This document shows positions 1 through 28,313 of a stretch of DNA of 28,313 nt, one piece after another. Both the position numbers and the translations under genes were made by a program. The notes beneath the pieces are model-generated. The model was not told the DNA's origin. It made no database searches and saw only the letters and a program-made list of their open reading frames with translations. Origin of the DNA: a virus (lineage: Duplodnaviria > Heunggongvirae > Uroviricota > Caudoviricetes). Location of the stretch: the IMG/VR virus record IMGVR_UViG_2721755712_000003, positions 1 through 28,313 of that record. The stretch is one strand, 5' to 3'. Each line of letters begins with the position of its first letter. The first letter of the stretch is position 1.

Positions 1-996
1 TTAACGAACCAGCCAGACCAGCATCAGGATAATCGCGACTAACAGTATCCACAGCGCGGGACGCGTTGCCATATTTTGCAACGTGTCCATCATCGGTGGA
101 AAAGGATTAAGCAGCGGTTGCATAACACGCGGATCAATCCCTTTAACCCGCCGTTGATAAAGCTGATTAAGAATATCCTCGGCCTGGGCAGAAGAAAGCG
201 ATGATTGCGCAGAAAGACCATATTTTTGCTGGATATATGCCGATAACGCCGCCAGTTCACTGGCATCTAAAGGTTGTTTTAGCGTCATCTGTAGTGATTC
301 CAGCGTCGGCGTATTTTGCTGGCTTAGCGTCTGACGCGCCTGTAGCCAGGTCACCAGATGGTTAAACAGTTTCGCTGGAATTAACTCGCCATCTTTCACC
401 CCGGAAAGTTCCAGCATCGATTGCCAGATCTGTTTGCTGGGTTCCCCCGTTGCCGCCGCAAGTTTGGTCACCAGCTGTTTTAGCGCATTGTGCTCCGCCG
501 GTAATAAAGGACGGTCGGTCGCCTCGCGCTGCTGTGGTTGCGGAATAACCATCTTCCCTTCCTGCAACAGGGTGAGAATGGTTTTTAATTGCTCCGGTGA
601 GAGCTGATTCAGCGGCGTCTGACCAAAGTTATGACGGATATAATCCGTGACCGCCTGACGATTATTCCCCAGACGTAAATACTCCCCTAATTGCGCTAAA
701 AGCTGGCGGGCAGAATGGCTTTTTTGCGCGGCCAGCAGACGTTGCGCCAGATTATGCTCAGCGGCAGGGAAGTGACGCGAAAGCAGCGGTGAATCTCCCG
801 ACAGACCAATATCGTGCCTGATACCCGCCCACAGTTCTGCTCTTTGCTGTTGCGTCAGTGAGGTCACTTTCGTCATTAAGCTTTCCAGCGAAGTACGTTG
901 CTGACTGGATAAAGGCTGATTGCCCGTGCCAGACGGCAGATTATCTCCCTGACCTGGTGGTTGCCCAGGAGGAGGGCCGGAAATAGGTTGTATCAT
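1..996 (-). CDS. hypothetical Pro/Gln-rich protein with C-terminal transmembrane anchor (probable host flank gene)
   Basis: 331-aa ORF, ATG at 994-996 with AAGGA SD 9 nt upstream, stop at 1-3. N-terminus PPPGQPPGQ low complexity; C-terminal hydrophobic stretch ALWILLVAIILMLVWLV. Family not recognised. Confidence 0.5.
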   Translation of the reverse strand: MIQPISGPPPGQPPGQGDNLPSGTGNQPLSSQQRTSLESLMTKVTSLTQQQRAELWAGIRHDIGLSGDSPLLSRHFPAAEHNLAQRLLAAQKSHSARQLLAQLGEYLRLGNNRQAVTDYIRHNFGQTPLNQLSPEQLKTILTLLQEGKMVIPQPQQREATDRPLLPAEHNALKQLVTKLAAATGEPSKQIWQSMLELSGVKDGELIPAKLFNHLVTWLQARQTLSQQNTPTLESLQMTLKQPLDASELAALSAYIQQKYGLSAQSSLSSAQAEDILNQLYQRRVKGIDPRVMQPLLNPFPPMMDTLQNMATRPALWILLVAIILMLVWLVR

Positions 997-1195
997 TACG
1001 TATCCTTATACCTGAAATCTTCGCAAGTATGCCTGGCCGCGAGATTATGGCACACTTGTCCGGTTAACTCTCGTCTCATACAGGTAACACAAACGTGAAA
1101 ATCCTTGTTGATGAAAAAGATGTTGATTTAACTTTTTGATATAAAAGGATTTGTATCGGCGCATGTCCACGCAGTGACCACATTTTCGAGTTATA

Positions 1196-1233
1196 GATAA
1201 CACAAAGCCCGTTTTCACGGGCTTTGTGTTATC
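1196..1233. terminator. perfect 16-bp inverted repeat hairpin (GATAACACAAAGCCCG, loop TTTTCA); possible bidirectional terminator or island boundary
   Basis: Read directly: arm 1196-1211 is the exact reverse complement of 1218-1233. Sits between the 1..996 gene and the AT-rich islet. No clean U-run, so terminator function is inferred. Confidence 0.35.
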
Positions 1234-1245
1234 TGTGATTGTGGC

Positions 1246-2156
1246 TTAGCCGCATGATTTATACTGTTTCCAGTTACAGGCTTCTTGAAGCGGTTTTAGC
1301 GTGGTTGACAGGCCGTTTAAATTGAAAGTTGCACTTACAGGGCTTTCATTATAAGGGGTTATTTTTGCATACATTTTGTTTGAGTTGGCTAGTTTTCTGA
1401 TGAAGTTAATGTCATTGCCTTTATAAAAAACAGCCTTTGTATCTGTAGATACTAGCCAGTTTCGCTCAACTGCTTTCTGTTTATCAAGGCGATACAGCAT
1501 GCTGGTTTGTTCAAGGCCTAAATATACATCCCAATTAAGAAATACTTCGGTTTTCTTTTCTCGGCAAGCTATAAACAGAGTAGGGGTAACCGCTTCTCCA
1601 AATGGAGTTCTTATATAATCATCACTTTCTAACGATAAAATTACATTTTTCGAATCATCAATTGGCGATGTAGTAATGGATGTGTGCCATTTTCCTGTGT
1701 CTGTGGCTTTCTCTAATTTTGATTTAGATTGCGCAACTTTTTCCTGTGGAAATGGTTTATCGTAGCAGTTTATTCTAGTTTCTTTATCGTTTTCTGCTCG
1801 GCATTTAGATATCTCAGAAAGATTTGGTTGCTGAGCCTCTGTTGTTACTAGCTGTTTCGCTTTAGATTTTGAGCTTACAGGCGGAGTAAATGTTGGAGAA
1901 AAAAACGGTCATAACAAGATAAACGTCTGTCATCATCTTTCTCATCAGGGCATTGATCTCTGCTTTCGAATTTTTCAGCAACTGTCGTTCGAGTCGGTTG
2001 TATTGACTTATCATAACAAGAAAGTCTTTCTTTATTATTTTCTATTGCTCGGCACTGGAGTGATGACTTAAAGTTATTATGCTCAGTTGCTGCGTGAGCA
2101 GGTAGCACACTAATTGATATAAATGATGCACCTATAGAAATAATCATATTTTTCAT
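1246..2156 (-). pseudogene. frameshifted gene for a secreted Cys-repeat protein (signal peptide plus three C-x(6-9)-[RK]-[LI]-x-C-Y-D repeats)
   Basis: ORF 1875..2156 (signal peptide MKNMIISIGASFISISVLPAHA, repeats ...KERLSCYDK and ...RRLSCYDRFF) stops at 1875. Reading open in the +1 frame from about 1903 encodes a third repeat (RINCYDKPF) and continues into ORF 1246..1500. The frame switch lies at an A7/T7 homopolymer (1898-1906). AT-rich. Confidence 0.55.
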
Positions 2157-2160
2157 TTTG

Positions 2161-2493
2161 TTATCCCTTTGGTTTAGTAAGAAATACTAAATTTCCGATA
2201 ATGATATTGCAAATAACCCATAAGCCTCCAATAGCAATTAAACCTAAGCCCGTACCAATAACTGTACCGGCTTTTTCGGCATCGGATGTGGCGTTGTTTA
2301 TTATTTCACCCACCTCTCTTAGCCCAACACAAATCGTGTAGATTATAAAAATATTAAATAATATGAAAAAATACTTAATGAGTTCTCCAAAAAATGAACG
2401 TTTAAGTTTTTTCAGTTGTTTGCCACAAGCAGGGCAAGACAATACTGAATCGATCACCTCTTTCTGGCATTCAGGACATTTGATTAATGCCAT
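2161..2493 (-). CDS. zinc-ribbon membrane protein (CPECQ...CPACG followed by two hydrophobic helices)
   Basis: Start ATG 2491-2493 (MALIKCPECQ...) with GGAGG SD at 2502-2506. Stop is 5 bp before the start of the downstream secreted-protein gene, suggesting one operon. AT-rich. Confidence 0.6.
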   Translation of the reverse strand: MALIKCPECQKEVIDSVLSCPACGKQLKKLKRSFFGELIKYFFILFNIFIIYTICVGLREVGEIINNATSDAEKAGTVIGTGLGLIAIGGLWVICNIIIGNLVFLTKPKG

Positions 2494-2549
2494 ATAATCT
2501 GCCTCCTTTGGCTCTCTACTAGCTGACGTTTGTAACAAAACATTTTGAT

Positions 2550-2579
2550 TTTATCAGACTTTTTATTGATATGTGTCAA
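2550..2579 (-). promoter_or_regulatory. candidate sigma70 promoter for the zinc-ribbon operon (TTGACA, 18-nt spacer, GATAAA)
   Basis: Minus-strand TTGACA is the reverse complement of 2574-2579 and GATAAA of 2550-2555, about 50 nt upstream of the start codon. Pattern match only. Confidence 0.3.
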
Positions 2580-3001
2580 TTGATTAGCTGGTATAGAGTG
2601 AGACAGGATGCCTTATCGACCTTACTCTGGCAACTGATTGACGGGGGATTGCTCCCCCGTCGCGGTTTCCTTACTGCTTACACTGTAAGAACGCCGCAAA
2701 CTCCGCTCCCCAGAAACTCATCCGTATTTCACACAGCGAACCGTGCAGCATCCAGATGATGAGGATTGCCGTCACGCAGAACGTGATGGCCGTAAGCGAT
2801 TTTTGCGACATAGCACTTGCTCCTTTTCCGGAGAGGCGCTAACCTTTCACTTGTCAAGGTAATGCGGTTAGGGCCTCGGTTAAACAGATATGTTTTCCGG
2901 GGCCTTTCCACATCCGGCCTTCGGGTATTCCCTCCGACCATCAGCCGAAAGGCACCCGCACGTAATCTATCGCTTTTTTGTTACTCCGGCAATTCTGCCT
3001 G

Positions 3002-3262
3002 TTAATCCTGAGGTAAAGGCAAACTCATCTGATTGTTTCCCCTGTGTGAAGCTGGCAGCTCATGCCACGGGATACCTTCTGATGAGTGAACGCCGGAGGC
3101 GTGTTTCGATGTGAATTTATGGAAAGCTTCCAGTGTTGAGAAGCATACGCCGCATTCCAGATTGTTACACTGGTAATACTTTTGCCGCACGGTGTTTGAA
3201 TCATTTTCCGGACGACTGGTGCGGATACGGGCAGATGCGCCACAAAGCGGACAACGGAACAT
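3002..3262 (-). CDS. ogr: Ogr/Delta-type zinc-finger late-gene transcriptional activator
   Basis: 86 aa, MFRCPLCGASARIRTSR...YYQCNNLECGVCF with the C-x2-C...C-x4-C arrangement typical of P2 Ogr. GGGAGG SD before ATG at 3260-3262. Confidence 0.9.
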   Translation of the reverse strand: MFRCPLCGASARIRTSRPENDSNTVRQKYYQCNNLECGVCFSTLEAFHKFTSKHASGVHSSEGIPWHELPASHRGNNQMSLPLPQD

Positions 3263-4149
3263 AGCGACCTCCCTTAACGTGGTGCTGCCGCTATTCTAAG
3301 TTGCTCACTCTGTTTCCGCTATCCATTCCGGGATTTTTGCCTCAAGCTCAAGCTGCGTGGTAAAGCCGCTGTTATCAATGGTGTGCCCGGCTTTTGCAAT
3401 AATCCAGTCCTGATTATCAATCTCGCTTTTAAATCCTGTTACCGTGCCATGCATTTCGGGGTAGAGCTCTGCACGTCCACGCGCCAGCGTGATGGAGAAT
3501 GATGCGGCTCCGCGTTGTAGTTGCTGCCACTTTGCCGCCGCTGCGCGTCTTGCTGCCTGCTCGTTCTGATAAGTCTTGCGTAACACAAACACATTGCCTT
3601 CCGCGCCTTCCATATAATCACCTTCACGGCTGCTGCTTTTCTCCTTTTTGGGTTTTGGCGGTTTACGGCGTTTCACGCTGACTTTTTTCTTTTTCCCGTA
3701 ATTAAGATCAAGCCAGTAGGCGCGTACCCCCGTATACGCCTCGCGGTCAGCAATGCGGAACTGATGGCGATCGCCGCTGCTGCGTGTAATGGCGAACGAG
3801 GGCAACGGCTGGCCCTGTGCGTTCACGCCACCACCTGGCATGATGAATAACAGATTGCCGCTTTTTACCGTGGTGATTGCACCCAGCATTTCCGCCATGC
3901 GCGTAAGGAAGGACATGTCGCTTTCTTCGGTCTGGTCGGCGTGGTCGATTTCGATATCCATCAGCATTTCGCTGATTTGCGGTTTCAGACCATACCGATG
4001 AGCGATGGCGGATACCACACGCTCAACGGTCACATCATGCCAGGACACCTCACGTTTAACGTTAAATTCATCCCAAAAATCTGCGCTTCTGGCTGAAACA
4101 GTCAGCCTGTCCGGCGGTCCTTCGTGAGCGATTTCATCAACAATGTAAG

Positions 4150-5370
4150 TGTAGATTCAATTGGTCAACGCAACAGTTATGTGAAAACATGGGGTTGCGG
4201 AGGTTTTTTGAATGAGACGAACATTTACAGCAGAGGAAAAAGCCTCTGTTTTTGAACTATGGAAGAACGGAACAGGCTTCAGTGAAATAGCGAATATCCT
4301 GGGTTCAAAACCCGGAACGATCTTCACTATGTTAAGGGATACTGGCGGCATAAAACCCCATGAGCGTAAGCGGGCTGTAGCTCACCTGACACTGTCTGAG
4401 CGCGAGGAGATACGAGCTGGTTTGTCAGCCAAAATGAGCATTCGTGCGATAGCTACTGCGCTGAATCGCAGTCCTTCGACGATCTCACGTGAAGTTCAGC
4501 GTAATCGGGGCAGACGCTATTACAAAGCTGTTGATGCTAATAACCGAGCCAACAGAATGGCGAAAAGGCCAAAACCGTGCTTACTGGATCAAAATTTACC
4601 ATTGCGAAAGCTTGTTCTGGAAAAGCTGGAGATGAAATGGTCTCCAGAGCAAATATCAGGATGGTTAAGGCGAACAAAACCACGTCAAAAAACGCTGCGA
4701 ATATCACCTGAGACAATTTATAAAACGCTGTACTTTCGTAGCCGTGAAGCGCTACACCACCTGAATATACAGCATCTGCGACGGTCGCATAGCCTTCGCC
4801 ATGGCAGGCGTCATACCCGCAAAGGCGAAAGAGGTACGATTAACATAGTGAACGGAACACCAATTCACGAACGTTCCCGAAATATCGATAACAGACGCTC
4901 TCTGGGGCATTGGGAGGGCGATTTAGTCTCAGGTACAAAAAACTCTCATATAGCCACACTTGTAGACCGAAAATCACGTTATACGATCATCCTTAGACTC
5001 AGGGGCAAAGATTCTGTCTCAGTAAATCAGGCTCTTACCGACAAATTCCTGAGTTTACCGTCAGAACTCAGAAAATCACTGACATGGGACAGAGGAATGG
5101 AACTGGCCAGACATCTAGAATTTACTGTCAGCACCGGCGTTAAAGTTTACTTCTGCGATCCTCAGAGTCCTTGGCAGCGGGGAACAAATGAGAACACAAA
5201 TGGGCTAATTCGGCAGTACTTTCCTAAAAAGACATGTCTTGCCCAATATACTCAACATGAACTAGATCTGGTTGCTGCTCAGCTAAACAACAGACCGAGA
5301 AAGACACTGAAGTTCAAAACACCGAAAGAGATAATTGAAAGGAGTGTTGCATTGACAGATTGAATCTACA
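4150..5370 (+). mobile_element. IS30 insertion sequence, complete (1221 bp), flanked by 2-bp target duplication AG
   Basis: Left end TGTAGATTCAATTGGTCAACGCAAC at 4150; right end is its imperfect inverted copy (22 of 25 matches) ending at 5370. AG at 4148-4149 and 5371-5372. Length equals canonical IS30. Confidence 0.95.
4212..5363 (+). CDS. insI: IS30 transposase
   Basis: 383-aa ORF MRRTFTAEEKASVFELWKNGTGFSEIANILG... recognised as the E. coli IS30 transposase (HTH N-terminus, DDE core). Confidence 0.95.
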   Translation: MRRTFTAEEKASVFELWKNGTGFSEIANILGSKPGTIFTMLRDTGGIKPHERKRAVAHLTLSEREEIRAGLSAKMSIRAIATALNRSPSTISREVQRNRGRRYYKAVDANNRANRMAKRPKPCLLDQNLPLRKLVLEKLEMKWSPEQISGWLRRTKPRQKTLRISPETIYKTLYFRSREALHHLNIQHLRRSHSLRHGRRHTRKGERGTINIVNGTPIHERSRNIDNRRSLGHWEGDLVSGTKNSHIATLVDRKSRYTIILRLRGKDSVSVNQALTDKFLSLPSELRKSLTWDRGMELARHLEFTVSTGVKVYFCDPQSPWQRGTNENTNGLIRQYFPKKTCLAQYTQHELDLVAAQLNNRPRKTLKFKTPKEIIERSVALTD

Positions 5371-5794
5371 AGTGCCTTTTTCTGTCAGCGGTTCTCCCTT
5401 CCAGCCAATGAGAACCGTCAGGCGCGCGCCCCGTGGCGGTAGCTGCAACTGACCATCCGCATCATCCAGCGTGATGGTGAGCTGGTCCGCCTCAAATCCC
5501 CGGTTGTCGGTCAGTGACAGGCTCATCAGGCGCTCTGCCACGCCTGACAGCGTTTTACCCTCCGCGAGAATATCAAAATCCGGCATTTTTACGGGGTCTG
5601 TGCCCTGACTGAGCAATTGCATGGTGGTGTCGGTCATCTGCTCCCTCCCTGTGCGGCATGGTCGCATGTGCGTGCGGAGGGGGTTACTGCTTTTTGTTGT
5701 CGCCGTGGCGAGAGAACGGCGCAGGGGTGAGATTACGCGCGTGGTGGGTGATGATTGTTGCCGAATCATTTAACGGATACAAGGGGCTGAAGCT

Positions 5795-6979
5795 ATGAGT
5801 GAAACTCGTTTTCATGGTGCCCGTGTTACGGAAAATACCGACCTGGTAACAGCGATTAACGATGTTGATTCCAGCGTTATCGGTATCGTGGCAACGGCGG
5901 ATGATGCGGACGCGAAGCTGTTCCCGCTGAACAAGCCCACACTGCTGACCCGCGTCAATGACGTGCTGGGAAAATGCGGGACAACGGGGACGCTTTATCG
6001 TGCGCTTAAGGCCATCGCAGACCAGGTGAGTACAAAGGTGATCGTCGTTCGCGTGGCTGAACACAAAGAAGAAGACGGAAAAACGCAGGATCAACTGGTT
6101 ATCGGTGGTTCTGAATCTGACGGCAGCTATACGGGGATGTATGCGCTGCTTGTTGCAGAGCAGGATGAAAGCATCGGATACCGTCCGCGTATTCTGGCCG
6201 CGCCGGAGCTGGACACGGAGGCGGTAACAAAATCCCTGTGCGTGATTGCGGGTAAACTGCGCGCGTTTGTGTATGCCTCATGTCACGGCTGTAACACGAT
6301 GGCTGAGGCGATTACCTACCGCCAGAAATTCAACGAACGTGAGGTGATGCTCTTATGGCCGGACTTCATCGCCTACAACCCGAAAAGTGGCAAAAACGAA
6401 ACGTTCCCCGCGCCTGCCTATGCGTGCGGCCTTCGTGCGTACATTGACCATGAGCAGGGTTGGCACAAATCGCTGTCCAACGTTCCGGTTAAAAATGTGC
6501 TGGGGATGTCCAGGCATGTGTTCTGGTCGTTGCAGGCCGAAGACAGTGATGCCAACAGCCTCAACAACAAAGAAATCACGACCATTATTCGTCGCAACGG
6601 GTTCCGCTTCTGGGGCAACCGCACACCGGAAACGAACGCCTACATCTTTGAGGTGTATACCCGAACCGCACAGGTGCTGGCTGATTCAATTGCGGAAGCG
6701 CAGTTTGAAACCATCGATAGTCCACTGACGCCTGCGAACGTGAAGGATGTTATCAGTGCCATCAGGGCAAAACTGGATTCACTGGTGACTGCCGGGAAAC
6801 TGATTGGGGCGTCGTGCTGGTATGACGTGGTGGATAACAGCACCACGAATTTACGTCAGGGGCGTGTGCGTATTCGCTACAAATATACGCCCGTTCCTCC
6901 GCTGGAAGACATGGAGCTTTACCAGTCGTTTACTGATGAATTCTTTGGTCCCGCATTTGCGGTGCTGGGAGGTGCCTGA
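5795..6979 (+). CDS. FI: contractile tail sheath protein
   Basis: 394 aa, AAGGGG SD; conserved blocks FPLNKP, WPDF, GFRFWGNRT, YKYTPVPPLE matching P2 gpFI. On the opposite strand to the other late genes. Confidence 0.95.
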   Translation: MSETRFHGARVTENTDLVTAINDVDSSVIGIVATADDADAKLFPLNKPTLLTRVNDVLGKCGTTGTLYRALKAIADQVSTKVIVVRVAEHKEEDGKTQDQLVIGGSESDGSYTGMYALLVAEQDESIGYRPRILAAPELDTEAVTKSLCVIAGKLRAFVYASCHGCNTMAEAITYRQKFNEREVMLLWPDFIAYNPKSGKNETFPAPAYACGLRAYIDHEQGWHKSLSNVPVKNVLGMSRHVFWSLQAEDSDANSLNNKEITTIIRRNGFRFWGNRTPETNAYIFEVYTRTAQVLADSIAEAQFETIDSPLTPANVKDVISAIRAKLDSLVTAGKLIGASCWYDVVDNSTTNLRQGRVRIRYKYTPVPPLEDMELYQSFTDEFFGPAFAVLGGA

Positions 6980-7491
6980 TGGCTGTACCAAAACATCTTC
7001 GCTTTTTTACGCTGTTTGTGGATGGTGAAAACGAAGTGGGTAAGGTGACGTCCGTCACCCTGCCTAAACTGACGCGCAAAACCGACAGCTACCGGGGTGG
7101 TGGCATGATGGGTGCGGTAAGTATTGATCTCGGTCTGGACGACTCCGCGCTTGATGCGAGCTTTGTCATGGGGGGCGCAGTTCGTGAGCTGTTCCTTAAG
7201 TATGGCGGCACGATTGACGGCACGCTACTGCGTTTTGCGGGTGAATACTACACCGATGCAGAAAGCGACCTGTATGAAGTCGAAATGCGCGGACGCGTGA
7301 CGGAAATTGATATGGGGGAAGCCAAACAGGGCGAAGCCACATCACACACTTACGCCATTAAAAACACCTACTACAAGCTGAGTGTTAACGATCGTCCGTT
7401 GTGGGAGATTGACCTGCTGAACTTCATTTACCGGAAGGACGGCAAGGACATTGTGCCCGATCGCATCCGTTCCGCGCTTGGGCTTGGCTGA
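6979..7491 (+). CDS. FII: tail tube protein
   Basis: 170 aa; ATG overlaps the FI stop (TGATG), the usual FI-FII position and size. Confidence 0.9.
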   Translation: MAVPKHLRFFTLFVDGENEVGKVTSVTLPKLTRKTDSYRGGGMMGAVSIDLGLDDSALDASFVMGGAVRELFLKYGGTIDGTLLRFAGEYYTDAESDLYEVEMRGRVTEIDMGEAKQGEATSHTYAIKNTYYKLSVNDRPLWEIDLLNFIYRKDGKDIVPDRIRSALGLG

Positions 7492-7545
7492 TAAGTAATA
7501 TGCAGGCGGCGCAGTGCGTCGCCTCTGACTGAAAGGAGTTTCCTG

Positions 7546-7911
7546 ATGAAAGAGACGAAAAACATCGATACCGAAAACACGGTAGTTGCTGACACTGTGA
7601 AAGAAACCAGTGAGCGTGGCGTAAAACTTACCCAACCAATTGAGCGAGGCGGCGAAAAAATCACGTATGTGGAGATCACCGGGGCTATTGAGCAGGCTGG
7701 ATCTCTGCGAGATTTGTCGCTGTCTGATGTGCTGAATCTGAAAGCGGAATCCATGTTTACGCTGCTGTCACGAGTGACATCACCGCGACTGGATGAAGTG
7801 ACGATCAAAAAAATGGCATCCCGTGACTTTATTCAGTTATGTGTGGTTGCCGTAAATTTTTTGAGCGGTGCGGACTCTGGCGGGAAGAACGAACAGGCGA
7901 CGGAAGCCTGA
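7546..7911 (+). CDS. E: tail assembly chaperone gpE (zero-frame product)
   Basis: 121 aa, AAGGAG SD 7 nt upstream; lies between tube and tape-measure genes and contains the slippery heptamer near its 3' end. Confidence 0.8.
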   Translation: MKETKNIDTENTVVADTVKETSERGVKLTQPIERGGEKITYVEITGAIEQAGSLRDLSLSDVLNLKAESMFTLLSRVTSPRLDEVTIKKMASRDFIQLCVVAVNFLSGADSGGKNEQATEA

Positions 7912-8075
7912 TCACGGTTGTGTGCTTTGAGCACATAGAAGACTTTGTGGCAGATATTGCCGTTATTTTTAACTGGTCGCCCGCCGAAATCTTCATGATG
8001 ACGCCCGGCGAAGTGGTTAGCTGGCGTGAGCGGGCGGCACTTCGCAGCGGGAATGCAGACAATGAAGACTCTTGA
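7546..8075 (+). CDS. gpE+E' chaperone fusion made by programmed -1 frameshift at 7857-7863
   Basis: Zero-frame codons AAT TTT TTG (N F L). A -1 slip on T TTT TTG reads TTT GAG CGG..., which is exactly ORF 7839..8075 (FFERCGLW...), ending with TGA at 8073-8075. Confidence 0.75.
7857..7863 (+). promoter_or_regulatory. T-TTT-TTG slippery heptamer for the E/E' -1 frameshift
   Basis: Read directly; frame relationship verified by coordinate arithmetic (E in frame 1, E' in frame 0). Confidence 0.75.
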
Positions 8076-10869
8076 TATCCGGGTCGCTTTCAGCGCCGTT
8101 GACAGGCTGACCCAGCCTGCCGAAAACGCCCGCCGCCTGATGGGGCAGTTTGGTGACTCCATCCAGCGAACGCAGGGGGCGATCAAAAATCTCGAGCGTC
8201 AGGCGCGTTCATTTGAGCGCGCCCGCGACGCTGTCAGTAAAGCGGATGCGGGTATCGTGAAAGCACGACGCCAGCTTAACGCCCTTAATCAGTTACAACG
8301 CACGGGTACAGTGCTCAGCGAAAAACAACAAAAGCTGATGCAGCAGTTAAGCACCCGGCTTGAACGCCTGAATGAATCGCGCACGCGGGAAATTCAGAAA
8401 ATGCGGGAGCTTGGCGGAGAGCTGAAACGCCACGGCATTTCCCTGACAGGCAGCGATAACACCATCCAGCAGGCCATCAGACGCACCGAACAGTACAACA
8501 ATCAGCTTGAACGCGAACGGCAGGCGCTTGCGCGTGTAACGCGGGCGCGTGAGCGGTATTCGCGCGCGCAGGAAACAGCGGGAAAACTGAAAACAGGTGG
8601 TGCACTGGCAATTGGTGCGGCAGCGGCGGGCGGCTATGCTGCCGGGCGTTTTTTGCAGCCTGCGATCGGGTTCGGGAAAGAGATGTCCCGCGTTCAGGCA
8701 CTGACGCGAATCGACCAGAACAGCCCGCAGTTTAAGGCGCTGCGTGAGCAGGCGTTAAAACTTGGCTCTGAAACGCAGTTCACCGCAGGCGATGCCGCCA
8801 GTGGGCAGGCATTTCTGGCAATGGCTGGCTTCACACCGCAGGCCATTCAGGCTGCGCTTCCCGGCGTGCTGAGCATGGCAACGGCTGGCGGTATGGACCT
8901 TGGCGAGACGGCAGATATTGGCTCAAATATCCTGACGCAGTTCGGCCTCTCCGCTGACCAGATGGACCGGGTCGGTGACACGCTTACAGCAGTGTTTACC
9001 CGTACTAACACTGACCTTCGCGCACTGGGCGAAACCATGAAATATGCAGGTCCGGTGGCGGGTAAGCTGGGAATATCGCTGGAGCAGGCCGCAGCGATGG
9101 CGGGCGTGCTGGCGAATATGGGTATCAGAGGGAGTGATGCCGGGACGGCAATGCGTGCCAGCCTGGCTCGTCTGGCATCACCGCCAAAGGCGGCAGCAGA
9201 AGCGCTGAAAGAGCTGGGTGTGTCCGTCTCTGATGCGAACGGCAAAATGCGCCCGATGGAAGATGTGCTGGCCGACCTTTATAAAGCCACCCGTAAATAC
9301 GGGGAAGTTGACCGGGTATCGTTCTTTAAGGACATTGCCGGGGAAGAGGCTTTCACGTCGTTTATGGCTCTCGTTGATGCGGCGGGTGACGGCTCCCTGC
9401 CCAAACTGAGAAAAGAACTTGAGGGCGCACGCGGTGAGGCTGAACGCACGGCAAAGGTTATGGCCAATAACCTTGATGGCGACCTGAAATCACTCGGCAG
9501 TGCATGGGAAGGGCTGCGTATCCGCATTGCAGATCTGATTGATGGTCCGCTGCGTTCTGTCACGCAGTGGCTCACGCGGGTGGTCTCAAAGGTGACGGCG
9601 CTGGCACAGGCCCATCCGGTACTGACGCGCCAGTTACTGATAGCAGGCGGTGCGCTGCTGGCAATGACTGCAACGGTTGGCTCGTTGTCGCTGGTTATTG
9701 GAGTGCTTCACGGGAAGCTGGCCACGTTGCGTCTTGGTTTTTCTCTCCTGACCGGATCAATGAATGCTGTCAGGCTCCTGCCAGCACTATGGGGAATGGT
9801 GACGGGTTCCGTTTCGTTACTGGGGGGCGCTATCGGGGCGCTGTTCAGCCCGGTCGGATTGATTGCTGCTGCGTTTGTGGCTGCGGCAGTTCTCATCTGG
9901 AAATACTGGGAACCCATCAAGGCGTTTTATGCCGGGGTGTTCAGCGGGATTATGGAGCGGCTGGCCCCGTTACGCGAAACCTTTGAACGGTTTGGTCCTG
10001 TTTTTGACGCAATCGGAAGCGGGATAAGTCAGGTGTTTAACTGGTTTAAATCGTTGCTGTCACCGATGGAGTCCAGCAAGGAAACGCTGGATAAATGTAC
10101 CAGTGCTGGCGAGATATTCGGTAACGTTCTTGGCGGTGCGTTACAGCTTGTTCTGACGCCCGCAAAAATGTTGCTGGATACGCTGGCGTGGATACTTGAA
10201 AAACTCGGTGTGCTTCCGGATGAAGCGGAAAGGGCGAGAAAGAAAATCGAAGACGCACAGCGTGCGGCCATTCTTCAGGACAAGGTTGCTCTGTTTCAGG
10301 GAGACATTGCGAAAATCAATCCGCCGAAGTCTGCGGAAAATGGCAATGGCACCGGAGGTGATAAACCCAAAGACAATAAACCGCTCACAGACAGCAATAC
10401 CGGTACGCTACGCAGACTCAGCAAAATTGCTGATAACACAGGTAAGCTGGTTGATGAGACGAAAAAACGTATTGGCCCCGGCGATATTGTCTTTAAGAAC
10501 CTGCCCCGCGCACTTGCCGTTCGTGGGGAGTGGCAGGAGCGGAAGATTGTGCAGGTCAGTAAGCCTGCCCCCGCAATTAATATCACACCCGTGGTCCCGG
10601 CTCCGCTGCCTCCGGCGCTGGTCCCTGTTGTTGCGGCCAGCTCCCGCCCGGTGGCGGAGGCCATACGATCTCCAGTGGCATCAGTTCCTGTAACTTCCCG
10701 TAACCGGGAGCCTGTTGCCTCCGGATTTGGTGGTGAAATTCATGTTCATCTGCATAACGTTGTTACGCAGAATCCCCGCGAACTGGCGAAACTGGTCGGT
10801 GAAATGGTCAGGGCAGAAATGGAACGGCGCGCCCGTGCCGGGCGTGGCAGTTTTTACGATAAAGATTGA
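8053..10869 (+). CDS. T: tail tape measure protein
   Basis: About 938 aa, coiled-coil N-terminus, central hydrophobic block, Ala/Gly-rich segments, Pro-rich C-terminus. Start taken at ATG 8053 (or 8062), overlapping the E' end. Confidence 0.9.
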   Translation: MQTMKTLDIRVAFSAVDRLTQPAENARRLMGQFGDSIQRTQGAIKNLERQARSFERARDAVSKADAGIVKARRQLNALNQLQRTGTVLSEKQQKLMQQLSTRLERLNESRTREIQKMRELGGELKRHGISLTGSDNTIQQAIRRTEQYNNQLERERQALARVTRARERYSRAQETAGKLKTGGALAIGAAAAGGYAAGRFLQPAIGFGKEMSRVQALTRIDQNSPQFKALREQALKLGSETQFTAGDAASGQAFLAMAGFTPQAIQAALPGVLSMATAGGMDLGETADIGSNILTQFGLSADQMDRVGDTLTAVFTRTNTDLRALGETMKYAGPVAGKLGISLEQAAAMAGVLANMGIRGSDAGTAMRASLARLASPPKAAAEALKELGVSVSDANGKMRPMEDVLADLYKATRKYGEVDRVSFFKDIAGEEAFTSFMALVDAAGDGSLPKLRKELEGARGEAERTAKVMANNLDGDLKSLGSAWEGLRIRIADLIDGPLRSVTQWLTRVVSKVTALAQAHPVLTRQLLIAGGALLAMTATVGSLSLVIGVLHGKLATLRLGFSLLTGSMNAVRLLPALWGMVTGSVSLLGGAIGALFSPVGLIAAAFVAAAVLIWKYWEPIKAFYAGVFSGIMERLAPLRETFERFGPVFDAIGSGISQVFNWFKSLLSPMESSKETLDKCTSAGEIFGNVLGGALQLVLTPAKMLLDTLAWILEKLGVLPDEAERARKKIEDAQRAAILQDKVALFQGDIAKINPPKSAENGNGTGGDKPKDNKPLTDSNTGTLRRLSKIADNTGKLVDETKKRIGPGDIVFKNLPRALAVRGEWQERKIVQVSKPAPAINITPVVPAPLPPALVPVVAASSRPVAEAIRSPVASVPVTSRNREPVASGFGGEIHVHLHNVVTQNPRELAKLVGEMVRAEMERRARAGRGSFYDKD

Positions 10870-10881
10870 GGAGTCATGGCC

Positions 10882-11370
10882 ATGATGATGATCTACGGCA
10901 TGTTTGTTTTTGAGCTGCGCACGCTGCCGCATCAGCAGTTACAGCAAAACAAAAGCTGGCGGCATGTGAAAAATGAACGCGTTAACCGTTCAGCAAGCTG
11001 GCAGTATATCGGTGCAGGTGATGATCGCATCGTTCTTTCTGGTGTGCTTTATCCTGAAATTACAGGTGGCGAAGTGTCGCTGTCGCTGCTGACCACGCAG
11101 GCGTATACAGGACGACCCTGGCCTTTGATTGATGGCGTCGGGCAGATTTACGGCATGTATGTCCTGACCGGAACGAACACGACCCGTTCCGAGTTTGATC
11201 GCTACGGTAAGGCGAAAAAGATAGAATTTTCACTGACCCTTGAACGCTGTGATGAGGATTTGCGGGAGCGCCTGCAATCCTCATCGTTCAGCGATATGCT
11301 GTCCGGCTTCAAAGATAAAGTGACATCATCCCTTAACAGCGCGGCCAGTTCAGTTAAAGGGCTGTTCTGA
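10882..11370 (+). CDS. U: tail protein gpU
   Basis: MMMIYGMFVFELRTLP... matches the P2 gpU N-terminus as remembered (MMMVLGLFVFMLRT). GAGGAG SD 8 nt before ATG 10882. Confidence 0.9.
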   Translation: MMMIYGMFVFELRTLPHQQLQQNKSWRHVKNERVNRSASWQYIGAGDDRIVLSGVLYPEITGGEVSLSLLTTQAYTGRPWPLIDGVGQIYGMYVLTGTNTTRSEFDRYGKAKKIEFSLTLERCDEDLRERLQSSSFSDMLSGFKDKVTSSLNSAASSVKGLF

Positions 11371-11376
11371 TTTAAT

Positions 11377-11410
11377 GCTGGCCACTCATACCTGGTAATA
11401 AGTGGCCAGT
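11377..11410 (+). terminator. hairpin downstream of U (9-bp stem CTGGCCACT/AGTGGCCAG, 14-nt loop)
   Basis: Read directly; no U-run follows, so terminator function is uncertain. Lies at the proposed right inversion breakpoint. Confidence 0.3.
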
Positions 11411-11532
11411 CTTAACACTCACCATTTGATTGCACCCGCGTTAACGATTTGTTACTGGGTATCAGACATGCTGGATAGCCAGTAGAAACATACCATTAAA
11501 ATTATTACAATAATTGGTCACATGATTATCTT

Positions 11533-12020
11533 ATGCTGAATAATAGAGATATGAATATTAATGAACTTAAAGACTGTATTCACTATGAAGTAATCGGTAG
11601 CGAGCGTCCTTTCTCCTGGCGAAAGGCAATTGTTCGCGCAATAAAACATAGAAGACTTCGTTATTTATTTTGGTGGCGCATAGCCAAATACCTTTTTGAT
11701 AAAGGCGGATACTGCCGGAAGATTGCGGGGAAAATAGAACGTTTCATTCTTGATAAATATAATGTAACAGTCCCTTTAACTGTAAATATAGGGAAAGGCT
11801 TTGATATTTCTTATCTCAACAGTGTTGTTATCGGTCACAAAGTAACAATCGGTGAAAATTGTTCAATAAAACCGGGGGTAACTATTGGGCTACGTGGTGA
11901 TTTTAATGATATGGATATTGTTATAGGACATAATGTGACCATTGGTTGTAATGCCACCATTCTTGGTGGCAAAGTGCGTATAGGAAACAATGTCACAATA
12001 GGTGCTCATGCATTGGTAAC
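11533..12020 (+). pseudogene. left-handed beta-helix (hexapeptide-repeat) sugar O-acetyltransferase-like gene, WcaB/CysE-like, probably 3'-truncated
   Basis: AT-rich ORF with tandem [LIV]-G-x-x-x-x-[IV] hexapeptide repeats (VVIGHKVTIGENCSIKPGVTIG..., IVIGHNVTIG..., VRIGNNVTIGAHALV). Base composition switches at about 12010-12020, beyond which the ORF is antisense of the fibre gene. Confidence 0.6.
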
Positions 12021-12465
12021 CACCACCTTCAAGAACTTCAAGGAGTCCCTGACCATAACTTCCTTCTTCCGGATAGTTGCGGTCAAATGAAGCGATTGAG
12101 CCACTACTGTTTCGCCATAAACCAAGATGCTCTGCGCCTCCGAGCGTGTTCAGGTCAATGGTTGTGCTCAGGGGGCGTGTTGCAGACTGAACCTGACGCC
12201 AGTAACTCCACGGACCGTCTGAACCATTCCATGTGCCAGAAAGGTTGCGCATATAAACATTGCCTGTTCTGGTGGTGTAACGCTGCATTCCTGCAAAATT
12301 ACCGCCATTGAATACCTCCAGTACACCGACTGCACCGTCTTCAGGGAAATTTTTAGCAGCCGTCGCGTTAGTGGATGTAGCTTTAGACCAGACGCCAAGA
12401 TAAGCCTTAACGGGACCAAATGTATTCAAGTCAGCATCAAGCGGCATTTCGCCATTGTTTTTCAT
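12021..12465 (-). pseudogene. tail fibre C-terminal receptor-binding fragment (N-terminal shaft missing, C-terminus cut)
   Basis: Two tandem copies of a fibre-tip-like motif (DLNTFGPV...GVLEVFNGGNFAGMQRYTT...W..W and DLNTLGG...GLLEVLEGGG); the second copy breaks off at about 12021. Starts 5 bp after the J stop with no gpI gene between. Confidence 0.6.
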
Positions 12466-12470
12466 AAACG

Positions 12471-13316
12471 TCAGGCTGGTAACGCCAACATTGTCCAGAA
12501 AAGCGCCCTTATCTCCACGCGTTGCACACCGTGCACATGCAGTGCGGCAGCAATGGCGGACAACGCCACGTCCTGACCGATAAGCCCCTGCTCAGCCAGC
12601 CACTTCCTGAACGACGATTCAGCCGCAGCCAGAATAGGTTCGGATTCCGGGCCGGGATAAAAGTACAGTTTTGCATTCAGCCGCCATGTCACGATTCTGG
12701 CGCTCTGTACGGTCAGGCGGTCGGCCACCGGGCGGGTATCCTCTGCATTCAGAACGGCACGAACGGTATTAAGCAACGCCTCCGTTGCTGTGCCGTCGCC
12801 TTCAGTGGACAGGATGGAAACCGTCACACAGGCCGGAGACGGGCTGATGGCCCGCGCATCACGCACCAGACCGCTGGCGCTGCGTGCAAAATACTCGTAT
12901 GCACCTGACGGGCCAGCAACACTCAGGCCGTCGTACGCCCGCTGCGCCCGCAGTCTCAGCGAGGTGTCGCTCTCCATCACCGCGTCGGTGGTATCCGTTG
13001 CCGGAGTGATAACCAGGCGCTTTGTGTTCATATTGCCCGCGAGGTTGTCCAGGTCTGTCCCGGCGCTGTGGCTTAACATGCAGGCGCGTGCACCCTCATT
13101 GACCCGCTGGCGTAACAGCATTTCACGAAACGCTGTTGTCTGGGCGATAACGTTCAGGGGTTCCGATTCCAGCTCCAGCGCAGCGGAAACGGCTTCACGC
13201 TGTTCGGCGGGATAAGCTGCAATCATCATGGCCTTTGTGTCAGCCAGAATTGCTTCAAAGTCAGGCTCCGCGATGATGGCGGGTTCTGGTAACTGGGAAA
13301 GGTCAACGGCGGGCAT
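12471..13316 (-). CDS. J: baseplate assembly protein gpJ
   Basis: 281 aa, follows W in canonical order; slightly shorter than the roughly 300 aa expected, so the C-terminus may be affected by the adjacent deletion. Confidence 0.8.
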   Translation of the reverse strand: MPAVDLSQLPEPAIIAEPDFEAILADTKAMMIAAYPAEQREAVSAALELESEPLNVIAQTTAFREMLLRQRVNEGARACMLSHSAGTDLDNLAGNMNTKRLVITPATDTTDAVMESDTSLRLRAQRAYDGLSVAGPSGAYEYFARSASGLVRDARAISPSPACVTVSILSTEGDGTATEALLNTVRAVLNAEDTRPVADRLTVQSARIVTWRLNAKLYFYPGPESEPILAAAESSFRKWLAEQGLIGQDVALSAIAAALHVHGVQRVEIRALFWTMLALPA

Positions 13317-13319
13317 GAT

Positions 13320-13670
13320 TTACTCCCTCAGCGTGATGGTTAACTCAACATTCTGCATGGTCTGCATGACAGTGCCCGACAGCGTCACCCCGGCGCGGCC
13401 TCCCGCTTTCCAGACAACGTCAATGGCATCCAGGGCAATGCGGGGTTCCCATCGTGTCAGCGCAATCACGGCAGCACTCATGCATTGCAGACGCGTGGTG
13501 TTATTCATGGGTTCGTCAATCAAATCAGGCACAAGGCTGCCATATTCCCGTCGCATAACCCGGCTTGCCAGCGGGGTGGTCAGGATGTCCCTGACTGACT
13601 GTTTCAGGTGCTCCATATCGTTCAGGTTTCCCGTTCCGTCCGGGTTCATTCCTGTGTAGCGGGTTGTCAC
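13320..13670 (-). CDS. W: baseplate protein gpW
   Basis: 116 aa; position and size between V and J; start overlaps the V stop. Confidence 0.85.
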   Translation of the reverse strand: MTTRYTGMNPDGTGNLNDMEHLKQSVRDILTTPLASRVMRREYGSLVPDLIDEPMNNTTRLQCMSAAVIALTRWEPRIALDAIDVVWKAGGRAGVTLSGTVMQTMQNVELTITLRE

Positions 13671-14248
13671 TGTGGGCCTCCTGTCGAATCGCTGCCGCCT
13701 TTCACGCCACCGTGTTTATGCGTATGCACTGTAATGCCGTTTGAGGTGAAGTTGCCGCCGCTGTGCGTGATATTGCCGCTCATCTTTCCTCCTTTTGTGA
13801 CGTCAAGCGTCGCCGTTCTCAGAAGGTTTGTGCATTCCACGACGGGCGTATCCAGTTTCACGCTGACGGATGCCTGTAAAGTGGCCGTTTTCATGCCGCT
13901 GGCGCTCAGTGCGCCAGCGTCCGCGTCGTAGCGGAACACCGCGCCGTCCGGCGCGCTGATCACGATTTCTTTCAGGCTTTTGCCGGGGGCCGGACTGGCA
14001 TCACTCCACAGGCTGCCAATTATCATGGCGGTTTCCGGGTTGCCGCCAATGCAGGCAATTACCACCTGTTCGCCGGGTGATGGCGGCAGCCACACATTGA
14101 AGGCTCCCGCGCGCGTGGTGTTCCAGCGCAACCAGTCTGTTTCCAGTTCGCCGCTGCGAACGCGCACGCGCCAGGACTTCTCATCAACTTCAGAGATGAT
14201 CCCGGTGCGGATGATATTGCTCAGCAGTCGCATGAGTTCTGCGCTCAC
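13667..14248 (-). CDS. V: baseplate spike protein gpV
   Basis: 193 aa, canonical position; Gly-rich C-terminus. Confidence 0.85.
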   Translation of the reverse strand: MSAELMRLLSNIIRTGIISEVDEKSWRVRVRSGELETDWLRWNTTRAGAFNVWLPPSPGEQVVIACIGGNPETAMIIGSLWSDASPAPGKSLKEIVISAPDGAVFRYDADAGALSASGMKTATLQASVSVKLDTPVVECTNLLRTATLDVTKGGKMSGNITHSGGNFTSNGITVHTHKHGGVKGGSDSTGGPQ

Positions 14249-14889
14249 CGTACAGCCTCCGCAATCCGGCCCAGCACCGTGTTATAAATCAGGCGCTCAT
14301 CTGTCTGGCTGATACCCAGCAGCTCACGTGCCGGGTAATTGGTGAAAATGCCCGGCGCAACCTGATCGCGCTCACCGAACTGATGAACGCGGGCAATACG
14401 TGCGGCCACGCCGCTGTAACCCACCGTCACACCGGAAGCATCTGCACGGGCTTTCAGGTAGCGGGCGGTGCGCAGTTTTACGAACATGGGGACGCGCTTT
14501 GTGCTGTCCTGGTTGATGCGCCGGGTGCGTATTTCCAGAAAACGGTCGATGTCATCCCGGTAAAACGTGCGGATATTGTTTTTATCCTCATCCCACCCGG
14601 TAATGGTTCGCCCGTATTTCCCCGTGTCGTGATGCCAGTTTTTCAGCGTGCGTGCTTCGTTATTCCAGATAAAGCGAATGCGTTCCTGTATCCGGGTTAC
14701 GCGGCGTCTGCGTGGTGTCCACGCGGTCCCGTCCGGCGCTTTCTGTGACCGGATACGCGCCTGCTGGGCGCGGCGTAAATCCTGTGCCAGCTTTCTGGCG
14801 ATGTTATTGATGGCCTGCTGATTCAGGCTGTCGCGGATGGCCTCAAAGGTTTCATCCACGCGGGTGAATGCCTTATCCATCGCTTTCAC
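14245..14889 (-). CDS. S: tail completion / virion morphogenesis protein, gpS-like
   Basis: Between R and V; 214 aa if started at 14889, longer than the roughly 150 aa expected, so the true start may be internal. Confidence 0.6.
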   Translation of the reverse strand: MKAMDKAFTRVDETFEAIRDSLNQQAINNIARKLAQDLRRAQQARIRSQKAPDGTAWTPRRRRVTRIQERIRFIWNNEARTLKNWHHDTGKYGRTITGWDEDKNNIRTFYRDDIDRFLEIRTRRINQDSTKRVPMFVKLRTARYLKARADASGVTVGYSGVAARIARVHQFGERDQVAPGIFTNYPARELLGISQTDERLIYNTVLGRIAEAVR

Positions 14890-15340
14890 CCCACGTCACA
14901 TCCTGGAATACATGCGACCAGTCGCCTTCGGAAGATGGCAGGCGGGGTTTTGGCTCCGGCAGGTGTTCTGCCTGCGGTGTGCCCTGACTGCTGCGCGTGA
15001 TGCGAACGCGTTCCCGCAGGGGGAGCGTAAACAGGAGATCGGCGCTGTCATCGTCATTGATAACGGCGGAAAATTTGATGTCCTGATTACGCTCAGGGTT
15101 GAGCAACAATTGTGGCTGATTTTCGGATAACCACGCCAGCAGCGGCAGCGTGAGGTCGTCCAGCTCCCCGGCGTAATCCATGACAAACATCACCATCTGA
15201 TAGCGGTAAACAAACGATGGGGTTTCTCCTGTCGTTTCAATGTTGCCGCTCTCCACGAAAATGGTGAATTTTTCCGGGTTGGCCTGACACCATCGGCATG
15301 AACGGGTCATGGCTTCACGCAGGGAATCAGTTTTCAGCAT
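14873..15340 (-). CDS. R: tail completion protein gpR
   Basis: 155 aa, the size and position of P2 gpR downstream of the lysis genes. Confidence 0.8.
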   Translation of the reverse strand: MLKTDSLREAMTRSCRWCQANPEKFTIFVESGNIETTGETPSFVYRYQMVMFVMDYAGELDDLTLPLLAWLSENQPQLLLNPERNQDIKFSAVINDDDSADLLFTLPLRERVRITRSSQGTPQAEHLPEPKPRLPSSEGDWSHVFQDVTWGESDG

Positions 15341-15617
15341 GGTTGTTATCCTCGTTGTTCAGTCGTTGCAGCCTGCGCTGTTCCAGTAATTCAATGGCCC
15401 GTTTATCCGCGTTACAGGTTTCCAGTGCATCCAGAAGGCGGTCGCCCCATATACCGAGATTTCCCCATGTGGGAGTATCAGGGAAGGGGGGAGGCGTTAC
15501 CGGTATGGTCAGCGTCTGCGGTATAAGCCGGACTGACGGCGCTGGCCGTGGCGCGTTCTGCGTGCCTGCGCAGCCTGTCAGTAAAACGAGCGTCAGGCAA
15601 AGCGTGGGCGCATTCAT
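15327..15617 (-). CDS. o-spanin (Rz1/LysC-like outer-membrane lipoprotein)
   Basis: Lipobox LLTGC, Pro-rich mature region (PPPFPDTP); overlaps the i-spanin gene out of frame. Start at M1 (15647) or M11 (15617) is uncertain. Confidence 0.6.
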   Translation of the reverse strand: MNAPTLCLTLVLLTGCAGTQNAPRPAPSVRLIPQTLTIPVTPPPFPDTPTWGNLGIWGDRLLDALETCNADKRAIELLEQRRLQRLNNEDNNHAEN

Positions 15618-15885
15618 CTTTTGCAATATCGTTGCGTAGCTGTTCACGTCTTACCTCTCCGTCCTGATTGCGTTGCTGATTTTCCACGCGGAGTTGCGCC
15701 AGCACCTGCTGCATATCCTGTACCCCGGCGCTGATAATATTCAGGGTGTCGGCGGTACTTTTCAGGGTGCTGGCCTGCGCTTCGTTTCTGGCGTTCTCCC
15801 GGCCCAGCGACCACGACAGACGCATGGATGTTCCCCATCCAGCAATCAGAAGGAAAGCGACGCCCAGCGTGGGCCAGAGCTTCAT
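15478..15885 (-). CDS. i-spanin (Rz/LysB-like)
   Basis: ATG 15883-15885 overlaps the endolysin stop (ATGA); N-terminal TM (LWPTLGVAFLLIAGWG) then a coiled-coil-like periplasmic part. Confidence 0.6.
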   Translation of the reverse strand: MKLWPTLGVAFLLIAGWGTSMRLSWSLGRENARNEAQASTLKSTADTLNIISAGVQDMQQVLAQLRVENQQRNQDGEVRREQLRNDIAKDECAHALPDARFTDRLRRHAERATASAVSPAYTADADHTGNASPLP

Positions 15886-16274
15886 GCCGGATAGGCTCCG
15901 TGTGGTAACTGAAAATGCGGTCCGTCTTTCAGGGTCTTCCAGTCGCCGCCCCATTCCACCGGAATATTCAGTTCCCGGCTGGCCTGTCTGAATGCTGCTG
16001 CGATTTTTTCGTACAGCGGCCATTCCCATGACACCTGGCTGCCGATATAAGCCACAACATCCACGGCATGTCCCGTAAGGTGGCGGCTGTTCATGGTCTG
16101 GCTCTTACCCGTGGCCACCAGTTGCTTCTGGTGGTAACGGCTGCGCAACCCTTCGGTGATACCAAAATCCACTTCCGAAATTTCCAGTGCCCGTCGGGTC
16201 ACTTTCACCAGATCAGGATTTACGCCCTGCAAATTCTTTTCGCTCCGGCTGCTGAATTTAAATGTGTTGCTCAT
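15882..16274 (-). CDS. endolysin, M15-type peptidase (L-alanyl-D-glutamate peptidase-like)
   Basis: 130 aa with SRHLTGHAVDV and WGGDW blocks typical of peptidase M15 endolysins; start overlaps the holin stop. Confidence 0.75.
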   Translation of the reverse strand: MSNTFKFSSRSEKNLQGVNPDLVKVTRRALEISEVDFGITEGLRSRYHQKQLVATGKSQTMNSRHLTGHAVDVVAYIGSQVSWEWPLYEKIAAAFRQASRELNIPVEWGGDWKTLKDGPHFQLPHGAYPA

Positions 16275-16594
16275 TCGTCCTTCTCCTTCACCCTGCGATT
16301 AAAGGCTGCAATAACCTTGTCGCGTGCTTTCTCTGCGCCCATAAAACCGATTGATGCGCCGATAAACGTCACGGCATCTTCAGGAAAACCGAAGAAGCGC
16401 AACGATCCGGCCACGGCCATGGCAAGAACGCCGCACGCCAGCGATCCCGTTACGGTCTGAACCAGTGTTCGTCCGTCATAAAGACTCATCAGCGCGGAAA
16501 TGCTGACCGCCGCGCCTACTGCATACACCGTTGGCAGGTGGTCAAAGAGCCACGCAATAACCTGCTCTGTGATCCCTGTTTGAATGGTGCTCAC
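16271..16594 (-). CDS. holin
   Basis: GTG start with GGGGAG SD, 2 nt after the X stop; about 108 aa with two or three hydrophobic helices and a charged C-terminus (KVIAAFNRRVKEKDE). Confidence 0.65.
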   Translation of the reverse strand: MSTIQTGITEQVIAWLFDHLPTVYAVGAAVSISALMSLYDGRTLVQTVTGSLACGVLAMAVAGSLRFFGFPEDAVTFIGASIGFMGAEKARDKVIAAFNRRVKEKDE

Positions 16595-16596
16595 TG

Positions 16597-16797
16597 CTAC
16601 TCCCCCCACAACTGAATCATTTCTCGTTTCTTCTTCTCCGGCTCCGGCATCTCCACTTCCTGCCCGGCGTCCAGAAATACCTGCTGACAGAGTCCGGGGT
16701 TGGCATCCAGCACCTTTTCGGTGACGCCCTGCGTCGTGCCGTAGTACCGGAAACAGAGCGAATCCACGGTGTCGCCTTCCAGTACCTTCACTTTCAT
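16597..16797 (-). CDS. X: tail protein gpX (LysM-like)
   Basis: MKVKVLEGDTVDSLCFRYYG...ANPG... resembles P2 gpX as remembered (LQGDTLDAICVRYYG...ANPGL). Start overlaps the L stop. Confidence 0.85.
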   Translation of the reverse strand: MKVKVLEGDTVDSLCFRYYGTTQGVTEKVLDANPGLCQQVFLDAGQEVEMPEPEKKKREMIQLWGE

Positions 16798-17291
16798 CAG
16801 CACAACTCCGCAAAGATTCGCGGGCGGCACAGAATGTCAGAGATGGCCCAGCTCACATCACGCCACAAATCCGATGTCTGTATATCCAGAGCGTCCGCCC
16901 GGCGGTCGCCCTTGTCCGTTGTGTCTGCATCACGATAACGCTCCAGAATCAGGGCGCGCGTGGCGGTATAAACAGCATTGCGCCAGTGCCAGAGATTGAC
17001 GCTTTCTCCGTTAATTACGGGTGCCGGAACATCGGCCAGCGTCTGATGGCCAGCCGCCTGCTGTTCCTGCTGCCATGCTTCCAGCTCGCGGGTAACGTGT
17101 GCCACGGCCCCAGTGGCGGTATGCAGCAGGCGGGAGGTGGTCACACGGCCCGGCAGTCGTACCGCCAGACGCAGCTCACGCAGCACAATATCCGGCCAGA
17201 ATGCACCCGCTGAAATACGGGTATCACCATCATCGGTATCGGTGATGTCGTCCTCTGCGGGTCCGGGGTTGGTTCTGGCAACCATACTCAT
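16797..17291 (-). CDS. L: head completion/stabilisation protein gpL
   Basis: About 165 aa, downstream of M; GGAGTGA SD before ATG 17289-17291. Confidence 0.85.
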   Translation of the reverse strand: MSMVARTNPGPAEDDITDTDDGDTRISAGAFWPDIVLRELRLAVRLPGRVTTSRLLHTATGAVAHVTRELEAWQQEQQAAGHQTLADVPAPVINGESVNLWHWRNAVYTATRALILERYRDADTTDKGDRRADALDIQTSDLWRDVSWAISDILCRPRIFAELC

Positions 17292-17392
17292 TGGGTTCAC
17301 TCCTGAAAAAATCGGGCGGTGGGTGCGCGGTGTAAACGGTCACGGAGTCAAACCGGAACACCGCGCACGCCGCCCGCTGACGGGGTCAGTCG

Positions 17393-18193
17393 TTAACCGC
17401 GCTTCGCCTTCTGCGTCGCGGTGGTTTTTCGTGTTGCAGGCTTCCGCGTTGTCTTTTTACTTTTGCTGCTTTCGTCCTGCGCCTGCGGTGTGCTGGCGTC
17501 TTCTGGTTCGGCTGCGGAATCGGCTTTTTTCAGGGCGCGGGAAAGGGTTGCAATCTCGCGTTTCACACCTGCGTTCGGGTTCAGGTGCATCGCTTCGCGC
17601 AGCAGCTTCAGTGATGAGGCCATGCTGTCCGCATCGCTCAGGCCACGGCGGGCAAAGGCGCACGCCTTGCATAATTTGGCGCGCACTTCGTCCGGCATAT
17701 CCTGGTTGGCGACAATTTCCCAAAGTGTGTCCAGTGGTTCGATAAAGGCGGACAAATCCGCGTCGGCATCCGTCCCGGCCTGCGTCAGTACCGGGTTGCA
17801 GATTTCTTCGGTCAGTACCGTGGCAGCAGTACGGCCAAAGTTATCCGGCATGATGAGGTTGTGACGGACCACATACGCACCAATACGCAATGCCAGCGGA
17901 AGATCGCCGCAGTCAATCGCCCACACCATCAGCGTGGCAATCACCTCATCTTGCTGCCCGCCGTCAGCCTCCAGCGTTCCTTCAATCCAGCCGGAAAAGT
18001 CCGGTAACAACTCTTTTTTGATGGCGGCTTTGGCGCTTCTGGCCTGTACGCCCTTAAGTCGGGCCTGTGCCAGACGCAGACGATACAGCACCTCTTCATG
18101 CGCGGTACGTGCGGCGTGATCCACGCCTTCATTCGCCCGGCCTGCGCGCTGCGCCATCACGTTCTGCCAGTGTTGCTGTGCAGGGGTAATCAT
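17393..18193 (-). CDS. M: terminase small (endonuclease) subunit gpM
   Basis: 266 aa, GGAGAGAAAG SD, basic C-terminus; canonical position after N. Confidence 0.9.
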   Translation of the reverse strand: MITPAQQHWQNVMAQRAGRANEGVDHAARTAHEEVLYRLRLAQARLKGVQARSAKAAIKKELLPDFSGWIEGTLEADGGQQDEVIATLMVWAIDCGDLPLALRIGAYVVRHNLIMPDNFGRTAATVLTEEICNPVLTQAGTDADADLSAFIEPLDTLWEIVANQDMPDEVRAKLCKACAFARRGLSDADSMASSLKLLREAMHLNPNAGVKREIATLSRALKKADSAAEPEDASTPQAQDESSKSKKTTRKPATRKTTATQKAKRG

Positions 18194-18210
18194 TCTTTCT
18201 CTCCGTTACA

Positions 18211-18229
18211 GGCGGGCATGATGCCCGCC
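18211..18229 (-). other. 19-bp palindrome GGCGGGCAT-G-ATGCCCGCC between N and M
   Basis: Read directly; candidate stem-loop in the N-M intercistronic RNA. Confidence 0.3.
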
Positions 18230-18238
18230 GTGAGTTGA

Positions 18239-19243
18239 TTAGCTGTCGGCGAACTTCAGGCCTGTGACCATCGCGCACTTGCCATAGTCTTCAACGACAT
18301 AAGCGTCATTGATGGACTGGTAGGTGGCGATGCGGTTGTATTCCGGCTCGTCTTTCATCAGGCGACGCATTGAGCCTCTCTGCCAGTAAATTGACAGGTT
18401 GTTGAATGAGGTGATCAGCATCGTTGCATCCGGGAAGAACGGCGCAAGGAATACATCCAGCCCACCAATGGTGCGCGATGACAGGATGAGCTGTCCGGCG
18501 AGTAATTCCGCATTGGGATTCTGGCCGCTGATGCTGTTCAGCACGGGCAGACGCAGCGAGTTAAACAGGTTGCGCCCCATAATCACCACGAGGTCGTCTG
18601 CTTCCTTGTGCCATTCATCCAGCAGGGATGAGCGCGCGTCCTGTACCAGTGCATCAGCGTTCGCATACTTACCCGCGTGCGCCACTGTGTTGTCCATGTT
18701 GCGGGAAGTCAGCGTCACGTCATTCATTACGCGTTCACTGGCATCGGTTCTGATGTGCTCCAGCCAGCCCACGTTAACGTCCTGAAGCAGCTTGTTGGTG
18801 CTGAAATTGGATTTTTCCGCGTGTGATGTGCCGTTAAAGCCGATCATGATGCGGTCAAGCGCCACCTGCCGGGCAATCTGTGTGCTGATGCGCGACTGAA
18901 AATCGCTGTGAGCCGCCCAGGCATCAAGCTTCGGGTATGAAATAAACGTGTCGTAGTTCACCTGTTCACACTGGTACTGACGAGCCTTCATATCGACAGC
19001 GTTAATCGGATTACGGCGATCTGTGCCGTCATAACTGGTATTCGTGCGCGCAATCGGCCCGGTGGTGTCCAGGAGAACTTTTTCGCCTTTCTGGTCAGTT
19101 ACACCGATTACATTAATTCTTTTCGTAAATTCGGTACTTTCCTTTGAAGCGTTTTCAAAACGCTGTTGTACCGATGGATTGACGGTAAATCGCGATACCA
19201 GCGCAGAAACCGGGATATTGTTAAGCGACGCCTGCTGCGTCAT
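18239..19243 (-). CDS. N: major capsid protein gpN (5' end clipped relative to P2 N)
   Basis: 334 aa; FTVNPSV, RINVIGV and DAYVVEDYG blocks match P2 gpN. Homologous reading continues about 11 codons upstream of the first ATG into the P ribosome-binding site with no start codon. Confidence 0.9.
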   Translation of the reverse strand: MTQQASLNNIPVSALVSRFTVNPSVQQRFENASKESTEFTKRINVIGVTDQKGEKVLLDTTGPIARTNTSYDGTDRRNPINAVDMKARQYQCEQVNYDTFISYPKLDAWAAHSDFQSRISTQIARQVALDRIMIGFNGTSHAEKSNFSTNKLLQDVNVGWLEHIRTDASERVMNDVTLTSRNMDNTVAHAGKYANADALVQDARSSLLDEWHKEADDLVVIMGRNLFNSLRLPVLNSISGQNPNAELLAGQLILSSRTIGGLDVFLAPFFPDATMLITSFNNLSIYWQRGSMRRLMKDEPEYNRIATYQSINDAYVVEDYGKCAMVTGLKFADS

Positions 19244-19288
19244 GTAGCAGCCCAGCTTGTTACGGGCATTAATTACTCAGGGGGAGCA

Positions 19289-20542
19289 ATGATTCAGGAC
19301 GCTTTTGTGCGCCAGCGTGCGCGGCAACTTTACTGGCAGGGTTATCCGCCCGCAGAAATATCACGTCTGATGGGAATAAACCCGAACACGATTTATGCGT
19401 GGAAAAAACGCGACCAGTGGGATGAAACGCCCCCCGTGCAGCGTGTCACGCAGTCCATCGATGCGCGCCTCATCCAGCTTACTGAAAAACAGAATAAAAC
19501 AGGCGGTGACTTTAAGGAAATAGACCTGCTGACCCGGCAGCTTAAAAAGCTGCATGATGGCCAGCCGGATGTGATGGCCGCAGGAAAGAAAGGCCGGGCG
19601 AAAAAACTTAAAAATCATTTCACGCCGGAACAGATTGCCGCACTGCGGGAAAAAATCATCAGCAGGCTGGAGTGGCATCAGCGGGGCTGGTTTGACTCCC
19701 TGACACTTTGCAGGGAAGCCGGGATACGTAACAGGATGATCCTGAAATCCCGACAGATTGGGGCGACCTGGTATTTTGCACAGGAAGCTCTGCTGATGGC
19801 GCTGCGTGACGATGTGGCGCAACCTTACCAGCGTAACCAGATTTTTTTGTCTGCGTCGCGTCGTCAGGCGTTCCAGTTTAAAAGCATTATTCAGAAGGTC
19901 GCGGCTGAAGTTGATGTGGAGCTGAAAGGGGGCGATAAAATCATCCTCTCCAACGGCGCAGAGCTGCATTTTCTCGGCACTTCTGCTGCGTCGGCACAGT
20001 CCTATACGGGCAATTTTTATTTTGATGAATTTTTCTGGGTCAGTCGCTTTGCTGAACTGCGCAAGGTGGCTGGCGCTATGGCAACCCTCAGCGGACTGCG
20101 GCGCACCTACTTCTCCACGCCATCCACCGAAACGCACGAGGCGTACGCCTACTGGAACGGCGACCGCTGGAACGAGAAAAAGGCCTCGCATAAACGCCAG
20201 CGTTTTTCTGTGGACTGGAAAACGCTGCATAACGGGCTTATCTGCCCTGACCGGACTTGGCGGCAAATTGTCACGCTGGAAGATGTGGTTAATCACGGCT
20301 GGAAACACACCGATATCGACGAAATTCGTGATGAAAACACCGAAGACGAGTTCCTCAATCTCTATATGTGTGAGTTTGTCCGCGAAGGGGAATCGGCATT
20401 TAACCTGAATATCCTGATTGGCTGCGGTGTTGACGGATACGACGACTGGAAAGACTGGAAACCTTTTGCTCCCCGCCCGATGGGGAATCGTCCGGTATGG
20501 ATTGGGTATGACGCAAACGGCAGCAGTGGCAACGGCGACACC
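19289..20542 (+). pseudogene. P: terminase large (ATPase) subunit gpP, 3'-truncated at about aa 418
   Basis: GGGGGAG SD before ATG 19289; terminase-like sequence up to ...GYDANGSSGNGDT, after which the ORF is the antisense of gene A. Confidence 0.85.
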
Positions 20543-20544
20543 GT

Positions 20545-21822
20545 GCGGATGCCATACCAGCGCAGGCCGTCGCGGTTCAGTTTCTTGCGGACCGCCGCAA
20601 AAAACGAGTTAACCAGGTAATCGCTGGAGTCGCGCATAGTGGCCCCGTTCCATTTGGGATTCGGATGACCGTTCTCCGTTGTTGCGTGGTATTTTGACGG
20701 GCAGGTGACAGTCAGAAACACCGCTCTGTCGCCACGGGCTTCGGCCAGAAGTTCCAGCCCCTTCATGGTGGCCATCATTTCTGCCTTACGGTGAACCGGG
20801 TTACTTACTCCCGCGTAATACACTGTCTCAAGATCAATCGTGAACCCGTCTTCGTTTTCCAGCATGAAACTTTTCAGGAAATCGCGTGTTTTCTCGCGCT
20901 GTGCGCGAAACTCGCTTAACGCATCCTGGCTCAGATAGGGCGATGTTTTTCTGGAAACCAGACAGGCGGCGCGGAGTTGTTCTTCTCTCCACTCGCAACG
21001 TAACAGCCACAGTTTGCGTTTCCACCATTCCGCACAGGTCAGGCGAAGGATTGCGCCCGGCAGCAGCTCCGTGTCTGGTTCGTTCCTCCGGCCTTTGTCT
21101 GTTGTCAGTGCGTCATAATGCGGAGGCATGGCGTGCAGGTGTAACGCCATGCGGGCCAGCATCTGATACGCCTTCAGCGTTACATCCATGGTCAGCTCGC
21201 CATCAGTCGCACCAAAGCCATCGCAGAGTTTTTCGAAGGTGCTGCTGAACATCGCCGCCGTCATGGTGGCCAGCGTCTGTATCTGGTGTTTGTTGAGCTG
21301 CGGCAGGTAAAGCAAATCGTCCAGGCGTTCGCGTCCGGCAAGGGAGCGATAACCCGGTGTCAGCCAGTGTCCGTCAGTGCGATCCAGACGTTCGAATATT
21401 TTGCGCAGGGTTCCGCGTGCATAGCGTTCTGCCTGCCAGCTCTTTTTGCCTTTCCGGCGATCGACTTCCTGTTTTTTGCGCAGGAAGGAGAGGTGGCGAA
21501 TAAGCGGATCGCGCAGATAGGACGGCAGCAGGCGCAGCGAGGCCATGGCTTCATCCACCGCGCCGCGTGCCTGTCTTCTGGCGTCTCCTGCCAGCGTGAT
21601 GGTTTTGTCCTGTTTTTCCTGTGCGTCCAGGCTTTTATTAATCAGGTTGCCCAGTGGCGTGGCAGAGAACGCCGCATCAGCCTTTTCCTGTCGGCGCTCG
21701 TTCTCTGCCTGGTAGGCATCCAGCCAGGAGGAAAGCGCGGATTCAGGTGCGGGGATCCCCGTTCCTTCACGCCCCACTGCGTGGCGCGGTTGTTGCCAGT
21801 CCCTGATGTACTCTGTCGTCAT
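20545..21822 (-). pseudogene. A: replication initiation endonuclease gpA, 3'-truncated before the HUH active-site region
   Basis: N-terminal about 425 aa is gpA-like (…FLTVTCPSKYH…RWYGIR) and stops resembling gpA where the Val-Glu-Pro-His-His-Asp-Gly block would follow; beyond that the ORF is antisense of P. Confidence 0.85.
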
Positions 21823-21828
21823 ACTGAT

Positions 21829-22194
21829 TTACTGCGTCATACCGTTCAGGGTGTCACGGCAAACGGCAGCCAGCCGCTGAATTTCCAGCACGGTGTCTTC
21901 TGTGTCGGCATAGCGATGTGTGATGCGGATGCTGTCGGCAATCACATCGACGATTGCAGAGGATGGGCGCTGGTAAATGCCAATAACGGACGGAGTGCCA
22001 CCTTCAATGCGGTAAAGCCTGTAATTTCCCTCGTGGCTGTCAATCATGTAGCGACCATCAATAACAATCTTTCCGTCAGCGAGCTGCGGTACAGGCAGGG
22101 ATTTCAGGTACATGTCATAACGTTCACGCACGCGAACGGCAAGATCACGCTCTGTGTTGAGCAGGTATTCAAGAAAGTCGTTGGCGAGAATCAT
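21829..22194 (-). CDS. hypothetical early protein, 121 aa, immediately upstream of A
   Basis: Stop 6 nt before the A start; no recognisable motif. Confidence 0.5.
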   Translation of the reverse strand: MILANDFLEYLLNTERDLAVRVRERYDMYLKSLPVPQLADGKIVIDGRYMIDSHEGNYRLYRIEGGTPSVIGIYQRPSSAIVDVIADSIRITHRYADTEDTVLEIQRLAAVCRDTLNGMTQ

Positions 22195-22266
22195 TGCGGC
22201 AATCCTCTTGTTACAGATGTGCGAAGGCCTCCTGCCGCAAGGTGCAGGAAAGGCCCGGAACAGGAA

Positions 22267-22497
22267 TTAATGGAGTTTGTTTTGCTGCTGGATGAGCTGC
22301 TGAAGCTCGCGCAGATCATCCGCCAGATAACTGAAAACAGCGGATGAGTAGAGGTTTGAAAGTTCGCAGCTACGCTCATGCAGCATATTGATGTGCATGA
22401 TTTTAGCGACGCGGAATGCGCGGGAAAGTCTGCGGTTGATTTCAGTCTGGATGTGACGACGCTCCGCGATAGCGCGGTGCTGTTTGCGGTTTGCCAT
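22267..22497 (-). CDS. hypothetical basic 76-aa protein
   Basis: AAAGAGG SD 7 nt before ATG 22495-22497; preceded by a structured, GC-rich leader. Confidence 0.45.
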   Translation of the reverse strand: MANRKQHRAIAERRHIQTEINRRLSRAFRVAKIMHINMLHERSCELSNLYSSAVFSYLADDLRELQQLIQQQNKLH

Positions 22498-22674
22498 GGT
22501 GTGGCCTCTTTGGTTGTAAGTTTTGAAAACTCACCATCCAGAGCTGCGAAACTGTGGGTGGCGAGACGTACGGGGTTCGCAGTACCGGCAACCAAAGAAC
22601 CCGGCCCGACCGAAGTCGGCCCCGTACGCCCCGCCATAATTCTGACGCGAAAAAAACGTGGCAATACAGTACGC

Positions 22675-22702
22675 ACAAAAAAACCGCTGGCGCGGTTGTG
22701 CG
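22675..22702 (-). terminator. intrinsic terminator (hairpin followed by T7 on the minus strand)
   Basis: Minus-strand RNA reads CGCACAACCGCGCCAGCGGUUUUUUUGUGCG; the T-run is the complement of 22675-22681. Lies downstream of the SPFH gene. Confidence 0.55.
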
Positions 22703-22864
22703 CTTTGGTTGTCAGCAGGCTGCGAAACCCGGCACCCGTTTTATGAGGTGCAGCGAAAATGTAACCTGACTGATTGCGGCATGGCAAGCGGTTTTTTTGT
22801 GAGAACGGCATACTAAAAAATCCTGATACTGCTCCGGCCAGCGGTTTGCACTGGCCGGGTGTCA

Positions 22865-23695
22865 TTACTTCACGGGAACGAACGGAACAGCGGTGTTACT
22901 GGTCATGTATTGCGGCAGCGTGCCGTTCCATTTGTTGATTGCTTCCAGCTCCATAACGCCGGGATTCTGGCGCAGAGCTTCGCCGCGTAAACGAATGGCG
23001 TCGGCTTCAGCCTGGGCTTTTGTGCGAATGGCATCGGCCTGTCCGGCAGCTTCTGCGCGCAACATGTTGGCTTCTGCTTCGCGTTGCTTGACTTCCTGTT
23101 CGCGTTGCAGGGTTTTCTGGTTTGCCGTGACTTTGGCGTTAATGCTGTCGATAACGGTTGGCGGATATTCCGGTTTACCGACATAAGAGAGGCTCATGAC
23201 CTGAATACCGATGGGGGTCATCTCTTCCTGAATATCTTTAAGTGCTGAATCCAGCAGTTCAGACTTACCACCGTCGATAAACTTATCGGTGGTCATTTTG
23301 CTGGCCAGTCGGTTGAGTGCATCGGCGATCTTCTGGCGCAGGTCAGTGTCGGTAATGTCGTCCACGCCTTTGCGGTAGGTCTGAAACACCGTGGTAACTT
23401 TGGATGGATCAACTTTGTAGGCCACGCCGATGTGATAGCCGATGGTTGTGCCGTCACTCATCTGGAAGTTGAACGGCTCATCGTAACTCTTCATTTGTTT
23501 GAAGGTCGGGAAGATGTAAACCTCTGTATTCCAGCCTGTCCAGTAGCGGCCAACGCCAACCACTTCACCGACGCCTTTGTCGTCGCCCAGTTTGTTGACT
23601 TTGATGCCCACATTACCTGGCTCAACGCGATCGCAACCAACCAGCAGGATGGCGGCAAAAAGCGGGAGAATCTGAAAGAGTCTGAATTTCTTCAT
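22865..23695 (-). CDS. SPFH/band-7 (stomatin/prohibitin-like) lipoprotein
   Basis: 276 aa, lipobox LLVGC, SPFH-like core followed by an Ala/Gln/Glu-rich coiled coil (QREQEVKQREAEANMLRAEAAGQADAIRTKAQAEADAIRLRGEALRQ). Start overlaps the upstream gene stop (ATGA). Confidence 0.75.
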   Translation of the reverse strand: MKKFRLFQILPLFAAILLVGCDRVEPGNVGIKVNKLGDDKGVGEVVGVGRYWTGWNTEVYIFPTFKQMKSYDEPFNFQMSDGTTIGYHIGVAYKVDPSKVTTVFQTYRKGVDDITDTDLRQKIADALNRLASKMTTDKFIDGGKSELLDSALKDIQEEMTPIGIQVMSLSYVGKPEYPPTVIDSINAKVTANQKTLQREQEVKQREAEANMLRAEAAGQADAIRTKAQAEADAIRLRGEALRQNPGVMELEAINKWNGTLPQYMTSNTAVPFVPVK

Positions 23696-23895
23696 TGTTT
23701 GATTTCCTTGATGTACTTACTGAAAAGGCGAACAACGCCTGCCGGGTACAGCATGGCAATGAAAATTCCCAGCAATACCAGGAAGGAGCTGTCTGATGAA
23801 ATCATTCGGGGGAGTAGTCCTGCATACAGAATGAGAGAGACGAGGACGCATACCAGCGCCCACATGTATGCGCGAAACCAGGTCTTTTTGTTCAT
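23692..23895 (-). CDS. small two-helix membrane protein, partner of the SPFH gene
   Basis: 67 aa with two hydrophobic helices; translationally coupled to the SPFH gene. Confidence 0.55.
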   Translation of the reverse strand: MNKKTWFRAYMWALVCVLVSLILYAGLLPRMISSDSSFLVLLGIFIAMLYPAGVVRLFSKYIKEIKQ

Positions 23896-23906
23896 ATCGC
23901 GGTCCT

Positions 23907-24206
23907 TTACTGGTTAAGGAAAAAATCGAAAACGTTGTCGATGCGTTGCAGCGGCTCCTGCTGCATTGCTTCCGGCGTTTCTGATTCACCTGGTGACTCC
24001 AGCGTCGCGCAAAAATCCTTGATTTCATGATGGAGCGTCAGACGAATGGCAGGAGCCATGGTTCTGGCGTGCTCCAGCTCATCCAGCAGTGCCAGCACGG
24101 CAGATGGCGAGAGCATTGCGCGAAACGCCAGTAATTTTTGATGCGTTGCCATTCGTTGCAGGTCAGTCGCCAGTTCGCGTAATTCCTGGTGGTTGATGGC
24201 GCTCAT
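23907..24206 (-). CDS. hypothetical protein, 99 aa
   Basis: ORF start overlaps the upstream gene stop by 4 nt. Confidence 0.45.
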   Translation of the reverse strand: MSAINHQELRELATDLQRMATHQKLLAFRAMLSPSAVLALLDELEHARTMAPAIRLTLHHEIKDFCATLESPGESETPEAMQQEPLQRIDNVFDFFLNQ

Positions 24207-24469
24207 GCTCTGGCTTCCTTCAGTAGCAGGTTAAACATGTGAGTAAGTGGATTGCTACACCCGAACGGCATCGGGTTTACGTGGTAAGAAGCCTGGCCTC
24301 CTGCTTTGCGAGCGCGACCACCTGTGCTGCGGTTTGTTCTGATGACTAAGCCGCCGCGCCAGAGTCGGCGTAACTCAGCATTGATGGCTGTGGTTGGGGT
24401 ATTCAGTGCTGCGGCGATTTCTCCGCCGCTACAACCCGGATGGGTAGCGATGTAGTCCAGAATGGTCAT
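24203..24469 (-). CDS. small winged-helix-like DNA-binding protein, 88 aa
   Basis: MTILDYIATHPGCSGGEIAAALNTPTTAINAELRRLWRGGLVIR resembles an HTH/winged-helix fold; coupled to flanking genes. Confidence 0.5.
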   Translation of the reverse strand: MTILDYIATHPGCSGGEIAAALNTPTTAINAELRRLWRGGLVIRTNRSTGGRARKAGGQASYHVNPMPFGCSNPLTHMFNLLLKEARA

Positions 24470-24669
24470 CTGCGTGACTCCTGTACCTGTCGGATAAGGT
24501 TCACCCGCACCACATTCGTGGCGCAGAAGTAAGTGCCGTCAGTGAGATAGATGTGATGTGCATCCTTTTCCGAACGATGTTTGTCGATAGTGGTAATCAG
24601 TCGTTCGTCGACCTCGTATTCGCGGTCTCTGGAGGTGAAGCGAACGACAGGAAAATGCTTAATTGCCAT
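24466..24669 (-). CDS. hypothetical protein, 67 aa
   Basis: ATG 24667-24669 overlaps the upstream stop (TAATG). Confidence 0.45.
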   Translation of the reverse strand: MAIKHFPVVRFTSRDREYEVDERLITTIDKHRSEKDAHHIYLTDGTYFCATNVVRVNLIRQVQESRR

Positions 24670-24932
24670 TACACCCTCTTGGCTTTATGTCTGTATTTGA
24701 GCTTTTCTATTTCTTCTTTTTGTTCTTTTAATGTTCTTATGGCTGTGAAAACATTAAAGCCCATAAAATGTGCTCTGTTCGCTAATGTAATACTGGCACC
24801 TTTGTTAGCTATATCATCTTCAATATCAGTGAAATACTGACTGATTTCTTTTAGTGCGGCGCAAAGCTTTGCGAGATCTCGCCCCCTGTCAAAATATGCA
24901 TCCTTCAGTATTTTTTGATTTGTCCTGAGCAT
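24669..24932 (-). CDS. hypothetical AT-rich cargo protein, about 87 aa
   Basis: Internal ATG at 24930-24932 has a GAGGT SD; the longer ORF from 24986 lacks one. Distinctly AT-rich. Confidence 0.45.
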   Translation of the reverse strand: MLRTNQKILKDAYFDRGRDLAKLCAALKEISQYFTDIEDDIANKGASITLANRAHFMGFNVFTAIRTLKEQKEEIEKLKYRHKAKRV

Positions 24933-25021
24933 GCTAACCTCGTGTTTATATATATGGATACCTCCGCGAGTGCGGATTGTTTTCATGTTTTCTTATTTAA
25001 TCGTGTGTTTTATTTGTGCTG

Positions 25022-25135
25022 TTATTCTTCAGTGAAAAAACGCTCAATCTTTTTTACTGAATGAATAATTCGCATAATCCCAATAGCGCAGGCCACCGAA
25101 ATAATCAGAACAAGCCATGAGATAAATATACTCAT
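25022..25135 (-). CDS. 37-aa hydrophobic peptide MSIFISWLVLIISVACAIGIMRIIHSVKKIERFFTEE
   Basis: Translated by hand; ATG overlaps the upstream stop (ATGA). Single predicted TM helix. Below the ORF-track size cutoff. Confidence 0.4.
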   Translation of the reverse strand: MSIFISWLVLIISVACAIGIMRIIHSVKKIERFFTEE

Positions 25136-25374
25136 GCGATATTCCCCAGCTTATACGGTTCAATATGTTCCCCGCATTCTGCGGCACAGATCAGCTCGGA
25201 AAGTTCGTTAAGTGCATCCAGATCATCAGCGTAAAAAGCCACGTCATACAGACTTCGGATTGCTCTGGTCAATGAGTCACGGGCCGCACGTTCAGCATGA
25301 GCGCCTGATGCACTTAAGCGAAAATAAAAACGCTCAAGTGCTTTGTTAATGAGAGTTTTATATTCTTTGCCCAT
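25132..25374 (-). CDS. hypothetical protein, about 80 aa
   Basis: ATG 25372-25374 with AAGGG SD; the ORF-track start at 25377 is GTG. Confidence 0.45.
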   Translation of the reverse strand: MGKEYKTLINKALERFYFRLSASGAHAERAARDSLTRAIRSLYDVAFYADDLDALNELSELICAAECGEHIEPYKLGNIA

Positions 25375-25385
25375 CACAACGCCCT

Positions 25386-25673
25386 TTAATCTGCTTTCTG
25401 TATTTCAGCTTCTGAATCCATACAAATAATTTCGATATAGGGTTCATCGCCATTAACCTGGCGTGCCTTTTCAGCTTCGCTAATGATTTCTCGTACGGTC
25501 TGGTACGGAAGTTCCACAAGCAGCCGTGTGCCGTTCAGATAAATGTAAGTGGCTTCGGCGGCTCCGTTTTTACCCGCCGGAGTCACTCCATCAATAGCGG
25601 ATGCGCGTAATAACAGTTCACCGCGAAAATCAATAAAACGGATAAATACACCTTGTGCATGCTCTTTGGTCAT
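25386..25673 (-). CDS. hypothetical early protein, about 95 aa
   Basis: ATG 25671-25673 with AGGTG SD, 10 nt after the upstream stop; the longer ORF from 25787 would overlap the upstream gene. Confidence 0.45.
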   Translation of the reverse strand: MTKEHAQGVFIRFIDFRGELLLRASAIDGVTPAGKNGAAEATYIYLNGTRLLVELPYQTVREIISEAEKARQVNGDEPYIEIICMDSEAEIQKAD

Positions 25674-25683
25674 AAAGCACCTG

Positions 25684-26025
25684 TTATAAATCAGCCTGTT
25701 TAATAAAACTTTGCCCGCGAAGCAGACGATCAACCGTGCGAAGTGCTTCGTATAATGTGAAATCCTGCCCGAACTGATTGTCGCCACTGCTTAGAGCAAA
25801 AATGCGGTTTCCGGTAAACGGATTGCGTGGGCATTTGTGGATCACGATTCCAGCTTTCTCAATCAGCCAGGCATGCTCGCCGATTTGTTTTACTGGGTAG
25901 CCATCCGGCGTTGCGTGTGTATCACTCAGGCTGTAGCGGATGTTGCTGCGTGATGCACTGGTAGCAAAACGGTTAGCGTGGCGTTCTGCACCATTGCGAA
26001 AGCGTGAATTACGTTGCTGTTTCAT
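25684..26025 (-). CDS. hypothetical early protein, 113 aa
   Basis: ORF directly preceded by a coupled small ORF. Confidence 0.45.
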   Translation of the reverse strand: MKQQRNSRFRNGAERHANRFATSASRSNIRYSLSDTHATPDGYPVKQIGEHAWLIEKAGIVIHKCPRNPFTGNRIFALSSGDNQFGQDFTLYEALRTVDRLLRGQSFIKQADL

Positions 26026-26026
26026 G

Positions 26027-26134
26027 TTAAAGACTCTGTACAGATTTAATTATTCCGGCATAGAGGCCGAACTCAAAATATTTGCGATTAAATCGTATCG
26101 CATTGTTTTCACGTTTTGCGGACTGCTGGTTCAT
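26027..26134 (-). CDS. small ORF, 35 aa (MNQQSAKRENNAIRFNRKYFEFGLYAGIIKSVQSL)
   Basis: Strong GGAGG SD 8 nt before ATG 26132-26134; stop 1 nt before the next start. A further 35-39 aa hydrophobic ORF lies at 26131-26238/26250. Confidence 0.35.
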   Translation of the reverse strand: MNQQSAKRENNAIRFNRKYFEFGLYAGIIKSVQSL

Positions 26135-26277
26135 TTTCGTTTGCCTCCGCACATGAGAATTGCGCCGCTTAAGAGGTAACCGAAGTTAATTGATAGTATT
26201 ACAATTAACATAAGGTCCAATTTGTCCATGCCACACATAATTACCCTCATTGCAGTAGTTGTGGGTTGTCAGGTTTC

Positions 26278-26484
26278 TCACCCGATAAACCAGATAACAA
26301 ACGCTATAAACATCGCCCCAATAGCTGCCGGGAAAAGTCCTTTGGTATAAGCGGCGATATATTCAATGCTGAGTTCAATAAAGCGTTCTTCATGTCCCGT
26401 TAACTTGCGAAACAAATAGATCTCTATTACGCCTATCTCAATAAAAACAAGGGTCAGAATGGCGCTGATGATATGGCTGGTCAT
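26278..26484 (-). CDS. small membrane protein, 68 aa, downstream of cox
   Basis: Two hydrophobic helices; weak SD. Confidence 0.45.
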   Translation of the reverse strand: MTSHIISAILTLVFIEIGVIEIYLFRKLTGHEERFIELSIEYIAAYTKGLFPAAIGAMFIAFVIWFIG

Positions 26485-26490
26485 TTATGA

Positions 26491-26778
26491 CTAAAGTCCC
26501 AGCCACAACAACCATGCGTCGCGGCGTTCTTTCGGTTGCTCAAAAAACGCTTTGCGCATGCCTTCGTTAAATGCTGGCAGATATACCCAGTTTTCTGATG
26601 CACGCGTCTTCACTGAACCTGGTTTCACAAAGTCAATCGTTGGTAACTTTGCAGCGTCAATCATGGTTCTGACGGTTGATTCTTTGCGACCAATCATCTT
26701 GGCAAATAGTTGATATGGCACCGCTTCAAGTGGATATGGTGCTACCTGAATGAACCCCTCAAGCTCTGATTCGCTCAT
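26491..26778 (-). CDS. cox: Cox-like excisionase / lytic-switch repressor
   Basis: ...PYQLFAKMIGRKESTVRTMIDAAKLPTIDF...ENWVYLPAFNEGMRKAF...RDAWLLWLGL matches P2 Cox as remembered (...PYQEFAKLIGKSTGAVRRMIDKGKLPVIDM...YWVYLPAWNNGLKLAY...RDGWLMWLGL). Confidence 0.9.
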   Translation of the reverse strand: MSESELEGFIQVAPYPLEAVPYQLFAKMIGRKESTVRTMIDAAKLPTIDFVKPGSVKTRASENWVYLPAFNEGMRKAFFEQPKERRDAWLLWLGL

Positions 26779-26891
26779 TGTGGTAATCTCCCTAATTCGT
26801 TCGAATGGCTCAAAATGGCTTATATCGGCTTATTTGAGTGTTTTTATGTTTGTGCCCGATGTGGCATGTTGCGATGGAGGATATGCCCGAT
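26779..26891. promoter_or_regulatory. cox/C divergent immunity switch region with phased direct repeats (candidate operators)
   Basis: GGCT at 26807, 26817 and 26827 (exact 10-bp phasing; AATGGCT twice); TGCCCGAT-N-TGGCAT at 26853-26867 and 26884-26898 (14 of 15 identical), the second overlapping the C start codon. Confidence 0.55.
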
Positions 26892-27212
26892 ATGGCATCT
26901 TTGTCAAGCATGGGTGAAAAATTTCGCCTGATTCGTGAAGCAGAAGGTATGACCCGCCAGGAGTTTGCGGATTGTGTTGGGCTGCCTTATGGGACGGTAA
27001 CTAACTATGAGGTGAGGGGGAAGCAAGTAACAGAGGGTGCCTTACTTAAGGTTACGAAACACCCTAAATTTAAGAAGTATGCTTATTGGTTATTAACAGA
27101 TGAAACGATGCCGGAGGTCGGGCAAATTTCTCCGGCTCTCTCTCTTGATGGTTCCTGCAATTCGGAGGGAGATCGCGTTTCAACCGAAACAATCCAAAAA
27201 TTATCCCGCTGA
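26892..27212 (+). CDS. C: immunity repressor C (HTH)
   Basis: ...CVGLPYGTVTNYE...KHPKFKKYAYWLLTDETMPEVGQISPALS resembles P2 C as remembered (...GVPYGTLSYYE...QTPQFTKYTLWFMTNQIAPESGQIAPALA). Start chosen at ATG 26892; the longer ORF from 26838 is less likely. Confidence 0.8.
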   Translation: MASLSSMGEKFRLIREAEGMTRQEFADCVGLPYGTVTNYEVRGKQVTEGALLKVTKHPKFKKYAYWLLTDETMPEVGQISPALSLDGSCNSEGDRVSTETIQKLSR

Positions 27213-27308
27213 GGCCAGAAAACTGGTTAGACCTGCTTTTTGTCTGGTCTGATTATTGCTGGAAAGAGGCTGGAGAAATTGTAGAGCGGTTCATTGGAGG
27301 GCTTCGTA

Positions 27309-28313
27309 ATGTCGATTAAGAAGCTCGAAGATGGTCGTTATTTGCTGGACATCAGGCCGAACGGACGCAAGGGAAAGCGCGTGCGTAAGGTATTTGACAA
27401 AAAATCGGTAGCGGTGGCCACTGAACGCTACATCATGGCGAACGCTGAAAAGCGGGAATATATACAGGGCTACCGTGATCGTCGAACGCTAAATGATTTG
27501 CTTGAGTTGTGGTGGATGTATCACGGCCAGCACAGGCGTAAGGCGGAAGAAGACCGAAAACAACTGCGCAACATAATCAATGAGCTTGGCGCTGATATGC
27601 AGGCTGTGGATCTTGATAAGCTGAAAATTATCGCGTGGCGTTCTCAAAAGATAGCTGAAGGATTGAAACCGTCATCTGCTAACAGGTACATGAATCGGTT
27701 ATCCGGAATGTTTACCGTGCTGAAAAAAATAGGTCTTTGGGATGCAGAACATCCAGTAAGGGGAATTTCTATTCTTTATGTATCTCCACGAGAAATGGCG
27801 TTCCTGTCACAGAAGGAAGTGGCGCTATTGCTCGATACACTGGAGGGCGACTACTGGCGTGTTGCGCTTTTGTGTTTAAGCACAGGGGCGCGCTGGAGTG
27901 AAGCTTGTAAGCTTCGTGGTGAACAGATAGTTCATAACCGTGTAACGTTTCTTGAAACCAAAAATGGCCGGAAGAGAACAGTGCCAATTTCGCAGGCAGT
28001 TTGTGAGGCGATCAAAACCAGAGAAACAGGCGGCTTGTTTGAGGTGAAGTACCGGGAATTCTGCCTGGCGCTGAAAAGAGTTAAGCCCGATTTACCAAAA
28101 GGCCAGGCTGCACATGTGCTGCGGCATACGTTCGCCAGCCATTTTGTGATGAACGGAGGAAACATTATTGCGCTTCAGAAGATTCTTGGTCACGCAACCA
28201 TTCAGCAAACAATGGCATATGCGCATTTTGCACCGGATTACCTGCAGGATGCGGTGGCCCTTAATCCGCTGAAAGGTGGCGTAAGTGTCCACGCAGTGTC
28301 CACGGGGGATTAA
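27309..28313 (+). CDS. int: tyrosine integrase, P2 Int family
   Basis: MSIKKLEDGRYLLDIRPNGRKGKRVRKVFDKKS...LSTGARWSEA...HVLRHTFASHF...AYAHFAPDYLQDA closely parallels P2 Int including the R...HxxR...Y catalytic motifs. GGAGGG SD; stop TAA at 28311-28313. Confidence 0.95.
   Translation: MSIKKLEDGRYLLDIRPNGRKGKRVRKVFDKKSVAVATERYIMANAEKREYIQGYRDRRTLNDLLELWWMYHGQHRRKAEEDRKQLRNIINELGADMQAVDLDKLKIIAWRSQKIAEGLKPSSANRYMNRLSGMFTVLKKIGLWDAEHPVRGISILYVSPREMAFLSQKEVALLLDTLEGDYWRVALLCLSTGARWSEACKLRGEQIVHNRVTFLETKNGRKRTVPISQAVCEAIKTRETGGLFEVKYREFCLALKRVKPDLPKGQAAHVLRHTFASHFVMNGGNIIALQKILGHATIQQTMAYAHFAPDYLQDAVALNPLKGGVSVHAVSTGD

Follow-up and report, generated by a model that had tools for sequence, protein, structure and literature searches.

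The two small genes that lie in AT-rich DNA beside ogr are an accessory ("moron") cassette of P2-family temperate phages, carried in the swappable cargo slot between ogr/hok and attP. The window, that is the whole stretch of 28,313 nucleotides that was analysed (IMG/VR record IMGVR_UViG_2721755712_000003), holds them within a P2-like prophage that has degraded, with ogr/hok on one side and, on the other, the attachment site in the 5' end of pdxB. Gene 1 encodes a zinc-ribbon membrane protein and gene 2, immediately downstream, an exported protein related to VasI/TagO. We tentatively propose, at a little short of an even chance, that the two products form an inner-membrane complex made in lysogens, which excludes other phages or defends against them, and that the copy studied here is probably inactive. 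The features of the locus are as follows.

997..1117, no strand: host DNA up to the prophage junction, comprising the flk-pdxB intergenic region and the duplicated first 23 nt of pdxB (GTGAAAATCCTTGTTGATGAAAA, 1095-1117); from the K-12 match.
1195..1234, no strand: inverted repeat whose 18-bp arms match perfectly around a 4-nt loop, a short way downstream of the VasI-like gene; from a repeat scan.
1246..1898, minus strand: distal, out-of-frame part of gene 2, with a linker, the third Cys motif, a predicted IalB-like beta-sandwich and a 6-codon extension.
1899..1905, minus strand: frameshift site, a T7 run (A7 on the plus strand) where intact copies have T8; from the alignment.
1875..2156, minus strand: proximal ORF of the broken gene 2, 93 aa, which encodes the signal peptide and the first two Cys motifs and ends in a tail of 8 residues read out of frame; from ORF translation.
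2161..2493, minus strand: gene 1, intact, encoding a 110-aa inner-membrane protein; from the ORF, profile matches and the structure model.
2502..2507, minus strand: Shine-Dalgarno sequence AGGAGG, 8 nt upstream of the ATG of the zinc-ribbon gene; read from the sequence and conserved in relatives.
2550..2579, minus strand: candidate promoter proposed in the first-pass annotation, TTGACA (2574-2579), 18 nt, GATAAA (2550-2555).
2671-2811, minus strand: hok/gef toxin gene (RefSeq "Hok/Gef family protein"), in the ogr-proximal cargo zone, outside the pair.
2798-2957: sok-like antisense RNA region (Rfam sok RF01794), part of a hok/sok feature at 2671..2957 (minus strand).
3002..3262, minus strand: ogr/Delta-like late-gene activator, the end marker of the conserved P2-like backbone.

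The low GC content remarked upon in the first-pass annotation was borne out, with values of 0.32-0.40 over about 1050-2550 against 0.50-0.55 in the flanks on either side. By nucleotide comparison, K-12 MG1655 is 100% identical to positions 1-1117 of the window, where the match ends; the prophage junction lies 23 nt into pdxB. In K-12, pdxB and flk are separated by 98 bp with nothing else between them, so that this strain represents the empty site. Because the K-12 match stops at 1117 and the pdxB-flk gap is empty, the DNA of the pair is horizontally acquired cargo and not core chromosome. The contrary picture, that of core chromosomal genes with ordinary GC content present at this locus in prophage-free relatives, is thus not what the comparison gave.

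Intact versions of the pair occupy the same slot in the sequenced P2-like phages P88_4B11, PhiR44_2, 500465-2, Citrobacter Shae_phiSM and Klebsiella 3LV2017, where the gene order is D-ogr-hok-(cargo)-pair-attP-int, and Pfam Ogr_Delta is found at the equivalent position in related loci. In phage Chuche, a methyltransferase/Com cassette sits in the place of the pair within flanking DNA that is about 94% identical, and phage P88 carries hok and lacks the pair. All that characterizes a P2-family cargo slot is therefore found here: location inside a phage genome, occurrence in sequenced phages, absence from the empty site and variable content. It had been suggested that the genes form a separately acquired moron or islet next to the prophage; the acquired moron stands, but it lies within this prophage and within sequenced phages, not beside them. 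The ogr-att slot is not among the main defence hotspots described for P2, a point that counts against a defence reading, and VasI, TagO and zinc-ribbon genes go unmentioned in the papers that describe these hotspots (PMC9122126, PMC13586616).

The product of gene 1 has a predicted N-terminal CPxC-x10-CPxC zinc ribbon (CPEC...CPAC, residues 6-23), continues with a basic linker and ends in a membrane hairpin made of two long hydrophobic helices, a predicted short periplasmic loop (SDAEKAG) and a C-terminal L-T-K-P-K motif. The structure model places strands at residues 3-5 and 12-14 and helices at 34-67 and 71-106. The two CxxC motifs and the two transmembrane helices had been correctly recognized at first pass, with a length of 111 residues that must be corrected to 110. 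The match to Pfam PF13240 (Zn_Ribbon_1) scores 24.5 bits against a cutoff of 25 (E 2.3e-5), and the predicted zinc-ribbon cysteines (C6, C9, C20 and C23) are invariant among close relatives. The protein belongs to PHROG 6586 and is named "zinc-ribbon domain-containing protein" in RefSeq. When a genome collection was scanned with the zinc-ribbon profile, most matches were to a bare ribbon (L121-L158); the 12 loci in which the similarity went beyond it (L109-L120) comprised 11 full-length relatives and one partial (L119).

The membrane module of gene 1 is likely related, on sequence and profile comparison, to the E. coli divisome/Rcs protein DrpB (YedR), membership of that family not being established. 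The protein falls under every curated cutoff: against NCBIfam DrpB (NF038392) it scores 17 bits, where 50 are required, with an E of 0.0055 over profile positions 2-84 of 86. A comparison with DrpB by hhalign gave an E of 3.5e-4 over the full length of the membrane module, a broad profile built from 146 sequences finds E. coli DrpB at 23.1 bits, and Klebsiella homologues have weak precomputed Pfam DrpB matches. Membrane helices are prone to spurious matches of this kind. Gene 1 has the DrpB architecture, as predicted: an inner-membrane hairpin of two helices, joined by about 10-20 residues of periplasmic loop and having its two termini in the cytoplasm, and conservation that in both proteins peaks at the distal end of TM2, including a Thr and the T-R/K-P motif. 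T106 and P108 of gene 1, both invariant, align with T89 and P91 of DrpB, and T89 is required for Rcs activation (PMC11709261). DrpB differs in having neither a zinc ribbon nor a VasI-like partner, and in being a chromosomal gene of a few enteric genera.

This similarity raises the question of whether the pair might be an envelope-signalling or lysogenic-conversion module, in which the DrpB-like protein would join the pathways of host DrpB (RcsC-dependent Rcs activation or the divisome) and the VasI-like protein would act as a sensor or modulator, the outcome being changed capsule, envelope stress or division instead of a direct block to phage. The likeness covers the entire membrane module and keeps T89/T106 as well as the T-[RK]-P motif, and DrpB, a septal-ring protein, activates Rcs in multicopy independently of RcsF, through a route that requires the periplasmic domain of RcsC (PMC11709261, PMC7648144). 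In addition, other bacteria have the 2-TM module fused to a variety of exported domains, which fits a generic role as membrane adaptor or in signalling. On the other hand, the similarity is sub-threshold, the effects of DrpB are seen on overproduction only, the single-copy gene having no known phenotype (PMC11709261), and neither the VasI nor the IalB fold has any known link to Rcs. We consider such a module rather unlikely, while recognizing that it overlaps with phage exclusion, since a capsule induced through Rcs would itself lower phage adsorption.

Gene 2 starts at 2156, 4 nt past the stop of gene 1 (and not 5 bp, as first annotated). It opens with a Sec-type signal peptide (MKNMIISIGASFISISVLPAHA/ATEH), and its reconstructed product contains three copies of C-x8-R-[LI]-x-C-Y-D, namely CRAIENNKERLSCYD (motif 1), CPDEKDDDRRLSCYD (motif 2) and CRAENDKETRINCYD (motif 3). 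After repair of the reading frame, Pfam VasI (PF11319) is matched with 83.6 bits against a cutoff of 26.5 (E 1.8e-23), residues 118-296 covering profile positions 1-184 of 184. The relation to DUF1311/LprI suggested at first pass must be dropped, as no DUF1311 match was obtained even at E up to 1; the only other Pfam matches at that threshold are a weak one to IalB and one to DUF725. As modelled, the intact product, predicted to be exported by Sec, carries on flexible linkers three helical hairpins able to form disulfides, after which comes an IalB-like beta-sandwich. IalB of Bartonella (PDB 3dtd) is 18% identical to gene 2, lacks the Cys hairpins and the phage context, and has been studied only for erythrocyte invasion. 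No solved structure was found by sequence search, and the fold-search matches in BFVD are all uncharacterised phage proteins. The pairing had been described as unrecognized. It is not wholly so: both genes fall in PHROGs families of unknown function, RefSeq calls gene 2 "TagO" and names gene 1 by its domain, and the copy in C. rodentium phiSM is listed as a "T6SS VasI family" virulence-related cargo gene (PMC6456863).

Such names suggest that gene 2 is a true type VI secretion accessory, a phage VasI/TagO by which the T6SS of the host would be helped or regulated, or the lysogen shielded from T6SS attack. The strong Pfam match, the RefSeq name and the listing of the gene as T6SS-related virulence cargo of phiSM (PMC6456863) speak for this. 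T6SS VasI/TagO (V. cholerae VCA0118; PF11319, TIGR03360) is likewise exported and has one C-x8-RL-x-CYD hairpin followed by a beta-rich domain; gene 2 has two extra N-terminal copies of the hairpin. Against a T6SS role, gene 2 misses the cutoff of the T6SS equivalog TIGR03360 (72.2 bits vs 124.2). Unlike its T6SS counterpart, gene 2 is phage-encoded and never found beside tss genes: the 80 viral loci and the 6 genomic contexts that were looked up are all prophage, and none is a T6SS cluster. In P2-like phages its constant partner is the zinc-ribbon/2-TM protein and no Tss protein. The role of TagO/VasI within the T6SS is itself unknown according to a 2026 review (PMC13584744), and the authors who described SDIC4 (see below) also concluded that the fold of their protein had been co-opted (bioRxiv 10.1101/2024.01.28.577318). 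A T6SS function thus appears very unlikely, and the label "TagO / type VI secretion" on these prophage genes, sometimes taken as a virulence trait, is probably misleading.

Several observations link the two genes to each other. Of the 80 IMG/VR loci with a VasI-like gene, 66 show the zinc-ribbon gene as its immediate upstream neighbour in the same orientation, and this adjacency spans versions with one, two and three repeats and identities as low as about 50%. Prophages of Klebsiella, Dickeya and Enterobacter keep to this order too. Natural fusions also occur: P0075 joins a zinc ribbon, one TM segment and VasI in the same ogr-adjacent place, and P0255 and P0254 join the 2-TM module to one or more further TM segments and a VasI-like domain. 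The topology of these fused polypeptides matches that predicted for the separate proteins, so that the arrangement put forward at first pass, a zinc ribbon in the cytoplasm and an exported Cys-repeat protein, gains support from the fusions as well as from models and hydropathy. Dozens of relatives retain both genes and their motifs, dN/dS being about 0.1-0.45 (purifying selection); these are not chance features. Judging from gene order and fusions, the two products evidently work together, and the adjacency in 66 of the 80 loci together with the fusions leads us to read the pair as one envelope-spanning unit. The remaining 14 viral VasI-like genes have no zinc-ribbon partner, which also counts against a defence reading and implies that the VasI-like protein can work alone or with other partners. 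In other temperate phages, the VasI-like gene lies between repressor and integrase, and in one Pectobacterium prophage it adjoins an NsnB/AriA-like ATPase; both placements speak for a defence reading. At the 66 paired loci the zinc-ribbon gene is always intact; the VasI gene is broken in 6.

In the window, gene 2 is broken. The first-pass annotation had read it as a single ORF for a secreted protein with three repeats; the signal peptide and the repeats are indeed encoded, but the T7 frameshift at 1899-1905, which was overlooked, divides the ORF. Through this one-nucleotide deletion (T7 in place of T8), the exported product loses its third hairpin and all of the beta-sandwich. The proximal ORF, a "hypothetical protein" of RefSeq in identical strains, stops at 1875-1877. 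The third repeat and the entire C-terminal domain follow in the -1 frame, with a stop at 1246, and RefSeq annotates 1246-1812 as a 188-aa "TagO" CDS that has no signal peptide. The normal TAG stop being CAG here, gene 2 is extended by 6 codons (QYKSCG). With an 84-nt probe, the exact T7 allele was found in 40 E. coli genomes; the other 64 genomes differ, and among the rows listed all carry an intact gene annotated TagO. A sequencing error was rejected as the cause, the allele being shared by 40 independent complete genomes, of which 9 are plasmid records. The allele is confined to closely related copies that also share G95C, a substitution at an otherwise conserved glycine of the membrane protein, and this co-occurrence fits one inherited mutation.

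A run of T residues could also be a recoding site, from which -1 ribosomal frameshifting or transcriptional slippage would make a single locus yield two products. Read in the zero frame, the run is CGU UUU UUU C, a U_UUU_UUU slippery heptamer at which a -1 slip would exactly restore the wild-type ...CYDRFFSPTF..., and the allele is stable across the 40 genomes, plasmid copies included. Against this, intact relatives have T8 and are read straight through; nor is the run conserved, as one phage shows with TTTCTTTT. No stimulatory structure is present downstream (z-score -0.14), and other prophage copies (L044 and L045) are broken in other ways. Programmed -1 frameshifting was therefore rejected as the main reading and seems to us extremely improbable. 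The deletion, G95C in the membrane partner and the degraded state of the surrounding prophage make this copy probably inactive. For this genome alone, the message is a modest one, that of a frameshifted copy in a decaying prophage.

The classical P2 morons and membrane-level superinfection exclusion proteins (P2 old, tin and Z/fun; T4 Imm/Sp; P22 SieA; HK97 gp15) are AT-rich accessory genes located in swappable slots of temperate phages and presumed to be expressed in lysogens, and several of the exclusion proteins act at the inner membrane or in the periplasm against incoming phages. To our knowledge, the pair has no sequence or fold relationship to any of them. A scan of both proteins against the PADLOC-DB v2 models recovered no known anti-phage defence system, which counts against a defence reading: the VasI-like protein had no match and the zinc-ribbon protein a single, spurious one (E 0.015).

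The only experimental function reported for a VasI-like fold is that of SDIC4 of Serratia, in which SDIC4A and SDIC4B confer 10-200-fold protection against phages, SDIC4B being sufficient and the small partner dispensable (bioRxiv 10.1101/2024.01.28.577318). Like the pair, SDIC4 is a two-gene locus with a VasI-like fold protein, situated outside T6SS clusters in mobile or variable DNA of Enterobacterales, and gene 2 has such a fold as judged from its Pfam VasI match and the model of its beta-sandwich; the likeness, for which SDIC4 was taken from its published description, is at the level of the fold only. SDIC4B is said to have no BLAST-level similarity to VasI, whereas gene 2 belongs clearly to Pfam VasI and has three Cys hairpins at the N terminus. 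Moreover, SDIC4 lies in LptG-YjiA chromosomal islands beside BrxR, and the pair in a P2 phage slot where no brxR is present nearby, its neighbours being hok, ogr and the att site. By analogy with SDIC4, exclusion of, or defence against, phages in lysogens is the most likely function of the intact pair. The zinc ribbon would face the cytoplasm on the inner-membrane protein and the exported VasI domain would be held in the periplasm by a complex of both, made in lysogens, which would act on the envelope against other phages. The complex might stop an incoming genome in the periplasm, or it might use the DrpB-like helices to send a signal, for instance into the Rcs envelope-stress pathway.

A broader generalization, which we regard as decidedly unlikely, is that the pair belongs to a widespread class of prophage-borne trans-envelope devices made of a periplasmic sensor and a DrpB mimic that relays its signal. 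The periplasmic domain would detect phage genome entry, peptidoglycan damage or T6SS puncture, and the DrpB mimic would carry the signal through the inner membrane, where its recipient would be the Rcs phosphorelay, the divisome or some target that the zinc ribbon has in the cytoplasm. If true, this would provide the first biochemical role for both the VasI/TagO fold and the DrpB family, of which more than 3,700 representative proteins are counted, their exported partners being varied.

VasI/TagO is a T6SS-associated family whose role is listed as unknown, and DrpB is known only from overproduction phenotypes; the cassette, through an adjacency that is conserved and fusions that occur naturally, ties one to the other and sets both in a cargo slot of phages. 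It leads to a testable idea, namely that P2-like prophages of E. coli, Klebsiella, Citrobacter, Enterobacter and Dickeya carry a new module for phage exclusion or signalling at the level of the envelope.

As to the elements around the pair, the promoter predicted at first pass (2550-2579) was rejected. A consensus scan did not recover it, its yield for the region being 2 sites where chance alone would give 5.4; in related phages its spacer is longer by 3 nt, so that the spacing is not conserved. Its failure in the scan also counts against a defence reading. No P2 late-promoter-like TGT-N12-ACA element was seen by eye upstream. The sok match reaches 45.8 bits (E 4.3e-8), under the gathering score of 59. 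The strong hairpin at 1195-1234, downstream of the operon, is not followed by a T tract and was not called as an intrinsic terminator. The inverted repeat that forms it is possibly a terminator or an att-arm element, and it is kept in related phages (alignment columns about 1380-1420).

The two adjacent minus-strand genes that encode a zinc-ribbon membrane protein (gene 1) and a VasI/TagO-like exported protein (gene 2) are phage cargo. Identity to K-12 is 100% until base 1117, where it ends, 23 nt into the coding region of pdxB. Since the pdxB-flk gap of K-12 is only 98 bp, everything from 1118 on is inserted DNA, and the pair is absent from this locus in K-12. The pair comes first after the junction and is followed by hok (with a sok-like RNA) and ogr; beyond these lie a truncated D gene, one copy of IS30 and tail genes from a degraded P2-like prophage. 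The pair is accordingly part of the prophage, located between the attachment site and ogr, and not a separate islet beside it, as the first-pass annotation had proposed. The low-GC stretch described there was confirmed (0.32-0.40 over 1050-2550, versus 0.50-0.55 on either side), as were two adjacent minus-strand genes, with the length of gene 1 and the gap corrected from 111 aa and 5 bp to 110 aa and 4 nt. The promoter predicted at the same time (TTGACA at 2574-2579, an 18-nt spacer and GATAAA) was not recovered by a consensus scan, and in related phages the spacer has 3 additional nt. The features of the region are as follows.

1-996: host gene flk, the first gene of the window
1195-1234: inverted repeat with perfect 18-bp arms and a 4-nt loop, between the gene 2 stop and the att junction
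2156 (start), minus strand: gene 2, beginning 4 nt downstream of gene 1
2493 (ATG) to 2161 (stop), minus strand: gene 1, 110 aa
2502-2507, minus strand: AGGAGG preceding the gene 1 ATG
2671-2957, minus strand: hok/gef with a sok-like antisense RNA (Rfam sok, 45.8 bits versus a gathering score of 59), between the pair and ogr
3305-5795: truncated D (tail) gene, then the IS30 copy (transposase 4212-5363)

Because the prophage junction (1095-1117) falls 23 nt inside pdxB, the start of that gene is duplicated over a short stretch beside flk; presumably, the phage supplies a replacement pdxB 5' end at its far end, beyond the window. Related phages share the inverted repeat at 1195-1234, which lacks a T tract and could act either as a factor-dependent terminator or as an arm site for integrase/IHF. 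On the host side of the junction, at 1080-1093, 14 nt nearly repeat one of its arms.

The slot between ogr and the attachment site is swappable. Phage P88_4B11 has the order D-ogr-hok-(two small genes)-zinc ribbon-VasI-attP-int, and the pair is also found in PhiR44_2, 500465-2 and Citrobacter phage Shae_phiSM, as well as in Klebsiella phage 3LV2017, where it adjoins the annotated attR at 62% protein identity. Phage Chuche, with flanks about 94% identical, carries a methyltransferase and Com in the slot instead of the pair, and P88 has hok and no pair. The hok block is retained in phages devoid of the pair, such as these two.

The gene 1 protein begins with MALIKCPECQKEVIDSVLSCPACGKQ, followed by a basic linker and two long hydrophobic helices. 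Its matches to zinc-ribbon models fall slightly under the cutoffs, and residues 28-109 match the entire length of the NCBIfam DrpB profile, also under the cutoff (E 0.0055). An exhaustive HMMER search collected 3,702 representative relatives, many of which consist of the two-helix module only, without the ribbon. A profile built from the best 146 of the relatives gives E. coli DrpB 23.1 bits over the whole module, and hhalign also supports the relationship. The AlphaFold model comprises a small beta-hairpin ribbon and long helices at 34-67 and 71-106. The protein is therefore read as a zinc ribbon joined to a membrane hairpin that is probably homologous to DrpB. T106 and P108, invariant in the phage family, align with T89 and P91 of DrpB at the cytoplasmic end of TM2, and T89 is the single residue found to be required for activation of Rcs by DrpB (PMC11709261). 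The DrpB-like two-TM module is also found fused to tRNA_anti-like OB domains (proteins P0196 and P0177). By eye, the C-terminal segment of P0196 has a DUF1311/LprI-like appearance; the family to which gene 2 had at first been tentatively related would thus be represented in a distant gene 1 relative and not in gene 2, for which a Pfam scan gave no DUF1311 match.

The scan identified the frame-repaired gene 2 protein as VasI instead (PF11319, 83.6 bits, E 1.8e-23, residues 118-296), with a weak match to IalB; in PHROGs it belongs to family 1848, whose function is listed as unknown. It starts with a Sec-type signal peptide (...SVLPAHA/ATEH), and the three Cys-motif copies reported earlier are present, as C-x8-R-[LI]-x-C-Y-D, split across frames. 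In the AlphaFold model of an intact, 90%-identical homologue, three helical hairpins, each with one Cys motif and joined by disordered linkers, precede a confident beta-sandwich (residues 155-297, pLDDT 83-96). Relatives have one, two or three hairpins (about 210, 250 and 297 aa, respectively), and because the Pfam VasI domain includes one hairpin, two of the three are N-terminal duplications. A genuine relation to type VI secretion (T6SS) appears improbable: the protein scores 72 bits against a cutoff of 124 in the NCBI T6SS VasI equivalog model, although the phiSM copy has been listed, solely as a T6SS-type virulence cargo gene, in a C. rodentium paper (PMC6456863).

The two genes are linked genetically and, in some cases, fused. 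Among 80 IMG/VR loci with a VasI-like protein, 66 have gene 1 immediately upstream on the same strand, an adjacency seen in all three repeat classes and down to about 50% identity, and the D-ogr-zinc ribbon-VasI order recurs at different chromosomal sites in Klebsiella, Dickeya and Enterobacter prophages. In one fusion (P0075), found at the same ogr-adjacent location, a zinc ribbon, one TM segment and one hairpin are joined to a VasI domain. A second (P0255) has the two-helix module without ribbon, a third TM segment and a VasI domain (Pfam E 1.4e-9); a third (P0254) is laid out similarly with further TM segments, its C-terminal domain being VasI-like by eye with no Pfam match. The predicted topology of all fusions puts the VasI domain in the periplasm. 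Both genes are under purifying selection (dN/dS about 0.1-0.45 in unsaturated comparisons).

VasI-like genes lacking gene 1 occur directly after ogr (loci L074 and L076) and, in other temperate phages, between a cI-like repressor and the integrase. Elsewhere, such a gene is convergent with that of a different zinc-ribbon/TM2-domain membrane protein, or lies between genes for a tail-anchored protein with an Flk_N domain (upstream) and an NsnB/AriA-like ATPase (downstream). In non-enterics, the gene 1 relative is preceded by a gene for a zinc-ribbon, single-TM protein with a periplasmic domain. A pairing of an exported domain with a small inner-membrane protein bearing a cytoplasmic head is the recurring theme. 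The Flk_N arrangement is seen in the repressor-integrase region of a P2/186-like prophage of Pectobacterium carotovorum (L108, 5355-8574), where the Flk_N protein has 200 aa, the VasI-like gene lacks the CYD motif and the ATPase is recognized by PADLOC (E 2.3e-51); that flk is the host neighbour in the window is probably a coincidence. The non-enteric case, a second pairing of the same membrane module, involves a conserved upstream protein of about 170-240 aa without Pfam family, in Aeromonadaceae, Rhodocyclaceae, Agrobacterium, Lysobacterales and Bdellovibrionales (L015, 1742-2818; L110-L118, L120).

The two proteins would form an inner-membrane and periplasmic complex made in lysogens. The sole experimental precedent for the VasI fold is SDIC4 of Serratia, whose VasI-fold protein, encoded outside T6SS clusters, is sufficient alone and protects E. 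coli 10- to 200-fold against several phages (bioRxiv 10.1101/2024.01.28.577318). This precedent, the phage cargo slot and the position within the lysogeny module that VasI-like genes have in other phages make an envelope-level role in phage exclusion or defence the most likely one, which is put forward tentatively. A related but less probable possibility is that Rcs signalling or the divisome receives input from the helices of the gene 1 protein. Although annotated, both genes are unstudied: according to a 2026 review, the function of TagO/VasI is unknown (PMC13584744), papers on P2 hotspots do not mention the pair (PMC9122126, PMC13586616), and we found no published account of the hairpin duplications, the fusions or the association with a zinc-ribbon protein of the DrpB-like type. 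The pair can be classed as a mobile-element accessory module built on the VasI fold, with a role that we infer and a broken copy in the window; the hypothesis lends itself to testing and bears on two families whose function is unknown.

In the window, the gene 2 frame from 2156 stops at 1875-1877 after 93 aa, and the third Cys motif and the whole C-terminal domain lie in the -1 frame, ending at 1246. Alignment with four intact relatives showed that a run of eight T is reduced to seven (T7) at 1899-1905 (A7 on the plus strand); in addition, CAG replaces the normal stop TAG and extends the frame by six codons. RefSeq has two CDSs in strains identical to the window, a "hypothetical protein" (93 aa) and a "TagO" (188 aa, without signal peptide), and in strain FDAARGOS_1059 a single 297-aa TagO. 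An 84-nt probe spanning the run found gene 2 in 104 of 5,426 complete E. coli genomes. Forty, of ETEC lineages (O6:H16 and O166:H15 among others), carry the exact T7 allele; the remaining 64 diverge from the probe and, among the matches listed, all have an intact gene with the annotation TagO. This makes the frameshift an inherited mutation and excludes a sequencing error. The run is formally a U_UUU_UUU heptamer, at which a -1 slip would give back the wild-type protein; but programmed frameshifting is very improbable, since relatives read through T8, the run is interrupted in one phage and no downstream structure was found. The exported product thus ends after two hairpins. As gene 1 in addition carries G95C at a conserved glycine, and the prophage has decayed, the window copy of the pair is probably inactive. 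Across the 66 paired viral loci, gene 1 is always intact and gene 2 is disrupted in six (L044, L045, L052-L055); the T7 frameshift accounts for four of these and other truncations for two.

A block comprising the D fragment, ogr, hok, gene 1 and frameshifted gene 2 is also carried by large ETEC plasmids (nine plasmid records with the 84-nt probe), for example p120899_146 (L161, NZ_CP025917.1, 126.6-133.7 kb), where a group II intron and a fragment of a topoisomerase gene adjoin it. As in the window, the plasmid-borne T7 alleles are accompanied by G95C, which the strain with the intact gene lacks; since T7 and G95C occur in both, the plasmid and chromosomal copies have one origin. The prophage itself is a rearranged remnant. 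The tail sheath gene after IS30 runs in the opposite direction, and in otherwise identical strains without IS30, D is truncated likewise and the capsid, terminase and gpA genes are also partial. Between tail gene U and tail-fibre gene remnants, an ORF at 11533-12090 (plus strand) occupies a position like that of a serine acetyltransferase gene in an otherwise identical strain (L004, 29329-29868) and, judged by position only, appears to be a further prophage cargo gene.

Follow-up and report, generated by a model that had tools for sequence, protein, structure and literature searches.

The window, that is, the whole stretch of 28,313 nucleotides analysed here, carries in order flk, a split gene, a zinc-ribbon gene, hok/gef, ogr and P2-type tail genes (Table 1). 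The locus is the cargo end of a P2-like prophage, which was inserted between flk and pdxB. The split gene resembled tagO and was located on the minus strand. Its upstream partner was intact and encoded a protein of 110 aa with an N-terminal zinc ribbon and, by eye, a hydrophobic C-terminal half. The match of this protein to PF13240 (24.5 bits) was just below the cut-off, and the protein fell in PHROG 6586, a family without an assigned function. The stop codon of the partner gene was found 4 nt before the ATG of the tagO-like gene, and therefore the two genes are probably co-transcribed.

The zinc-ribbon and VasI-like genes formed a tight two-gene cargo module beside the hok/gef and ogr end of P2-like (Xuanwuvirus-type) phages. 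The intact cassette was also present in Escherichia phages 500465-2 and PhiR44_2, Citrobacter phage Shae_phiSM and Xuanwuvirus P884B11. No anti-phage defence annotation was obtained for the cassette: PADLOC gave no match, and the PHROG families had no assigned function. An Rfam scan detected no RNA family near the tagO-like gene, and the promoter and terminator scan of the same surroundings gave nothing beyond the shuffle expectation. A near-perfect inverted repeat, CACAAAGCCCG...CGGGCTTTGTG, was located between the convergent flk and tagO-like genes and was conserved in every aligned allele; it is probably a bidirectional terminator or a marker of the prophage end.

Other elements of the prophage were observed at a distance from the cassette. 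A C4 antisense RNA (87 bits) and an isrK Hfq-binding sRNA (66 bits) both scored above the Rfam gathering score and were adjacent to each other in the prophage early region. No Sok or hok-mRNA family reached the gathering score within the window. An IS30 element was inserted in the prophage gpD gene (late control/tail). The best complete-genome matches covered only 95% of the first 25 kb, and therefore IS30 was absent from this gpD site in all 5,426 complete genomes of E. coli. The prophage of the window's lineage was degraded: in strain F5656C1, over the region equivalent to about 5800–28000 of the window, PGAP annotated the terminase large subunit, replication endonuclease, baseplate J and tail-fibre genes as partial. 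A fragment of the prophage end was also found on 9–11 large plasmids (87–165 kb) of human diarrhoeal E. coli isolates, where a group II intron adjoined it. On plasmid p120899_146, the fragment comprised a partial gpD, ogr, hok/gef, the zinc-ribbon gene and the tagO-like gene with the same T7 tract as the window.

Table 1. Coordinates of the features described in the window
Feature	Position	Strand	Basis or remark
flk	1-996	-	
Inverted repeat between flk and the tagO-like gene	1201-1229		near-perfect; conserved in every aligned allele
3' continuation in the -1 frame, 220 codons, stop 1246-1248	1246-1908	-	translation; opens after TGA 1909-1911
CAG in place of the TAG stop of every intact allele	1264-1266	-	alignment; 6-aa extension QYKSCG
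5' fragment ORF, 93 aa, from ATG 2156 to TAA 1875-1877	1875-2156	-	ORF translation
Overlap of the two open frames, 31 nt	1878-1908	-	bounded by stops 1875-1877 and 1909-1911
T7 homopolymer (A7 on the plus strand)	1899-1905	-	1-nt deletion relative to T8 of intact alleles; sequence reading and alignments
Upstream partner gene, intact, 110 aa	2161-2493	-	N-terminal zinc ribbon; hydrophobic C-terminal half (by eye)
hok/gef toxin ORF	2671-2811	-	ORF
ogr	3002-3262		
IS30 in prophage gpD	about 4149-5369; transposase ORF 4212-5363	+ (transposase ORF)	sequence
C4 antisense RNA	22554-22641	-	Rfam
isrK	22677-22751	-	Rfam

Intact alleles of the tagO-like gene encoded 297 aa. Residues 118–296 of the intact protein matched the Pfam VasI family PF11319 with 87.6 bits against a gathering score of 26.5, and the score to the NCBIfam VasI equivalog TIGR03360 was 72.6 bits, below the cut-off of 124.2. 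No relative with a solved structure was found by sequence below E = 0.1. Some type VI secretion clusters encode TagO/VasI as an accessory protein, which has no known function (PMC13584744). The C-terminal 180 residues of the intact protein fit PF11319, and the N-terminal CYD motif is common to both. However, the intact protein differed in having three CYD motifs, a long linker and a sub-equivalog score. The genomic setting was also different: no type VI secretion cluster was found around the gene, whose neighbours were flk, the zinc-ribbon gene, hok/gef, ogr and the P2-type tail genes. The VasI of the cassette is thus an orphan, outside any T6SS cluster, and belongs to the cargo of P2-like phages.

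In the window, this protein was divided between two reading frames. The 5' fragment began with a Sec-type signal peptide, MKNMIISIGASFISISVLPAHA, cleaved before A (by eye), contained two RLSCYD motifs and gave a weak match to the VasI N-terminal motif (PF11319, 27.8 bits). Its 3' end consisted of seven out-of-frame residues, LQHLLRL, followed by TAA. The 3' frame carried the remaining CYD motif, the third, together with the entire VasI domain (PF11319, 56.3 bits); it had no signal peptide and offered no ATG, GTG or TTG start before the ATG at 1500. The frameshift fell at codons 84–86, downstream of the signal peptide and ahead of the VasI domain.

The initial annotation had reported that the signal-peptide ORF ends at 1875 and that the reading continues in another frame, and both parts were borne out by the ORF running from 2156 to 1875 and the continuation from 1908 to 1246. 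It had placed the continuation in the +1 frame, open from about 1903; the frame is actually −1 (equivalent to +2) in the direction of translation, and it opens at 1908. The homopolymer had further been described as the only place where both frames are open. Both were open over 31 nt, and a single-nucleotide change at any of these positions could join the two ORFs. The lesion was assigned to the homopolymer because intact alleles were compared, not because the frames overlap there.

On the plus strand the tract read G1898, seven A residues (A1899–A1905) and C1906. The intact 894-nt alleles of complete genomes were collinear with the window in alignment, and the single exception at this place was T8 against the T7 of the window. 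The alleles of strains ATCC 43896, IHE3034 and Z1323HEC0300 were 98, 91 and 89% identical to the window, respectively. The earlier assignment of the frameshift to the A7/T7 run therefore held, since the intact alleles have T8 at the same spot. In the intact gene, T8 (nt 252–259 of 894) was the longest homopolymer and made up 0.9% of the gene length. It was embedded in CGT TTT TTT TCT, which encodes Arg-Phe-Phe-Ser at codons 83–86. A/T runs of at least seven nucleotides were found only seven times in the 28.3-kb window. The location of the lesion in the run cannot be ascribed to chance, because T8 is the longest run, occupies 0.9% of the gene and suffered the same loss on at least five backgrounds. 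Judged by these alignments, the window gene is a T8 allele minus one nucleotide in its longest homopolymer.

The reality of the lesion was assessed by a census, in which short probes spanning the tract were compared with 5,426 complete E. coli genomes. A total of 237 copies were found, comprising 44 with T7, 127 with exact T8 (122 + 5) and up to ~65 with an interrupted tract. The T7 short-probe blast cannot distinguish T8 from a TTC-interrupted allele, an ambiguity that was removed by probing with T8 and by direct reading of two loci. The copies fell into two flank types. Forty of the 45 window-type copies were exact T7 by a 67-nt probe (31 chromosomal and 9 on plasmids), spanning at least two independent lineages, and the other five were T8. 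The second flank type (the T-allele group) numbered 192 copies, including 122 exact T8 and 4 exact T7. An exact T9 match was absent from these 192 copies, and all five non-T7 window-type copies were T8. In PLSDB, 11 of 11 plasmid copies had the tract length of the window. The exact 93-aa truncated product was recovered from 270 public contigs (NCBI, ENA and Logan assemblies), and the intact alleles were far commoner than the T7 products (at least 1000, 776, 426 and further contigs for individual alleles, amounting to thousands).

A sequencing or assembly indel was one of three interpretations offered by the initial annotation. Under-calling of homopolymers is the commonest long-read error, and some singleton T7 calls, as well as the T6 and T9 Logan contigs, could be errors. 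The allele of the window, however, recurred unchanged in 40 complete replicons of many laboratories and in 270 independently assembled contigs of different sources, with the 11 PLSDB plasmids in agreement, and it co-segregated with linked substitutions, namely a stop-loss and A100. The lesion is therefore real, and an assembly error was rejected; as an account of the window allele it can be practically dismissed.

A scan of one genome per species returned a single locus, an E. coli phage contig in a Planococcaceae MAG, and thus offered no view across species. In this 4.2-kb contig (DEQA01000038.1, 'Planococcaceae bacterium UBA3378'), the tagO-like gene showed no differences from that of IHE3034 over ~0.9 kb. 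Mis-binning of, or contamination by, E. coli sequence almost certainly accounts for this contig.

The T8 to T7 change was not confined to the window's clade. According to the neighbour-joining tree and the alignments, T7 occurred on at least five separate allele backgrounds. The first is the clade of the window. The second is a window-type lineage on a long branch that keeps the TAG stop (allele L041; product P0004, 51 contigs). The third comprises strains H1 and 504211, whose repaired allele equals intact alleles, so that one T is the sole difference. The fourth comprises DEC5A and an IMG/VR contig (L044), and the fifth is an 89%-type allele of Z1323HEC0462 (P0017 and P0019). Six different 93-aa products with six N-terminal backgrounds, all ending in RFFLQHLL[R/H]L, were found on 270, 51, 22, 53, 57 and 7 contigs. 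Other tract lengths were very rare, with T9 on four and T6 on two short Logan contigs. In the O55:H7 strain DEC5A and in the IMG/VR contig of the fourth background, a second homopolymer deletion (T6 to T5 at codons 5–7) was present besides the T8 to T7 deletion.

In E. coli, indel rates rise exponentially with homopolymer length (PMC8510543), and the repeated T8 to T7 change fits this dependence. The tract is a recurrent, deletion-biased hotspot owing to its length alone. The five or more parallel events could nevertheless reflect selection for loss, beyond neglect. Under adaptive gene loss, parallel T8 to T7 changes would be fixed by an advantage in some hosts, and the homopolymer would merely supply the commonest null allele. 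The recurrence of at least five independent identical nulls, several of them common (270, 57, 53 and 51 contigs), and the movement of the T7 allele onto large plasmids of human diarrhoeal isolates are consistent with such an advantage. However, the hotspot by itself explains why the same lesion recurs, the intact alleles are far more frequent, and the size of the T7 clades may only mirror clonal expansion and the sampling of clinical strains. We consider adaptive loss very improbable.

The T7 lineages accumulated further changes after the frameshift. In the window's clade, the TAG stop of every intact allele was replaced by CAG; this stop-loss was limited to that clade, and the independent T7 allele L041 retained TAG. 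All six substitutions that varied within the clade were non-synonymous. They included C47Y in an invariant CYD motif, found in the plasmid copies, and L135P beside the third CYD motif, found in the window. Relative to the nearest intact allele, the ratio of non-synonymous to synonymous changes was ~20:4 in T7 lineages and 22:17 between intact nearest neighbours (Fisher p = 0.03), a contrast built on small counts from lineages that are not fully independent. The excess on the T7 lineages is suggestive of relaxed constraint. The 3' frame contained no further stop over its 220 codons, which is expected by chance because only ~4–6 substitutions have occurred since the frameshift. At codons 129 and 135, all four combinations of V/I129 and L/P135 were observed among the T7-clade alleles (the window, the copy on p120899_146, and L038–L040), which would imply recombination or repeated mutation inside the clade.

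These features resemble those of frameshift pseudogenes in E. coli and in decaying prophages: a defined lesion relative to intact orthologues, consisting of a 1-nt loss in the longest homopolymer, clonal inheritance, secondary lesions (in small counts) and a degraded prophage. A genuine inactivating mutation, as proposed in the initial annotation, was upheld, since the intact orthologues have T8 or an interrupted tract, and the lesion has been inherited and followed by a stop-loss and non-synonymous changes. The window case differs from ordinary frameshift pseudogenes in being unusually recurrent (at least five parallel events) and in the spread of the null allele to plasmids. It also differs in annotation, as PGAP gives two CDSs in the window's lineage and not a pseudogene. 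In RefSeq genomes identical to the window, a 188-aa 'TagO' CDS (1246–1812, minus strand) starts from an ATA codon at 1812, and the 93-aa part is a separate 'hypothetical protein' in the window's lineage, carrying no pseudogene label. For strains 504211, H1, DEC5A and Z1323HEC0462, this lesion is already described as 'frameshifted' in RefSeq.

The third interpretation in the initial annotation was a slipped-strand switch, in which cells of a population would gain or lose expression of the exported VasI-like protein as the tract alternates between T7 and T8. The tract is slippage-prone and lies inside the ORF, where its length sets the frame: T8 gives an ORF of 297 aa, and T7 gives the 93-aa stub and an orphan VasI frame. 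The change from T8 to T7 has occurred at least five times, and the rare T9 and T6 products on Logan contigs add two further lengths. In this respect the gene is like the contingency loci of Haemophilus, Neisseria and Campylobacter, where the length of an intragenic poly-G/C run sets the frame of a gene for a surface or exported protein. It differs from them in that the tract has only eight A/T nucleotides, is not conserved and is broken by TTC in a common allele, and in that its changes are almost all −1 and clade-stable, with no T9 found in complete genomes. Eight A/T nucleotides are few compared with known homopolymer switches, and E. coli has functional mismatch repair.

Two kinds of evidence bear on whether such a switch is maintained. 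The first is the conservation of the tract. An allele with the tract T3CT4, in which TTT is changed synonymously to TTC and the gene remains intact, was read directly in two complete genomes (L016 and L017), would also account for the blast signature seen in up to ~65 complete genomes, and was present in 9 of 26 IMG/VR contigs. In addition, two homologues at 61–66% identity encoded RFFS as CGA TTC TTC TCT or CGC TTC TTC TCA. The R-F-F-S peptide is conserved but the homopolymer is not; therefore, the tract is not maintained by selection, either across the alleles or across these homologues. The initial annotation had itself taken intact orthologues with a different tract, beside reads of uniform A7 length, as the mark of a fixed pseudogene, and such orthologues exist.

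The second is reversion. Frequent two-way changes of tract length among close relatives were not found in the complete genomes or the Logan contigs. The window-type T7 persisted across the chromosomes of several lineages and the 9–11 plasmids, with ~0.5% divergence in the plasmid copies, and was retained in all 40 exact copies and 270 contigs. Sampling of the window's T7 clade yielded no T8 allele, and the nearest T8 alleles were several substitutions away. Revertants were also sought by building the hypothetical repaired proteins and looking them up by exact sequence in public assemblies. One Logan contig, ERR13669448, encoded a repaired protein of 303 aa that combined T8 with the clade-specific stop-loss, V129 and P135; its DNA equalled the T7 allele L039 except for T8, and it stood as one contig against several hundred T7 contigs. 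The simplest reading of this contig would be a T7 to T8 reversion, the alternatives being an assembly error or an unsampled ancestor, and reversion may thus be occasional. The candidate revertant favours a switch, whereas the stable inheritance of T7, the absence of exact T9 from the 192-copy group, the restriction of the five other window-type copies to T8, the interrupted and missing tracts, and the stop-loss and non-synonymous changes gathered by T7 lineages all speak against it. We regard slipped-strand phase variation as quite unlikely. Of the three interpretations first offered, inactivation was therefore supported, an assembly indel was refuted and an on/off switch was weakly supported: the proneness to slippage stood, and the two-way change and the conservation did not.

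Another possibility is that the T7 allele is leaky, so that −1 ribosomal slippage or an added U would rescue it and the lesion would be a knock-down, not a knock-out. The zero-frame codons CGU UUU UUU CUC form an in-phase U_UUU_UUU heptamer, a perfect X_XXY_YYZ, and after a shift of −1 the reading goes on with UCU CCA ACA, exactly like the intact alleles. The wild-type R-F-F-S-P-T junction would be restored if the ribosome slipped by −1 or if RNA polymerase inserted one extra U, and the frame beyond it has stayed open over 220 codons. The heptamer and the restored junction are also the likenesses to programmed −1 frameshifting, as in dnaX (A_AAA_AAG) and the transposases of IS elements.

However, the elements that accompany such frameshifting were missing from T7. 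No 3' stimulatory structure was predicted, the fold of the 99 nt downstream being no better than shuffles (MFE −12.6 kcal/mol, z −0.39), and no GGAGG-like Shine-Dalgarno stimulator was seen by inspection in the 30 nt upstream. In E. coli, the U_UUU_UUU heptamer shifts far less readily than A_AAA_AAG, and the runs for which productive slippage in transcription has been described are of 9 A/T (reviewed in PMC5009743). The T7 run is shorter than the ~9 or more A/T of that review, and differs likewise from the transcriptional-slippage rescue of poly(A) genes in endosymbionts. The two-ORF arrangement was not conserved, as most alleles and homologues were single ORFs; it is derived and in the minority, and the post-frameshift substitutions appear unconstrained. 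As there is no stimulatory structure, the T7 allele is expected to yield at most a trace of full-length protein. Rescue by recoding is very unlikely. A composite account is very unlikely as well: a slow rheostat, with T8 to T7 common and T7 to T8 rare, joined to a low trickle from −1 slippage and to selected parallel knock-down in certain E. coli lineages.

With good confidence, we conclude that the window gene is probably a heritable loss-of-function frameshift pseudogene that arose from slippage in an incidental T8, and not a maintained switch. The following course of events is proposed. Replication slippage would have removed one T from the T8 that encodes Arg-Phe-Phe-Ser in a dispensable prophage cargo gene. 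The frameshift would leave a 93-aa stub, containing the signal peptide and the first two CYD motifs, apart from the VasI domain, and that domain would then lack both an export signal and a start codon fit for use. The functional product is presumably lost, because the signal peptide is split from the VasI domain and the 3' frame has no start codon. The run itself would be an accident of codon choice, a hotspot through its length only. The T7 allele would then have been stably inherited, spreading with a P2-like (Xuanwuvirus-type) prophage at the flk locus and also through the prophage fragment captured on large plasmids. Since then, the gene would have drifted as a pseudogene, and the prophage around it is decaying as well.

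The frameshift is an ordinary finding and matters little beyond annotation. The 93-aa and 188-aa CDSs of RefSeq are the halves of one frameshifted gene, for which a single pseudogene annotation is due. The case is a clean natural example in which an 8-nt run arising from codon choice (Arg-Phe-Phe-Ser) gives the same null allele repeatedly, and in which the null allele hitch-hikes on a prophage and on plasmids. More interesting than the frameshift is the cassette itself, in which P2-like phages combine genes for a zinc-ribbon protein and an exported VasI-like protein.

Follow-up and report, generated by a model that had tools for sequence, protein, structure and literature searches.

The closest described relatives of the element analysed here are the phages P88, P88_4B11 and PhiR44_2 and Citrobacter PhiSM, with which it has its hok, ogr, lysis, early-operon and SPFH genes in common. 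P88 is a plaque-forming phage. The Xuanwuvirus relatives use the same att site at the start of pdxB, and the SD and TTG start are supplied by the phage, as described for PhiSM. In contrast to these relatives, our element lacks O, Q, cos, the defence hotspot, parMR, G/Tfa, I, H (bar a fragment) and parts of N, P, A and J, and has an IS30 in D. It resembles E. coli cryptic prophages (for example, the K-12 remnants), which are likewise inactivated by deletions and ISs, vertically inherited, and keep the repressor and some accessory genes. R-type pyocins and P2-derived tailocins, like our element, have contractile-tail and lysis genes of P2 ancestry without head genes, although tailocin loci normally lack integrase and immunity, both of which are kept here. 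The concept of the 'domesticated defective prophage' is reportedly that of Bobay, Touchon and Rocha (2014).

The closest phages to the window (the whole 28,313-nucleotide stretch of DNA that was analysed) are P88, P88_4B11 and PhiR44_2, at 96% identity and 84–85% query coverage. The aligned blocks are without gaps, collinear with all three phages and 96–97% identical in nucleotide sequence (94–98% over the P88 relatives with PhiSM included), and identity and collinearity with P88, the type phage of Xuanwuvirus, hold genome-wide. The gene order is also that of the genus: ogr and D leftwards; FI, FII, E, E′, T and U rightwards; fibre, baseplate, lysis and head genes leftwards. The divergent int–C/cox switch and ogr are full length, and A is represented by codons 1–430 only. 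As judged from its gene content, the element is a defective P88-like prophage (Xuanwuvirus, Peduoviridae, P2 family) for which virion production would be impossible; a P2-family prophage with an intact lysogeny and early region, unable to make virions, is what the first-pass annotation of this DNA had proposed. The host is an enterotoxigenic E. coli (ETEC) belonging to the same lineage as the L2 reference E1649 (ST4, O6). In its immunity region (C/cox/int) the element follows PhiR44_2/P88_4B11 rather than P88, and an acetyltransferase moron sits in place of the invertase/alternative-fibre module of P88.

The prophage is inserted at the start codon/first codons of pdxB, at the flk–pdxB junction. 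A 20-bp sequence from the flk/pdxB junction of K-12 occurs twice, at window positions 1098–1117 and at 33273–33292 of an identical copy free of the IS (L001), in which the right att core is seen 183 bp past the window end. Homology to PhiR44_2 begins at window position 1094. Position 2494, previously taken as the left boundary, thus falls within the prophage, which begins at ~1118. The left end, lysis cassette, early operon and lysogeny switch are composed as follows.

1098..1117, no strand: attL core AAAATCCTTGTTGATGAAAA, codons 2–8 of native pdxB; true left prophage end
1246..2156, minus: VasI/TagO-like secreted-protein gene, pseudogene (1-bp deletion between 1903 and 1902, frameshift after codon 85)
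2161..2493, minus: zinc-ribbon protein (cargo), intact; full-length match (110 aa) to the PhiR44_2 homologue
2671..2811, minus: Hok/Gef-family toxin gene, intact; 100% over 46 aa to PhiR44_2, RefSeq annotation of L001
3002..3262, minus: ogr late-gene activator, intact; 98.8% over 86 aa, annotated as ogr/Delta-like zinc finger
15327..16594, minus: lysis cassette of Rz1/LysC, Rz (DUF2570), M15 endolysin and holin, ORFs intact; 99–100% full-length matches
21829..26484, minus: early operon of small overlapping ORFs, all intact; full-length matches to P88 and/or PhiR44_2, Pfam, start/stop overlaps
22270–22497, minus: derepression protein of the early operon
22554–22641, minus: C4 antisense RNA; Rfam RF01695, 87.1 bits, full length, above the gathering score
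22677–22751, minus: isrK-like RNA; Rfam RF01394, 65.9 bits, full length, above the gathering score
22865–23695, minus: SPFH protein of the early operon, with a 67-aa partner
26491..26778, minus: cox, intact; 98.9% over 95 aa
26874..27212, plus: immunity repressor C, ORF intact, with the derived substitution S74L (T at 27094)
27309..28313, plus: integrase, intact; 99.4% over 334 aa, its stop codon being the window end

The claimed intactness of int, C, cox, ogr, holin, endolysin, Rz/Rz1 and the early operon is borne out: they contain no stops, and amino-acid identity to viable relatives is 97–100%. Further members of the early operon are a MarR-like wHTH, DUF4754 and DUF4761. The C4 and isrK-like RNAs (22554..22751) lie directly upstream of the derepression-protein gene.

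We found a nearly identical complete prophage at the same flk–pdxB site in E. coli FDAARGOS_1077 (NZ_CP068155; hereafter L008). It has the same insertion site, flanks, VasI-like frameshift and acetyltransferase moron as our element, but neither the four deletions described below nor the IS30, and its C has Ser74; its own A gene carries an in-frame 339-bp deletion. Comparison with this copy set the deletion endpoints to the base. The four deletions, J1–J4, remove 2164, 1272, 1015 and 5718 bp, respectively, ~10.2 kb together. J1 (window 12016–12018) shortened the acetyltransferase gene by its final 78 bp and took the gene for tail fibre assembly along with the C-terminus of the fibre, and J2 (12509–12514) took the fibre N-terminus, I and the final 29 codons of J. 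J3 (~19267–19271; L008 25994–27008) took codons 1–9 of N, the whole of O and the O–P intergenic region except 19 bp; the late promoter of the lysis cassette was probably lost with it in the window. J4 (20539–20546; L008 28287–34004) took codons 419–583 of P, Q, the cos region, the DUF3800 gene, parR/parM and A from codon 431 to its end. Microhomology is perfect over 2–6 bp at J1–J3 (TTATCT at J2); at J4 it is perfect over ~2 bp and imperfect over 8 of 9. The genes cut by these deletions are listed below.

11551..12090, plus: LbetaH (hexapeptide) acetyltransferase moron, C-terminus lost; Pfam Hexapep, J1 inside
12016..12513, minus: internal 499-bp fragment of tail fibre gene H; 100% to L008 17460–17958
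12510..13316, minus: J′, codons 1–269 of 298; ends at J2
18239..19266, minus: N′, major capsid, without start and first 9 codons; tblastn, residues 10–350 only
19289..20546, plus: P′, large terminase, codons 1–418 of 583; 19 bp of upstream region remain
20533..21822, minus: A′, replication endonuclease, codons 1–430 of 940; tblastn, P88 A residues 1–430, 97.4%

The H fragment is 80% identical to residues 219–391 of PhiR44_2 H. Residues 1–156 of the acetyltransferase match the 181-aa L008 protein; in place of its final 25 residues, the reading frame runs on into antisense fibre DNA, giving a tail unrelated to the L008 protein. Of the gene set of a functional prophage, O, Q, the cos region, H (except the 499 bp), Tfa and I are therefore missing, N, P, A and J are truncated, and D is split. 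Deletions in O/N, I/H, G/cargo and P-Q-cos-A had been recognized in the first-pass annotation and correspond to J3, J2, J1 and J4, respectively. Their claimed independence finds no support in these data, in which the four deletions never occur apart. Among 5,426 complete E. coli genomes, one and the same set of 9 carries all four. Nothing was found to support the view that they are assembly or scaffolding artefacts, a circumstance that had been named as fatal to the original claim; the junctions are 100% identical in these nine independently assembled genomes, with short microhomology at each breakpoint, and we dismiss this explanation as having next to no chance of being right.

A further lesion had been seen in the orientation of the tail block. 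P88, PhiR44_2 and P88_4B11, however, likewise have FI-FII-E-E′-T-U on the strand opposite D and the baseplate genes; it is only in comparison with P2 itself, where FI through D lie on one strand, that the block counts as inverted. The 'tail-block inversion' is thus the native layout. The surviving structural genes are the following.

5795..11370, plus: FI (sheath), FII (tube), E, E′, T (tape measure) and U, all intact; 98–100% full-length matches, genus-native orientation
13320..15340, minus: W, V, S and R (baseplate, tail completion), intact; 98–100% full-length matches
16597..18193, minus: X, L (head completion) and M (small terminase), intact; 97–99% full-length matches

FI, FII, E, T, U, W, V, S, R, X, L and M are as intact as int, C and cox, and 17 structural and lysis genes are still intact in all; intactness is thus not a marker of 'useful' genes here. 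With sheath, tube, tape measure, U, V, W, R, S, X and the lysis cassette as intact ORFs, together with ogr, it could be thought that tail and lysis genes of P2 type are maintained to make R-type bacteriocin particles. We regard such co-option as extremely improbable. The sheath and tube are not accompanied by a complete set of baseplate, fibre and chaperone genes: unlike in tailocins, the fibre H, its chaperone (Tfa) and gpI are deleted, gpJ is truncated and D is interrupted by the IS30 here. In addition, the late O/P control region is missing, and the sister strain 2011EL-1370-2 has lost W through M and has a frameshifted tube gene.

The IS30 in D was confirmed and placed at codon 89/90. It has the features of IS30 (1221 bp, 26-bp terminal inverted repeats, a 383-aa DDE transposase and a 2–3-bp target duplication), and the identical element is named IS30 in RefSeq. 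The repeats, as read from the sequence, are TGTAGATTCAAT(T/C)(G/T)GTCAA(C/T)GCAACA, and the 2-bp target duplication, AG, is at 4148–4149 and 5371–5372.

3305..4149, minus: gene D distal part, codons 90–369; tblastn, PhiR44_2 D 89–369, 98.9%, no stops
4150..5370, plus: IS30, 1221 bp, transposase 4212–5363; 26-bp inverted repeats, AG target duplication
5371..5637, minus: gene D proximal part, codons 1–89; tblastn, residues 1–90, 97.8%

In the IS-free L001, D is open over 369 codons, and this IS30 insertion is absent from all nine genomes having the deletions. The IS30 hot spot in gene D is among the points most worth following up.

We compared the substitutions that separate the element from its complete copy. 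Five SNPs in ~27 kb of shared DNA distinguish it from L008, and the chromosomal flanks differ by none in 6.6 kb. Four of the SNPs are nonsynonymous and one is synonymous, these five substitutions being all that is available for gauging purifying selection. By this comparison the decay is very young, with no selection signal visible: five SNPs represent too little time for selection to leave one.

The remnant is restricted to one clone. Its nine carriers include E1649 and the O6:H16 strain 2011EL-1370-2; the four examined in detail are 0–2 SNPs from the window in shared DNA, with identical chromosomal flanks. By names and records, the isolates span roughly 1997 to 2011. Erosion continues in some of them. 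2011EL-1370-2 has a 5.6-kb deletion from W through M, in which the whole lysis cassette is gone, as well as the FII frameshift; 99-3165 has an additional 1.4-kb deletion; and the acetyltransferase gene is split by an IS1 in E1649 and, given a match of the same length (24,554 bp), presumably also in E1624.

The first-pass annotation read the element as domesticated, that is, the host keeps immunity, integrase, lysis and early accessory genes for immunity, exclusion or conversion, and the virion genes are free to decay. The description on which this was built, a defective prophage with an intact lysogeny and early region, stands. Consistent with domestication, int, C, cox, ogr and the early operon with the SPFH pair and C4/isrK RNAs are intact, and the remnant is unchanged across the isolates. 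As one weak point in its favour, none of the nine disruptive events in the lineage touches lysogeny or early genes: all fall outside the attL–ogr and early/immunity/int blocks (P ~0.03, a joint, post hoc value assuming uniform placement). The keeping of cargo, however, was not supported. Domesticated defective prophages are defined by persistence across diverged hosts and by purifying selection, whereas our element is a few SNPs old, mostly nonsynonymous ones, and occurs in a single clone (the 9 of 5,426 genomes) rather than across diverged host lineages, and its structural survivors are equally intact. Cargo is not kept preferentially over virion genes. The claim of retained cargo was right only in part. 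The zinc-ribbon protein (with a weak, sub-threshold Pfam Zn_Ribbon_1 match of 24.5 bits against a cut-off of 25), hok and the early operon are intact. The cos-proximal Q–A hotspot, the main defence hotspot of the P2 family, is deleted along with the DUF3800 gene (PADLOC defence candidate PDC-M04A) and parMR. The acetyltransferase is truncated or IS1-split. The VasI-like gene (Pfam VasI, E=5.6e-25) has a frameshift when aligned with its homologues in L013 and PhiR44_2, which are intact at 297 aa, and the same frameshift is present in the complete L008. The lysis cassette is gone in 2011EL-1370-2. Altogether we consider domestication unlikely.

The element is probably best explained as a young cryptic prophage in recent, continuing decay, which is neutral or mildly selected and not demonstrably domesticated. 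A complete prophage, inherited vertically at the pdxB site, would have lost the ~10.2 kb through four illegitimate, short-microhomology deletions, and the IS30 would have been gained afterwards, in the strain of the window, at the gene D hot spot. These lesions removed the C-terminus of A and probably ori; cos, the portal and the C-terminus of the terminase ATPase; the scaffold, the start of the capsid and the divergent late control region between O and P; and the tail fibre with its chaperone, along with gpI and the final part of gpJ. In combination they would leave the element incapable of replication, DNA packaging and assembly of heads or adsorbing tails. The remaining genes would look intact because there was too little time for point mutations, not because of selection. 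The immunity/early end probably survives also since loss of the repressor with the early genes remaining would be harmful, and the hok toxin locus may penalize loss of the left end. A weak point is the avoidance of the attL–ogr and early/immunity/int blocks by the nine events: such event-free blocks are what selection to keep them would produce (P ~0.03), although counter-selection against repressor loss explains them as well as cargo benefit does. The SPFH pair, immunity or hok, among others, may possibly be of use to the host.

Intact regulatory genes beside wrecked structural genes are by themselves no proof of domestication, since the same pattern arises from a handful of large deletions of recent date. 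The locus is a well-resolved case of the rapid dismantling of a P2-family prophage in a pathogenic clone, of little importance beyond book-keeping. As an ancestor-like complete copy and further-eroded descendants exist, the order and rates of events are measurable in draft ETEC genomes.

Four deletions within the time of ~5 SNPs are fast, which argues against purely neutral loss. It might be that S74L in C weakened the repressor and made the prophage leaky and costly, that the cells to survive were those in which replication, packaging, the late control region and the fibres had been deleted, and that the deletions are adaptive suppression instead of neutral decay. S74L is derived, and its exact 61-mer occurs in the nine degraded genomes alone, the 166 other genomes with this repressor type all differing; furthermore, J4 (the A C-terminus and cos) and J3 (O/P control) remove the functions most dangerous upon derepression. 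If this were true, the lineage would document, in nature, how suppressor deletions hitting replication/cos, late control and fibres became fixed while only a few SNPs arose. However, the nine genomes are one clone, so the co-occurrence of S74L and the deletions counts as a single event, and the chance that one among five SNPs falls in C is ~6%. The deletion in A alone would also block the late genes, making three more selected hits unnecessary. We therefore find selected disarmament quite improbable and favour the recent decay described above. The clone-specific substitution S74L in the repressor is itself also among the points most worth following up.

The best matches among phage records (megablast) were P88, P88_4B11 and PhiR44_2, at 96% identity over 84–85% of the query; all three are Peduoviridae, and P88 and P88_4B11 belong to the genus Xuanwuvirus. 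Among complete E. coli genomes, the flk–pdxB region of F5656C1 and of eight other genomes equals the window at 100% identity, bar one insertion. Comparison with K-12, where flk adjoins pdxB, revealed a 20-bp duplication, AAAATCCTTGTTGATGAAAA, and placed the ends of the prophage as follows.

Ends of the prophage (window positions)
1–996, minus strand: flk, the left chromosomal end
1098–1117: first copy of the att core AAAATCCTTGTTGATGAAAA
27309–28313: phage integrase, whose stop codon is the window end
183 bp past the window end: second copy of the att core

Since homology to PhiR44_2 starts at 1094, next to the first att copy, the prophage begins at about 1118 and not at 2494, as the first-pass annotation had it, a difference of 1.4 kb. 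The low-GC genes at 1246–2493 are phage cargo; PhiR44_2 and P88_4B11 carry the same genes at the same end. The att core corresponds to pdxB codons 2–8 (window 1098–1117; 33237–33300 of L001, an IS30-free E. coli locus with an identical remnant that covers attR), and the native pdxB promoter and GTG start remain at attL after integration. Integration took place directly after the pdxB start codon, and phage DNA at attR gives an AAGGAG Shine–Dalgarno sequence and an in-frame TTG, from which pdxB would carry a 7-residue N-terminal extension. This phage-supplied start was previously described in PhiSM (PMC6456863); RefSeq annotates the pdxB start differently among lysogens. We considered, and dropped, the idea that pdxB expression forces retention of the whole C–int unit, because in PhiSM the predicted promoter, Shine–Dalgarno sequence and TTG all lie within ~60 bp of attR (PMC6456863), so that at most the extreme end of the prophage is constrained.

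E. coli FDAARGOS_1077 (NZ_CP068155; locus L008) carries a complete copy of the prophage at the same site, with 5 SNPs in ~27 kb of shared DNA and no difference in 6.6 kb of chromosomal flank. From this copy we took the base-level endpoints of four deletions (J1–J4).

Deletions and insertion in the window, relative to the complete copy
12016–12018 (J1): 2164 bp lost, with the 3' end of the acetyltransferase moron, the fibre assembly gene and the fibre C-terminus; GTA microhomology
12509–12514 (J2): 1272 bp lost, with the fibre N-terminus, gpI and the last 29 codons of gpJ; TTATCT microhomology
~19270 (J3): 1015 bp lost, with the first 9 codons of N, the whole of O and the O–P intergenic region bar 19 bp; TA microhomology
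20539–20546 (J4): 5718 bp lost, with P codons 419–583, Q, the cos region, DUF3800, parR, parM and A from codon 431 to the end; imperfect 8–9 bp homology
4150–5370 (IS30): 1221 bp, 26-bp inverted repeats, AG duplication; D split at codon 89/90

The deletions and the IS30 reported by the first-pass annotation were thus all borne out against the complete copy, and the deletions are not artefacts, as J1–J4 are identical across nine independent complete assemblies. One lesion had been missed, a frameshift in a VasI/TagO-like cargo gene. One of the six lesions claimed, an inversion of the tail block, is a normal feature of the genus. P88, PhiR44_2 and P88_4B11 too have FI-FII-E-E'-T-U on one strand and D, ogr and the baseplate/head genes on the other, and their alignments with the window show gap-free collinearity. 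Only by comparison with P2 itself, whose genes from FI to D run along a single strand, does the block count as inverted. P88 is mitomycin-inducible and plaque-forming, with a burst of ~65 (PMC5285337), and its relative PhiSM is viable too (PMC6456863). The orientation of the FI–U block is a genus trait.

Twelve other complete E. coli genomes have an IS30 at the identical nucleotide of D, likewise with the AG duplication and in the orientation seen here (window 4148–5372; 9101–10321 and 9101–11634 of L012 and L013, two such E. coli loci), and the target contains …CAACAATGTAAGTGCCTTTTTC…. One of the 12 cases is a P88-like prophage at tRNA-Leu/pgsA of the O114:H49 strain 90-9280, and another is a prophage at flk–pdxB of a cattle strain. 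The flanks of these other insertions are 1.3–3.5% divergent from the window, whereas the flanks in the window match the IS-free complete copy at 99.94–99.96%, which argues that the insertions were independent and indicates that the D site is a hot spot for IS30. We rejected D as an extra lesion in IS-free strains, where RefSeq gives a 267-aa gene and a small partial ORF: this is an annotation artefact, and on translation the full 369-codon frame is open (L001 9305–10414, equal to window 3305–4149 plus 5371–5637).

Without the A C-terminus, and probably without an origin, the element should be unable to replicate, and the loss of cos, Q and the terminase C-terminus would prevent packaging with or without a helper phage. 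The absence of O and the start of N predicts that no heads are made; with H, Tfa and I gone, J truncated and D split, neither adsorbing tails nor tailocins would be expected. Excision may still be possible, since int, cox and both att sites (attL and attR) remain intact, but the excised circle would be lost.

Genes were scored by tblastn with PhiR44_2 and P88 proteins. Full-length, stop-free matches of 97–100% were obtained for ogr, hok, holin, endolysin, Rz/Rz1, cox, C and int, for the early-operon genes, and equally for the structural survivors FI, FII, E, E', T, U, W, V, S, R, X, L and M. The first-pass annotation was right that the integrase, immunity, lysis and early genes are intact; everything outside the deletions is intact, however, and intactness is no guide to 'useful' versus 'useless' genes. 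The capsid protein N (window 18242–19264, minus strand) is only 94% identical to N of PhiR44_2, where the neighbouring proteins are 98–100% identical, which suggests that head-module genes underwent mosaic exchange. At 22554–22751 (minus strand) Rfam gave full-length matches to C4 antisense RNA (87 bits) and an isrK-like RNA (66 bits); both lie directly upstream of the gene for a 76-aa 'derepression protein' and within a 224-codon ORF (22191–22865) that has a Pfam Phage_ASH match and is a partial pseudogene in RefSeq. The arrangement resembles the P1-like RNA-controlled antirepressor module, and this region may be such a module rather than protein-coding. No LexA box was found near the derepression-protein gene; the sole CTGT-N8-ACAG in the window, at 1264, is consistent with chance.

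By analogy with P2, the lysis genes would be transcribed from the O promoter. In this prophage the genes from O to G run as a single minus-strand block with few gaps, S and V overlapping, and J3 removes the O-promoter control region, so the intact lysis genes are probably silent. Intergenic regions contained no strict P2-type late promoter motif (TGT-N12-ACA). The sequence TTGTTGT-N11/12-AGAAC(G/A)G precedes both FI (window 5694–5720, plus strand) and P (L008 26942–26968, plus strand) and is a candidate for the Ogr-dependent late promoter motif in P88-like phages; only the complete prophage has the copy at P, which J3 deleted from the window. For the O and V operons, on the minus strand, motif searches gave no convincing late promoter site.

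The proposal that the prophage retains its cargo held only in part. The accessory genes kept are hok and those for a Zn-ribbon protein and for an SPFH/Band-7 protein plus its small partner; none of them corresponds to a known defence system. The VasI/TagO-like gene (window 1246–2156, minus strand; Pfam VasI) is a pseudogene with a 1-bp deletion, common to all L2 genomes examined and to the otherwise complete FDAARGOS_1077 copy. It encodes a signal peptide and repeated C-x-RLSCYD motifs, and RefSeq annotates its halves as separate genes; at 1246–1812 an ORF listing gives an 84-aa ORF (1246–1500), the translation is open for ~220 codons and RefSeq has a 188-aa CDS. Of the acetyltransferase, residues 1–156 are kept; J1 took the last 25, among them the conserved stretch that follows the final LbetaH coil. 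An IS1 also splits the gene in L2_E1649, the ETEC reference, and E1624 probably shares it, its match length (24,554 bp) being equal to that of E1649. J4 takes out the entire gpQ–gpA interval, which in P2-like phages is the defence hotspot (Rousset et al. 2022, PMC9122126). The complete copy has there a DUF3800 gene (L008 30436–31242), adjoining parR/parM, with a match to the PADLOC candidate PDC-M04A (E=2.6e-35). This deleted gene gave the sole PADLOC defence match; scans of the retained VasI-like, Zn-ribbon, acetyltransferase, SPFH-pair and early ORFs gave no credible one.

Queries spanning J1+J2, J3 and J4 all hit one and the same set of 9 genomes among 5,426 complete E. coli genomes: 99-3165, F5656C1, 2011EL-1370-2 (O6:H16), LR882973, E66, E70, E143, E272 and E1624. 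LR882973 is L2_E1649, the reference of ETEC lineage L2 (ST4, O6, CS2+CS3+CS21, LT+STh; PMC8085198). None of the nine carries the IS30. Two have lost more: in 2011EL-1370-2 another 5.6 kb is gone (window 13060–18614), with W, V, S, R, X, L, M, the whole lysis cassette and part of N, and the tube gene is frameshifted; 99-3165 lacks another 1.4 kb (L'-M-N', the primes denoting partial genes) and has two SNPs. Four of the five SNPs between window and complete copy are nonsynonymous (VasI-like pseudogene, D R114W, E T15A, C S74L), and at least three arose in the degraded lineage.

These data are better explained by continuing decay of an ordinary defective prophage, which lost its function very recently and in a single clone, than by domestication. 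The first-pass annotation, whose observations were largely right, had proposed that the host keeps the element for its cargo, which the evidence available does not support. Domestication is usually recognized by persistence across diverged hosts, purifying selection on the kept genes and preferential retention of cargo; these were either not seen here or left with too few substitutions for a test. All nine disruptive events (four founding and two later deletions, two IS insertions and a frameshift) do fall outside the attL–ogr and early/immunity/int blocks, as selective retention would predict (P about 0.03 under uniform placement, with the block partition chosen post hoc). However, one of the nine, the IS30, was driven by a hot spot, and avoidance of the repressor region is expected anyway where the remaining early genes are harmful when derepressed.

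The repressor substitution S74L (window 27094, codon 74) raises the alternative that C first became leaky and that the deletions were then selected because they disarmed the prophage. Leu at codon 74 is derived; PhiR44_2, P88_4B11 and FDAARGOS_1077 have Ser there. S74L is confined to the nine degraded genomes, the surrounding 61-mer being different in 166 of 166 other genomes with this repressor type. Its presence in nine genomes is a single clonal event, and we regard selected disarmament as unlikely. Recent decay in one clone remains the preferred reading. The A gene of the 'complete' FDAARGOS_1077 prophage (L008 32829–35288) lacks ~339 bp, in frame, close to its 3' end, which leaves an ORF of 820 codons versus 940 in P88, and this copy may itself be impaired.

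Follow-up and report, generated by a model that had tools for sequence, protein, structure and literature searches.

The known hot spots of the insertion sequence IS30 form a short list, lambda LHS and P1. A 24-bp hot-spot consensus ('GOHS') is said to have been given by Olasz et al. 1998 (Mol Microbiol 28:691). The target specificity of IS30 is dual, that is, the element enters near-palindromic hot spots such as lambda LHS and also its own inverted repeats (PMC9333248). At LHS the insertion takes place at about position 33290 of lambda (coordinates from PMC9333248, citing Olasz et al. 1998). Transposition follows a copy-out-paste-in pathway via a circular intermediate with an IR-IR junction, the target strands are attacked 2 bp apart and a 2-bp target duplication is characteristic of the element (PMC9333248).

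We analyzed a stretch of 28,313 nucleotides (the window, by which we mean the whole of this stretch) in which an IS30 copy splits gene D of a prophage. The prophage is collinear with phage P88 (Xuanwuvirus, Peduoviridae), with which it shares six blocks of 92–97 % identity in blastn, and judged from its sequence it is a degraded, P88-like and P2-related member of Xuanwuvirus. In P88 the genes hok, ogr and D are found in the same order and are likewise divergent from FI-FII-E-T-U. The restored D protein of the window begins with the same residues as the product of P88 gene D (gp51), and the DNA is 96.5–97 % identical. P88 is a functional phage, whereas the window prophage is without about 12 kb of the P88 functions and has its gene D split by IS30. 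Taken together, we regard it as highly probable that a canonical IS30 has inserted into a site of the hot-spot type in gene D of a P88-like prophage which was already defective.

The IS30 copy and the split gene D

The copy in the window is structurally the same as the IS30 prototype (IS30 family; the insI genes of K-12) in every respect. It is 1221 bp long, has imperfect inverted repeats of 26 bp, encodes a single transposase with an N-terminal HTH and a DDE domain, is flanked by a 2-bp duplication and lies in a near-palindromic target of the hot-spot type, as measured with a matrix derived from other IS30 flanks. When the left terminus (TGTAGATTCAATTGGTCAACGCAACA) is aligned to the right one in reverse complement (TGTAGATTCAATCTGTCAATGCAACA), 23 of the 26 positions agree. 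A single uninterrupted reading frame fills the element, and the encoded transposase gives Pfam matches to HTH_38 (82.6 bits, cut-off 27) and to the integrase core rve (53.1 bits, cut-off 32.6). When 5426 complete E. coli genomes were searched with megablast, the window element was identical at 1221 of 1221 positions to copies annotated as 'IS30-like element IS30 family transposase'. Matches with a coverage of at least 80 % are present in 3110 of these 5426 genomes, and 4164 records have a match at an identity of at least 99 %. The element is already known; it is a standard IS30 with ordinary biology. It deviates from the prototype by the less common A at IS30 position 1194 (window position 5343), which stands in place of G and changes a glycine to a serine seven residues from the C-terminus of the transposase.

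The preliminary description had already recognized a full-length IS30 of 1221 bp with imperfect terminal inverted repeats and an intact transposase, and on all these points we agree with it. Its span of 4148–5372 does include the element, but IS30 proper extends from 4150 to 5370 and the remainder is made up of the two AG copies (Table 1).

Table 1. Features of the interrupted D locus (window coordinates) and lesions of the prophage (P88 coordinates)
Feature	Position	Strand	Remarks
ogr/delta-type late-gene activator	3002..3262	-	Ogr_Delta, 52.4 bits; directly downstream of D, same strand
Gene D 3' fragment, codons 90-369 + stop	3305..4147	-	belongs to the restored 369-aa ORF; 843 nt = 280 codons + stop
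IS30 target, left half	4134..4149		minus strand CT T ACA TTGTTGATGA; 6.7 bits against the half-site matrix
Target-site duplication, left copy (AG)	4148..4149		the same AG flanks IS30 here in six other genomes
Complete IS30	4150..5370	+	1221 bp; full-length identity (100 %) with annotated IS30 copies
IS30 left inverted repeat (IRL), 26 bp	4150..4175	+	23/26 complementary to the right end
IS30 transposase gene, intact, 383 aa	4212..5363	+	ORF; Pfam HTH_38 and rve
IS30 right inverted repeat (IRR), 26 bp	5345..5370	-	contains the transposase stop codon
Target-site duplication, right copy (AG)	5371..5372		direct reading
IS30 target, right half	5371..5386		AG T GCC TTTTTCTGTC; 6.1 bits; fits NN-N-GC(C/G/T)-TTnTT
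Gene D 5' fragment (tail/baseplate-hub), codons 1-89	5371..5637	-	267 nt
Prophage lesion 1	P88 27595-21947		invertase, tail fibres and assembly genes, gpI, part of gpJ; replaced by about 1.1 kb with a serine acetyltransferase gene
Prophage lesion 2	P88 15190-14170		head protease/scaffold; missing
Prophage lesion 3	P88 12894-7240		portal, ParM/partition genes and portions of the large terminase and replication endonuclease; missing

Gene D starts with an ATG at 5637 on the minus strand, which is preceded by the ribosome-binding site GGGAGGGAG. Deletion of positions 4150–5372 in silico yields one open reading frame of 369 amino acids, the product of which matches Phage_GPD (PF05954) over residues 92–349 with 59.3 bits (cut-off 30.1) and is a homologue of the baseplate hub protein gpD of phage P2. 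Both the AG duplication outside the two ends of IS30 (4148–4149 and 5371–5372) and the restoration of the D frame upon removal of IS30 and one AG had been proposed before and are borne out. In the preliminary description the break falls between codons 88 and 89. Counted from the start codon at 5637, however, IS30 is preceded by 267 nt or 89 codons, and the duplicated dinucleotide (CT on the strand of D) forms bases 2–3 of codon 89 (ACT, Thr); thus the break lies between codons 89 and 90. The same 267-nt fragment is annotated by PGAP as a D pseudogene in other occupied genomes. With IS30 in place, the 5' fragment is read for another 18 codons into IRR, giving a product of 107 amino acids. On inspection of the flank by eye we found no good −10 element at the right spacing for a hybrid promoter that would start in IRR and point outward into the region between D and FI.

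The surroundings of the split gene are those of the gpD family, a cluster of tail genes of the P2 type with ogr beside D. According to the annotation, flk, TagO-like genes, a hok/gef toxin gene and ogr lead up to D, ogr lying downstream of it, and the genes for sheath, tube, E/E', tape measure and U are adjacent and divergent on the other side. Further on come the genes for the baseplate, for lysis and for the head, then the early region, cox, C and the integrase.

Age of the insertion and state of the prophage

If IS30 and one AG are taken out, the window is identical to positions 4489214–4516303 of E. coli F5656C1 (NZ_CP024260.1) without a single mismatch over 27,090 bp. Eight complete genomes (F5656C1, E143, E66, E70, E272, E1624, LR882973 and FDAARGOS_1077) match the 22.9 kb to the right of IS30 at 100 %, and all of them have the empty site. 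In two further empty-site genomes, 99-3165 and 2011EL-1370-2 (O6:H16), the flanks of D likewise match at 100 %. None of the 5,426 complete E. coli genomes combines this insertion with the flanks of the window; the best occupied locus is 99.3 % identical. The A1194 allele was found in no other IS30 copy within gene D among the collections searched, the loci from IMG/VR and metagenomes included. A recent event had been supposed in the preliminary description; since the restored window is base-identical to its empty-site relatives and A1194 is unshared at the D site, the recency is now more strongly shown. By this comparison with its relatives, the insertion of the window is very recent and private.

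The insertion met a prophage which had already lost much of its genome. Against P88, three internal deletions or replacements are apparent from the blastn blocks, and these are common to the empty-site relatives (Table 1, lesions 1–3). Truncated genes matching the lesions are flagged by PGAP. As the portal, the tail fibres and the scaffold are already gone, and the terminase and replication genes are incomplete, loss of D should be without further effect on phage production. Breaking the gene would then cost nothing more, and no part that still worked as a phage would have been lost.

Recurrence of the insertion and choice of the target

The window is not the only place where IS30 is found in gene D. 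The same junctions with the same AG duplication are present in 90-9280, in H10407, in SMN013SH2 and its relatives, in SF O157 493/89 and in 7_33_46A. MEI003 has IS30 at this dinucleotide too, but in the opposite orientation; the orientation is skewed, with one of the seven fully resolved loci inverted. The IS30 at the D site of SMN013SH2 and its relatives was itself later entered by an IS3-family element. The occupied prophages reside at at least three chromosomal sites, namely the tRNA Gly-Cys-Leu cluster by pgsA, flk and ihfA; the occupied locus of 7_33_46A abuts hxsA. A 600-bp query spanning the empty site detected D in 1,373 records, in 1,113 of which it is contiguous. About 260 of the 1373 D-bearing records (about 19 %) are split near query position 300, and these are mostly O157:H7. 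Typically, the O157:H7 locus has kept the right junction intact, and the left end of IS30, the 3' part of D, ogr and hok are deleted. This remnant (JEONG-1266, SF O157 493/89) shares with the window the dinucleotide of D and the orientation of the element. It differs in its flank haplotype, in having G1194 and in its location at the tRNA-Leu cluster, and is a separate event. In a widespread family of prophages, one insertion sequence has put the same tail gene out of action time and again.

How many events are represented by these loci? The flanks of the occupied loci differ by 14–41 nt per 1,600 and by 15–34 nt per 840 (about 1–4 %) in an ungapped comparison, which leaves out H10407, where the 5' fragment of D has an indel of 6 nt, and the deleted left flank of JEONG. 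The IS30 copies at the D site differ from the window copy by 1–6 nt per 1,221. The left flanks of H10407 and 90-9280 are identical, and SF O157 493/89 and JEONG-1266 differ by 1 nt per 1600 in the flank; by their flanks, each of these two pairs clearly appears to share a single event. Overall, orientation, alleles, haplotypes and chromosomal sites indicate that probably about five or six independent insertions have taken place. For the insertions other than that of the window, independence could be overstated if defective prophages were mobilized by helper phages or if gene conversion homogenized the IS copies.

At the extreme, a single ancient insertion into D could have been inherited by, or spread by recombination or helper transfer to, all occupied prophages, and no hot spot would then be needed. 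This would account for the identical position and duplication at all occupied loci and for the common orientation of six of the seven resolved loci; some sharing by descent is seen (H10407 with 90-9280, SF O157 493/89 with JEONG-1266), and defective prophages can indeed be packaged and moved with helper-phage functions (PMC2669165). For the window, however, the explanation is refuted, as its flanks are those of the empty-site genomes and differ by 1–2 % from every occupied D locus compared; nor does any other D-site copy in the collections searched have A1194. Descent also cannot produce the inverted element of MEI003 at the very same dinucleotide. In addition, the IS30 copies diverge about ten-fold less than their flanks, and the site ranks among the best when scored with a target matrix derived independently of it. 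We therefore consider a single insertion to be very improbable.

This matrix was obtained in the following way. IS30 ends were collected from IMG/VR, from species-representative genomes and from metagenomes; the species-representative genomes alone gave 19 IS30 ends, and the metagenomes were added in order to have sufficient sites. The collection comprises 88 distinct flank half-sites and 23 reconstructed targets of simple insertions. The flanks have a half-site in common, duplication(2)-N-GC(C/G/T)-TTnTT-nA, and the palindrome is roughly AAAAAGGC-N-NN-N-GCCTTTTT. The right half of the D site (AG T GCC TTTTTC) is a close fit to this half-site. Read on the opposite strand, the left half is CT T ACA TTGTTGATG; it agrees with the outer part of the half-site and has the outer TTGATG in common with the commonest IS30 flank.

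We then scored positions with a log-odds matrix of 56 clustered half-sites from which the two halves of the D site had been excluded. The natural flanks behind this matrix number a few dozen, and many are interrelated or come from rearranged junctions. By its scores the D site ranks third of the 27,060 positions of the restored window. As an independent control, position 33290 of lambda, the published insertion point in LHS, ranks third of 48,472 positions with the same matrix. Thus even a small empirical IS30 target matrix recovers the lambda site. Target fit was scored in this way against the empirical matrix and lambda LHS. As long as 33 or more half-sites were used for training, variation of matrix length (12–18) and clustering left the D site at rank 1–4 in the window and at rank 2–7 in complete P88, and LHS was at rank 2–11 under the same settings. 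The harshest clustering reduces the training set to 14–22 half-sites, and the ranks then drop to 29–99 for the D site in the window and to 153–170 for LHS.

The D site therefore resembles lambda LHS, a near-palindromic phage target outside the IRs which attracts IS30: both rank among the top handful of positions and both contain the half-site NN-N-GCC-(A)CTTTT/TTTTT. They differ in their sequence otherwise and in the gene concerned, which is the tail gene D here and belongs to the kil/cIII region in the case of LHS, and the D site is documented from natural occurrences. A first alignment of LHS to the D target, made AG to AG, had given 18 of 34 matches. We regard these matches as coincidental, for the half-sites align LHS in the opposite sense, with the insertion at 33290/33291.

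By target scores and natural occurrences, the D site is well supported as a natural hot spot of IS30. As it fits the hot-spot preference of the element, the same dinucleotide would have been hit independently in other P88-like prophages. Our searches of the literature found no prior description of IS30 in D of P2/P88-like prophages as a hot spot. Measured against what is documented about IS30, the D site is a further natural instance of a known property of the element and a modest addition.

The exact 24-nt target sequence is also present in the functional phage P88. A wider reading would be that the dinucleotide in codon 89 of D is an undescribed hot spot in functional P88-like phages as well, with IS30 as a recurrent 'grounding' agent of the family whose hits are perhaps selected by the host. 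In this wide form we think it unlikely, although host selection may favor hits at the D site beyond the target preference.

Still less do we believe that selection is the main cause of the recurrence, whatever the target preference. In that case hosts whose P88-like prophage is without D, and makes neither tails nor infectious particles, would be favored. About 19 % of the D-bearing records are interrupted at this site, and the 'grounding' of prophages by IS elements is a recognized theme (PMC6379469). Most of this 19 %, however, is the clonal O157:H7 lineage, and selection for loss of D predicts lesions scattered over the gene rather than at one dinucleotide and by one type of IS. From P2 biology one would expect that loss of D leaves excision, replication and lysis in place, so that the benefit for the host is unclear. 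The window prophage was moreover already dead and had nothing left to select. The target preference is sufficient to explain the recurrence, selection for the loss of D is not needed, and as the principal cause we rate selection as highly doubtful. It is extremely unlikely that the assembler misplaced a repeated IS30 into D: assemblies do often go wrong at IS elements, and the source genome is represented by one window, but both junctions are base-exact with the expected 2-bp duplication, which a misjoin would not create, and the same structure is found in independently closed genomes.

Origin of the element and course of the insertion

We prefer, then, a canonical insertion of IS30 into a preferred target, and the relatives of the window point to the probable source of the element. 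Among the matches listed, the ten IS30 copies with 100 % identity are all plasmid-borne, and the majority of these plasmids belong to known ETEC strains. The copy at positions 45960–47180 of the F5656C1 plasmid NZ_CP024262.1 is base-identical to that of the window, A1194 included, and its transposase is annotated as WP_001254933.1. The A1194 allele of the window is thus shared by the LT plasmid of F5656C1 and by the other plasmids with 100 % matches. On the F5656C1 plasmid the element is flanked by IS3-family/IS600 fragments and lies about 1.2 kb from eltAB, the genes of the heat-labile toxin. A query containing the IS gave a single match on the F5656C1 chromosome, the empty D locus; F5656C1 thus has no chromosomal IS30. 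From these relatives we infer that the donor was likely the plasmid IS30 by IS600 and eltAB or an identical sibling. The intact transposase frame with HTH_38 and rve, together with the identical copy on the LT plasmid of the relatives, suggests that the window copy is possibly still active.

We suggest that the insertion proceeded in the following steps. The host would have belonged to the F5656C1 / 99-3165 / 2011EL-1370-2 group of enterotoxigenic E. coli, in which the prophage adjoins flk. The IS30 located beside IS600 and eltAB on the plasmid of this strain would have given rise to the circular intermediate with the IR-IR junction. The site in D would have been chosen because its sequence matches the near-palindromic hot-spot preference of IS30 with the half-site NN-N-GCC-TTTTT. 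A staggered cut 2 bp apart followed by gap repair could then have produced the AG duplication. D was split after codon 89 and thereby inactivated, and phage production would presumably not be affected any further.

The insertion would then be a marker of a very recent movement of IS30 from plasmid to chromosome in an LT-producing ETEC lineage, and it could serve to mark the strain. As a separate observation, an annotation artefact arising from IS30 insertions at the D site was seen in all three empty-site genomes examined.

Gene models of D in genomes with an empty site

The disruption of D by IS30 appears to have consequences for genomes that do not carry it. In F5656C1, where the D open reading frame is intact and codes for 369 aa (locus L009, 3305-4158), the PGAP annotation gives only a 266-aa CDS of the "VgrG/Pvc8 family" and a partial pseudogene called "hypothetical protein"; the first ~103 codons are left without annotation. 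The same miscall is found in strain 99-3165 (L007); three genomes with an uninterrupted D were looked at, and all show it. The model behind the partial pseudogene is a 49-aa open reading frame which runs across the D/IS30 junction of the occupied genomes (e.g. WP_240217757.1 in L001), and a variant of this junction frame is found in H10407 (WP_244422776.1). The PGAP call of intact D in the empty-site genomes is an annotation artefact, and it looks as if gene models from IS30-disrupted copies of D are being propagated to other genomes.

Further IS30 copies and their flanks

The D-gene IS30 copies themselves differ between strains. In H10407 the element carries a T-to-G exchange at IS30 position 12, within the left inverted repeat, and five further differences, and the 5′ fragment of D is 6 nt longer (273 vs 267 nt). 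SF O157 493/89 has retained the complete IS30 and the 3′ part of D; here a YecA-family gene is inserted between D and the late-gene activator gene ogr. In typical O157:H7 (JEONG-1266, L010, ~5700-7001) the left end of the element is absent, and the 3′ part of D, ogr and hok are gone too. This loss is an IS-adjacent deletion.

In the public data the most frequent IS30 flanks are ...GATATATTAAAAAAAGCA[AC]AGCGTATTTTGCACAGGA and ...GAAATATTAAAAAAGGCT[AC]CGCGCTCTTGATGTCAGA. These commonest flanks were found on the F5656C1 plasmid (L197, 2481-3741) and at numerous loci from viruses and metagenomes (L013, L015, L062 and L101 among them), and transposase genes of the IS600/IS3 family contain at least part of the commonest flank sequence. 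Several IS30 copies have no duplication, their flanks being reverse-complementary or mismatched, as would be expected if IS30 copies had recombined with one another or the DNA between them had been inverted. The IS30 beside the heat-labile toxin genes eltAB on the F5656C1 plasmid has GT/AC flanks and likewise no duplication.

Other features of the prophage

Compared with phage P88, the prophage has three internal deletions or replacements (see table). All three are also present in the empty-site relatives and are therefore older than the IS30 insertion. The third has left a piece of the terminase gene butted against a piece of a replication gene, the two lying on opposite strands.

RNA matches, toxin gene and lesions relative to P88 in the window
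Feature	Position	Strand	Remarks
C4 antisense RNA	22554-22641	-	Rfam 87.1 bits, above gathering score
isrK Hfq-binding RNA	22677-22751	-	Rfam 65.9 bits, above gathering score
hok/gef-family toxin gene	2671-2811	-	prophage end, beside ogr
Lesion 1	11376-12508		~1.1 kb with serine acetyltransferase gene in place of tail fibre, invertase, gpI and part of gpJ
Lesion 2	junction 19266-19270		head protease/scaffold gone
Lesion 3	junction 20539-20547		part of terminase, portal, ParM and part of replication endonuclease gone

The C4 and isrK matches adjoin each other within the prophage's early region. The counterpart of the toxin gene in P88 is MokW-like; no sok-type RNA scored above the Rfam threshold.

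With IS30 and one AG removed from the window, only two positions outscore the D site on the IS30 target matrix, namely 10432 and 1435 (11655 and 1435 in the window); one falls within the region of the serine acetyltransferase gene, the other within the TagO-like gene.

Follow-up and report, generated by a model that had tools for sequence, protein, structure and literature searches.

A divergent D/FI tail-gene layout shared by a decayed P88-like prophage and its relatives, with a putative common Ogr box

The window, meaning the whole 28,313-nucleotide stretch of DNA analysed here, carries the decayed remains of a P88-like prophage (Xuanwuvirus, Peduoviridae) that sits between flk and pdxB in E. 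coli. Its tail genes FI to U run opposite to its remaining late genes and diverge from D. This layout is native to a clade of related phages and very probably goes back to one old inversion in place; an Ogr box shared by the two divergent units probably serves it.

Gene layout and decay of the prophage

The genes FI, FII, E/E', T and U occupy the plus strand (5795-11370), against minus-strand ogr, D, J, W, V, S and R and minus-strand lysis and head genes (Table 1). Strands were read directly, which makes a chance model unnecessary, and the members of a P2-type late gene set (sheath, tube, tape measure, U, D, J, W, V, S, R, a P2-family capsid and the Ogr activator) each match Pfam above the curated cut-offs. 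Along the window, ogr and D point leftward, FI, FII, E, E', T and U rightward, and (G, H, I), J, W, V, S, R and onward leftward again, with the J-R genes converging on the FI-U block. P2 itself is collinear here, with FI, FII, E, T, U, D and ogr all on the plus strand. A preliminary description of the sequence had reported the opposed strands, a D/FI gap of 157 bp and an IS30 copy at neither end of the block. The Pfam identities bear out the first of these, exactly this gap separates the D start (5637) from the FI ATG (5795), and IS30 sits 267 bp inside D, outside the D/FI spacer.

The FI protein is 99% identical to that of PhiR44_2 and 47% identical to that of P2. Relatives' E and E' are annotated by PGAP as 'tail protein' and 'GpE family', and the start of T at 8062 was set by homology to P88 gp45. 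The D start codon reads CAT at 5635-5637 and is preceded on the D strand by GGGAGGGAG. The correct ogr frame (3002-3262) is labelled ogr/Delta-like in a 100%-identical O6:H16 genome; an open reading frame at 3025-3243, considered for the same gene, gave no Pfam match.

Four blocks of the window (2630-4151, 5370-11375, 12509-19266 and 19270-20543) are collinear with P88 at 96-97% identity, and the best phage matches are all Xuanwuvirus or P88-like. The second of these blocks, holding the 5' end of D, the spacer and FI to U, aligns as a single collinear piece at 97% with both P88 and PhiR44_2 (megablast, blastn). Collinearity at 97% identity also extends to PhiSM. All three relatives are viable, phage activity being documented for P88 and PhiSM (PMC6456863; PMC5285337). 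The prophage in the window is not a complete functional genome. D is split by IS30, and I, G and all of H except an internal fragment are deleted. The portal gene is missing, terminase and gpA are truncated, and about 1 kb has been lost with the 5' end of the capsid gene, the scaffold gene and the P/O promoter region. The IS30 copy has terminal inverted repeats at 4139-4175 and 5345-5381 and a target duplication of 2 bp (AG), as seen by junction alignment against P88 and an IS-free relative. D is intact, as a 369-aa open reading frame, in an O6:H16 relative lacking IS30; EDL933 (O157:H7) carries an IS30-split copy with deletions more extensive than those in the window.

Homology to P88, PhiR44_2 and EDL933 ends at 11375 and, for P88, returns at 12509. 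The interval 11376-12508 consists of a cargo gene and deletion scars with no clean junction. It contains a hairpin (fold z = -2.9) and an acetyltransferase gene with a Pfam Hexapep match, whose 3' end is fused to the tail-fibre fragment that PGAP lists as 'pyocin knob domain protein, incomplete'. The corresponding position holds a DNA invertase in P88 and nothing in PhiR44_2. The right-hand breakpoint that had been placed at 11371-11532 is therefore not recognisable as an inversion scar, being the point where homology stops and variable cargo starts.

Table 1. Coordinates of features in the window
Feature	Position	Strand	Evidence or remark
ogr-type late activator, 86 aa, Ogr/Delta zinc finger	3002-3262	-	Pfam PF04606, E 5e-14
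D (tail hub/late control D), C-terminal part, severed by IS30	3305-4149	-	Pfam Phage_GPD; 96-97% identical to P88 D
IS30 copy, 1221 bp	4150-5370	+	Transposase 4212-5363; Pfam HTH_38 and rve
D, N-terminal 89 codons	5371-5637	-	Start codon 5637, collinear with P88 D start (P88 2482 = window 5637)
Divergent D/FI spacer, 157 bp, proposed bidirectional late promoter region	5638-5794	.	
-10-like hexamer GACCAT, proposed pD, TG just before	5658-5663	-	Predicted start near 5651
Conserved alternating C/G block, D side of dyad	5664-5677	.	GCATGTGCGTGCGG in window; CATGCGCGCGCG in most relatives
Ogr-type activator dyad TGT-N12-AGA (inside GTTGTC-N10-GAGAAC)	5698-5715	.	Centre 5706.5; FI ATG 88 bp downstream
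-10-like hexamer GATGAT, putative pF	5750-5755	+	Predicted start near 5762
FI, tail sheath	5795-6979	+	Pfam Phage_sheath_1, Gp18_domIII_N, sheath_1C; ATG at 5795
FII, tail tube	6979-7491	+	Pfam Phage_tube, E 7.5e-47
E, tail chaperone	7546-7911	+	Positional homology to P88 gp47 (P88 4391-4756, offset +3155)
E' segment, tail chaperone	7920-8075	+	Positional homology to P88 gp46 (P88 4765-4920, offset +3155)
T, tape measure	8062-10869 (open frame from 8026)	+	Pfam PhageMin_Tail, E 4e-59
U, tail protein, final gene of inverted block	10876-11370	+	Pfam Phage_P2_GpU, E 1.5e-38
Variable cargo region after U	11376-12022	+	Hairpin 11377-11410; hexapeptide acetyltransferase 11533-12090
Tail-fibre gene H, internal fragment	12023-12508	-	80% identical to PhiR44_2 H (PhiR44_2 11541-12032)
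J (C-terminally truncated), W, V, S, R, baseplate/tail completion	12471-15340	-	Pfam Baseplate_J, GPW_gp25, Phage_base_V/spike, Phage_tail_S, P2_Phage_GpR; J 12471-13316, W 13320-13670, V 13667-14248, S 14245-14889, R 14873-15340
Small terminase	17393-18193	-	Pfam
Capsid	18239-19243	-	Pfam

Spread and origin of the divergent order

D lies immediately upstream of FI on the opposite strand in the annotated records of P88, PhiR44_2, SEN5 and KSP20, and the same gene order is found in PhiSM and P884B11. Of 5426 complete E. coli genomes, 1115 carry the D/FI junction without a break, while a synthetic collinear U-to-D junction (coverage at least 80%) was matched in none of the 1411 E. coli genomes carrying the genes. 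Two wider surveys each covered the 80 top-ranking members of a set of more than 580 FI relatives, with exceptions possible among more distant ones. At species level the order was divergent in all 40 loci with an FI at 55% identity or more to that of the window and collinear, as in P2, in all 39 loci with FI near 50% that could be classified; in the one remaining locus no D lay in range. The collinear loci include Enterobacterales, Burkholderiales, Acinetobacter and Celerinatantimonas. The 80 IMG/VR contigs gave 77 related loci, all divergent, and two P2-type loci at 50% FI identity. Clustering of FI by UPGMA on identity matched the arrangement exactly (42 against 40); D proteins split less cleanly than FI in the two-cluster test. 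Among the surveyed loci the divergent order is confined to Enterobacterales hosts, except for one Vagococcus-labelled contig that is probably contamination. The layout is already known insofar as it stands in annotated public records, and no paper was found that words it as an inversion. The papers on P88, SEN4/5, the C. rodentium prophage and P2-like diversity (2026) make no mention of inversion, orientation or synteny, and the inversions in the Xenorhabdus tailocin paper are all of tail-fibre cassettes.

The split of FI identity along arrangement in both surveys suggests a single old inversion, which today sets the clade apart. A block made up of the pF promoter and FI to U would have been turned over in place once, long ago, from an ancestral collinear P2 order. 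The flipped layout is native to and fixed in a whole clade of P2-like Enterobacterales phages. Mosaicism could blur the claim of a single origin, because D clusters less cleanly than FI. The preliminary description had envisaged a single inversion of about 5.7 kb. The block is indeed inverted in place relative to P2, but the relatives are alike and the event does not belong to this genome. A recent inversion private to this prophage or strain would suit the in-place reversal and the heavy rearrangement that an IS element and deletions have caused elsewhere in it, and is nevertheless extremely improbable. Isolated phages and the 1115 complete E. coli genomes have the same junction at 97-100% identity, an IS-free sister strain has the block in the same orientation, and the order is equal even in relatives with FI only 55% identical; P88, PhiR44_2, PhiSM, P884B11, SEN5 and KSP20 are all natively so ordered. 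Just as improbable is a misassembly, which had also been considered, with the FI-U piece placed backwards. Nothing beyond the unusual order relative to P2 speaks for it, whereas that order recurs in independent complete genomes, virion-sequenced phages and IMG/VR contigs, and the junctions hold no repeats able to mislead an assembler.

Both orientations would be expected in populations if the block were a programmed invertible segment of the Gin/Cin/Pin type or were flipped by a pair of IS copies. The P88 DNA invertase adjoins the U end of the block and tail-fibre segments of such phages do invert, but this invertase flanks tail-fibre C-terminal cassettes and not FI-U, the window has no invertase, its homology to P88 ending before that position, and the alternative junction is the one missing from the 1411 genomes. 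A general repeat search and a targeted exact-match search (5600-5800 against 11340-11560, with shuffles) found no inverted or direct repeats beyond chance at the two junctions. The short inverted repeats suggested as a check thus came to 7 bp at the longest, a length matched or beaten by 72% of shuffles. An IS-mediated inversion was rejected, as no inverted IS copies lie at the breakpoints; the sole IS30 is inside D with a normal duplication and is missing from the sister strain. Programmed or IS-driven flipping accordingly has a negligible probability. The reverse polarity, with the divergent order ancestral and the P2 order derived, is improbable. Polarity depends on outgroup sampling and the between-group FI identity of 44-59% gives no root by itself, yet the collinear order spans the taxonomically broadest set of hosts and the divergent order, the Vagococcus-labelled contig aside, is found only in Enterobacterales. 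The sheath-to-U-D order is also collinear in Mu-like phages and R-type pyocins, which counts against a divergent ancestor.

The D/FI spacer as a putative shared late promoter

Alignment of 44 distinct homologous spacers reveals conserved non-coding blocks between D and FI, the extrapolated spacer length being 137-198 bp in genomes and having a median of 172 bp in IMG/VR. The P2 late promoter consensus is TGT-N12-ACA, about 55 bp upstream of the start (PMC3931495). This form stands 78-88 bp from the FI ATG in 37 of 40 P88-type loci (23 exact, 14 with one mismatch), and the right half-site is AGA, not ACA, in the window and 13 other loci. An exact search for TGT-N12-ACA across the window returned four matches against 6.9 expected, none of them in the spacer; the window dyad becomes detectable only when one mismatch is allowed and the comparative alignment is used. 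A generic sigma-70 and terminator scan stayed at chance level, and an Rfam scan had no match in or near the inverted block.

On either side of the dyad centre, at a distance of 44-49 bases, the 44 spacers show hexamers of the form NANNAT. To the right, the A, A and T of the putative pF hexamer are kept in 43 of 44, at an offset equal to that in P2 pO and in P2-type loci. To the left, the proposed pD hexamer keeps its A, A and T in 43, 34 and 42 spacers and an upstream G in 42, and its predicted start would give a leader of only about 14 nt. In 21 P2-type control loci the side mirroring pF shows no conservation. The C/G block has the 80% consensus C..GCGCGCG.G across the 44 spacers; it could be an additional, previously undescribed control element, and its position on the D side could point to a different regulator there.

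One Ogr box probably drives both pD and pF, because the geometry of the spacer is that of the shared pP/pO promoter of P2. The inversion would have put the pF box beside the D start, and D would then have gained a -10 element at mirror distance on the opposite side of the box. A single Ogr box would thereby have come to serve a divergent pair of late promoters, with pF transcribing FI-U and pD transcribing D and perhaps ogr as well; the P2-type box being a dyad (TGT-N12-ACA) would let the flipped layout work. The starts of pF and pD, the dependence of pD on Ogr, Ogr binding itself and the joint use of the box are predictions from conservation and geometry. D had been thought to be cut off from its promoter; the pF activator dyad is about 70 bp away from it, and D has a conserved -10-like element of its own. 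The case for a second bidirectional Ogr-dependent late promoter, derived from an ancient inversion and an evolved mirror extended -10, is evenly balanced. D and ogr may instead use an independent promoter, for example a constitutive one or one acting via the C/G block, with the symmetric -10-like element coincidental or otherwise used. In favour of this, ogr of P2 is transcribed from a promoter of its own, conservation of the C/G block is confined to the D side, and the right half-site is degenerate in the window. Such independence deserves some weight but is rather doubtful, as the -10-like hexamer with its TG recurs at the exact mirror distance in the 44 spacers and is absent from the control mirror side, and D is a structural late protein needed together with the FI-U products.

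Relation to known systems and implications

P88, PhiR44_2, P884B11, 500465-2 and Citrobacter PhiSM (Xuanwuvirus) resemble the window at 95-97% nucleotide identity over ogr, D, the spacer, FI-U and J-to-capsid, and share its strand layout and 157-bp spacer. The window differs from this group in its defective state and in having an acetyltransferase in place of the P88 invertase. Salmonella SEN4/SEN5 (Senquatrovirus), Serratia KSP20 and Klebsiella Reipivirus/Reginaelenavirus prophages share the divergent layout of D and FI to U, a dyad-centred spacer and 55-70% FI identity, although they belong to other genera without nucleotide-level similarity to the window. The SEN5 dyad is an exact TGT-N12-ACA, whereas that of the window is TGT-N12-AGA. 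The P2 F operon (FI-FII-E-E'-T-U-D, with ogr after D) comprises the same genes, arranged internally in the same way, and in both the FI ATG is preceded, at about 82-88 bp, by a pF-type activator box. D is the last gene of the operon in P2, on the same strand and overlapping the end of U at its start, whereas it forms a separate divergent unit in the window. The P2 pP/pO promoter has a single dyad midway between divergent late genes (centre 3071.5; annotated starts 3016 and 3127, 55.5 bp either side), flanked left and right by -10 hexamers at 44-49 bp from its centre, as in the window. It lies between P and O, however, while the window dyad lies between D and FI, with predicted starts and an extra C/G block on one side. 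The Mu G, P1 C and e14 P segments (Gin/Cin/Pin) are likewise inverted multi-kilobase tail-gene segments, and P88 has an invertase beside the block; the window block differs in lacking crossover inverted repeats and in carrying sheath, tube and tape measure genes rather than fibre tips.

The prophage in the window is a dead remnant, so its layout makes no functional difference to the host. The gene order of P2 cannot be taken as a template for every P2-like prophage, and the divergent D/FI layout, which about one-fifth of complete E. coli genomes carry, is no ground for reporting a rearrangement or a misassembly. The clade offers a clean comparative case of a late operon split by inversion with its co-regulation kept, which would have been possible because the Ogr box is symmetric. 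If true, the bidirectional spacer promoter would represent the natural rescue of a split operon by the sharing of a dyad activator site.

Late-gene order in the window and its close relatives

The ORF table and Pfam scans agree with the gene calls of the preliminary description, as can be seen in the table below. Read directly and compared with the order of P2, in which FI, FII, E, T, U, D and ogr all lie on one strand, the block from FI to U is opposite in strand to the remaining late genes and inverted relative to P2. The D start at 5637 and the FI start at 5795 leave a spacer of 157 bp, and this divergence, together with the one-strand order of P2, makes the inversion relative to P2 real.

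Late genes of the window, with strand and basis of the call
Gene	Position	Strand	Basis
ogr	3002-3262	-	PF04606
D	3305-4149 + 5371-5637	-	Phage_GPD
FI sheath	5795-6979	+	ORF table/Pfam
FII tube	6979-7491	+	ORF table/Pfam
E/E'	7546-8075	+	
T	8062-10869	+	
U	10876-11370	+	
J	12471-13316	-	ORF table/Pfam
W	13320-13670	-	ORF table/Pfam
V	13667-14248	-	ORF table/Pfam
S	14245-14889	-	ORF table/Pfam
R	14873-15340	-	ORF table/Pfam
small terminase	17393-18193	-	ORF table/Pfam
P2-family capsid	18239-19243	-	ORF table/Pfam

Phage P88 (genus Xuanwuvirus, Peduoviridae), PhiR44_2, Citrobacter PhiSM, P884B11, 500465-2 and others match the window in one place, on the same strand, with 95-97% identity (megablast against phage records). 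With P88 and PhiR44_2, positions 5370-11375, which take in the 5' part of D, the spacer and all genes from FI to U, form one unbroken 97% block by blastn. Both phages are annotated with a layout identical to that of the window: D(-), 157 bp, FI to U(+), then G, H, I, J and onward (-). Because P88 and PhiSM are active phages, on induction or spontaneously (PMC5285337, PMC6456863), the layout is compatible with a working virus.

The order had been presented as a rearrangement private to this genome, but it is native to P88 and PhiR44_2, and a private inversion is excluded by relatives at 95-97% identity with the same order. Misassembly is likewise excluded, since the D-FI junction is unbroken in phage records and, in its P88 form, in 1115 of 5426 complete E. 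coli genomes. An event mediated by IS30, a copy of which lies within D, is excluded by the flk-pdxB prophage of E. coli O6:H16 2011EL-1370-2, which is 100% identical to the window apart from the IS30 copy, absent there, and a deletion of its own; its D is an intact 369-aa ORF in the same orientation as in the window. A flip-flop switch would leave some genomes in the alternative state. A synthetic collinear junction, made by joining the U 3' end to the D 5' end as a P2-like order would give, was found in 0 of 1411 E. coli genomes carrying these genes. Inverted repeats shared by the two junction zones were no longer than expected by chance, the longest (7 bp) being reached or beaten in 72% of shuffles, and the switch is excluded on both grounds.

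Age and breadth of the divergent order

FI of the window is approximately 47% identical to P2 FI, 70% to that of Klebsiella Kp4848-1, 68% to Serratia KSP20 and 55% to Salmonella SEN5; in the SEN5 and KSP20 annotations a D homologue lies immediately before FI, in the opposite orientation. In a species-level survey, 80 genome loci were collected by FI alignment (the best 80 of about 590 FI relatives, as in each collection surveyed), and ogr, D, FI, FII, U, J and V were placed by tblastn. All 40 loci among these best 80 with FI at least 55% identical to the window have the order ogr(-) D(-), FI to U(+), J and V(-). Their hosts are Salmonella, Citrobacter, Enterobacter, Kosakonia, Klebsiella, Raoultella, Trabulsiella, Yokenella, Brenneria, Pectobacterium, Symbiopectobacterium, Serratia, Pantoea, Mixta, Erwinia tracheiphila, Providencia, Morganella, Xenorhabdus and Dryocola. 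Among the same best 80, the 39 loci that could be classified at an FI identity of about 50% are all collinear (V J .. FI .. U D ogr), those of Solimicrobium, Collimonas, Paraburkholderia, Acinetobacter and Celerinatantimonas among them; a Pseudomonas asuensis locus was left unclassified because its contig ends before D. UPGMA of FI gave two clusters that match the arrangement classes exactly (42 versus 40). Similarly, in an independent set of 80 IMG/VR contigs (again the best 80 of about 590), 77 of 77 were divergent at FI identity of at least 55% and 2 were collinear at 50%. One surveyed locus lies on a 226-kb Firmicute-labelled contig (NZ_JBQPOM010000071.1, 'Vagococcus sp. WN89Y'; L010) with a prophage whose FI and D proteins are 97-99% identical to those of the E. 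coli/P88-type element in the window, which probably reflects contamination or wrong labelling of the assembly.

The simplest reading would be a single inversion in a forerunner of one Peduoviridae branch that infects Enterobacterales; the P2 order would then be ancestral, as the collinear order has the broader host range. Mu-like phages and R-pyocins are also collinear. The claim that the block is inverted relative to P2 stands, with the inversion native and ancient rather than recent, and the preliminary interpretation is supported in part.

A putative shared promoter between D and FI

The inversion had also been held to strand D from the F-operon promoter; a conserved dyad with -10-like hexamers on both sides suggests instead that D is not orphaned. 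An alignment of 44 distinct D-FI spacers has a common dyad, GTTGTC-N10-GACAAC, a putative Ogr-type activator site containing the TGT-N12-ACA consensus of P2 late promoters (PMC3931495). This consensus is exact in 23 of 40 loci and one base off (TGT-N12-AGA) in 14 of 40, the latter being the form in the window (5698-5715). The dyad centre lies a constant 78-88 bp upstream of the FI ATG across loci; the box is equally far from FI in P2-type loci, which argues that it moved with FI when the block inverted. In three Providencia loci (L033-L035), about 77 bp upstream of FI, both half-sites are changed symmetrically to GTTCTC-N10-GAGAAC, which suggests co-evolution with the local Ogr protein. The ogr gene is encoded just downstream of D.

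Base counts at set distances from the centre of the dyad show a -10-like hexamer at bases 44-49 towards FI (A 43/44, A 43/44, T 43/44; GATGAT at 5750-5755 in the window). On the D side, read on the D strand, the same bases form another (A 43/44, A 34/44, T 42/44) preceded by TG (G 42/44), which in the window is TG-c-GACCAT, the reverse complement of 5658-5666. As a control, the FI-side hexamer is kept in 19 of 21 P2-type loci, against at most 12 of 21 on the mirror side, where there is no divergent gene. The P2 P-O region has the same geometry, with a single annotated activator site centred at 3071.5, annotated starts at 3016 and 3127, and hexamers TAGCCT and GAAACT at the same offsets. From these sequence patterns we infer that one Ogr box would drive two divergent promoters, pF for FI to U and pD for D, with predicted starts near 5762 (+) and 5651 (-). 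An alternating C/G block at 5664-5677 (CATGCGCGCGCG in most relatives) is kept clade-wide, on the D side of the dyad only, and coincides with the spacer/-35 zone that pD would have. A bidirectional Ogr promoter with this extra C/G element is an evenly balanced proposition.

Cargo, decay and standing of the layout

A breakpoint had been placed to the right of U, at 11371-11532; the sequence on that side of U is no clean junction but consists of cargo and deletion scars. P88, PhiR44_2 and the O157:H7 copy cease to align with the window at 11375, 5 bp past the U stop codon. Beyond U, P88 carries a DNA invertase and opposed, invertible tail-fibre/assembly cassettes that form a host-range switch (8251-10955 of the P88 sequence, L001), PhiR44_2 has approximately 250 bp without genes, and the window and EDL933 have an acetyltransferase. 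The convergent U-G gap behaves as a cargo hot spot, resembling the P2 G-FI gap that is home to Z/fun, and the P88 switch suggests that the convergent junction made by the ancient inversion became a hot spot for cargo and switching. In the window, 11376-12508 is a collapsed tail-fibre module in which the 3' end of a hexapeptide (serine/O-antigen-type) acetyltransferase gene has fused, at about 12022, with an internal H fragment; I, G, both ends of H and the C-terminus of J are missing. This exact fusion is common to 9 complete E. coli genomes.

The window prophage is thoroughly defective. A full-length IS30 (1221 bp, 4150-5370, with a 2-bp AG duplication) splits D at about codon 89; O157:H7 strains have IS30 at the same position and a larger deletion. 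At 19266-19270 approximately 1 kb is deleted relative to P88, with loss of the first capsid codons, the whole scaffold/protease gene and the P-O promoter region. The truncated large terminase breaks off at about 20543 and adjoins a gpA replication gene (20533-21822) that is truncated as well; neither the portal gene nor the par genes are present. The early region holds, on the minus strand, a tandem C4 antisense RNA (87 bits) and isrK Hfq-binding sRNA (66 bits; Rfam) at 22554-22751, overlapping a reading frame called at 22191-22865 (Ash family), and an SPFH/Band-7 domain protein (22865-23695), an unusual accessory gene in a P2-like phage. Between host flk (1-996) and ogr lies further minus-strand cargo (1246-2811): two VasI/TagO-like fragments (type VI secretion-associated), a zinc-ribbon protein and a hok/gef toxin gene (2671-2811).

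Public annotated genomes have displayed the divergent layout ever since those of KSP20 and P88. In the literature on P2-like phages no paper was found that puts it into words, and the shared promoter may be a new proposal. For the window alone the layout is an ordinary finding; a classified phage genus and its sister genera have it as their standard architecture.

Follow-up and report, generated by a model that had tools for sequence, protein, structure and literature searches.

In the window, as we call the whole 28,313-nucleotide stretch of viral DNA analysed here, an open reading frame of 185 aa on the + strand (11533-12090) overlaps a convergent one of 191 aa on the - strand (11890-12465). 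An earlier note had taken the first for a truncated cargo gene of a P2-like phage, joined tail-to-tail to a truncated tail-fibre gene by a deletion. The locus raises the question of whether this overlap is indeed a deletion scar and, if so, what the cargo gene encoded before it was clipped. Our reading, to which we give a probability of about 0.9, is that the window holds a decayed P88-like prophage in which two deletions occurred and the cargo gene was clipped. For the ancestral protein, modification of a surface glycan is the likeliest role, at much lower odds.

Gene order of the prophage and the cargo slot

By megablast against complete E. coli genomes, the window was found to be a degraded prophage sitting between flk and pdxB. 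It is a decayed E. coli prophage of the P88 type (Xuanwuvirus, Peduoviridae): its J region is 96-97% identical to phage P88 and to Xuanwuvirus P884B11, and it shares the gene order of P88. P2 carries its D-U-T-E-FII-FI block on the same strand as the cargo slot and the genes G, H, I and J. In P88, the FI-FII-E-E'-T-U block is inverted relative to P2 and converges on G-H-I-J, and the slot between U and G contains a DNA invertase and an alternative fibre tip. The inverted FI-U block of P88 also adjoins a tail gene on the opposite strand. The following features of the window bear on the question.

5795-6979, + strand: FI, followed by FII, E, T and then U, all on the + strand and upstream of the cargo gene
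10876-11370, + strand: tail gene gpU (Pfam Phage_P2_GpU, 1.5e-38), the upstream neighbour of the cargo gene
11371-11550, + strand: AT-rich intergenic leader (G+C 0.372), with a hairpin at 11372-11415 and a promoter-like site at 11483-11511
11551-12018, + strand: native part of the cargo gene, codons 1-156 of 181, hexapeptide-repeat (LbH) acyltransferase-like, with an alternative ATG at 11533
12016-12018, no strand: junction A, a 3-bp microhomology (GTA); the blastn segments overlap by 3 bases and the flanks were read directly
12019-12090, + strand: foreign read-through tail of 23 codons plus stop (12088-12090), antisense of fibre gene H
12019-12508, - strand: internal piece of tail-fibre gene H, from the last base of codon 218 to codon 383 of 885
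12509-12514, no strand: junction B, a 6-bp microhomology (TTATCT), from blastn and direct reading
12515-13316, - strand: truncated baseplate gene J, 267 native codons (Pfam Baseplate_J, 3e-19)
from 12471 onwards, - strand: J, W, V, S and R, tail and baseplate genes of the P2 family

The reference used to define the deletions was E. coli FDAARGOS_1077, whose copy of the prophage, also located between flk and pdxB, is near-identical and more complete. There, the + strand holds in order the sheath and tube genes, E, E', T, U and a gene for a 181-aa acetyltransferase, and the convergent - strand holds Tfa (205 aa), fibre H (885 aa), I, J, W, V, S and R. As in this locus and in phage P88, gpU closes the FI-FII-E-E'-T-U block of the window. 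The cargo gene had been placed between the fibre genes and FI. The fibre side of this placement is right, but the other neighbour is U, with FI lying several genes away; U is the flank because the FI-U block is inverted in the P88-like lineage, and not because of the scar.

'Moron position 2' of P2 is the slot between G and FI (PMC3573123). The G side of this position is matched here by the slot that follows the fibre-assembly gene directly downstream and converges with it. In the intact relative, the cargo gene, whose G+C content is 0.379, converges on Tfa with a 37-bp overlap of the 3' ends, so that both the atypical composition and the opposite orientation next to G are seen there, G itself being deleted in the window; the other flank is U instead of FI. 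The P2 record also contains an ORF of 181 aa in the equivalent slot (6031-6576), which has no Pfam match and is not an LbH protein, and the equal length is coincidental.

The stop codon of gpU is directly followed by an 18-nt inverted repeat, 83% complementary and with an 8-nt loop. This hairpin could plausibly be the terminator of the FI-U operon. The promoter-like site, found by a scan as a match to the consensus only, reads TAGAAA-17-TACAAT. In other phages, the leader is 97-100% conserved along with the cargo gene. No Rfam match was obtained in a scan of positions 11300-12600.

Two deletions in the fibre and baseplate module

By blastn, positions 6183-12018 of the window correspond to positions 1-5836 of the FDAARGOS_1077 locus with one mismatch (at 7588), 12016-12514 to 8001-8499 (100%), 12509-19271 to 9772-16534 (100%) and 19270-20383 to 17550-18663 (100%). 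Identity over the first three of these segments is 99.98-100%. At junction A, 2,167 bp are gone, comprising the last 25 codons and the stop of the acetyltransferase gene, the whole of Tfa and codons 384-885 of H, which cost H its 3' 1,509 nt (the C-terminal 502 codons). At junction B, 490 bp away, 1,278 bp are gone, comprising codons 1-217 of H, gene I in full and about 31 codons at the end of J. Apart from these 3- and 6-bp microhomologies, neither IS ends nor att-like sites nor invertase crossover repeats were found at the junctions. Deletion is the parsimonious direction of change, because the genes of the relative are complete and in frame and the window has fragments lacking starts or stops. 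The two microhomology-mediated deletions inactivated the fibre/baseplate module and clipped the cargo gene, and we are close to certain that the scar arose by deletion in a decaying E. coli prophage.

The loss of G, of the end of the fibre gene and of the end of the cargo gene, as the earlier note had proposed, is exactly what the comparison with FDAARGOS_1077 brings out. The point near 12020 at which both frames had been said to lose sense was right within 2-4 bases, acetyltransferase homology ending at 12018 and fibre homology beginning at 12016. The switch in base composition at the junction was also borne out, with a G+C content of 0.376 over 11551-12018 and 0.498 in the fibre fragment (0.519 for the whole window), as was the mutual antisense read-through: the + ORF runs on for 23 codons to its stop, and 129 nt are read through by the - ORF before it ends at 11890.

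The ancestor carried an AT-rich LbH acyltransferase-like moron of 181 codons, directly downstream of the fibre-assembly gene and convergent with it, with the 37-bp overlap. An illegitimate, GTA-mediated deletion fused its ORF to antisense fibre sequence, and a TTATCT-mediated one, 490 bp on, cost the prophage gene I together with the beginning of H and the end of J.

The surviving piece of H has neither its native start nor its native stop and is 100% identical to positions 8004-8499 of the FDAARGOS_1077 locus. It had been called a truncated fibre tip; it is instead a mid-fibre piece (codons 218-383 of 885), bounded on its other side by deletion B, which the earlier note did not mention. Nor does the fibre naturally end at ...LEVLEGGG, the intact protein going on with YSRTQRYTT... 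for 502 more residues. RefSeq annotates the piece as a pseudogene, 'pyocin knob domain-containing protein', missing its N- and C-terminus. The J gene is likewise marked as a pseudogene by RefSeq: after its 267 native codons, the ORF continues for 14 out-of-frame codons into the H piece, up to a stop at 12471, whereas intact J has 298 aa in FDAARGOS_1077. As a consequence of the two deletions, the prophage is therefore unable to make fibres or a complete baseplate.

The chimeric cargo gene

The AT-rich hexapeptide-repeat ORF reported at 11533-12090 is indeed present. It matches Pfam Hexapep (PF00132) with 47.7 bits against a cut-off of 27, in two stretches that both lie in the retained part. 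Its start is likely the ATG at 11551 (MNINELK), which is the start used by the homologues and by RefSeq, and the native part has for this reason 156 aa and not the 160 previously given. Up to V156, it is identical at the protein level to WP_001418511.1 of FDAARGOS_1077. The remaining 23 residues of the 179-aa chimeric protein are foreign and are the exact antisense of fibre codons 361-383. They stand in for a native C-terminus of 25 residues with a conserved DIP motif, so that the intact protein ends ...GAHALV-LHDIPDDSTFITKFQSEVICSSSRT and the version in the window ...GAHALV-TTTFKNFKESLTITSFFRIVAVK.

None of the homologues ends at the same residue: the full-length ones have 181 aa and continue as the intact protein does. 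In the family alignment, P161 is nearly invariant and all other members end ...V-x-x-D-[IV]-P... Because the segment with this proline of the D-[IV]-P motif is lost, the chimeric LbH protein of 179 aa is most likely inactive. RefSeq lists it, under WP_244443963.1, as an ordinary CDS, a 179-aa 'serine acetyltransferase' with a start equivalent to 11551; this name, which is over-specific, labels here a chimeric and probably dead ORF.

The ORF, counted as 179 or as 185 aa, could be taken for a complete, naturally occurring allele that has a different C-terminus and overlaps its neighbour in the normal way. Its 179 aa are close to the 181 aa of the intact protein, intact copies also overlap their convergent neighbour, by 37 bp, and RefSeq finds nothing unusual in the CDS. 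However, the last 23 residues are fibre antisense, every other family member has the ...V-x-x-D-[IV]-P... ending, the base composition changes at the junction and the neighbour is a fibre fragment without start or stop. The comparison with FDAARGOS_1077 refutes this explanation, which we regard as very improbable. An assembly artefact or chimera at the junction is more improbable still: we found no point in its support, and the scarred arrangement, with the same junctions, is present at 100% identity over 10800-13400 in nine independent complete E. coli genomes, two of which have an additional IS1 inside the acetyltransferase gene. The deletion scar is ordinary prophage decay. It resembles other cryptic P2-like remnants of E. 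coli, with their microhomology deletions of 2-6 bp, IS insertions and pseudogenised structural genes, of which it is a textbook case.

Identity of the intact cargo protein

The best NCBIfam matches of the intact protein are EpsC (81.2 bits against a cut-off of 150; 7e-23), CysE (TIGR01172, 70.7 against 210.65, 1e-19; PRK11132, 44.5 against 397) and WcaB (PRK10191, 62 against 196; TIGR04016, 59.9 against 194.65; 4e-17), yet on these model scores it is none of them. The description of the ORF as WcaB/CysE-like thus holds as far as the best sequence matches are concerned, but all of them are far below the family cut-offs. A full-length match (E = 3.3e-78) pairs residues 1-180 of the intact protein with positions 4-184 of the 185-position profile of phrog_2154, a family of phage proteins with no known function. 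In the PDB it matches CysE enzymes, the best with E = 6e-12.

In CysE, Asp143 and His158 are catalytic, and Arg192 and His193 bind serine. With E. coli CysE numbering, which is reproduced for D143 and H158 by an offset of 8 from the chain numbering of 8i04, the Asp143/His158 dyad aligns to Thr73/Tyr88 of the cargo protein (window codons at ~11767 and ~11812), and Arg192/His193 align to Met/Asp in the intact protein. No SATase_N Pfam match was found in the cargo protein. It shares with CysE, WcaB and EpsC the short helical N-terminal part, the LbH coils, as predicted for it, and the ...D-[IV]-P... C-terminal segment, and differs from them in its scores, in the Thr/Tyr dyad, in the Met/Asp pair and in having no SATase_N. 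A metabolic CysE is ruled out by the model score, the catalytic dyad and the serine-binding residues, and 'serine acetyltransferase' is an over-annotation, since the model scores and the dyad of the clade fail CysE. Canonical O-acetyl transfer is doubtful too, because of Thr73/Tyr88 at the dyad positions.

A homologue search returned about 50 relatives of about 180 aa, almost all from Enterobacteriaceae. In the alignment, the place of His is taken by Tyr, and that of Asp by Thr, Lys or Val, in all members with at least 53% identity, and a clade at 45-50% identity has His together with Glu or Asp. The two dyad-aligned positions co-vary across the family. Between intact copies of the Tyr clade, dN/dS is 0.04-0.08, and the protein is therefore under purifying selection.

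An AF2 monomer model of the intact protein, built with an alignment of 26 sequences, had a pLDDT above 90 in the N-terminal helices only (~residues 10-70) and of 50-60 over the repeats. Searching the PDB by Foldseek with this model and its poor repeat region gave nothing at E<=0.001, the top non-significant rows being serine acetyltransferases.

Distribution and association with the fibre tip

DNA of the cargo family was found in 183 of 5,426 complete E. coli genomes, and 59 of the places are on plasmids. In six loci, the gene is directly downstream of the Tfa gene and convergent with it:

P88-like prophage of FDAARGOS_1077 (L003)
phage vB_EcoM-613R2 (L002)
97-kb P1-like plasmid of E. coli FDAARGOS_497 (L009)
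49-kb plasmid-prophage (L010)
Hafnia phage yong2 (L011)
metagenomic myovirus (L007)

In a seventh locus (L005), the gene is at the fibre/Tfa end of a prophage, with three other genes between it and Tfa. A Kosakonia copy lies at a prophage edge, beside the integrase.

Compared with FDAARGOS_1077, identity in the P1-like plasmid is 95% for the LbH protein, 91% for Tfa and 91% for the ~220 residues at the end of the fibre, the rest of the fibre shaft being unrelated there; in L005 the figures are 48, 54 and 56%. The three parts diverge together in the loci compared, which suggests a cassette that may move among P2-like, P1-like and other myoviruses. In the P1-like plasmid, the fibre and Tfa genes of the cassette are separated by an inserted gene for a macro-domain protein (6224-7126 of L009). 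IS1 was found within the acetyltransferase gene in hits H1 and H8, which belong to the scarred lineage, and in H52, which belongs to the intact one, by independent insertions. These suggest that IS1 targets the AT-rich gene and that some hosts can do without it.

Possible function of the ancestral protein

It is possible, at somewhat less than even odds, that the ancestral protein was a lysogen-expressed modifier of the surface glycan bound by the fibre tip, with a role in superinfection exclusion or lysogenic conversion. Expression of a soluble modifier in the lysogen is suggested by the opposite orientation of the gene, its AT-rich composition and the promoter-like site upstream. By analogy, a lysogenic-conversion function is plausible. 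One precedent is NeuO of prophage CUS-3, the LbH-family polysialic-acid O-acetyltransferase of E. coli K1, which modifies the surface of the lysogen. Like the cargo protein, it is a phage-borne LbH-family protein, and it offers a functional precedent; it differs in belonging to a P22-like phage, in being phase-variable via heptanucleotide repeats and in having a known substrate.

The nearest precedent for this position is neaT, an acyltransferase moron carried by phi-b0847, a P2-like prophage of E. coli CFT073, which alters surface behaviour (PMC3573123). It too consists of one gene, markedly AT-rich, that lies immediately downstream of G and runs opposite to the tail genes, is dispensable for phage growth and encodes a predicted envelope acyltransferase (PMC3573123). 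However, NeaT is an integral-membrane Acyl_transf_3 protein (PF01757) without homology to the cargo protein, which is predicted to be a soluble LbH protein. In JL22, a P1-like phage-plasmid, an LbH 'serine acetyltransferase', sacF, lies beside tfa and replaces part of the S/U fibre region of P1 (PMC9603915). In contrast to the window copy, which is clipped by a deletion, the JL22 copy is intact, and it is distant, with 37% identity to the cargo protein by tblastn (95% for the closer P1-like plasmid copy). The JL22 paper states that it is unknown why the acetyltransferase is present (PMC9603915), and it was the only one retrieved when the literature was searched for a prophage 'serine acetyltransferase' beside tfa that had been characterised, the function being left open there as well.

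More tentatively, a mobile host-range cassette might include the protein as its third component, next to the fibre tip and the Tfa chaperone; it might then mask the receptor as an enzyme suited to the tip it accompanies, working by a non-canonical LbH or a non-catalytic mechanism. The clade has exchanged the Asp-His of the CysE type for a conserved Thr/Lys-Tyr pair under strong purifying selection. Receptor masking would make the lysogen resistant to phages using the same tip. If the receptor of the tip were modified, the three genes would form a compact 'bind it and mask it' module of host range and exclusion, which would matter when superinfection immunity and the host range of phages are to be predicted. 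As an uncharacterised, dyad-less LbH partner of a tip and its chaperone, the element is of moderate interest.

It is also conceivable, though we think it unlikely, that the intact protein was not a modifier of a surface glycan at all and served instead in anti-phage defence, as a metabolic serine acetyltransferase or as a non-catalytic beta-helix binder, for example of the fibre or its chaperone. The replacement of Asp-His by Thr/Tyr in a protein that is under strong purifying selection fits a changed or non-catalytic activity, and P2-like phages do carry defence genes as morons (PMC9122126). On the other hand, the paper on the P2 defence hotspot illustrates it with old and tin and mentions neither an acetyltransferase nor tail fibres (PMC9122126), and no family of PADLOC-DB 2.0 matched the cargo protein at E<=1. 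In P2, old and tin lie elsewhere in the genome. The metabolic variant fails on the same three counts by which CysE was ruled out above, and a role in the virion or its assembly is opposed by the orientation and the AT-rich composition of the gene, which argue for expression in the lysogen. A glycan modifier expressed by the lysogen is kept here as the likeliest role.

Further decay and other features of the prophage

A third deletion relative to FDAARGOS_1077, of 1,017 bp and with a TA microhomology, was found at 19270/19271. By the coordinates of the FDAARGOS_1077 locus, scaffold gene O was lost with it, as were the beginnings of the capsid gene and of the gene for the large terminase.

Strain 99-3165 has further truncations, annotated in the terminase and in replication gene A. 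The segment 17239-18642, present in the window and in FDAARGOS_1077, is deleted in this strain; by the coordinates of the FDAARGOS_1077 locus, it spans M, which encodes the small terminase, together with the 3' part of the head-completion gene and the capsid gene's 3' end. Also absent from strain 99-3165 is the segment 4152-5369, which sits between the truncated D gene and FI of the window and includes a + strand ORF (4212-5363) for a 383-aa transposase with HTH_38 and rve domains, which, reading these domains, we take to be IS30-like. Judged from such sequence comparisons, the strains hold different stages of decay of one prophage at one locus, and the scar documents its stepwise decay in situ across E. 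coli strains.

The left end of the prophage (1250-4048) was placed by its correspondence with positions 7670-10529 of locus L001. It contains a T6SS-associated TagO gene (as annotated), a zinc-ribbon gene, hok/gef, ogr and D, the latter a gene of the VgrG/Pvc8 family of only 801 nt. In the early region, on the - strand, two Rfam matches above the gathering score were obtained, a C4 antisense RNA at 22554-22641 (87 bits) and the Hfq-binding sRNA isrK at 22677-22751 (66 bits).

Follow-up and report, generated by a model that had tools for sequence, protein, structure and literature searches.

Two deletions flank an internal fragment of the tail-fibre gene in a cryptic P88-like prophage of Escherichia coli

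Bacteriophage P2 and the lineage of the prophage described here share the local gene order V, W, J, I, H, G. In the window (the whole stretch of 28,313 nt that was analysed), only five bases (12466-12470) separate the stop codon of J from the start codon of the next open reading frame (ORF). This raises the question of what became of the baseplate gene I and the fibre gene H, and what the ORF that follows J represents. An earlier note on this DNA had proposed that I and the N-terminal part of the fibre are missing, that a 148-aa fibre-tip fragment is left, and that the prophage can build neither a baseplate nor a fibre. Its placement of the J stop (12471-12473) and of the 5-bp gap is exact in the sequence, and the absence of I and of the H N-terminus was borne out; the ORF length and the identification as a tip did not hold.

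The window contains a cryptic P88-like prophage (Xuanwuvirus, P2 family) at the flk-pdxB site of an ETEC-type E. coli. High identity and collinear structural modules place it among the P88-like phages (Xuanwuvirus, Peduoviridae). The stretch from the J remnant (J') to N matches Escherichia phage P88 with 97.1% nucleotide identity over 6758 bp at 100% coverage, PhiR44_2 and others are similarly close matches for this stretch, and by blastn the window is collinear with PhiR44_2 except at the lesions. P88 and PhiR44_2 are ∼97% identical to the window over both J'-W-V-S-R-lysis-X-L-M-N (6.76 kb) and FI-U, and have the same gene order, with the FI-U block opposite in strand to V-W-J-I-H-G. They differ from it in that J (298 aa), I, H (∼765-920 aa by CDS length) and G are complete and D, O, P, Q and A all intact, whereas these are absent or truncated in the window. 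The earlier note had proposed alignment with intact P2-like genomes, and P88 and PhiR44_2 indeed carry complete J-I-H-G while being 97% identical over V-W-J and the head genes; its local order J, I, H, G is seen in both and in the sister prophage described below. Late-operon families common to P2 and the window lineage are Phage_base_V, GPW_gp25, Baseplate_J, Tail_P2_I, Phage_tail_fib and Caudo_TAP, with nucleotide similarity to P2 (∼87%) confined to I and the H N-terminus.

The prophage of E. coli FDAARGOS_1077 (NZ_CP068155.1; L001 below) was used as the reference. Like the window, this sister prophage, also found in ∼6 other ETEC genomes, lies beside flk, is 100% identical on the flanks of both junctions described below and carries the same acetyltransferase cargo gene. 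Unlike the window, it keeps segments of 1272 bp and 2164 bp (J C-terminus, I, full H and G) as well as O, full P and Q. Its genes run V, W, J (298 aa), I (175 aa), H (885 aa) and G (205 aa), followed by a convergent serine-acetyltransferase-like gene and then by U-T-E'-E-FII-FI on the other strand. L001 I matches TIGR01634 (8.3e-57) and PF09684 (2.5e-52), and G matches Caudo_TAP (1.6e-39). H (10495-13152 in L001) has PF12571 at residues 1-151, a PF03406 fibre repeat at 170-210, three tandem knob-like repeats of ∼92 aa each (DLN...QRYTT motifs, about 243-520), Collar at 672-719 and a C-terminal run of His-rich GAHTH(S/T)V-type repeats. The C-terminal third of H has no relation to its PhiR44_2 counterpart, the two loci being homologous only from L001 11186 onwards, as is typical of fibre mosaicism. 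None of H, J and G was assigned to a family by NCBIfam, and the PGAP names are not reproducible from that library; the informative profile libraries for these genes were Pfam and PHROGs.

Comparison of complete genomes over window positions 10800-13400 separates two groups. The stretch is 100% identical in 99-3165, F5656C1, O6:H16 2011EL-1370-2, E66, E70, E143, E272 and others. In a second group (FDAARGOS_1077, LR883050, E8, E54 and others) it also matches at 100%, in two pieces, and the annotation of the extra DNA between them names a phage tail protein I and a tail-collar fibre protein. Against L001, blastn divides the window into three blocks: 5370-12018 corresponds to L001 3188-9836 (99.985%), 12016-12514 to L001 12001-12499 (100%) and 12509-19271 to L001 13772-20534 (100%). 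Thus, where the earlier note had described a single loss, two deletions are seen relative to L001, B of 1272 bp and A of 2164 bp. The coordinates of these and other features are collected in Table 1.

Table 1. Features of the window discussed in the text, with the evidence for each
Feature	Position	Strand	Evidence and remarks
IS30 in gene D	4150-5370	+	1221 bp; target duplication AG (2 bp); Pfam HTH_38 and rve
gpU gene	10876-11370	+	Pfam Phage_P2_GpU, 1.5e-38; last of the FI-FII-E-T-U block converging on the fibre genes
Truncated hexapeptide-repeat acetyltransferase gene	11533-12090	+	Pfam Hexapep, 9e-13; GC ∼0.36
191-aa ORF	11890-12465	-	ATG at 12465-12463, internal Met235 of H
Junction of deletion A	12016-12018		blastn and junction reading; microhomology GTA (3 bp)
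H remnant (H')	12016-12513	-	∼498 bp (blastn match 499 bp, 100%, L001 12001-12499)
Junction of deletion B	12509-12514		blastn breakpoints and three-way junction reading
J' pseudogene	12471-13316	-	281 aa; Pfam Baseplate_J, 3e-19 (residues 114-258)
gpW baseplate wedge gene, intact	13320-13670	-	Pfam GPW_gp25, 1.4e-13
gpV spike gene, intact	13667-14248	-	Pfam Phage_spike, Phage_base_V and Apex
N/P deletion junction	about 19266-19270		blastn against L001 and L003
P/A fusion junction	20539-20546		blastn against PhiR44_2; RefSeq pseudogene flags

At junction B, the missing DNA (L001 12500-13771) comprises the 3' end of J, all of I and H codons 1-218. Both parental endpoints carry the 6-bp sequence TTATCT, of which the window has a single copy left. 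Through deletion at this repeat, H codon 219 now follows J codon 269, and the J C-terminus, the whole of I and the N-terminal baseplate adaptor of H are gone. Native gpJ residues 1-269, encoded at 13316-12510, are 100% identical to intact J by tblastn, and are followed by 12 out-of-frame residues (RALFWTMLALPA) and a TGA at 12473-12471. The last 29 aa of the 298-aa J are absent, as seen by comparing the translation with L001 J. Although the length of deletion B is a multiple of three, H is read out of frame because the frames of J and H differ. The C-terminal alteration of J that the earlier note had singled out for checking is therefore present. Judged by its sequence, J' is a Baseplate_J (PF04865) family member by descent, yet a pseudogene, and RefSeq labels it 'incomplete; missing C-terminus'.

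The piece left downstream of J' is not the end of the fibre. By tblastn with the intact L001 H, H' is an internal piece of H, residues 219-384 of 885, with one complete knob-like repeat and about half of a second. It matches PHROG 4618 ('tail collar fiber protein', 5e-27), a Pfam profile search of the remnant found no family, and RefSeq labels it 'pyocin knob domain-containing protein, missing N-terminus and C-terminus'. A sequence search for a relative of solved structure gave one insignificant match (E 0.41), and the tRNA and Rfam scans had no match at the J'/H remnant site. Neither the N-terminal adaptor PF12571 nor the C-terminal receptor-binding region (residues 385-885) and the chaperone G (Caudo_TAP) are present. 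When the intact sister proteins I, G, H and J were searched against the 28.3-kb window by tblastn, no I (noise only, E 0.014 and above) and no G were found, and H residues 1-218 and 385-885 were found nowhere. The absence of I and of the H N-terminus is thus confirmed, both being present in the otherwise 100% identical sister locus. The ORF itself is 191 aa rather than 148 aa: it starts within H', its first 150 residues derive from H, and the remaining 41 are read antisense through the acetyltransferase gene. The fibre-tip assignment fails because this is internal H sequence, the true tip and G also having been lost. The earlier note had allowed that the ORF might be a gpI homologue; it is identical (100%) to internal H and matches neither Tail_P2_I (PF09684/TIGR01634) nor any other Pfam or NCBIfam family.

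At junction A, the missing DNA (L001 9837-12000) comprises the 3' end of the acetyltransferase gene, all of G and H codons 385-885. Deletion at GTA has brought H codon 384 next to the 3' part of the convergent acetyltransferase gene, removing the remainder of H together with the fibre chaperone G. The acetyltransferase is native up to 12018, where, compared with L001, its 25 C-terminal residues are exchanged for 23 foreign ones. It matches PHROG 2154, and its NCBIfam matches (EpsC/CysE/WcaB-like) are weak and below cut-off. The gene is low-GC cargo between U and G, convergent with the fibre genes. In the intact sister it overlaps G, it is missing from PhiR44_2, and its 60-bp 3' region is also found on many E. 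coli plasmids and in other prophages. The place of this gene in the window and its sister is taken in P88 by a DNA invertase and an alternative fibre segment.

Further lesions occur in the same prophage. An N/P deletion of about 1.0 kb has removed the N start codon, all of the scaffold gene O and the O/P promoter/control region. A P/A deletion of about 7 kb has fused a truncated terminase gene P to a truncated replication gene A, with loss of the P C-terminus, the portal gene Q, par-like genes and the A C-terminus. The RefSeq annotation of identical loci already records J', the H remnant, N or P, and A as pseudogenes labelled 'incomplete'. In addition, an IS30 splits D at codon 89/90 into fragments at 3308-4150 and 5368-5637 (both on the minus strand), as shown by the element ends and tblastn of D. 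This insertion is absent from 99-3165 (the L002 locus, which carries the same scars as the window), E66 and FDAARGOS_1077; D is annotated full length in E66 and is split only in the window. The identical D/IS30 junction was seen in 267 complete E. coli genomes whose backgrounds vary (for example cattle STEC and O114:H49). Since these genomes are diverse while the closest relatives are without it, the junction suggests recurrent insertion at an IS30 hot spot, not shared ancestry. A 5' truncation of D in the sister loci was considered and rejected. PGAP gives a short 266-aa 'VgrG/Pvc8 family' protein (L001 2346-3146, L002 6729-7529), but tblastn gives a continuous, uninterrupted 369-aa D, so that the short call is an annotation inconsistency, not a lesion.

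Of 5426 complete E. coli genomes, nine contain junctions A, B and N/P, each matched over its full length at 100% identity; the nine are the same for all three junctions, and no genome in this set has only one of them. Because the same junctions recur in nine independently assembled complete genomes, the lesions are real and not assembly artefacts; because their flanks show 100% identity to the sister without the deletions, they are clonal and recent. The junctions at 12016-12018 and 12509-12514, together with N/P, are clean clonal markers and could serve in lineage typing. The prophages of sister strains continue to decay, each independently: in 99-3165 another 1404 bp still present in the window is missing (window 17239-18642; L 3' end, M and N 3' part), and H1 and H8 have an IS1 inside the 10800-13400 stretch.

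We consider it very probable that two independent illegitimate-recombination deletions bracket the 498-bp H remnant in this cryptic P88-like prophage. One copy of the repeat is kept at each junction, as for microhomology-associated illegitimate deletion, and no IS or recombinase site is found there. Such deletion is the likely mechanism for both scars, and replication slippage or microhomology-mediated end joining could have produced them. The 3-bp GTA at junction A is near chance, weakly above it (about 1 in 64), and the mechanism of deletion A is therefore poorly constrained. The two deletions need not have been separate events. A single complex event, such as stalled-fork template switching, could have skipped two segments and kept the 498 bp between them; both junctions have short microhomology and always occur together, in the same nine genomes and without intermediates. 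Co-occurrence is, however, equally expected from two sequential deletions fixed before the clone diversified, and the unrelated N/P junction 7 kb away has exactly the same distribution, so that we regard one event as unlikely. A site-specific recombinase or insertion sequence, acting as a P88-type fibre invertase or by IS-mediated adjacent deletion, might be suspected given that the U-G interval of P88 contains a DNA invertase and an invertible fibre segment, and that IS30 and IS1 are active in these prophages. Neither an invertase gene or remnant nor IS ends are found at or near either junction in L001 or the window, though, and the parental sequence has no direct or inverted repeats of ≥14 bp at the deletion endpoints. 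The IS30 lies 6.6 kb off with its 2-bp target duplication intact, and so did not cause an adjacent deletion. This origin is very improbable.

Two further readings concern what was retained. If a single deletion had removed only I and the H N-terminus, the residual ORF would be a genuine receptor-binding tip, a picture that the 5-bp spacing of J' and a fibre-like ORF and the frequency of knob-like domains near fibre tips might encourage. It is already refuted by the alignment to L001, in which the retained piece is followed by 501 further residues and G, all missing in the window, and by the presence of a second junction; we give it almost no weight. The arrangement could also be functional and selected, with J' expressed alongside a free 191-aa knob protein and both serving the host or a co-resident P2-like phage. 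An ATG five bases past the J' stop makes translational coupling conceivable, and V, W, the sheath, the tube, T and U are still intact ORFs. The ORF nevertheless ends in antisense translation of another gene, only half of the second knob repeat is left and J' terminates in out-of-frame residues, and the other random lesions here, with extra ones in sister strains, form a pattern that fits drift rather than selection. Selection of this kind is thus extremely improbable. It is just as far-fetched that coupled translation from the Ogr-dependent late operon yields a free protein of knob repeats that has taken on a new function on the host side; were it true, the protein might interfere with adsorption or assembly of related P2-like phages.

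The two deletions bear directly on tail assembly. A recent cryo-EM study of P2 reports each baseplate wedge to be a heterotrimer of two gpJ and one gpI, with the gpI C-terminus connecting to the trimeric fibre gpH, whose N-terminal adaptor domain engages gpI (bioRxiv 10.64898/2026.09.14.750843). Without gpI, this triplex of two gpJ and one gpI could not form, and without the gpH adaptor, the fibre C-terminus and gpG, no fibre would be made or attached. Since gpI, the gpH adaptor, the distal half of the fibre and gpG are lacking and gpJ is damaged, the analysis supports the view that the prophage would be unable to build baseplate wedges or fibres, as the earlier note had claimed. The gene set of a functional prophage is incomplete: the window has no I, G, O or Q, only truncated forms of J, H, N, P and A, and a D split by IS30. 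At least one scar-bearing genome, that of 99-3165, has a second J-like match; it might come from a second P2-like prophage, from which I and H could, in principle, be provided in trans. Such supply would not rescue the head and packaging defects of the window prophage.

The deletions probably reflect neutral decay of a prophage that no longer forms particles. Cryptic or defective E. coli prophages show several independent small deletions with little or no junction homology, IS insertions and pseudogenised structural genes, and in comparison with these the window prophage is a textbook instance with nothing distinctive. It is ordinary prophage decay, already visible as pseudogenes in the RefSeq annotation. 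The flk-pdxB prophage of this one ETEC clone is a dead remnant that would be unable to make tails, fibres or heads and should not be counted as an inducible phage or a tailocin, and its significance extends little beyond annotation.

Some other features of the prophage were noted. FI-FII-E-E'-T-U (5795-11370, plus strand) opposes V-W-J-I-H-G (12471-17300, minus strand), and also D and ogr. On the classical P2 map, unlike in P88-like phages, FI-U-D lie on the same strand as V-G. An inversion of FI-U as part of the damage was rejected: the complete P88 and PhiR44_2 genomes show the same opposed layout, which is therefore a feature of the lineage and not a rearrangement. In the early region, Rfam identified a C4 antisense RNA (22554-22641, minus strand, 87 bits) and the Hfq-binding RNA isrK (22677-22751, minus strand, 66 bits). 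A low-GC cargo region (1000-2600, GC 0.34-0.40) between flk and ogr encodes a TagO-annotated protein, a zinc-ribbon protein and a Hok/Gef toxin, and is also found at the end of the PhiR44_2 genome.

Follow-up and report, generated by a model that had tools for sequence, protein, structure and literature searches.

A P2-like prophage in the chromosome of enterotoxigenic Escherichia coli (ETEC) very probably carries the scar of one microhomology-mediated illegitimate deletion and persists as a cryptic remnant. The window, by which we mean the whole 28,313-nucleotide stretch of DNA that was analysed, holds this prophage, a member of the P88/Xuanwuvirus group, between flk and pdxB. The deletion would have joined nucleotide 1,252 of the large terminase gene P to nucleotide 1,284 of the replication gene A, which is convergent with P, through a shared CA dinucleotide, removing 5,727 bp. 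At one stroke, the prophage would have lost the nuclease domain of its terminase, its portal gene Q, its cos region, a cargo of DUF3800, ParR-like, and ParM-like genes, and the catalytic half of A with an ori-like sequence, which presumably left it incapable of replication and packaging. Three more deletions at small microhomologies and an IS30 insertion would have helped to turn it into a locked-in cryptic remnant.

The site is marked by two long open reading frames (ORFs) on opposite strands that overlap tail to tail at positions 20362 to 20620 of the window. The plus-strand ORF (19166 to 20620, with an annotated start at 19289) is open over 443 codons, and the minus-strand ORF (20362 to 21822) is open over 486 codons. 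Pfam analysis and alignment to L003, a related prophage copy in E. coli FDAARGOS_1077, assigned positions 19289 to 20540 on the plus strand to the 5′ 1,252 nt (417 codons plus 1 nt) of a P2-type large terminase gene (gpP), which we call P′. Positions 20539 to 21822 on the minus strand correspond to the first 428 codons of a P2-type replication initiator/nickase gene (gpA), which we call A′. Homology to P extends to position 20540 (L003 24380) and homology to A begins at position 20539 (L003 30106). The deletion junction is the CA at 20539 to 20540, a 2-bp overlap common to both parents (L003 24379-24380 and 30106-30107). Past the junction, the P′ ORF runs on for 26 codons and a stop as antisense of A (20541 to 20620, plus strand), encoding TVRMPYQRRPSRFSFLRTAAKNELTR, and the A′ ORF runs on for 58 codons and a stop as antisense of P (20362 to 20538, minus strand). 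The native parts differ from the L003 proteins at none of the 417 residues of P′ and none of the 428 residues of A′.

These results agree with a sequence-only reading of the same DNA, which had described the ORFs as a truncated P and a truncated A fused tail to tail, each continuing as antisense of the other gene; Pfam, BLASTP to P2, and the protein comparison with L003 all point the same way. That reading also put the junction in the right place, but its breakpoints, about 20542 and about 20545, were off by 2 and 6 bases. Its native end of A, ...RWYGIR, is indeed native but falls short, as native A′ continues through TV and ends ...RWYGIRTV before the foreign tail. Full-length homologs (583 aa for P and 793 to 940 aa for A) did not align end to end with the two ORFs. 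The chimeric ORFs are most probably by-products of the deletion, not genes.

P′ retains the N-terminal gpP-like helix-turn-helix domain (PF06056, Terminase_5; residues 6 to 63, profile positions 1 to 58 of 58, E = 1.3e-26) and the ATPase domain (PF03237, Terminase_6N; residues 150 to 374, profile positions 1 to 211 of 215, E = 2.2e-50). The RNaseH-like nuclease domain (PF17289, Terminase_6C), which occupies residues 405 to 566 of the 583-aa L003 terminase, gave no Pfam match in the P′ ORF of the window. Because this domain is absent, the window P gene is a fragment of a member of the P2-type large terminase family and presumably not a functional member. In BLASTP comparisons, P′ was 45% identical to residues 14 to 416 of the 590-residue P2 gpP (E = 8e-120) and A′ was 28% identical to residues 42 to 392 of the 761-residue P2 gpA (E = 3e-35), matches far beyond chance in both cases.

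A′ matches positions 1 to 246 of the 321-position Phage_GPA profile, whereas a full-length relative matches positions 1 to 321. It stops just before the HUH-type motif: in the A protein of L003, the residues right after ...GIRTV are EPHHDGTVHWHMM. A′ thus has neither this motif (EPHHDGTxHWH; EPHHDGTVHWH directly beyond the A′ end) nor the tyrosine pair downstream of it. In P2 A, the matching HUH motif starts at residue 391, and alignment places the tyrosine segment GYIAKYISKN at about residues 449 to 458; we take the tyrosines in this segment to be catalytic. A 38-nt ori-like sequence at L003 29332-29369, 79% identical to P2 29874-29911 around the nick site at 29892, falls inside the deleted stretch and is absent from the window. 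From its sequence, A′ would lack every catalytic element.

The ancestral state of the junction survives in L003, a near-identical and much less degraded copy of the prophage at the same flk/pdxB site. The window aligns to L003 in colinear blocks. Up to the junction, the P side is free of differences, and the A side has 2 mismatches in 7,775 bases. Between P′ and A′, what is gone is exactly one contiguous piece of 5,727 bp, L003 24381-30107. Since a single contiguous stretch is missing and its flanks are colinear and nearly identical, one deletion is enough to account for the junction. The single deletion proposed earlier is therefore the most economical reading, although it is not proven.

The copy in FDAARGOS_1077 may itself be impaired already, since RefSeq marks its A gene as incomplete. 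This gene lacks about 340 bp of its 3′ end relative to the 940-codon form, and about 22 bp can be aligned to either side of this gap (L003 29008-29029 against L002 5774-6112), which suggests a direct repeat there.

The annotation of L003 defines what was removed along with the catalytic elements of A. Within L003 24381-30107 lie the last 166 codons of P, which encode almost all of the RNaseH-like nuclease domain; all of portal gene Q; the intergenic region between Q and the cargo; the cargo itself, consisting of a DUF3800 gene, a gene for a ParR-like partition protein, and a ParM-like gene; and the 3′ portion of A, including its HUH motif, tyrosine segment, and ori-like sequence. Gene order places a predicted cos region in the Q-to-cargo interval, inside the lost stretch; the 19-nt cos sequence of P2 was not found with up to 4 substitutions allowed. 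Packaging, portal, replication-nuclease, and accessory functions were thus lost together, as the sequence-only reading had held. Its account of the P2 interval also matches the P2 record, in which A, orf91, tin, old, cos (cosR/cosL), Q, and P follow one another and A and P are convergent once the cohesive ends are joined. Accessory genes were indeed lost here, but they are the DUF3800 gene and the ParM/ParR-like pair, whereas old and tin are the cargo of P2. A related flk/pdxB prophage in strain M9682-C1 holds yet another cargo set.

We also searched for a displaced copy of the lost segment. Among the matches listed for its 5,725-bp core (L003 24381-30105), 100% identity was found only in FDAARGOS_1077. 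Genomes that carry the junction were absent from the top matches to this core, except for E143, which has a separate P2-like prophage at another locus with 98.4% identity to the core. No displaced copy at about 100% identity was seen in the complete genomes with this junction.

A second deletion junction lies immediately upstream of P′, at positions 19270 to 19271, where a TA microhomology marks the loss of 1,017 bp (L003 22095-23111). This deletion took the first 20 nt of the major capsid gene N and the entire scaffold gene O. It also took almost all of the O-P intergenic region, of which the last 18 nt ahead of the P start codon remain. What remains of N, here N′ (18239 to 19243, minus strand), lacks its native start and retains 334 of 350 codons; in relatives, N is annotated as a shorter intact protein that begins at an internal start. 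In the P2 record, the O-P intergenic region contains divergent late promoters and an activator site. Because this region has been deleted, P′ has probably lost its promoter too, by analogy with P2.

The window prophage resembles Peduovirus P2 in its gene order, its convergent A and P, and the cargo slot and cos between them. It differs from P2 in that A in its prophage group is longer, at up to 940 aa, and in that its FI-U tail operon is inverted. Over the capsid-terminase stretch (N′ and P′), the Xuanwuvirus members P88 and 520873 have 95.9 to 97.5% nucleotide identity to the window; each record also gives a second match besides this stretch. Escherichia phage 520873 has the layout A-parM-parR-cos-Q-P. 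The records of both phages keep full-length P and Q, unlike the window.

Three further deletions relative to L003 (2,167, 1,278, and 1,017 bp) also have microhomologies of 2 to 6 bp at their junctions. The 2,167-bp deletion has a GTA overlap at positions 12016 to 12018, and the 1,278-bp deletion has a TTATCT overlap at positions 12509 to 12514. Together these two removed the fiber-assembly gene, most of the fiber gene, gene I, and part of J, leaving between them a 499-bp island of the tail fiber gene. Compared with an intact P2-like set, P, Q, the cos region, A with ori, O, the start of N, H, G, I, and part of J are missing or truncated. Judged by this gene set (int, C, cox, A with ori, cos, Q, P, O, N, M, and the tail and fiber genes), the window does not hold an intact, inducible P2-like prophage. 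The integrase, the repressor, the lysis genes, and some tail genes are retained, and both int and cox appear intact.

Other features of the remnant accompany these losses. The D-like gene (3305 to 4105, minus strand) is 801 bp long, whereas its P2 counterpart has 1,164 bp, and a partial ORF of 93 bp comes after it; this arrangement is found in all the copies examined at flk/pdxB and at leuZ, the site of a second prophage, including the least degraded. Accessory genes kept in the remnant or at its left flank lie at positions 22865 to 23695 (minus strand), 11551 to 12090 (plus strand), 2671 to 2811 (minus strand), and 1246 to 2493 (minus strand). A gene for an SPFH-domain protein is present in the early operon, adjoining a pseudogene at about 22548 to 22865. 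The tail-fiber locus has a hexapeptide-family acetyltransferase gene, a Hok/Gef toxin gene is present in the remnant or its left flank, and the interval from flk to ogr contains a TagO-like gene and a zinc-ribbon gene.

The P/A junction has spread clonally. Nine complete genomes of ETEC have an identical junction, as does a metagenome contig, and E1649, the ETEC lineage-2 reference genome (PMC8085198), is among the nine. The paper that describes the ETEC reference genomes covers intact prophages only, and the P2-like flk/pdxB remnant is not described there (PMC8085198). By its sequence, the host of the window appears to be E. coli of the O6 ETEC lineage-2 type. The window is 100% identical over the aligned sequence to strain F5656C1, and the sole difference is a complete IS30 in the window (4150 to 5370). 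This element is 1,221 bp long, encodes a 383-aa transposase, has a 2-bp target duplication (AG), and separates the truncated D gene (D′) from the tail sheath gene FI. At this position, IS30 is absent from every complete genome among the closest matches listed for the window. Decay has continued in some junction carriers; for example, strain 2011EL-1370-2, of the same clone, has also lost a stretch equal to window 13060-18614. In RefSeq relatives, the PGAP pipeline labels P′ a "terminase large subunit domain-containing protein" and A′ a "replication endonuclease," both "incomplete, missing C-terminus," and calls both pseudogenes.

Microhomology-mediated illegitimate deletion occurs in E. coli, which has known hot spots of illegitimate recombination. 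The junctions in the window resemble such events in having 2- to 6-bp overlaps and no insertion sequence (IS), and we infer that this combination would be the signature of an illegitimate, microhomology-type deletion. The 2-bp overlap at the P/A junction would fit a RecA-independent type of joining. Because the other three deletions in the window also have 2- to 6-bp microhomologies, the same process would have acted repeatedly. A deletion mediated by an adjacent IS was considered and rejected: no IS is present at 20539/20540, and IS30, the only IS in the window, is 15 kb away.

The left end of the deletion recurs in a different prophage. A second P2-like prophage adjoins leuZ in ETEC lineage-1 strains, e.g., E925 and FORC_031; it has another integrase, another immunity and early region, and another A allele, 91 to 95% identical to those of the flk/pdxB prophage. 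The lineages in which the two deletions occur, L2 for flk/pdxB and L1 for leuZ, were assigned with reference to PMC8085198. In nine genomes, P of the leuZ prophage is cut after exactly the nucleotide at which P of the window ends (…GGCAACGGCGACA), and the overlap is once more CA. In this case P is joined to codon 16 of parM, and A remains full length at 940 codons. The deleted form is represented by L002/L005 (NZ_LR883050.1, about position 1,998,716), L006, and L016, and the pre-deletion state by L022 (NZ_CP024232.1) in strain 2014EL-1346-6. Comparison of L022 with L005 reveals a clean 4,061-bp loss with flanks that are 100% identical. With pre-deletion states available for both prophages (L003 and L022), the sequences point to two deletions that arose independently, each in its own prophage and at its own locus, yet share one end in P. 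The two prophages were not co-resident in any carrier examined, and the attachment site of the other prophage was empty.

The two prophages share a near-identical late block that runs from inside D to the end of Q (L003 about 4483-25902). Over its length of about 21 kb, the only difference is at L003 6966, so that the sequence from this position through the breakpoint is identical in both. The block would be the product of a recent exchange of modules by P2-like phages with different integration sites. We considered whether the block of near identity might end at the breakpoint and rejected this possibility, as it continues to the end of Q.

Because the leuZ prophage has a shorter deletion with an identical left end, a random breakpoint is somewhat unlikely. 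We roughly estimated the chance that any two endpoints coincide exactly at about 2%, based on about 20 deletion endpoints counted across the prophage family over about 25 kb. A classical hot-spot model based on direct repeats does not explain one endpoint that recurs in two prophages on a 2-bp overlap. The position after …GGCAACGGCGACA in P might instead be a preferred break or joining point from which deletions extend to the right over varying lengths. Such a point could be a site for a nuclease or topoisomerase/gyrase, or a structure-dependent one, that is peculiar to the phage module or the host lineage. This explanation is possible, though on the unlikely side. It would account for the same nucleotide and CA overlap in the step from L003 to the window (5,727 bp, into A) and in that from L022 to L005 (4,061 bp, into parM), which took place in prophages with different integrases, in ETEC L2 and L1, that were not found together and whose pre-deletion states both exist. 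Several results weigh against it. A 300-nt probe across the site matched 1,109 records among 5,426 E. coli genomes, and only the two known junction types were seen, accounting for all 15 of the partial matches. A scan of genome, viral, and metagenome collections for the P-left 21-mer followed by a non-G base revealed no third junction type with the same left end in the viral, metagenome, and species-representative collections; it otherwise gave chance matches in unrelated GC-rich bacteria. No Chi site was found within 12 kb of the breakpoint, and local single-stranded DNA folding there was no better than that of shuffled sequences. In addition, the estimated chance of coincidence is low but not negligible. 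The stronger form of this proposal, that in O6 ETEC hosts DNA tends to be broken or joined at the position after …GGCAACGGCGACA and that independent prophages are inactivated in this way, seems to us rather doubtful.

A protein search for other truncated terminases returned partial sequences at contig ends and two P-Q fusions with another breakpoint, none of which pointed to this site. The two fusions, P0004 (708 aa) and P0005 (698 aa), combine terminase N-terminal domains with the portal domain PF04860, and their sequences suggest that another internal deletion, in other E. coli prophages, fused P and Q in frame.

The common end could also have arisen in two steps, with a shorter deletion occurring first, or with a co-resident copy of the junction fixing the broken P end, followed by later joining into A. 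The leuZ prophage offers exactly such a shorter deletion, from P to codon 16 of parM, together with the all but identical late block. We nevertheless consider this improbable. Another allele (95 to 97% identity) lies to the right of the leuZ junction, whereas the right flank of the window differs from L003 at 2 of 7,775 positions, and no flk/pdxB prophage with an intermediate junction was found. The empty attachment sites in carriers speak against co-residence, and a second deletion beginning exactly at an old junction would need an explanation of its own. As sources of the common end, a hot spot specific to a lineage or an allele, an earlier interaction of the two prophages, and coincidence cannot be told apart with these data. 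The recurrence leaves the main reading, one microhomology-mediated deletion from P into A, unchanged, but it qualifies the words "a single deletion."

The chimeric ORFs could alternatively be functional domesticated genes, e.g., a nuclease-less terminase ATPase or an A fragment that interferes with P2-like phages. At 443 and 486 codons they are long and open, P′ keeps a complete ATPase domain, and the early operon that ends with A′ is otherwise intact. Yet the region upstream of P′, which contains the late promoters in P2, is almost all deleted, the ORF tails are antisense read-through, both ORFs are labeled pseudogenes by PGAP, and neighboring genes were lost later in related lineages. Moreover, the carriers are all clonal and do not differ at the junction, so they yield no selection signal. 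Domestication is thus very improbable. An assembly artifact in which two contigs were chimerically joined has nothing but the abruptness of the junction in its favor and can be dismissed, as the same junction is present in nine independently assembled complete genomes, including long-read reference genomes of ETEC (PMC8085198), and in a metagenome contig.

The preferred reading, a deletion scar in a cryptic prophage, describes a biologically ordinary observation that is already annotated as two pseudogenes. Like other cryptic prophages of E. coli, this one is a temperate phage inactivated by deletions and an IS insertion and inherited clonally, with the integrase, repressor, lysis, and some tail genes remaining and the replication and packaging genes gone. 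It differs from them in that ancestral, intermediate, and further-decayed states are available at or near 100% identity, and because of this the deletion can be defined to the base. The result is a clean, base-resolved case of prophage decay in which one 5.7-kb deletion removed replication, packaging, and cargo functions, and it cautions annotators that the two long ORFs at 19289 to 21822 are chimeric pseudogenes. A P2-like prophage has been locked into the ETEC chromosome, and both less and more decayed states of it survive in sequenced relatives. The recurrent breakpoint is the only element with wider potential. Should a specific break site lie behind it, this would be relevant to the ways in which bacteria disarm prophages: the removal of cos, the portal gene, and the terminase nuclease domain would then be site-directed prophage domestication and not random decay.

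Follow-up and report, generated by a model that had tools for sequence, protein, structure and literature searches.

The window, a stretch of viral DNA of 28,313 nucleotides, very probably carries an antisense-RNA immunity module of the IsrK/C4 kind. The module is part of the early operon of a P88-like E. coli prophage, now defective, and its C4 RNA probably represses a gene whose 76-amino-acid product resembles the epsilon protein of phage P4. Several features of the sequence point this way: a promoter-like site, members of two RNA families, two sets of triple complementarity, a target site that overlaps a Shine-Dalgarno sequence, covariation of the pairing sites across related loci, and favorable energies for pairing at those sites. 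Judging by the family matches, what lies upstream of the 76-aa gene belongs to two curated families, C4 and isrK, and is not a novel leader.

Two RNA genes precede an epsilon-like gene

A sequence-only reading of this DNA had described a structured leader with a thrice-repeated motif and had proposed checking it with an Rfam scan and by RNA folding. We scanned the whole window with Rfam and obtained just two matches above the gathering scores, one to C4 and one to isrK, both on the minus strand and both inside the region in question. The C4 antisense RNA (22554..22641, minus strand) scored 87.1 bits against RF01695 (gathering score 45 bits) and covers positions 1-87 of the 87 in the model. The IsrK-like sRNA (22677..22751, minus strand; 75 nt) is a full-length match to RF01394, with 65.9 bits (gathering score 50 bits). 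A permissive scan gave an extra, sub-threshold match to c4-a1b1 that overlaps isrK. By sequence comparison, the IsrK-like sRNA is a homolog of seqA from P4 and of the a1b1 leader from P1.

On the minus strand, the order of the parts is a promoter-like site, the IsrK-like RNA, a 35-nt spacer, the C4 RNA, a 56-nt leader, and the 76-aa gene. The promoter-like site (TTGCCA-18 nt-TACATT; 22758..22787, minus strand) was found with a consensus scan, and its predicted start, at about 22751, is the first base of the IsrK-like RNA match. Other loci have a -35/-10 pair at the equivalent position 5' of the module, including the annotated P1c4 (P51b) promoter of P1. We also considered a second promoter-like site in the spacer between the two RNAs (TTGCCA-17-AATTAT; 22636..22664, minus strand) as a promoter for C4, and we rejected it: it is not conserved in the lambdoid loci, whose spacer is 24 nt, and transcription from it would start inside the C4 stem. 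It is probably not used.

The IsrK-like sRNA folds into three hairpins, and the last of these is the intrinsic terminator that had been noticed from the sequence (minus strand, stem 22697..22682 followed by U7). Similarly, the GC-rich nested stem that had been noticed (ACGTACGGGG at 22567-22576 and CCCCGTACG at 22620-22628) forms the helix that closes the C4 RNA. When aligned to the 77-nt C4 annotated in P1, the C4 of the window has a predicted mature form of about 79 nt (about 22635..22557). The alignment to the annotated ends of P1 C4 and the conserved GCCACC at the 3' end suggest, by homology, that C4 would be processed.

The thrice-repeated motif was reproduced exactly: CTTTGGTTG lies at 22508-22516 and 22703-22711 on the plus strand and at 22589-22597 on the minus strand, and it occurs nowhere else in the 28.3-kb window. 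In dinucleotide-preserving shuffles (with copies on both strands counted), 0.34 +/- 0.61 copies were expected, and 0 of 100 shuffles reached three. The central copy, which extends to the 10-mer CAACCAAAGA at 22589-22598, is the b' antisense element of C4 (UCUUUGGUUG; 22589..22598, minus strand) and lies in the 12-nt loop of C4 hairpin 2. The downstream copy, which reads CAACCAAAGAGG on the minus strand (22516..22505), is the target site b2 (22505..22516, minus strand). As the sequence-only reading had claimed, it overlaps the Shine-Dalgarno sequence of the 76-aa gene (GAGG, 22508..22505), which is 7 nt 5' of the ATG (22497..22495). The upstream copy is the competing site b1 (CAACCAAAG; 22703..22711, minus strand), and it sits inside the IsrK-like RNA, which is to say inside a separate, terminated sRNA. 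The earlier suggestion of an RBS-occlusion switch or a small regulatory RNA agrees with this arrangement, in which the loop of a C4-family antisense RNA is complementary to a site on the Shine-Dalgarno sequence.

There is also a second triple repeat, beyond what had been noticed before: UUCGCAG occurs at 22726..22720 and at 22550..22544, and its complement CUGCGAA occurs at 22582..22576 (all minus strand). The complement is the a' antisense element (22576..22582), in the unpaired junction that follows C4 hairpin 2. Of its two target sites, a1 (22720..22726) is in the loop of IsrK hairpin 2 and is a perfect 7-nt complement of a', and a2 (22544..22550) is 3 nt downstream of the C4 match.

The pairing sites covary across 14 phage loci

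The homologous stretch, comprising the isrK/C4 module and its flanking genes, was found in 1400 records in 1399 of 5426 complete E. coli genomes, and a 751-nt query that includes the module had at least 99% identity in 143 records. Matches to P88-like phages (genus Xuanwuvirus, family Peduoviridae) were 87-95% identical, and with the RNA part alone, many lambdoid and Stx phages match as well, at about 70% identity.

We compared 14 loci: the window, P88, Citrobacter phage Shae_phiSM, eight lambdoid E. coli phages (five of which are Stx-converting), Salmonella phage ST64B, P4, and P1. The comparison loci were taken from BLAST matches in a phage collection. (Scanning viral contigs with a degenerate pattern for the C4 core was not useful: the spacing in the pattern was one base off for this subtype, and 31 of the 32 matches were due to chance, in GC-rich contigs.) All 13 of the further loci have a C4 match above the gathering score. 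Twelve of them also have an isrK match above the gathering score, and P1 has c4-a1b1 instead. The C4 fold is the same in all 14 loci. The consensus for these 14 homologs has 27 base pairs, of which 15 show changes on both sides and almost none are broken.

Both sets of target sites are conserved in position. In all 14 loci, a complement of a' (6-8 nt, usually a perfect 7 nt) is found within IsrK and again 0-7 nt after C4, and a complement of b' (8-12 nt) is found within IsrK and again 28-38 nt after C4. The a1 site is at IsrK offset 25-26 (25 in 13 of the 14 loci; 38 in P1) and covaries in sequence, while b1 is at offset 40-41 in 13 of the 14 loci (51 in P1) and covaries with the C4 loop. The b2 site abuts or overlaps the Shine-Dalgarno sequence (GAGG or GGAGG) in every one of the 14 loci, 9-12 nt before the ATG. 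There are at least nine distinct b sequences and at least nine distinct a sequences across the 14 loci, and the antisense elements match their own targets better than those of other loci: helix scores were 9.8 for cognate and 4.7 for non-cognate b':b2 pairs, and 7.0 versus 3.4 for a':a2 pairs. In other words, both the a and the b systems covary three ways at fixed positions, which is strong evidence that the RNA-RNA pairings are selected.

The a and b sequences assort independently. Shae_phiSM has the b sequence of the window but not its a sequence, and two Stx phages have its a sequence but not its b sequence. This suggests recombination between the specificity elements, and also partial cross-reactivity of a predictable kind.

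We made two other observations on these loci. First, the segment UGGUGAG (22530..22536, minus strand) is able to pair with CUCGCCA, the 3' strand of the stem that closes C4; in unprocessed transcripts, a2 would then lie in the loop of a hairpin. P4, PhiR46, and F039 have compensatory changes here, but cognate pairs are only weakly distinguished from non-cognate ones, since the segment as a whole is too conserved for a sharp comparison. Second, phage P13803 has an Rfam match to sRNA-Xcc1 (L042 2223-2306; 79.6 bits versus a gathering score of 53), which lies under a CDS annotated as antB2, about 840 nt downstream of C4.

Folding and the probable regulation in trans

The 88-nt C4 segment has a predicted folding energy of -49.8 kcal/mol (z = -3.9) and forms a long closing stem around two hairpins. 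The b' (CUUUGGUUG) and a' (CUGCGAA) elements are both unpaired in this fold, and the cost of opening them is 0.7 kcal/mol and 0.0 kcal/mol, respectively. For the window locus, the net energy of each pairing (the duplex energy minus the opening costs) is -6.0 kcal/mol for b':b2, -6.7 kcal/mol for a':a2, -8.4 kcal/mol for b':b1, and -6.4 kcal/mol for a':a1. We used these site energies in place of RNAcofold, which gave a ddG of about 0 for mature C4 with the leader or with IsrK, no better than for shuffled targets. The RNAcofold results are uninformative because pairing between a hairpin loop and another RNA is beyond the reach of a pseudoknot-free model.

As had been anticipated from the sequence, pairing between the motif copies is favored. 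The minimum-energy fold of the 272-nt read-through transcript (-108.1 kcal/mol, z = -3.5) has a1 and b1 paired with a' and b' in cis and leaves the RBS unpaired to C4. The sequence-only reading had proposed that the central copy could pair with either of the others. Its pairing with the upstream copy, b1, is borne out in the full-length transcript (mean pair probability 0.66), but its pairing with b2 at the Shine-Dalgarno sequence is absent from the minimum-energy fold (0.0). If the canonical C4 fold is enforced, then the energy is -107.6 kcal/mol, which is just 0.5 kcal/mol worse, so the precursor can sit in either state. Because the minimum-energy fold pairs b' with b1 and not with b2, repression would need processed C4 acting in trans, or else a kinetic path. 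In this model, repression at the RBS requires that C4 be freed from a1 and b1, as processing provides in P1 and P4.

These results bear on the earlier idea of an attenuator. An RNA switch is supported, but we expect regulation to act mainly in trans, via a processed RNA of about 79 nt, and not as a classical cis attenuator. If the switch acted purely in cis, with no stable trans-acting RNA, this would account for the presence of three copies on one transcript and for the alternative pairings that are predicted. However, the family that the central element matches over its full length has processed, stable, trans-acting members in P1 and P4. The strong compensation in the closing stem and the conservation of GCCACC at the 3' end also fit a processed RNA. 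We consider a purely cis-acting switch to be very unlikely.

The overlying Ash reading frame

A 224-aa open reading frame (22865..22191) runs across the module, and if it encoded an "Ash family" protein, then the repeats might be incidental. This protein does match Phage_ASH from Pfam (PF10554; 30.1 bits versus a gathering score of 26) as well as several PHROG families described as "transcriptional regulator", and PGAP annotates an ash-family pseudogene. However, the residues that match Phage_ASH (35-126) correspond exactly to the RNA module, that is, to translated IsrK, C4, and leader. The PHROG matches and the PGAP pseudogene are likewise confined to this translated RNA. The founding member of the family, the "cI 137 aa" ORF of P4 (L046 8168-8584, minus strand), is obsolete; it overlies the CI RNA and matches Phage_ASH at 59.7 bits. 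Codon substitutions among the window, P88, and Shae_phiSM do not favor the Ash frame either: 3 of 31 changed codons are synonymous, as compared to 10 of 33 in the epsilon frame, and the frame of the 76-aa (epsilon) gene has more synonymous changes than either other frame. Moreover, the Ash frame was free of stop codons in 16% of codon shuffles, and the covarying a and b sites alter the putative Ash peptide freely. Given that the match is limited to the RNA module and that neither the codon-substitution test nor the shuffle test supports coding, we rejected the ORF as a real gene; that it encodes an Ash protein seems extremely improbable. The RefSeq "ash family protein" pseudogene is most simply explained as a translated RNA gene, and the Phage_ASH family as a whole looks like a translated RNA gene as well.

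At its 5' end, C4 contains a conserved AUG, in AAUUAUGG (22635-22637, minus strand), and in 13 of the 14 loci the frame that starts at this codon has no stop within C4. This frame is in frame with the downstream gene in P4 and in eight of nine lambdoid loci (PhiR46 is the exception). Because the frame through C4 is continuous with the downstream gene, many phage records extend the CDSs for Rha or antirepressor proteins across both RNAs. There may be a link to orf45 of Gifsy-1, which is translated.

The operon lies in a defective P88-like prophage

The presumed target of regulation is the 76-aa gene (22267..22497, minus strand). Its product matches Derepression from Pfam (PF25738) at 29.5 bits, just above the gathering score of 27, and matches phrog_3688 at 153 bits. 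By BLASTP it is 29% identical to P4 epsilon over 66 amino acids (E = 1e-8). The Pfam match is marginal but consistent, and we assign the protein to the Derepression family on this basis. It has no similarity to Icd of P1. The next gene in the operon encodes a 121-aa protein (21829..22194, minus strand) that matches phrog_3237 at 183 bits; this protein has no match in Pfam and no significant similarity to ORF151 of P4. NCBIfam gave no matches for three ORFs. The gene order through the 121-aa gene is identical in P88 and Shae_phiSM. The spacer between the 76-aa and 121-aa genes (22194-22266, minus strand) seems to be conserved in the window, P88, and Shae_phiSM, as judged from identical alternative-frame translations, while the middle of the 76-aa gene has diverged. 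By eye, a short hairpin (CCUGC...GCAGG) may be present in this spacer, ahead of the next Shine-Dalgarno sequence.

The last gene in the operon is gene A, which encodes a replication endonuclease of the P2 gpA family (20362..21822, minus strand; Phage_GPA from Pfam, 312 bits). It is truncated at its 3' end: the match covers positions 1-246 of the 321 in the Phage_GPA profile, and RefSeq marks the gene as incomplete. Gene A overlaps the end of a truncated terminase gene in the opposite orientation (window 19166-21822), so a deletion has taken out the intervening region. In P88, the region that was lost between gene A and the terminase carries par genes. Elsewhere in the window, an IS30-like transposase (HTH_38 and rve; 4212-5363) adjoins a fragment of gpD (3305-4048; profile positions 84-304), and is probably an insertion in the late control gene D.

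The prophage that carries the module is P2-like and adjoins pdxB. It has an integrase, a Cox homolog (26491-26778), and an immunity repressor of the P2 C type (26838..27212, plus strand; 37% identity to P2 C over 83 amino acids, E = 3e-23). This C repressor belongs to the same prophage and is part of its context, outside of the RNA module. Overall, this is an E. coli prophage of the P88-like kind (P2 family), and it is defective. We found no match to C4 or isrK in P2 itself between int and tin; the module was thus added in the P88 group. The RNA module is intact despite the defects in the prophage, and it may now provide only RNA immunity or may be neutral.

A proposed mechanism, and other modes of action

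For promoter use, read-through of the terminator, processing, and RNA-RNA binding at the window locus, our proposal follows P1, P4, and Gifsy-1. By analogy, most transcripts would stop at the IsrK terminator. Those that read through would be processed by RNase P (at the 5' end) to yield the C4 RNA of about 79 nt. The a' and b' elements of C4 would then pair with a2 and b2 and block binding of the 30S subunit to the epsilon-like gene, much as C4 blocks expression of ant in P1 (PMC8198154). The loss of translation of the epsilon-like gene would have polar effects and lower the expression of the 121-aa gene and of replication gene A. The a1 and b1 sites would be decoys that compete for C4, either within the precursor itself (in cis) or from the short IsrK-like RNA (in trans), and would in this way set a threshold and tune or relieve repression. 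Once made, the epsilon-like protein would antagonize the prophage's own C-type repressor, in a role like that of Ant in P1. We infer this last step because P4 epsilon acts on the C repressor of P2 and the C repressor of this prophage is similar to that of P2; the P4 record annotates epsilon as a helper derepression protein.

The C4 RNA might instead act as described for P4, mainly by premature termination of transcription of the operon and not by blocking the initiation of translation. P4 has an equivalent module (isrK-like at 8692..8615 and C4 at 8507..8420 of L046) with epsilon and a replication gene downstream, and its CI RNA is described as a termination factor (PMC4825925, PMC3632133). 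But the stretch from C4 to the 76-aa gene in the window has no predicted intrinsic terminator, and the presence of b2 on the Shine-Dalgarno sequence in all 14 loci fits translational control. Also, Rho-dependent polarity could result from translational control instead of being the primary event. We think it unlikely that termination is the main mode here.

A somewhat better prospect, though still on the unlikely side, is a mode like that of IsrK from Gifsy-1, in which the read-through mRNA is inactive and is activated in trans by the short IsrK-like RNA, so that the module is chiefly a positive switch for the epsilon-like gene. This idea comes from experiments with Gifsy-1, where the net effect of the short RNA is activation, counter to the repression model (PMC4825925). 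The short and read-through isoforms, the binding of Hfq, and the trans-activation of the long isoform are known for Gifsy-1 only (PMC4825925). At the window locus, the isrK model is matched at 65.9 bits, the terminator permits both short and long isoforms, and the long transcript has two near-isoenergetic folds (-108.1 and -107.6 kcal/mol). On the other hand, C4 does not sequester the Shine-Dalgarno sequence of the 76-aa gene in cis in the predicted folds. There is also no equivalent at the window locus of orf45, the leader ORF to which the antirepressor gene is coupled: in the window, the reading frame that crosses C4 differs from that of the 76-aa gene and does not end where that gene starts. 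We prefer repression by occlusion of the RBS. P4-style termination and Gifsy-1-style activation are not mutually exclusive with it and could operate as well; the sequence cannot separate these modes.

Novelty and implications

This kind of module is already known: Rfam curates it, and there are descriptions from P1, P7, P4, N15, Gifsy-1, and lambdoid prophages. In particular, an "IsrK-C4 immunity system" has been discussed for P4, P1, P7, N15, and lambdoid prophages (PMC3632133), and there are published accounts of IsrK, STnc1160, and the seqA/CI relationship (PMC4825925, PMC3632133). In the literature on Xuanwuvirus and P2-like phages with C4 or IsrK, we found no description of a member from the P88 group, nor of C4/IsrK paired with an epsilon-like gene and gene A in that group. 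Only the member in the window and its P2-like context are uncharacterized, and little changes for the field.

There are some practical implications nevertheless. RefSeq annotates this stretch in E. coli genomes as hypothetical proteins or as an "ash family" pseudogene, and not as RNA. The finding of a P2-family phage with the module 5' of an epsilon-like gene and gene A links the regulatory parts of a helper phage and a satellite (P4). And the independent exchange of the a and b recognition sequences offers a simple route to predicting cross-immunity groups.

More speculatively, the C/Cox switch of P88-like phages in the P2 family may be topped by a second tier of immunity, based on RNA and of the type of immI in P1. 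IsrK/C4 would then gate both gene A and an epsilon-type anti-repressor aimed at the P2 C-like repressor of the phage itself. We put this forward tentatively, as a possibility that we would not yet bet on. If it is true, then RNA-level signals, and not C/Cox alone, would decide induction, and a defective prophage that keeps the module would confer sequence-specific RNA immunity against incoming P88-like phages or P4-like satellites with the same a and b specificities.

Comparison with known systems

Close counterparts are known from Gifsy-1 (isrK-orf45(STnc1160)-anrP) and from lambdoid and Stx phages (isrK/C4 with Rha or Ant). These have the same two-RNA module, with about 70% nucleotide identity over IsrK and C4, and likewise have a gene of the anti-repressor type downstream. 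Both RNAs are already annotated in the record of one Stx2 phage (LC710660). In these phages, however, an antirepressor of the Rha/AnrP type is in frame with the open frame through C4, whereas the 76-aa gene of the window is out of frame. The a and b specificities differ as well, except that the a sequence of the window is common to two Stx phages.

P4 (PLE-seqA-CI RNA/seqB-seqC, epsilon, alpha) also has an isrK-like RNA followed by C4, with derepression and replication genes downstream in the same operon. But the gap between the IsrK-like RNA and CI is 107 nt in P4 and 35 nt in the window, and in sequence the C4 of the window resembles the lambdoid type more than it does P4. In P4, the ORF whose start adjoins seqC/b2 is not epsilon, which is about 245 nt beyond the end of the CI match, whereas in the window the epsilon-like gene comes directly after b2. 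Control in P4 is described as termination of transcription, and the replication gene encodes a primase (alpha) and not gpA.

The layout of the window is that of immI from P1 and P7 (c4-icd-ant; RF01695, with c4-a1b1 as RF03163). The order in the P1 record (promoter P1c4, a1, b1, C4, a2, b2, icd, ant) is the same, as are the placement of b2 at the RBS, a' in the junction, and b' in the hairpin loop, and the RNA fold. In both cases, the downstream operon leads to an anti-repressor function, a presumed one in the window. There are differences as well. In the window, the first ORF is epsilon-like instead of Icd, and the operon lacks Ant1/2 and runs into a P2-type gene A. The upstream element of the window matches isrK and has its own terminator. 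And the host element of the window is an integrated P2-like prophage, whereas P1 is a plasmid prophage.

Follow-up and report, generated by a model that had tools for sequence, protein, structure and literature searches.

We analyzed a 28,313-nucleotide stretch of viral DNA (hereafter the window; IMG/VR record IMGVR_UViG_2721755712_000003) that carries, on its minus strand, two overlapping open reading frames encoding a 67-aa membrane protein and a 276-aa SPFH lipoprotein. The initial annotation had assumed a P2 layout for the surrounding prophage. The host element is instead P88-like (Xuanwuvirus, Peduoviridae) and defective, with a truncated gpA and an IS30-family insertion. The features of the locus are as follows.

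22,802-23,906, minus strand: cargo insertion of 1,105 bp, delimited by blastn against PV468777 (L002)
22,834-22,858, minus strand: 10-bp GC-rich hairpin, 6 nt past the SPFH stop codon and part of the inserted module
22,865-23,695, minus strand: SPFH lipoprotein ORF, 276 aa (ORF call, AAGGA ribosome-binding site ahead)
23,692-23,695, minus strand: ATGA stop/start overlap of the partner and SPFH genes (sequence)
23,692-23,895, minus strand: partner ORF, 67 aa (ORF call, AAGGA ribosome-binding site ahead)
23,896-23,906, minus strand: 11-nt spacer with AAGGA, from the stop of an Ead/Ea22-like ORF (23,907-24,206) to the partner ATG (ORFs and sequence)
26,878-26,907, minus strand: early-promoter-like site, TTGACA-18-TATCCT, flanked by the C repressor and cox genes
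SPFH protein, by residue: signal peptide with lipobox; SPFH domain, ca. 21-176; helix of 65 residues, 179-243; short helix, 245-255; conserved KWNGxLP C-terminal tail

The ATGA overlap implies translational coupling of the partner and the SPFH gene, and overlap or abutment is kept in other carriers (4 nt in a Stx2 phage, 16 nt in Pastis, 20 nt in RCS47 and 4 nt in Klebsiella lambdoid prophages). Each gene is under purifying selection, with dN/dS values of 0.04-0.10 (SPFH gene) and 0.16-0.31 (partner), which excludes chance ORFs and identifies both as genuine genes. The coupled pair proposed at the outset was thus recovered as described.

Pfam Band_7 (PF01145) matched residues 23 to 209 of the larger protein over profile positions 2 to 176 of 176, with an E-value of 6.5e-31 and a score of 108.2 bits far above the gathering cut-off of 23.6, which confirms the SPFH/band-7 identity first read from the sequence. 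Its signal peptide is followed by the lipobox LVGC with Cys21 and Asp22 (+2), fitting the pattern [LVI][ASTVI][GAS]C with Asp at +2. An AlphaFold monomer model (pLDDT 91.1) comprises a signal/anchor helix, the SPFH domain and one unbroken helix spanning residues 179 to 243; lipobox and helix together bear out the earlier description of a lipoprotein with a long coiled coil. As modeled, the protein has the architecture of a cage subunit, namely an anchor, an SPFH domain, a long helix and a C-terminal closing segment. The top Foldseek matches were cage subunits of HflC/HflK, erlin, prohibitin, stomatin, flotillin and QmcA, full-length and with E-values down to 3e-14, while a family profile searched against the PDB found prohibitin-1 nearest (E 1.7e-10, nearly whole length), followed by HflK/HflC (E 1.6e-7). 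Across 85 homologs, tail residues W256 and G258 are invariant and P261 nearly so. The residue after Asp at +2 is Arg, and homologs from outside the enterics have Ser, Glu or Thr in the +2 position; retention of the lipoprotein in the inner membrane is therefore a prediction only.

By hydropathy, the partner contains two hydrophobic segments (residues ca. 5-34 and 31-59) and basic termini, as expected for the two-helix membrane protein that had been proposed. We infer an N-in topology with TM1, a short periplasmic loop, TM2 and a basic cytoplasmic C-terminus; a conserved h-P-x-h-h-S motif (LLPRMISS) falls within the predicted loop. Partner homologs lie directly 5' of the SPFH gene in Stx2, N4-like and P1-like phages, and R8, Y10, Y24, L27, P29, S33, V40, G43, A47 and P51 are invariant among them. 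No Pfam family, NfeD and Imm included, matched the partner at E <= 0.01, and NCBIfam gave no match. An NfeD identity was considered and rejected, as the Pfam search returned no NfeD/OB-fold match; moreover, an OB-fold would not fit a protein of 67 residues with two transmembrane segments. Both proteins are clear members of PHROGs, which are sequence clusters: phrog_1130 'membrane protein', filed under 'moron, auxiliary metabolic gene and host takeover', for the partner (E 1.3e-22) and phrog_200 'lipoprotein' for the SPFH protein (E 6e-112). The phrog_200 profile has 379 positions, of which the SPFH protein aligns to 82-359, consistent with a profile that includes fused forms.

The same genes occupy the same position in phage P88 (NC_026014/KP063541), where gp11 is listed as a membrane protein and gp12 as a lipoprotein and 'putative SPFH domain protein'. 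Amino acid identities to the window pair are 98.5% and 98.9%, and the DNA is ca. 95% identical over the region. The flanks are also alike, with an Ead-like ORF upstream and the derepression protein and gpA downstream, whereas the prophage around the window copy is degraded; in intact relatives such as P88 and the prophage of UTI89, the pair precedes a complete gpA of 940 aa and ParM. Window positions 22,000-22,801 and 23,907-24,680 are collinear with L002, a close P88-like relative in which 18 bp replace the module, and other close relatives align to only the flanking half of the region. This 1,105-bp indel, missing from close relatives, supports the accessory-cargo status first assigned to the pair. 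Approximately 7% of complete E. coli genomes contain the pair, the carriers including ETEC, STEC and UPEC strains.

Two further statements of the initial annotation, that the pair ends the early operon and is followed by its own terminator, were not confirmed, the first being wrong and the second weak. On the same strand the pair is followed by isrK, C4 RNA, the derepression-protein ORF, another ORF and replication gene A, which places it in the middle of the operon. The terminator is doubtful: the hairpin at 22,834-22,858 is strong (dG about -20 to -23, z -4.8) and conserved in P88 and UTI89, but its U6 run begins 12 nt beyond the stem, so it is not a canonical intrinsic terminator, and the terminator scan made no call. 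Scans of RCS47 and the Stx2 phage, like those of the window, called neither a promoter ahead of the pair nor a canonical terminator behind it. The minus strand of the window is free of sigma-70-like sites from 25,321 to 22,787 by the same kind of scan, and the 11-nt spacer leaves no room for a promoter. This short upstream gap and the lack of a promoter-like site place the pair inside the repressor-controlled early (Pe/cox) operon. The C repressor gene is on the plus strand and cox on the minus strand, and we infer that the early-promoter-like site between them is the sole promoter driving the pair. Embedding in an early operon without a dedicated promoter recurs in other carriers, RCS47 and the Stx2 phage among them. 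Assignment to the self-contained promoter-gene-terminator 'moron' class was also considered and rejected, given the missing promoter and a hairpin without an adjacent U-tract.

Outside P88-like prophages, the coupled pair is common to Stx2 lambdoid, P1-like, SSU5-like and virulent N4-like phages, and the module spans phage types that are unrelated to one another, jumbo and virulent ones among them. Soil bacteria also carry it, as do phages with plant or environmental hosts. The chromosomal copies sampled, one Dyella and one Leptospira locus, lie in ordinary non-phage, housekeeping neighborhoods. The partner adjoins or overlaps the SPFH gene in every Stx2, N4-like, P1-like, SSU5-like and Klebsiella lambdoid context examined and was present in 63 of the 78 analyzable loci, which come from different genomes (related loci were searched with a profile built from a 12-sequence alignment). 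Among the 150 best family representatives, 22-23 (ca. 15%) join hairpin, lipobox and SPFH domain in one reading frame as natural fusions, with the lipobox cysteine retained in at least 90%. A structural model of one fusion predicts three helices at the N-terminus, ahead of the SPFH domain. An alignment that mixed fusions, unfused SPFH proteins and free partners was discarded, as the partners fell onto the signal peptide. The pair is an optional passenger module of many phages and some bacterial chromosomes, and very probably represents a conserved two-gene membrane-scaffold module consisting of a 2-TM inner-membrane hairpin protein and a prohibitin/HflK-like SPFH lipoprotein.

Comparison with characterized SPFH systems indicates a known kind of module, of which an uncharacterized variant is present here. 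HflK/HflC (PDB 7VHP, 7WI3, 9CZ2) share the full-length cage-type SPFH architecture and the predicted periplasmic orientation on the inner membrane. They differ in their anchor, which is an N-terminal transmembrane helix and not a lipid, and in their organization as a tandem K/C heteropair, in contrast to a single SPFH gene with a separate 2-TM partner. NCBIfam returned only sub-threshold HflC, HflK and FloT matches for the SPFH protein, the equivalog cut-offs being missed by TIGR01932 hflC (25.7 vs 134.4 bits) and TIGR01933 hflK (23.4 vs 159.4 bits). With these scores, and with a 67-aa hairpin protein in place of a second SPFH gene as neighbor, membership in the HflK/HflC family was rejected.

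The best sequence-profile relatives of the family are the prohibitins (PHB1/PHB2). Hinderhofer et al. (2009; PMC2636767) describe a diverse SPFH4 or 'prokaryotic prohibitin' subfamily whose bacterial members are uncharacterized, lack an NfeD partner and probably face the periplasm; we liken the window family to SPFH4 by this description and not by the alignments of that study. A search of the article restricted to the relevant terms met neither a lipobox anchor nor a 2-TM partner. QmcA is both a structural and a profile match of the SPFH protein. Like the window pair, the SPFH-NfeD operons (QmcA-YbbJ, PDB 8Z5G; YqiJ-YqiK; the archaeal stomatin/NfeD protease) combine an SPFH gene with a co-transcribed, sometimes fused gene for a small membrane protein, but the partner in the window is without an NfeD/OB-fold domain and is encoded upstream. 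Further, QmcA (YbbK) faces the cytoplasm (PMC2636767), whereas the SPFH domain of the window protein is predicted to be periplasmic.

The genes themselves are already annotated, as gp11/gp12 in P88 and as 'SPFH domain-containing protein' in RefSeq. No record assigns a P2-family function to the pair, P88 included, and the P88 paper does not mention gp11/gp12. A literature search covering phage, prophage and anti-phage SPFH proteins, P88 and periplasmic SPFH lipoproteins found no functional study of the pair, in line with the initial annotation, which knew of no established P2-family function. This literature yielded annotation remarks, HflK/C speculation and one Pasteurella virulence paper on a protein not placed in the family. 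SPFH proteins of the prohibitin/HflK-like type recur in phage genome papers, and those examined contain no data on their role.

We propose the following sequence of events. Upon derepression or infection, both proteins would be made together with the early genes and in approximately equal amounts. The lipoprotein would be exported, lipidated at Cys21 and kept in the inner membrane by Asp+2 with its SPFH domain in the periplasm, where it may oligomerize into a cage via the 65-residue helix and the KWNGxLP tail, as do prohibitin and HflK/HflC. The hairpin protein could supply the transmembrane part missing from the lipid-anchored subunit, and the resulting cage would fence off a patch of the inner membrane. 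Its most probable target would be an FtsH-type quality-control protease, with altered access to phage or host membrane and regulatory substrates. The role would then be one of host takeover or membrane management in lytic growth, rather than of a defense expressed by the lysogen.

The steps of this proposal differ in strength. A periplasm-facing inner-membrane cage is its better part and somewhat probable. Cages of prohibitin and HflK/HflC lie on the side of the periplasm or the intermembrane space, with AAA proteases of the FtsH family inside them (PMC13086221, PMC2636767). Prohibitin-1 and HflK/HflC being the nearest solved relatives by profile match, a link to an FtsH-type protease is the best-grounded inference, and the host-protease connection suggested in the initial annotation is retained in this form. 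The tie of the module to FtsH comes solely from homology to FtsH-binding families, and FtsH as the specific target of the cage is a tentative suggestion by analogy that we would sooner doubt than accept. Our best explanation overall, an early-made periplasm-facing inner-membrane scaffold probably acting on FtsH-type quality control, is about evenly poised. Several observations count against it. E. coli already encodes HflK/C of its own. Among closely related phages the module is patchy, a pattern more usual for conflict genes than for a function in membrane management. In addition, a Pasteurella prophage SPFH protein, not placed in the window family, has been reported in outer-membrane vesicles (PMC9872710).

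The same patchiness bears on two other explanations, each of which we consider unlikely. During infection, lipoprotein and hairpin might exclude a superinfecting phage by blocking entry of its DNA or its tail-tip enzymes, a logic analogous to that of T4 Imm/Sp and the Ltp lipoprotein of TP-J34. The predicted envelope location and early expression, the optional and patchy occurrence among close relatives and the placement of the pair among early genes of virulent N4-like phages would all suit such a role, but no known exclusion family was matched in Pfam, PHROGs or PADLOC, chromosomal copies lie in non-phage surroundings at the Dyella and the Leptospira locus, and temperate carriers hold the pair in operons that are repressed in lysogens. 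Those chromosomal gene pairs, together with the wide spread over unrelated phage types, jumbo and virulent ones included, would suit a generic stabilizer, in which an SPFH cage guards inner-membrane integrity and proton-motive force during phage development and delays premature lysis or envelope-stress responses; bacterial SPFH proteins have been linked to membrane-stress tolerance (PMC8581546, PMC10434171). A generally useful function of this kind should be more evenly distributed over close relatives, however, and no context examined links the module to lysis cassettes.

Protection of the lysogen itself, by abortive infection or another anti-phage defense encoded in the prophage, is far less probable. 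The pair is prophage cargo beside other accessory genes, and the initial annotation had considered superinfection exclusion and abortive infection; this reading is not supported. PADLOC-DB v2 matched no family for the SPFH protein and gave for the partner only a weak 21-residue match to PDC-M18B (E 0.0078, 14.2 bits). Pfam and NCBIfam found only the SPFH family and no nuclease, NTPase or other catalytic domain, a promoter serving the pair alone is lacking, virulent N4-like phages carry the pair, and the Dyella and Leptospira loci are housekeeping neighborhoods and not defense islands. A lysogenic-conversion or virulence factor, that is, a lipoprotein exposed on the cell surface or on vesicles and directed at the animal host, is just as improbable. 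Its model would be the Pasteurella multocida prophage SPFH protein PM0222, which is reported to be present in cultures and in outer-membrane vesicles and to activate TLR1/2, and whose deletion attenuated virulence (PMC9872710); the ETEC, STEC and UPEC carriers fit this picture. PM0222 is at most a putative member of the window family; moreover, Asp+2 predicts inner-membrane retention, soil bacteria and phages with plant or environmental hosts carry the module as well, and the pair lies within a repressed early operon.

Returning to the scaffold that we favor, its broadest formulation is speculative and, taken as a whole, rather doubtful: the pair would build a phage-encoded cage of the HflK/C type at the periplasmic side of the inner membrane, one that captures FtsH or otherwise seals a membrane patch early in infection, and would represent a widespread, previously unrecognized host-takeover/exclusion class of P2-like, lambdoid, P1-like, SSU5-like and N4-like phages, borrowed from a cellular prohibitin-like module. 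The 2-TM partner of that cellular module appears not to have been described before.

For the window itself the practical message is modest, as the genes are annotated and give no sign of a defense system. In wider terms, our analysis defines one large SPFH subfamily as an obligate two-gene unit, sometimes fused, of a 2-TM hairpin and a lipid-anchored, probably periplasm-facing SPFH protein, which is common to bacterial chromosomes and many phage lineages. If FtsH-type quality control is indeed its target, the unit would represent a general phage strategy to seize inner-membrane proteostasis, and could serve as a simple homo-oligomeric model of prohibitin/HflK-type cages.

We identified the two genes as adjacent ORFs with the following positions:

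23692-23895, minus strand, hairpin partner ORF, 67 aa (ORF call)
22865-23695, minus strand, SPFH lipoprotein ORF, 276 aa (ORF call)

The two reading frames are joined by an ATGA stop/start overlap and an AAGGA ribosome-binding site lies ahead of each. Hydropathy analysis of the 67-aa partner revealed two hydrophobic segments with basic termini on either side, and the protein is predicted to adopt an N-in/C-in hairpin topology with a short periplasmic loop. The 276-aa protein covered the entire Pfam Band_7 profile (E 6.5e-31). Its N-terminal signal peptide ends in the lipobox LVGC, with the lipobox cysteine at position 21 (Cys21) and Asp at position +2. According to the E. coli lipoprotein +2 rule, Asp at this position leads to inner-membrane retention, which is therefore predicted for the SPFH lipoprotein. 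An AlphaFold model based on 85 homologues (pLDDT 91.1) showed a beta-rich SPFH domain, an unbroken helix (179-243), a short second helix and a flexible tail. When the window copies were compared with those of P88, UTI89, an Stx2 phage and a P1-like phage, dN/dS was 0.04-0.10 for the SPFH gene and 0.16-0.31 for the partner gene. Both ORFs are functional genes, and their coordinates and description in the initial annotation proved correct.

The window is an E. coli chromosome segment reaching from flk to pdxB with a prophage inside. This prophage is P88-like (genus Xuanwuvirus, Peduoviridae) and not P2 proper. The Escherichia phage P88 carries the same two genes as gp11 ('membrane protein', 98.5% protein identity to the window partner) and gp12 ('lipoprotein', 'putative SPFH domain protein', 98.9% protein identity to the window SPFH protein). 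On the minus strand, the pair is preceded by a Pe-like promoter, cox, several small ORFs, a MarR-like ORF and an Ead/Ea22-like ORF, and followed by isrK, a C4 antisense RNA, a 'derepression protein' ORF, another ORF and replication gene A. Three of the downstream elements are located as follows:

22677-22751, minus strand, isrK (Rfam, 65.9 bits), promoter-like site present
22554-22641, minus strand, C4 antisense RNA (Rfam, 87.1 bits), promoter-like site present
22267-22497, minus strand, 'derepression protein' ORF, 76 aa (PF25738)

The stretch 22267-22751 (minus strand) has the appearance of an antisense-RNA and antirepressor module in the style of P1/P4, lying just ahead of gene A in a P2-like phage; part of it is annotated as an 'ash family' pseudogene in RefSeq. 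In P88 and the prophage of E. coli UTI89, both intact relatives, a 940-aa gpA and ParM come after. Because gene A and gpA/ParM lie on the same strand beyond the pair, the pair falls midway through the early transcription unit, with isrK, C4, the 'derepression protein' ORF and gene A downstream, and not the end of the early operon as originally proposed.

The proposal that the pair represents accessory cargo held up on comparison with related phages. Window positions 22802-23906 (1,105 bp) correspond to 18 bp in PV468777, a P88-like phage without the pair, with collinear flanks on both sides, while other close relatives (vB_EcoM-569R5, P884B11 and phiSM) match the flanking half of the region only. 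The insertion carries no promoter of its own; the partner ATG follows the upstream stop codon after a gap of just 11 nt, and the promoter scan returned no sigma-70-like site near the pair. A strong hairpin at 22834-22858 (z -4.8) is part of the insertion and is kept in P88 and UTI89. The claim that the pair is followed by its own terminator was not borne out, as the U-run of this hairpin begins 12 nt past the stem and the hairpin is absent from the calls of the terminator scan. Since P88 is reported to be inducible and plaque-forming (PMC5285337), the hairpin presumably cannot fully block gene A expression. A survey of 5,426 complete E. coli genomes showed the SPFH gene at 80% DNA identity or more in 392 and the whole pair of the window type in 144, with some part of the surrounding 2.2 kb matched in 1,535.

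The prophage in the window is defective. Its gpA ORF (20362-21822) stops after 486 aa, as against the 940 aa of its P88 and UTI89 counterparts. It overlaps an incomplete large-terminase ORF of the opposite strand (19166-20620), and between these two ORFs the window lacks ParM and the remainder of that region as found in P88 and UTI89. Further features are:

4212-5363, IS30-family transposase ORF (HTH_38 and rve), adjoining the gpD fragment
3305-4048, gpD fragment
11533-12090, plus strand, hexapeptide-repeat acyltransferase ORF, 185 aa, amid tail genes (RefSeq 'serine acetyltransferase'), probably another cargo gene
1246-2538, minus strand, short ORFs in the interval from flk to the prophage's ogr end, giving VasI/TagO-like (type VI secretion-associated) and zinc-ribbon matches that are partial

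The ORFs in 1246-2538 look like fragments and not a working system; in a similar RefSeq genome, a Hok/Gef toxin gene is annotated near the counterpart of this stretch.

The same layout, with a two-helix ORF of 62-78 aa that runs into or up to the start of the SPFH gene, recurs in Stx2a lambdoid phages (beside xis), in Klebsiella lambdoid prophages (downstream of an S24-peptidase repressor gene, same strand), in the P1-like phage-plasmid RCS47, in ~110-kb contigs resembling SSU5-type phage-plasmids and in N4-like virulent phages, among them Erwinia phage Pastis. In an alignment of the partner proteins ten positions are invariant, and these include a proline/serine motif just past the first helix (LLPRMISS in the window protein). 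SPFH relatives were detected by tblastn in 798 of 50,697 phage records, mostly below 60% identity, with carriers including jumbo phages, Kayvirus, phiCbK-like phages, haloviruses, crAss-like and Lak phages. A 108-kb Yersinia pestis contig (locus L019) also contains the pair (SPFH protein 77% identical, partner 66 aa) and is close in size to the ~110-kb contigs, which hold the similar copy P0118. Comparison of window 22865-23895 with loci L003, L005 and L095 suggests mosaic evolution within the pair. Among P88-like, Stx2 and P1-like copies, the mature SPFH domain shows 93% protein identity; the partner is only 25-45% identical and the signal peptides differ as well, so that breakpoints of recombination seem to fall within the SPFH gene, close to its two ends. 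At DNA level, the Stx2 copy is similar over window 22898-23635 only.

An exhaustive representative search yielded 2,890 family representatives at E <= 1e-3, of which 223 reach E <= 1e-30. Among the best 150, 22-23 were longer fusion proteins in which the same two-helix hairpin forms the N-terminus and leads into a lipobox and then the SPFH domain, and the model of one of these (P0124) showed three N-terminal helices ahead of the SPFH domain. Such natural gene fusion argues for a physical partnership. The lipobox cysteine is kept in at least 90% of 22 aligned fusions (alignment A4; P0124, P0130, P0135, P0136, P0139, P0145 and others), possibly allowing signal peptidase II to cut the product into hairpin and lipoprotein, or pointing to internal initiation of the lipoprotein; some fusions contain an internal Met-Lys-Lys. 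We sampled 80 loci from different bacterial genomes, of which 78 were analysable. A hairpin gene lies upstream of the SPFH gene in 63 of the 78, and a further two loci (L059, L068) are fusions. In two Shigella flexneri / E. coli loci (L016, L017), the partner is replaced by IS1 (InsA/InsB-like ORFs, ~5220-5920) directly upstream of an otherwise intact SPFH gene. The sample includes about 35 Dyella loci and several from Leptospira. Neighbouring genes encode BlaR1/BlaI-like proteins, hemerythrin and ribonucleotide reductase in one Dyella locus, and succinate dehydrogenase and ArsR in one Leptospira locus; a second Dyella locus has same-size ORFs upstream. Given these ordinary neighbours, the module is cellular as well as viral.

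In a sequence search with the window SPFH protein on its own, HflK was the only PDB match (E 1e-4). Using the family profile, prohibitin-1 was the best-scoring solved structure (E 1.7e-10, nearly full length), followed by HflK/HflC (E 1.6e-7) and QmcA (E 9e-6), and Foldseek placed the model among cage subunits of HflK/C, erlin, prohibitin, stomatin, flotillin and QmcA. Identity with HflK or HflC was rejected based on scores far under the NCBIfam cut-offs and on gene content, HflK/HflC comprising two SPFH genes whereas the window module has a single, lipid-anchored one. An SPFH-NfeD operon was likewise rejected, the partner having no NfeD domain in Pfam. The protein may belong to the uncharacterised 'SPFH4 / prokaryotic prohibitin' group, whose portrayal by Hinderhofer et al. 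(PMC2636767) it fits.

Coupling, fusion, conservation, fold, lipobox and operon position of the pair are documented here; the following mechanism goes beyond them. Partner and lipoprotein would be co-produced at an early stage of lytic growth, the lipoprotein would be retained at the periplasmic face of the inner membrane and oligomerise into a prohibitin/HflK-like cage, and the hairpin partner may serve as the membrane-spanning element. Of the characterised families, prohibitin and HflK/HflC come nearest; both surround FtsH-type AAA proteases, on the membrane side that corresponds to the periplasm. As this holds for both families, FtsH-type quality control is the likeliest target of the pair, although we propose it only tentatively, and protease modulation is the best-supported candidate mechanism.

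Superinfection exclusion during infection is an unlikely role for the pair, and generic membrane stabilisation is similarly improbable. A defence system of the lysogen, an idea raised in the initial annotation, found no support and is highly improbable: the SPFH protein matches no PADLOC model and the partner match is weak and short, the pair lacks its own promoter and also occurs in virulent phages, and its neighbourhoods at two bacterial loci are of a housekeeping type. Very little likelihood is also assigned to a virulence lipoprotein, an idea that draws on work in Pasteurella with a prophage-encoded SPFH protein that could not be placed in the present family (PMC9872710).

In conclusion, the genes of the pair are already annotated and common, and the pair is an uncharacterised module. 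Phage genome papers mention SPFH genes and speculate on HflK/C, lysogeny, adsorption and DNA entry (PMC10269572, PMC8540360, PMC13239085, PMC4936722); our literature search returned no functional study of any phage SPFH lipoprotein. What is new here is the obligate hairpin partner of the SPFH lipoprotein, the existence of natural fusions of the two and the apparent cellular origin of the module.
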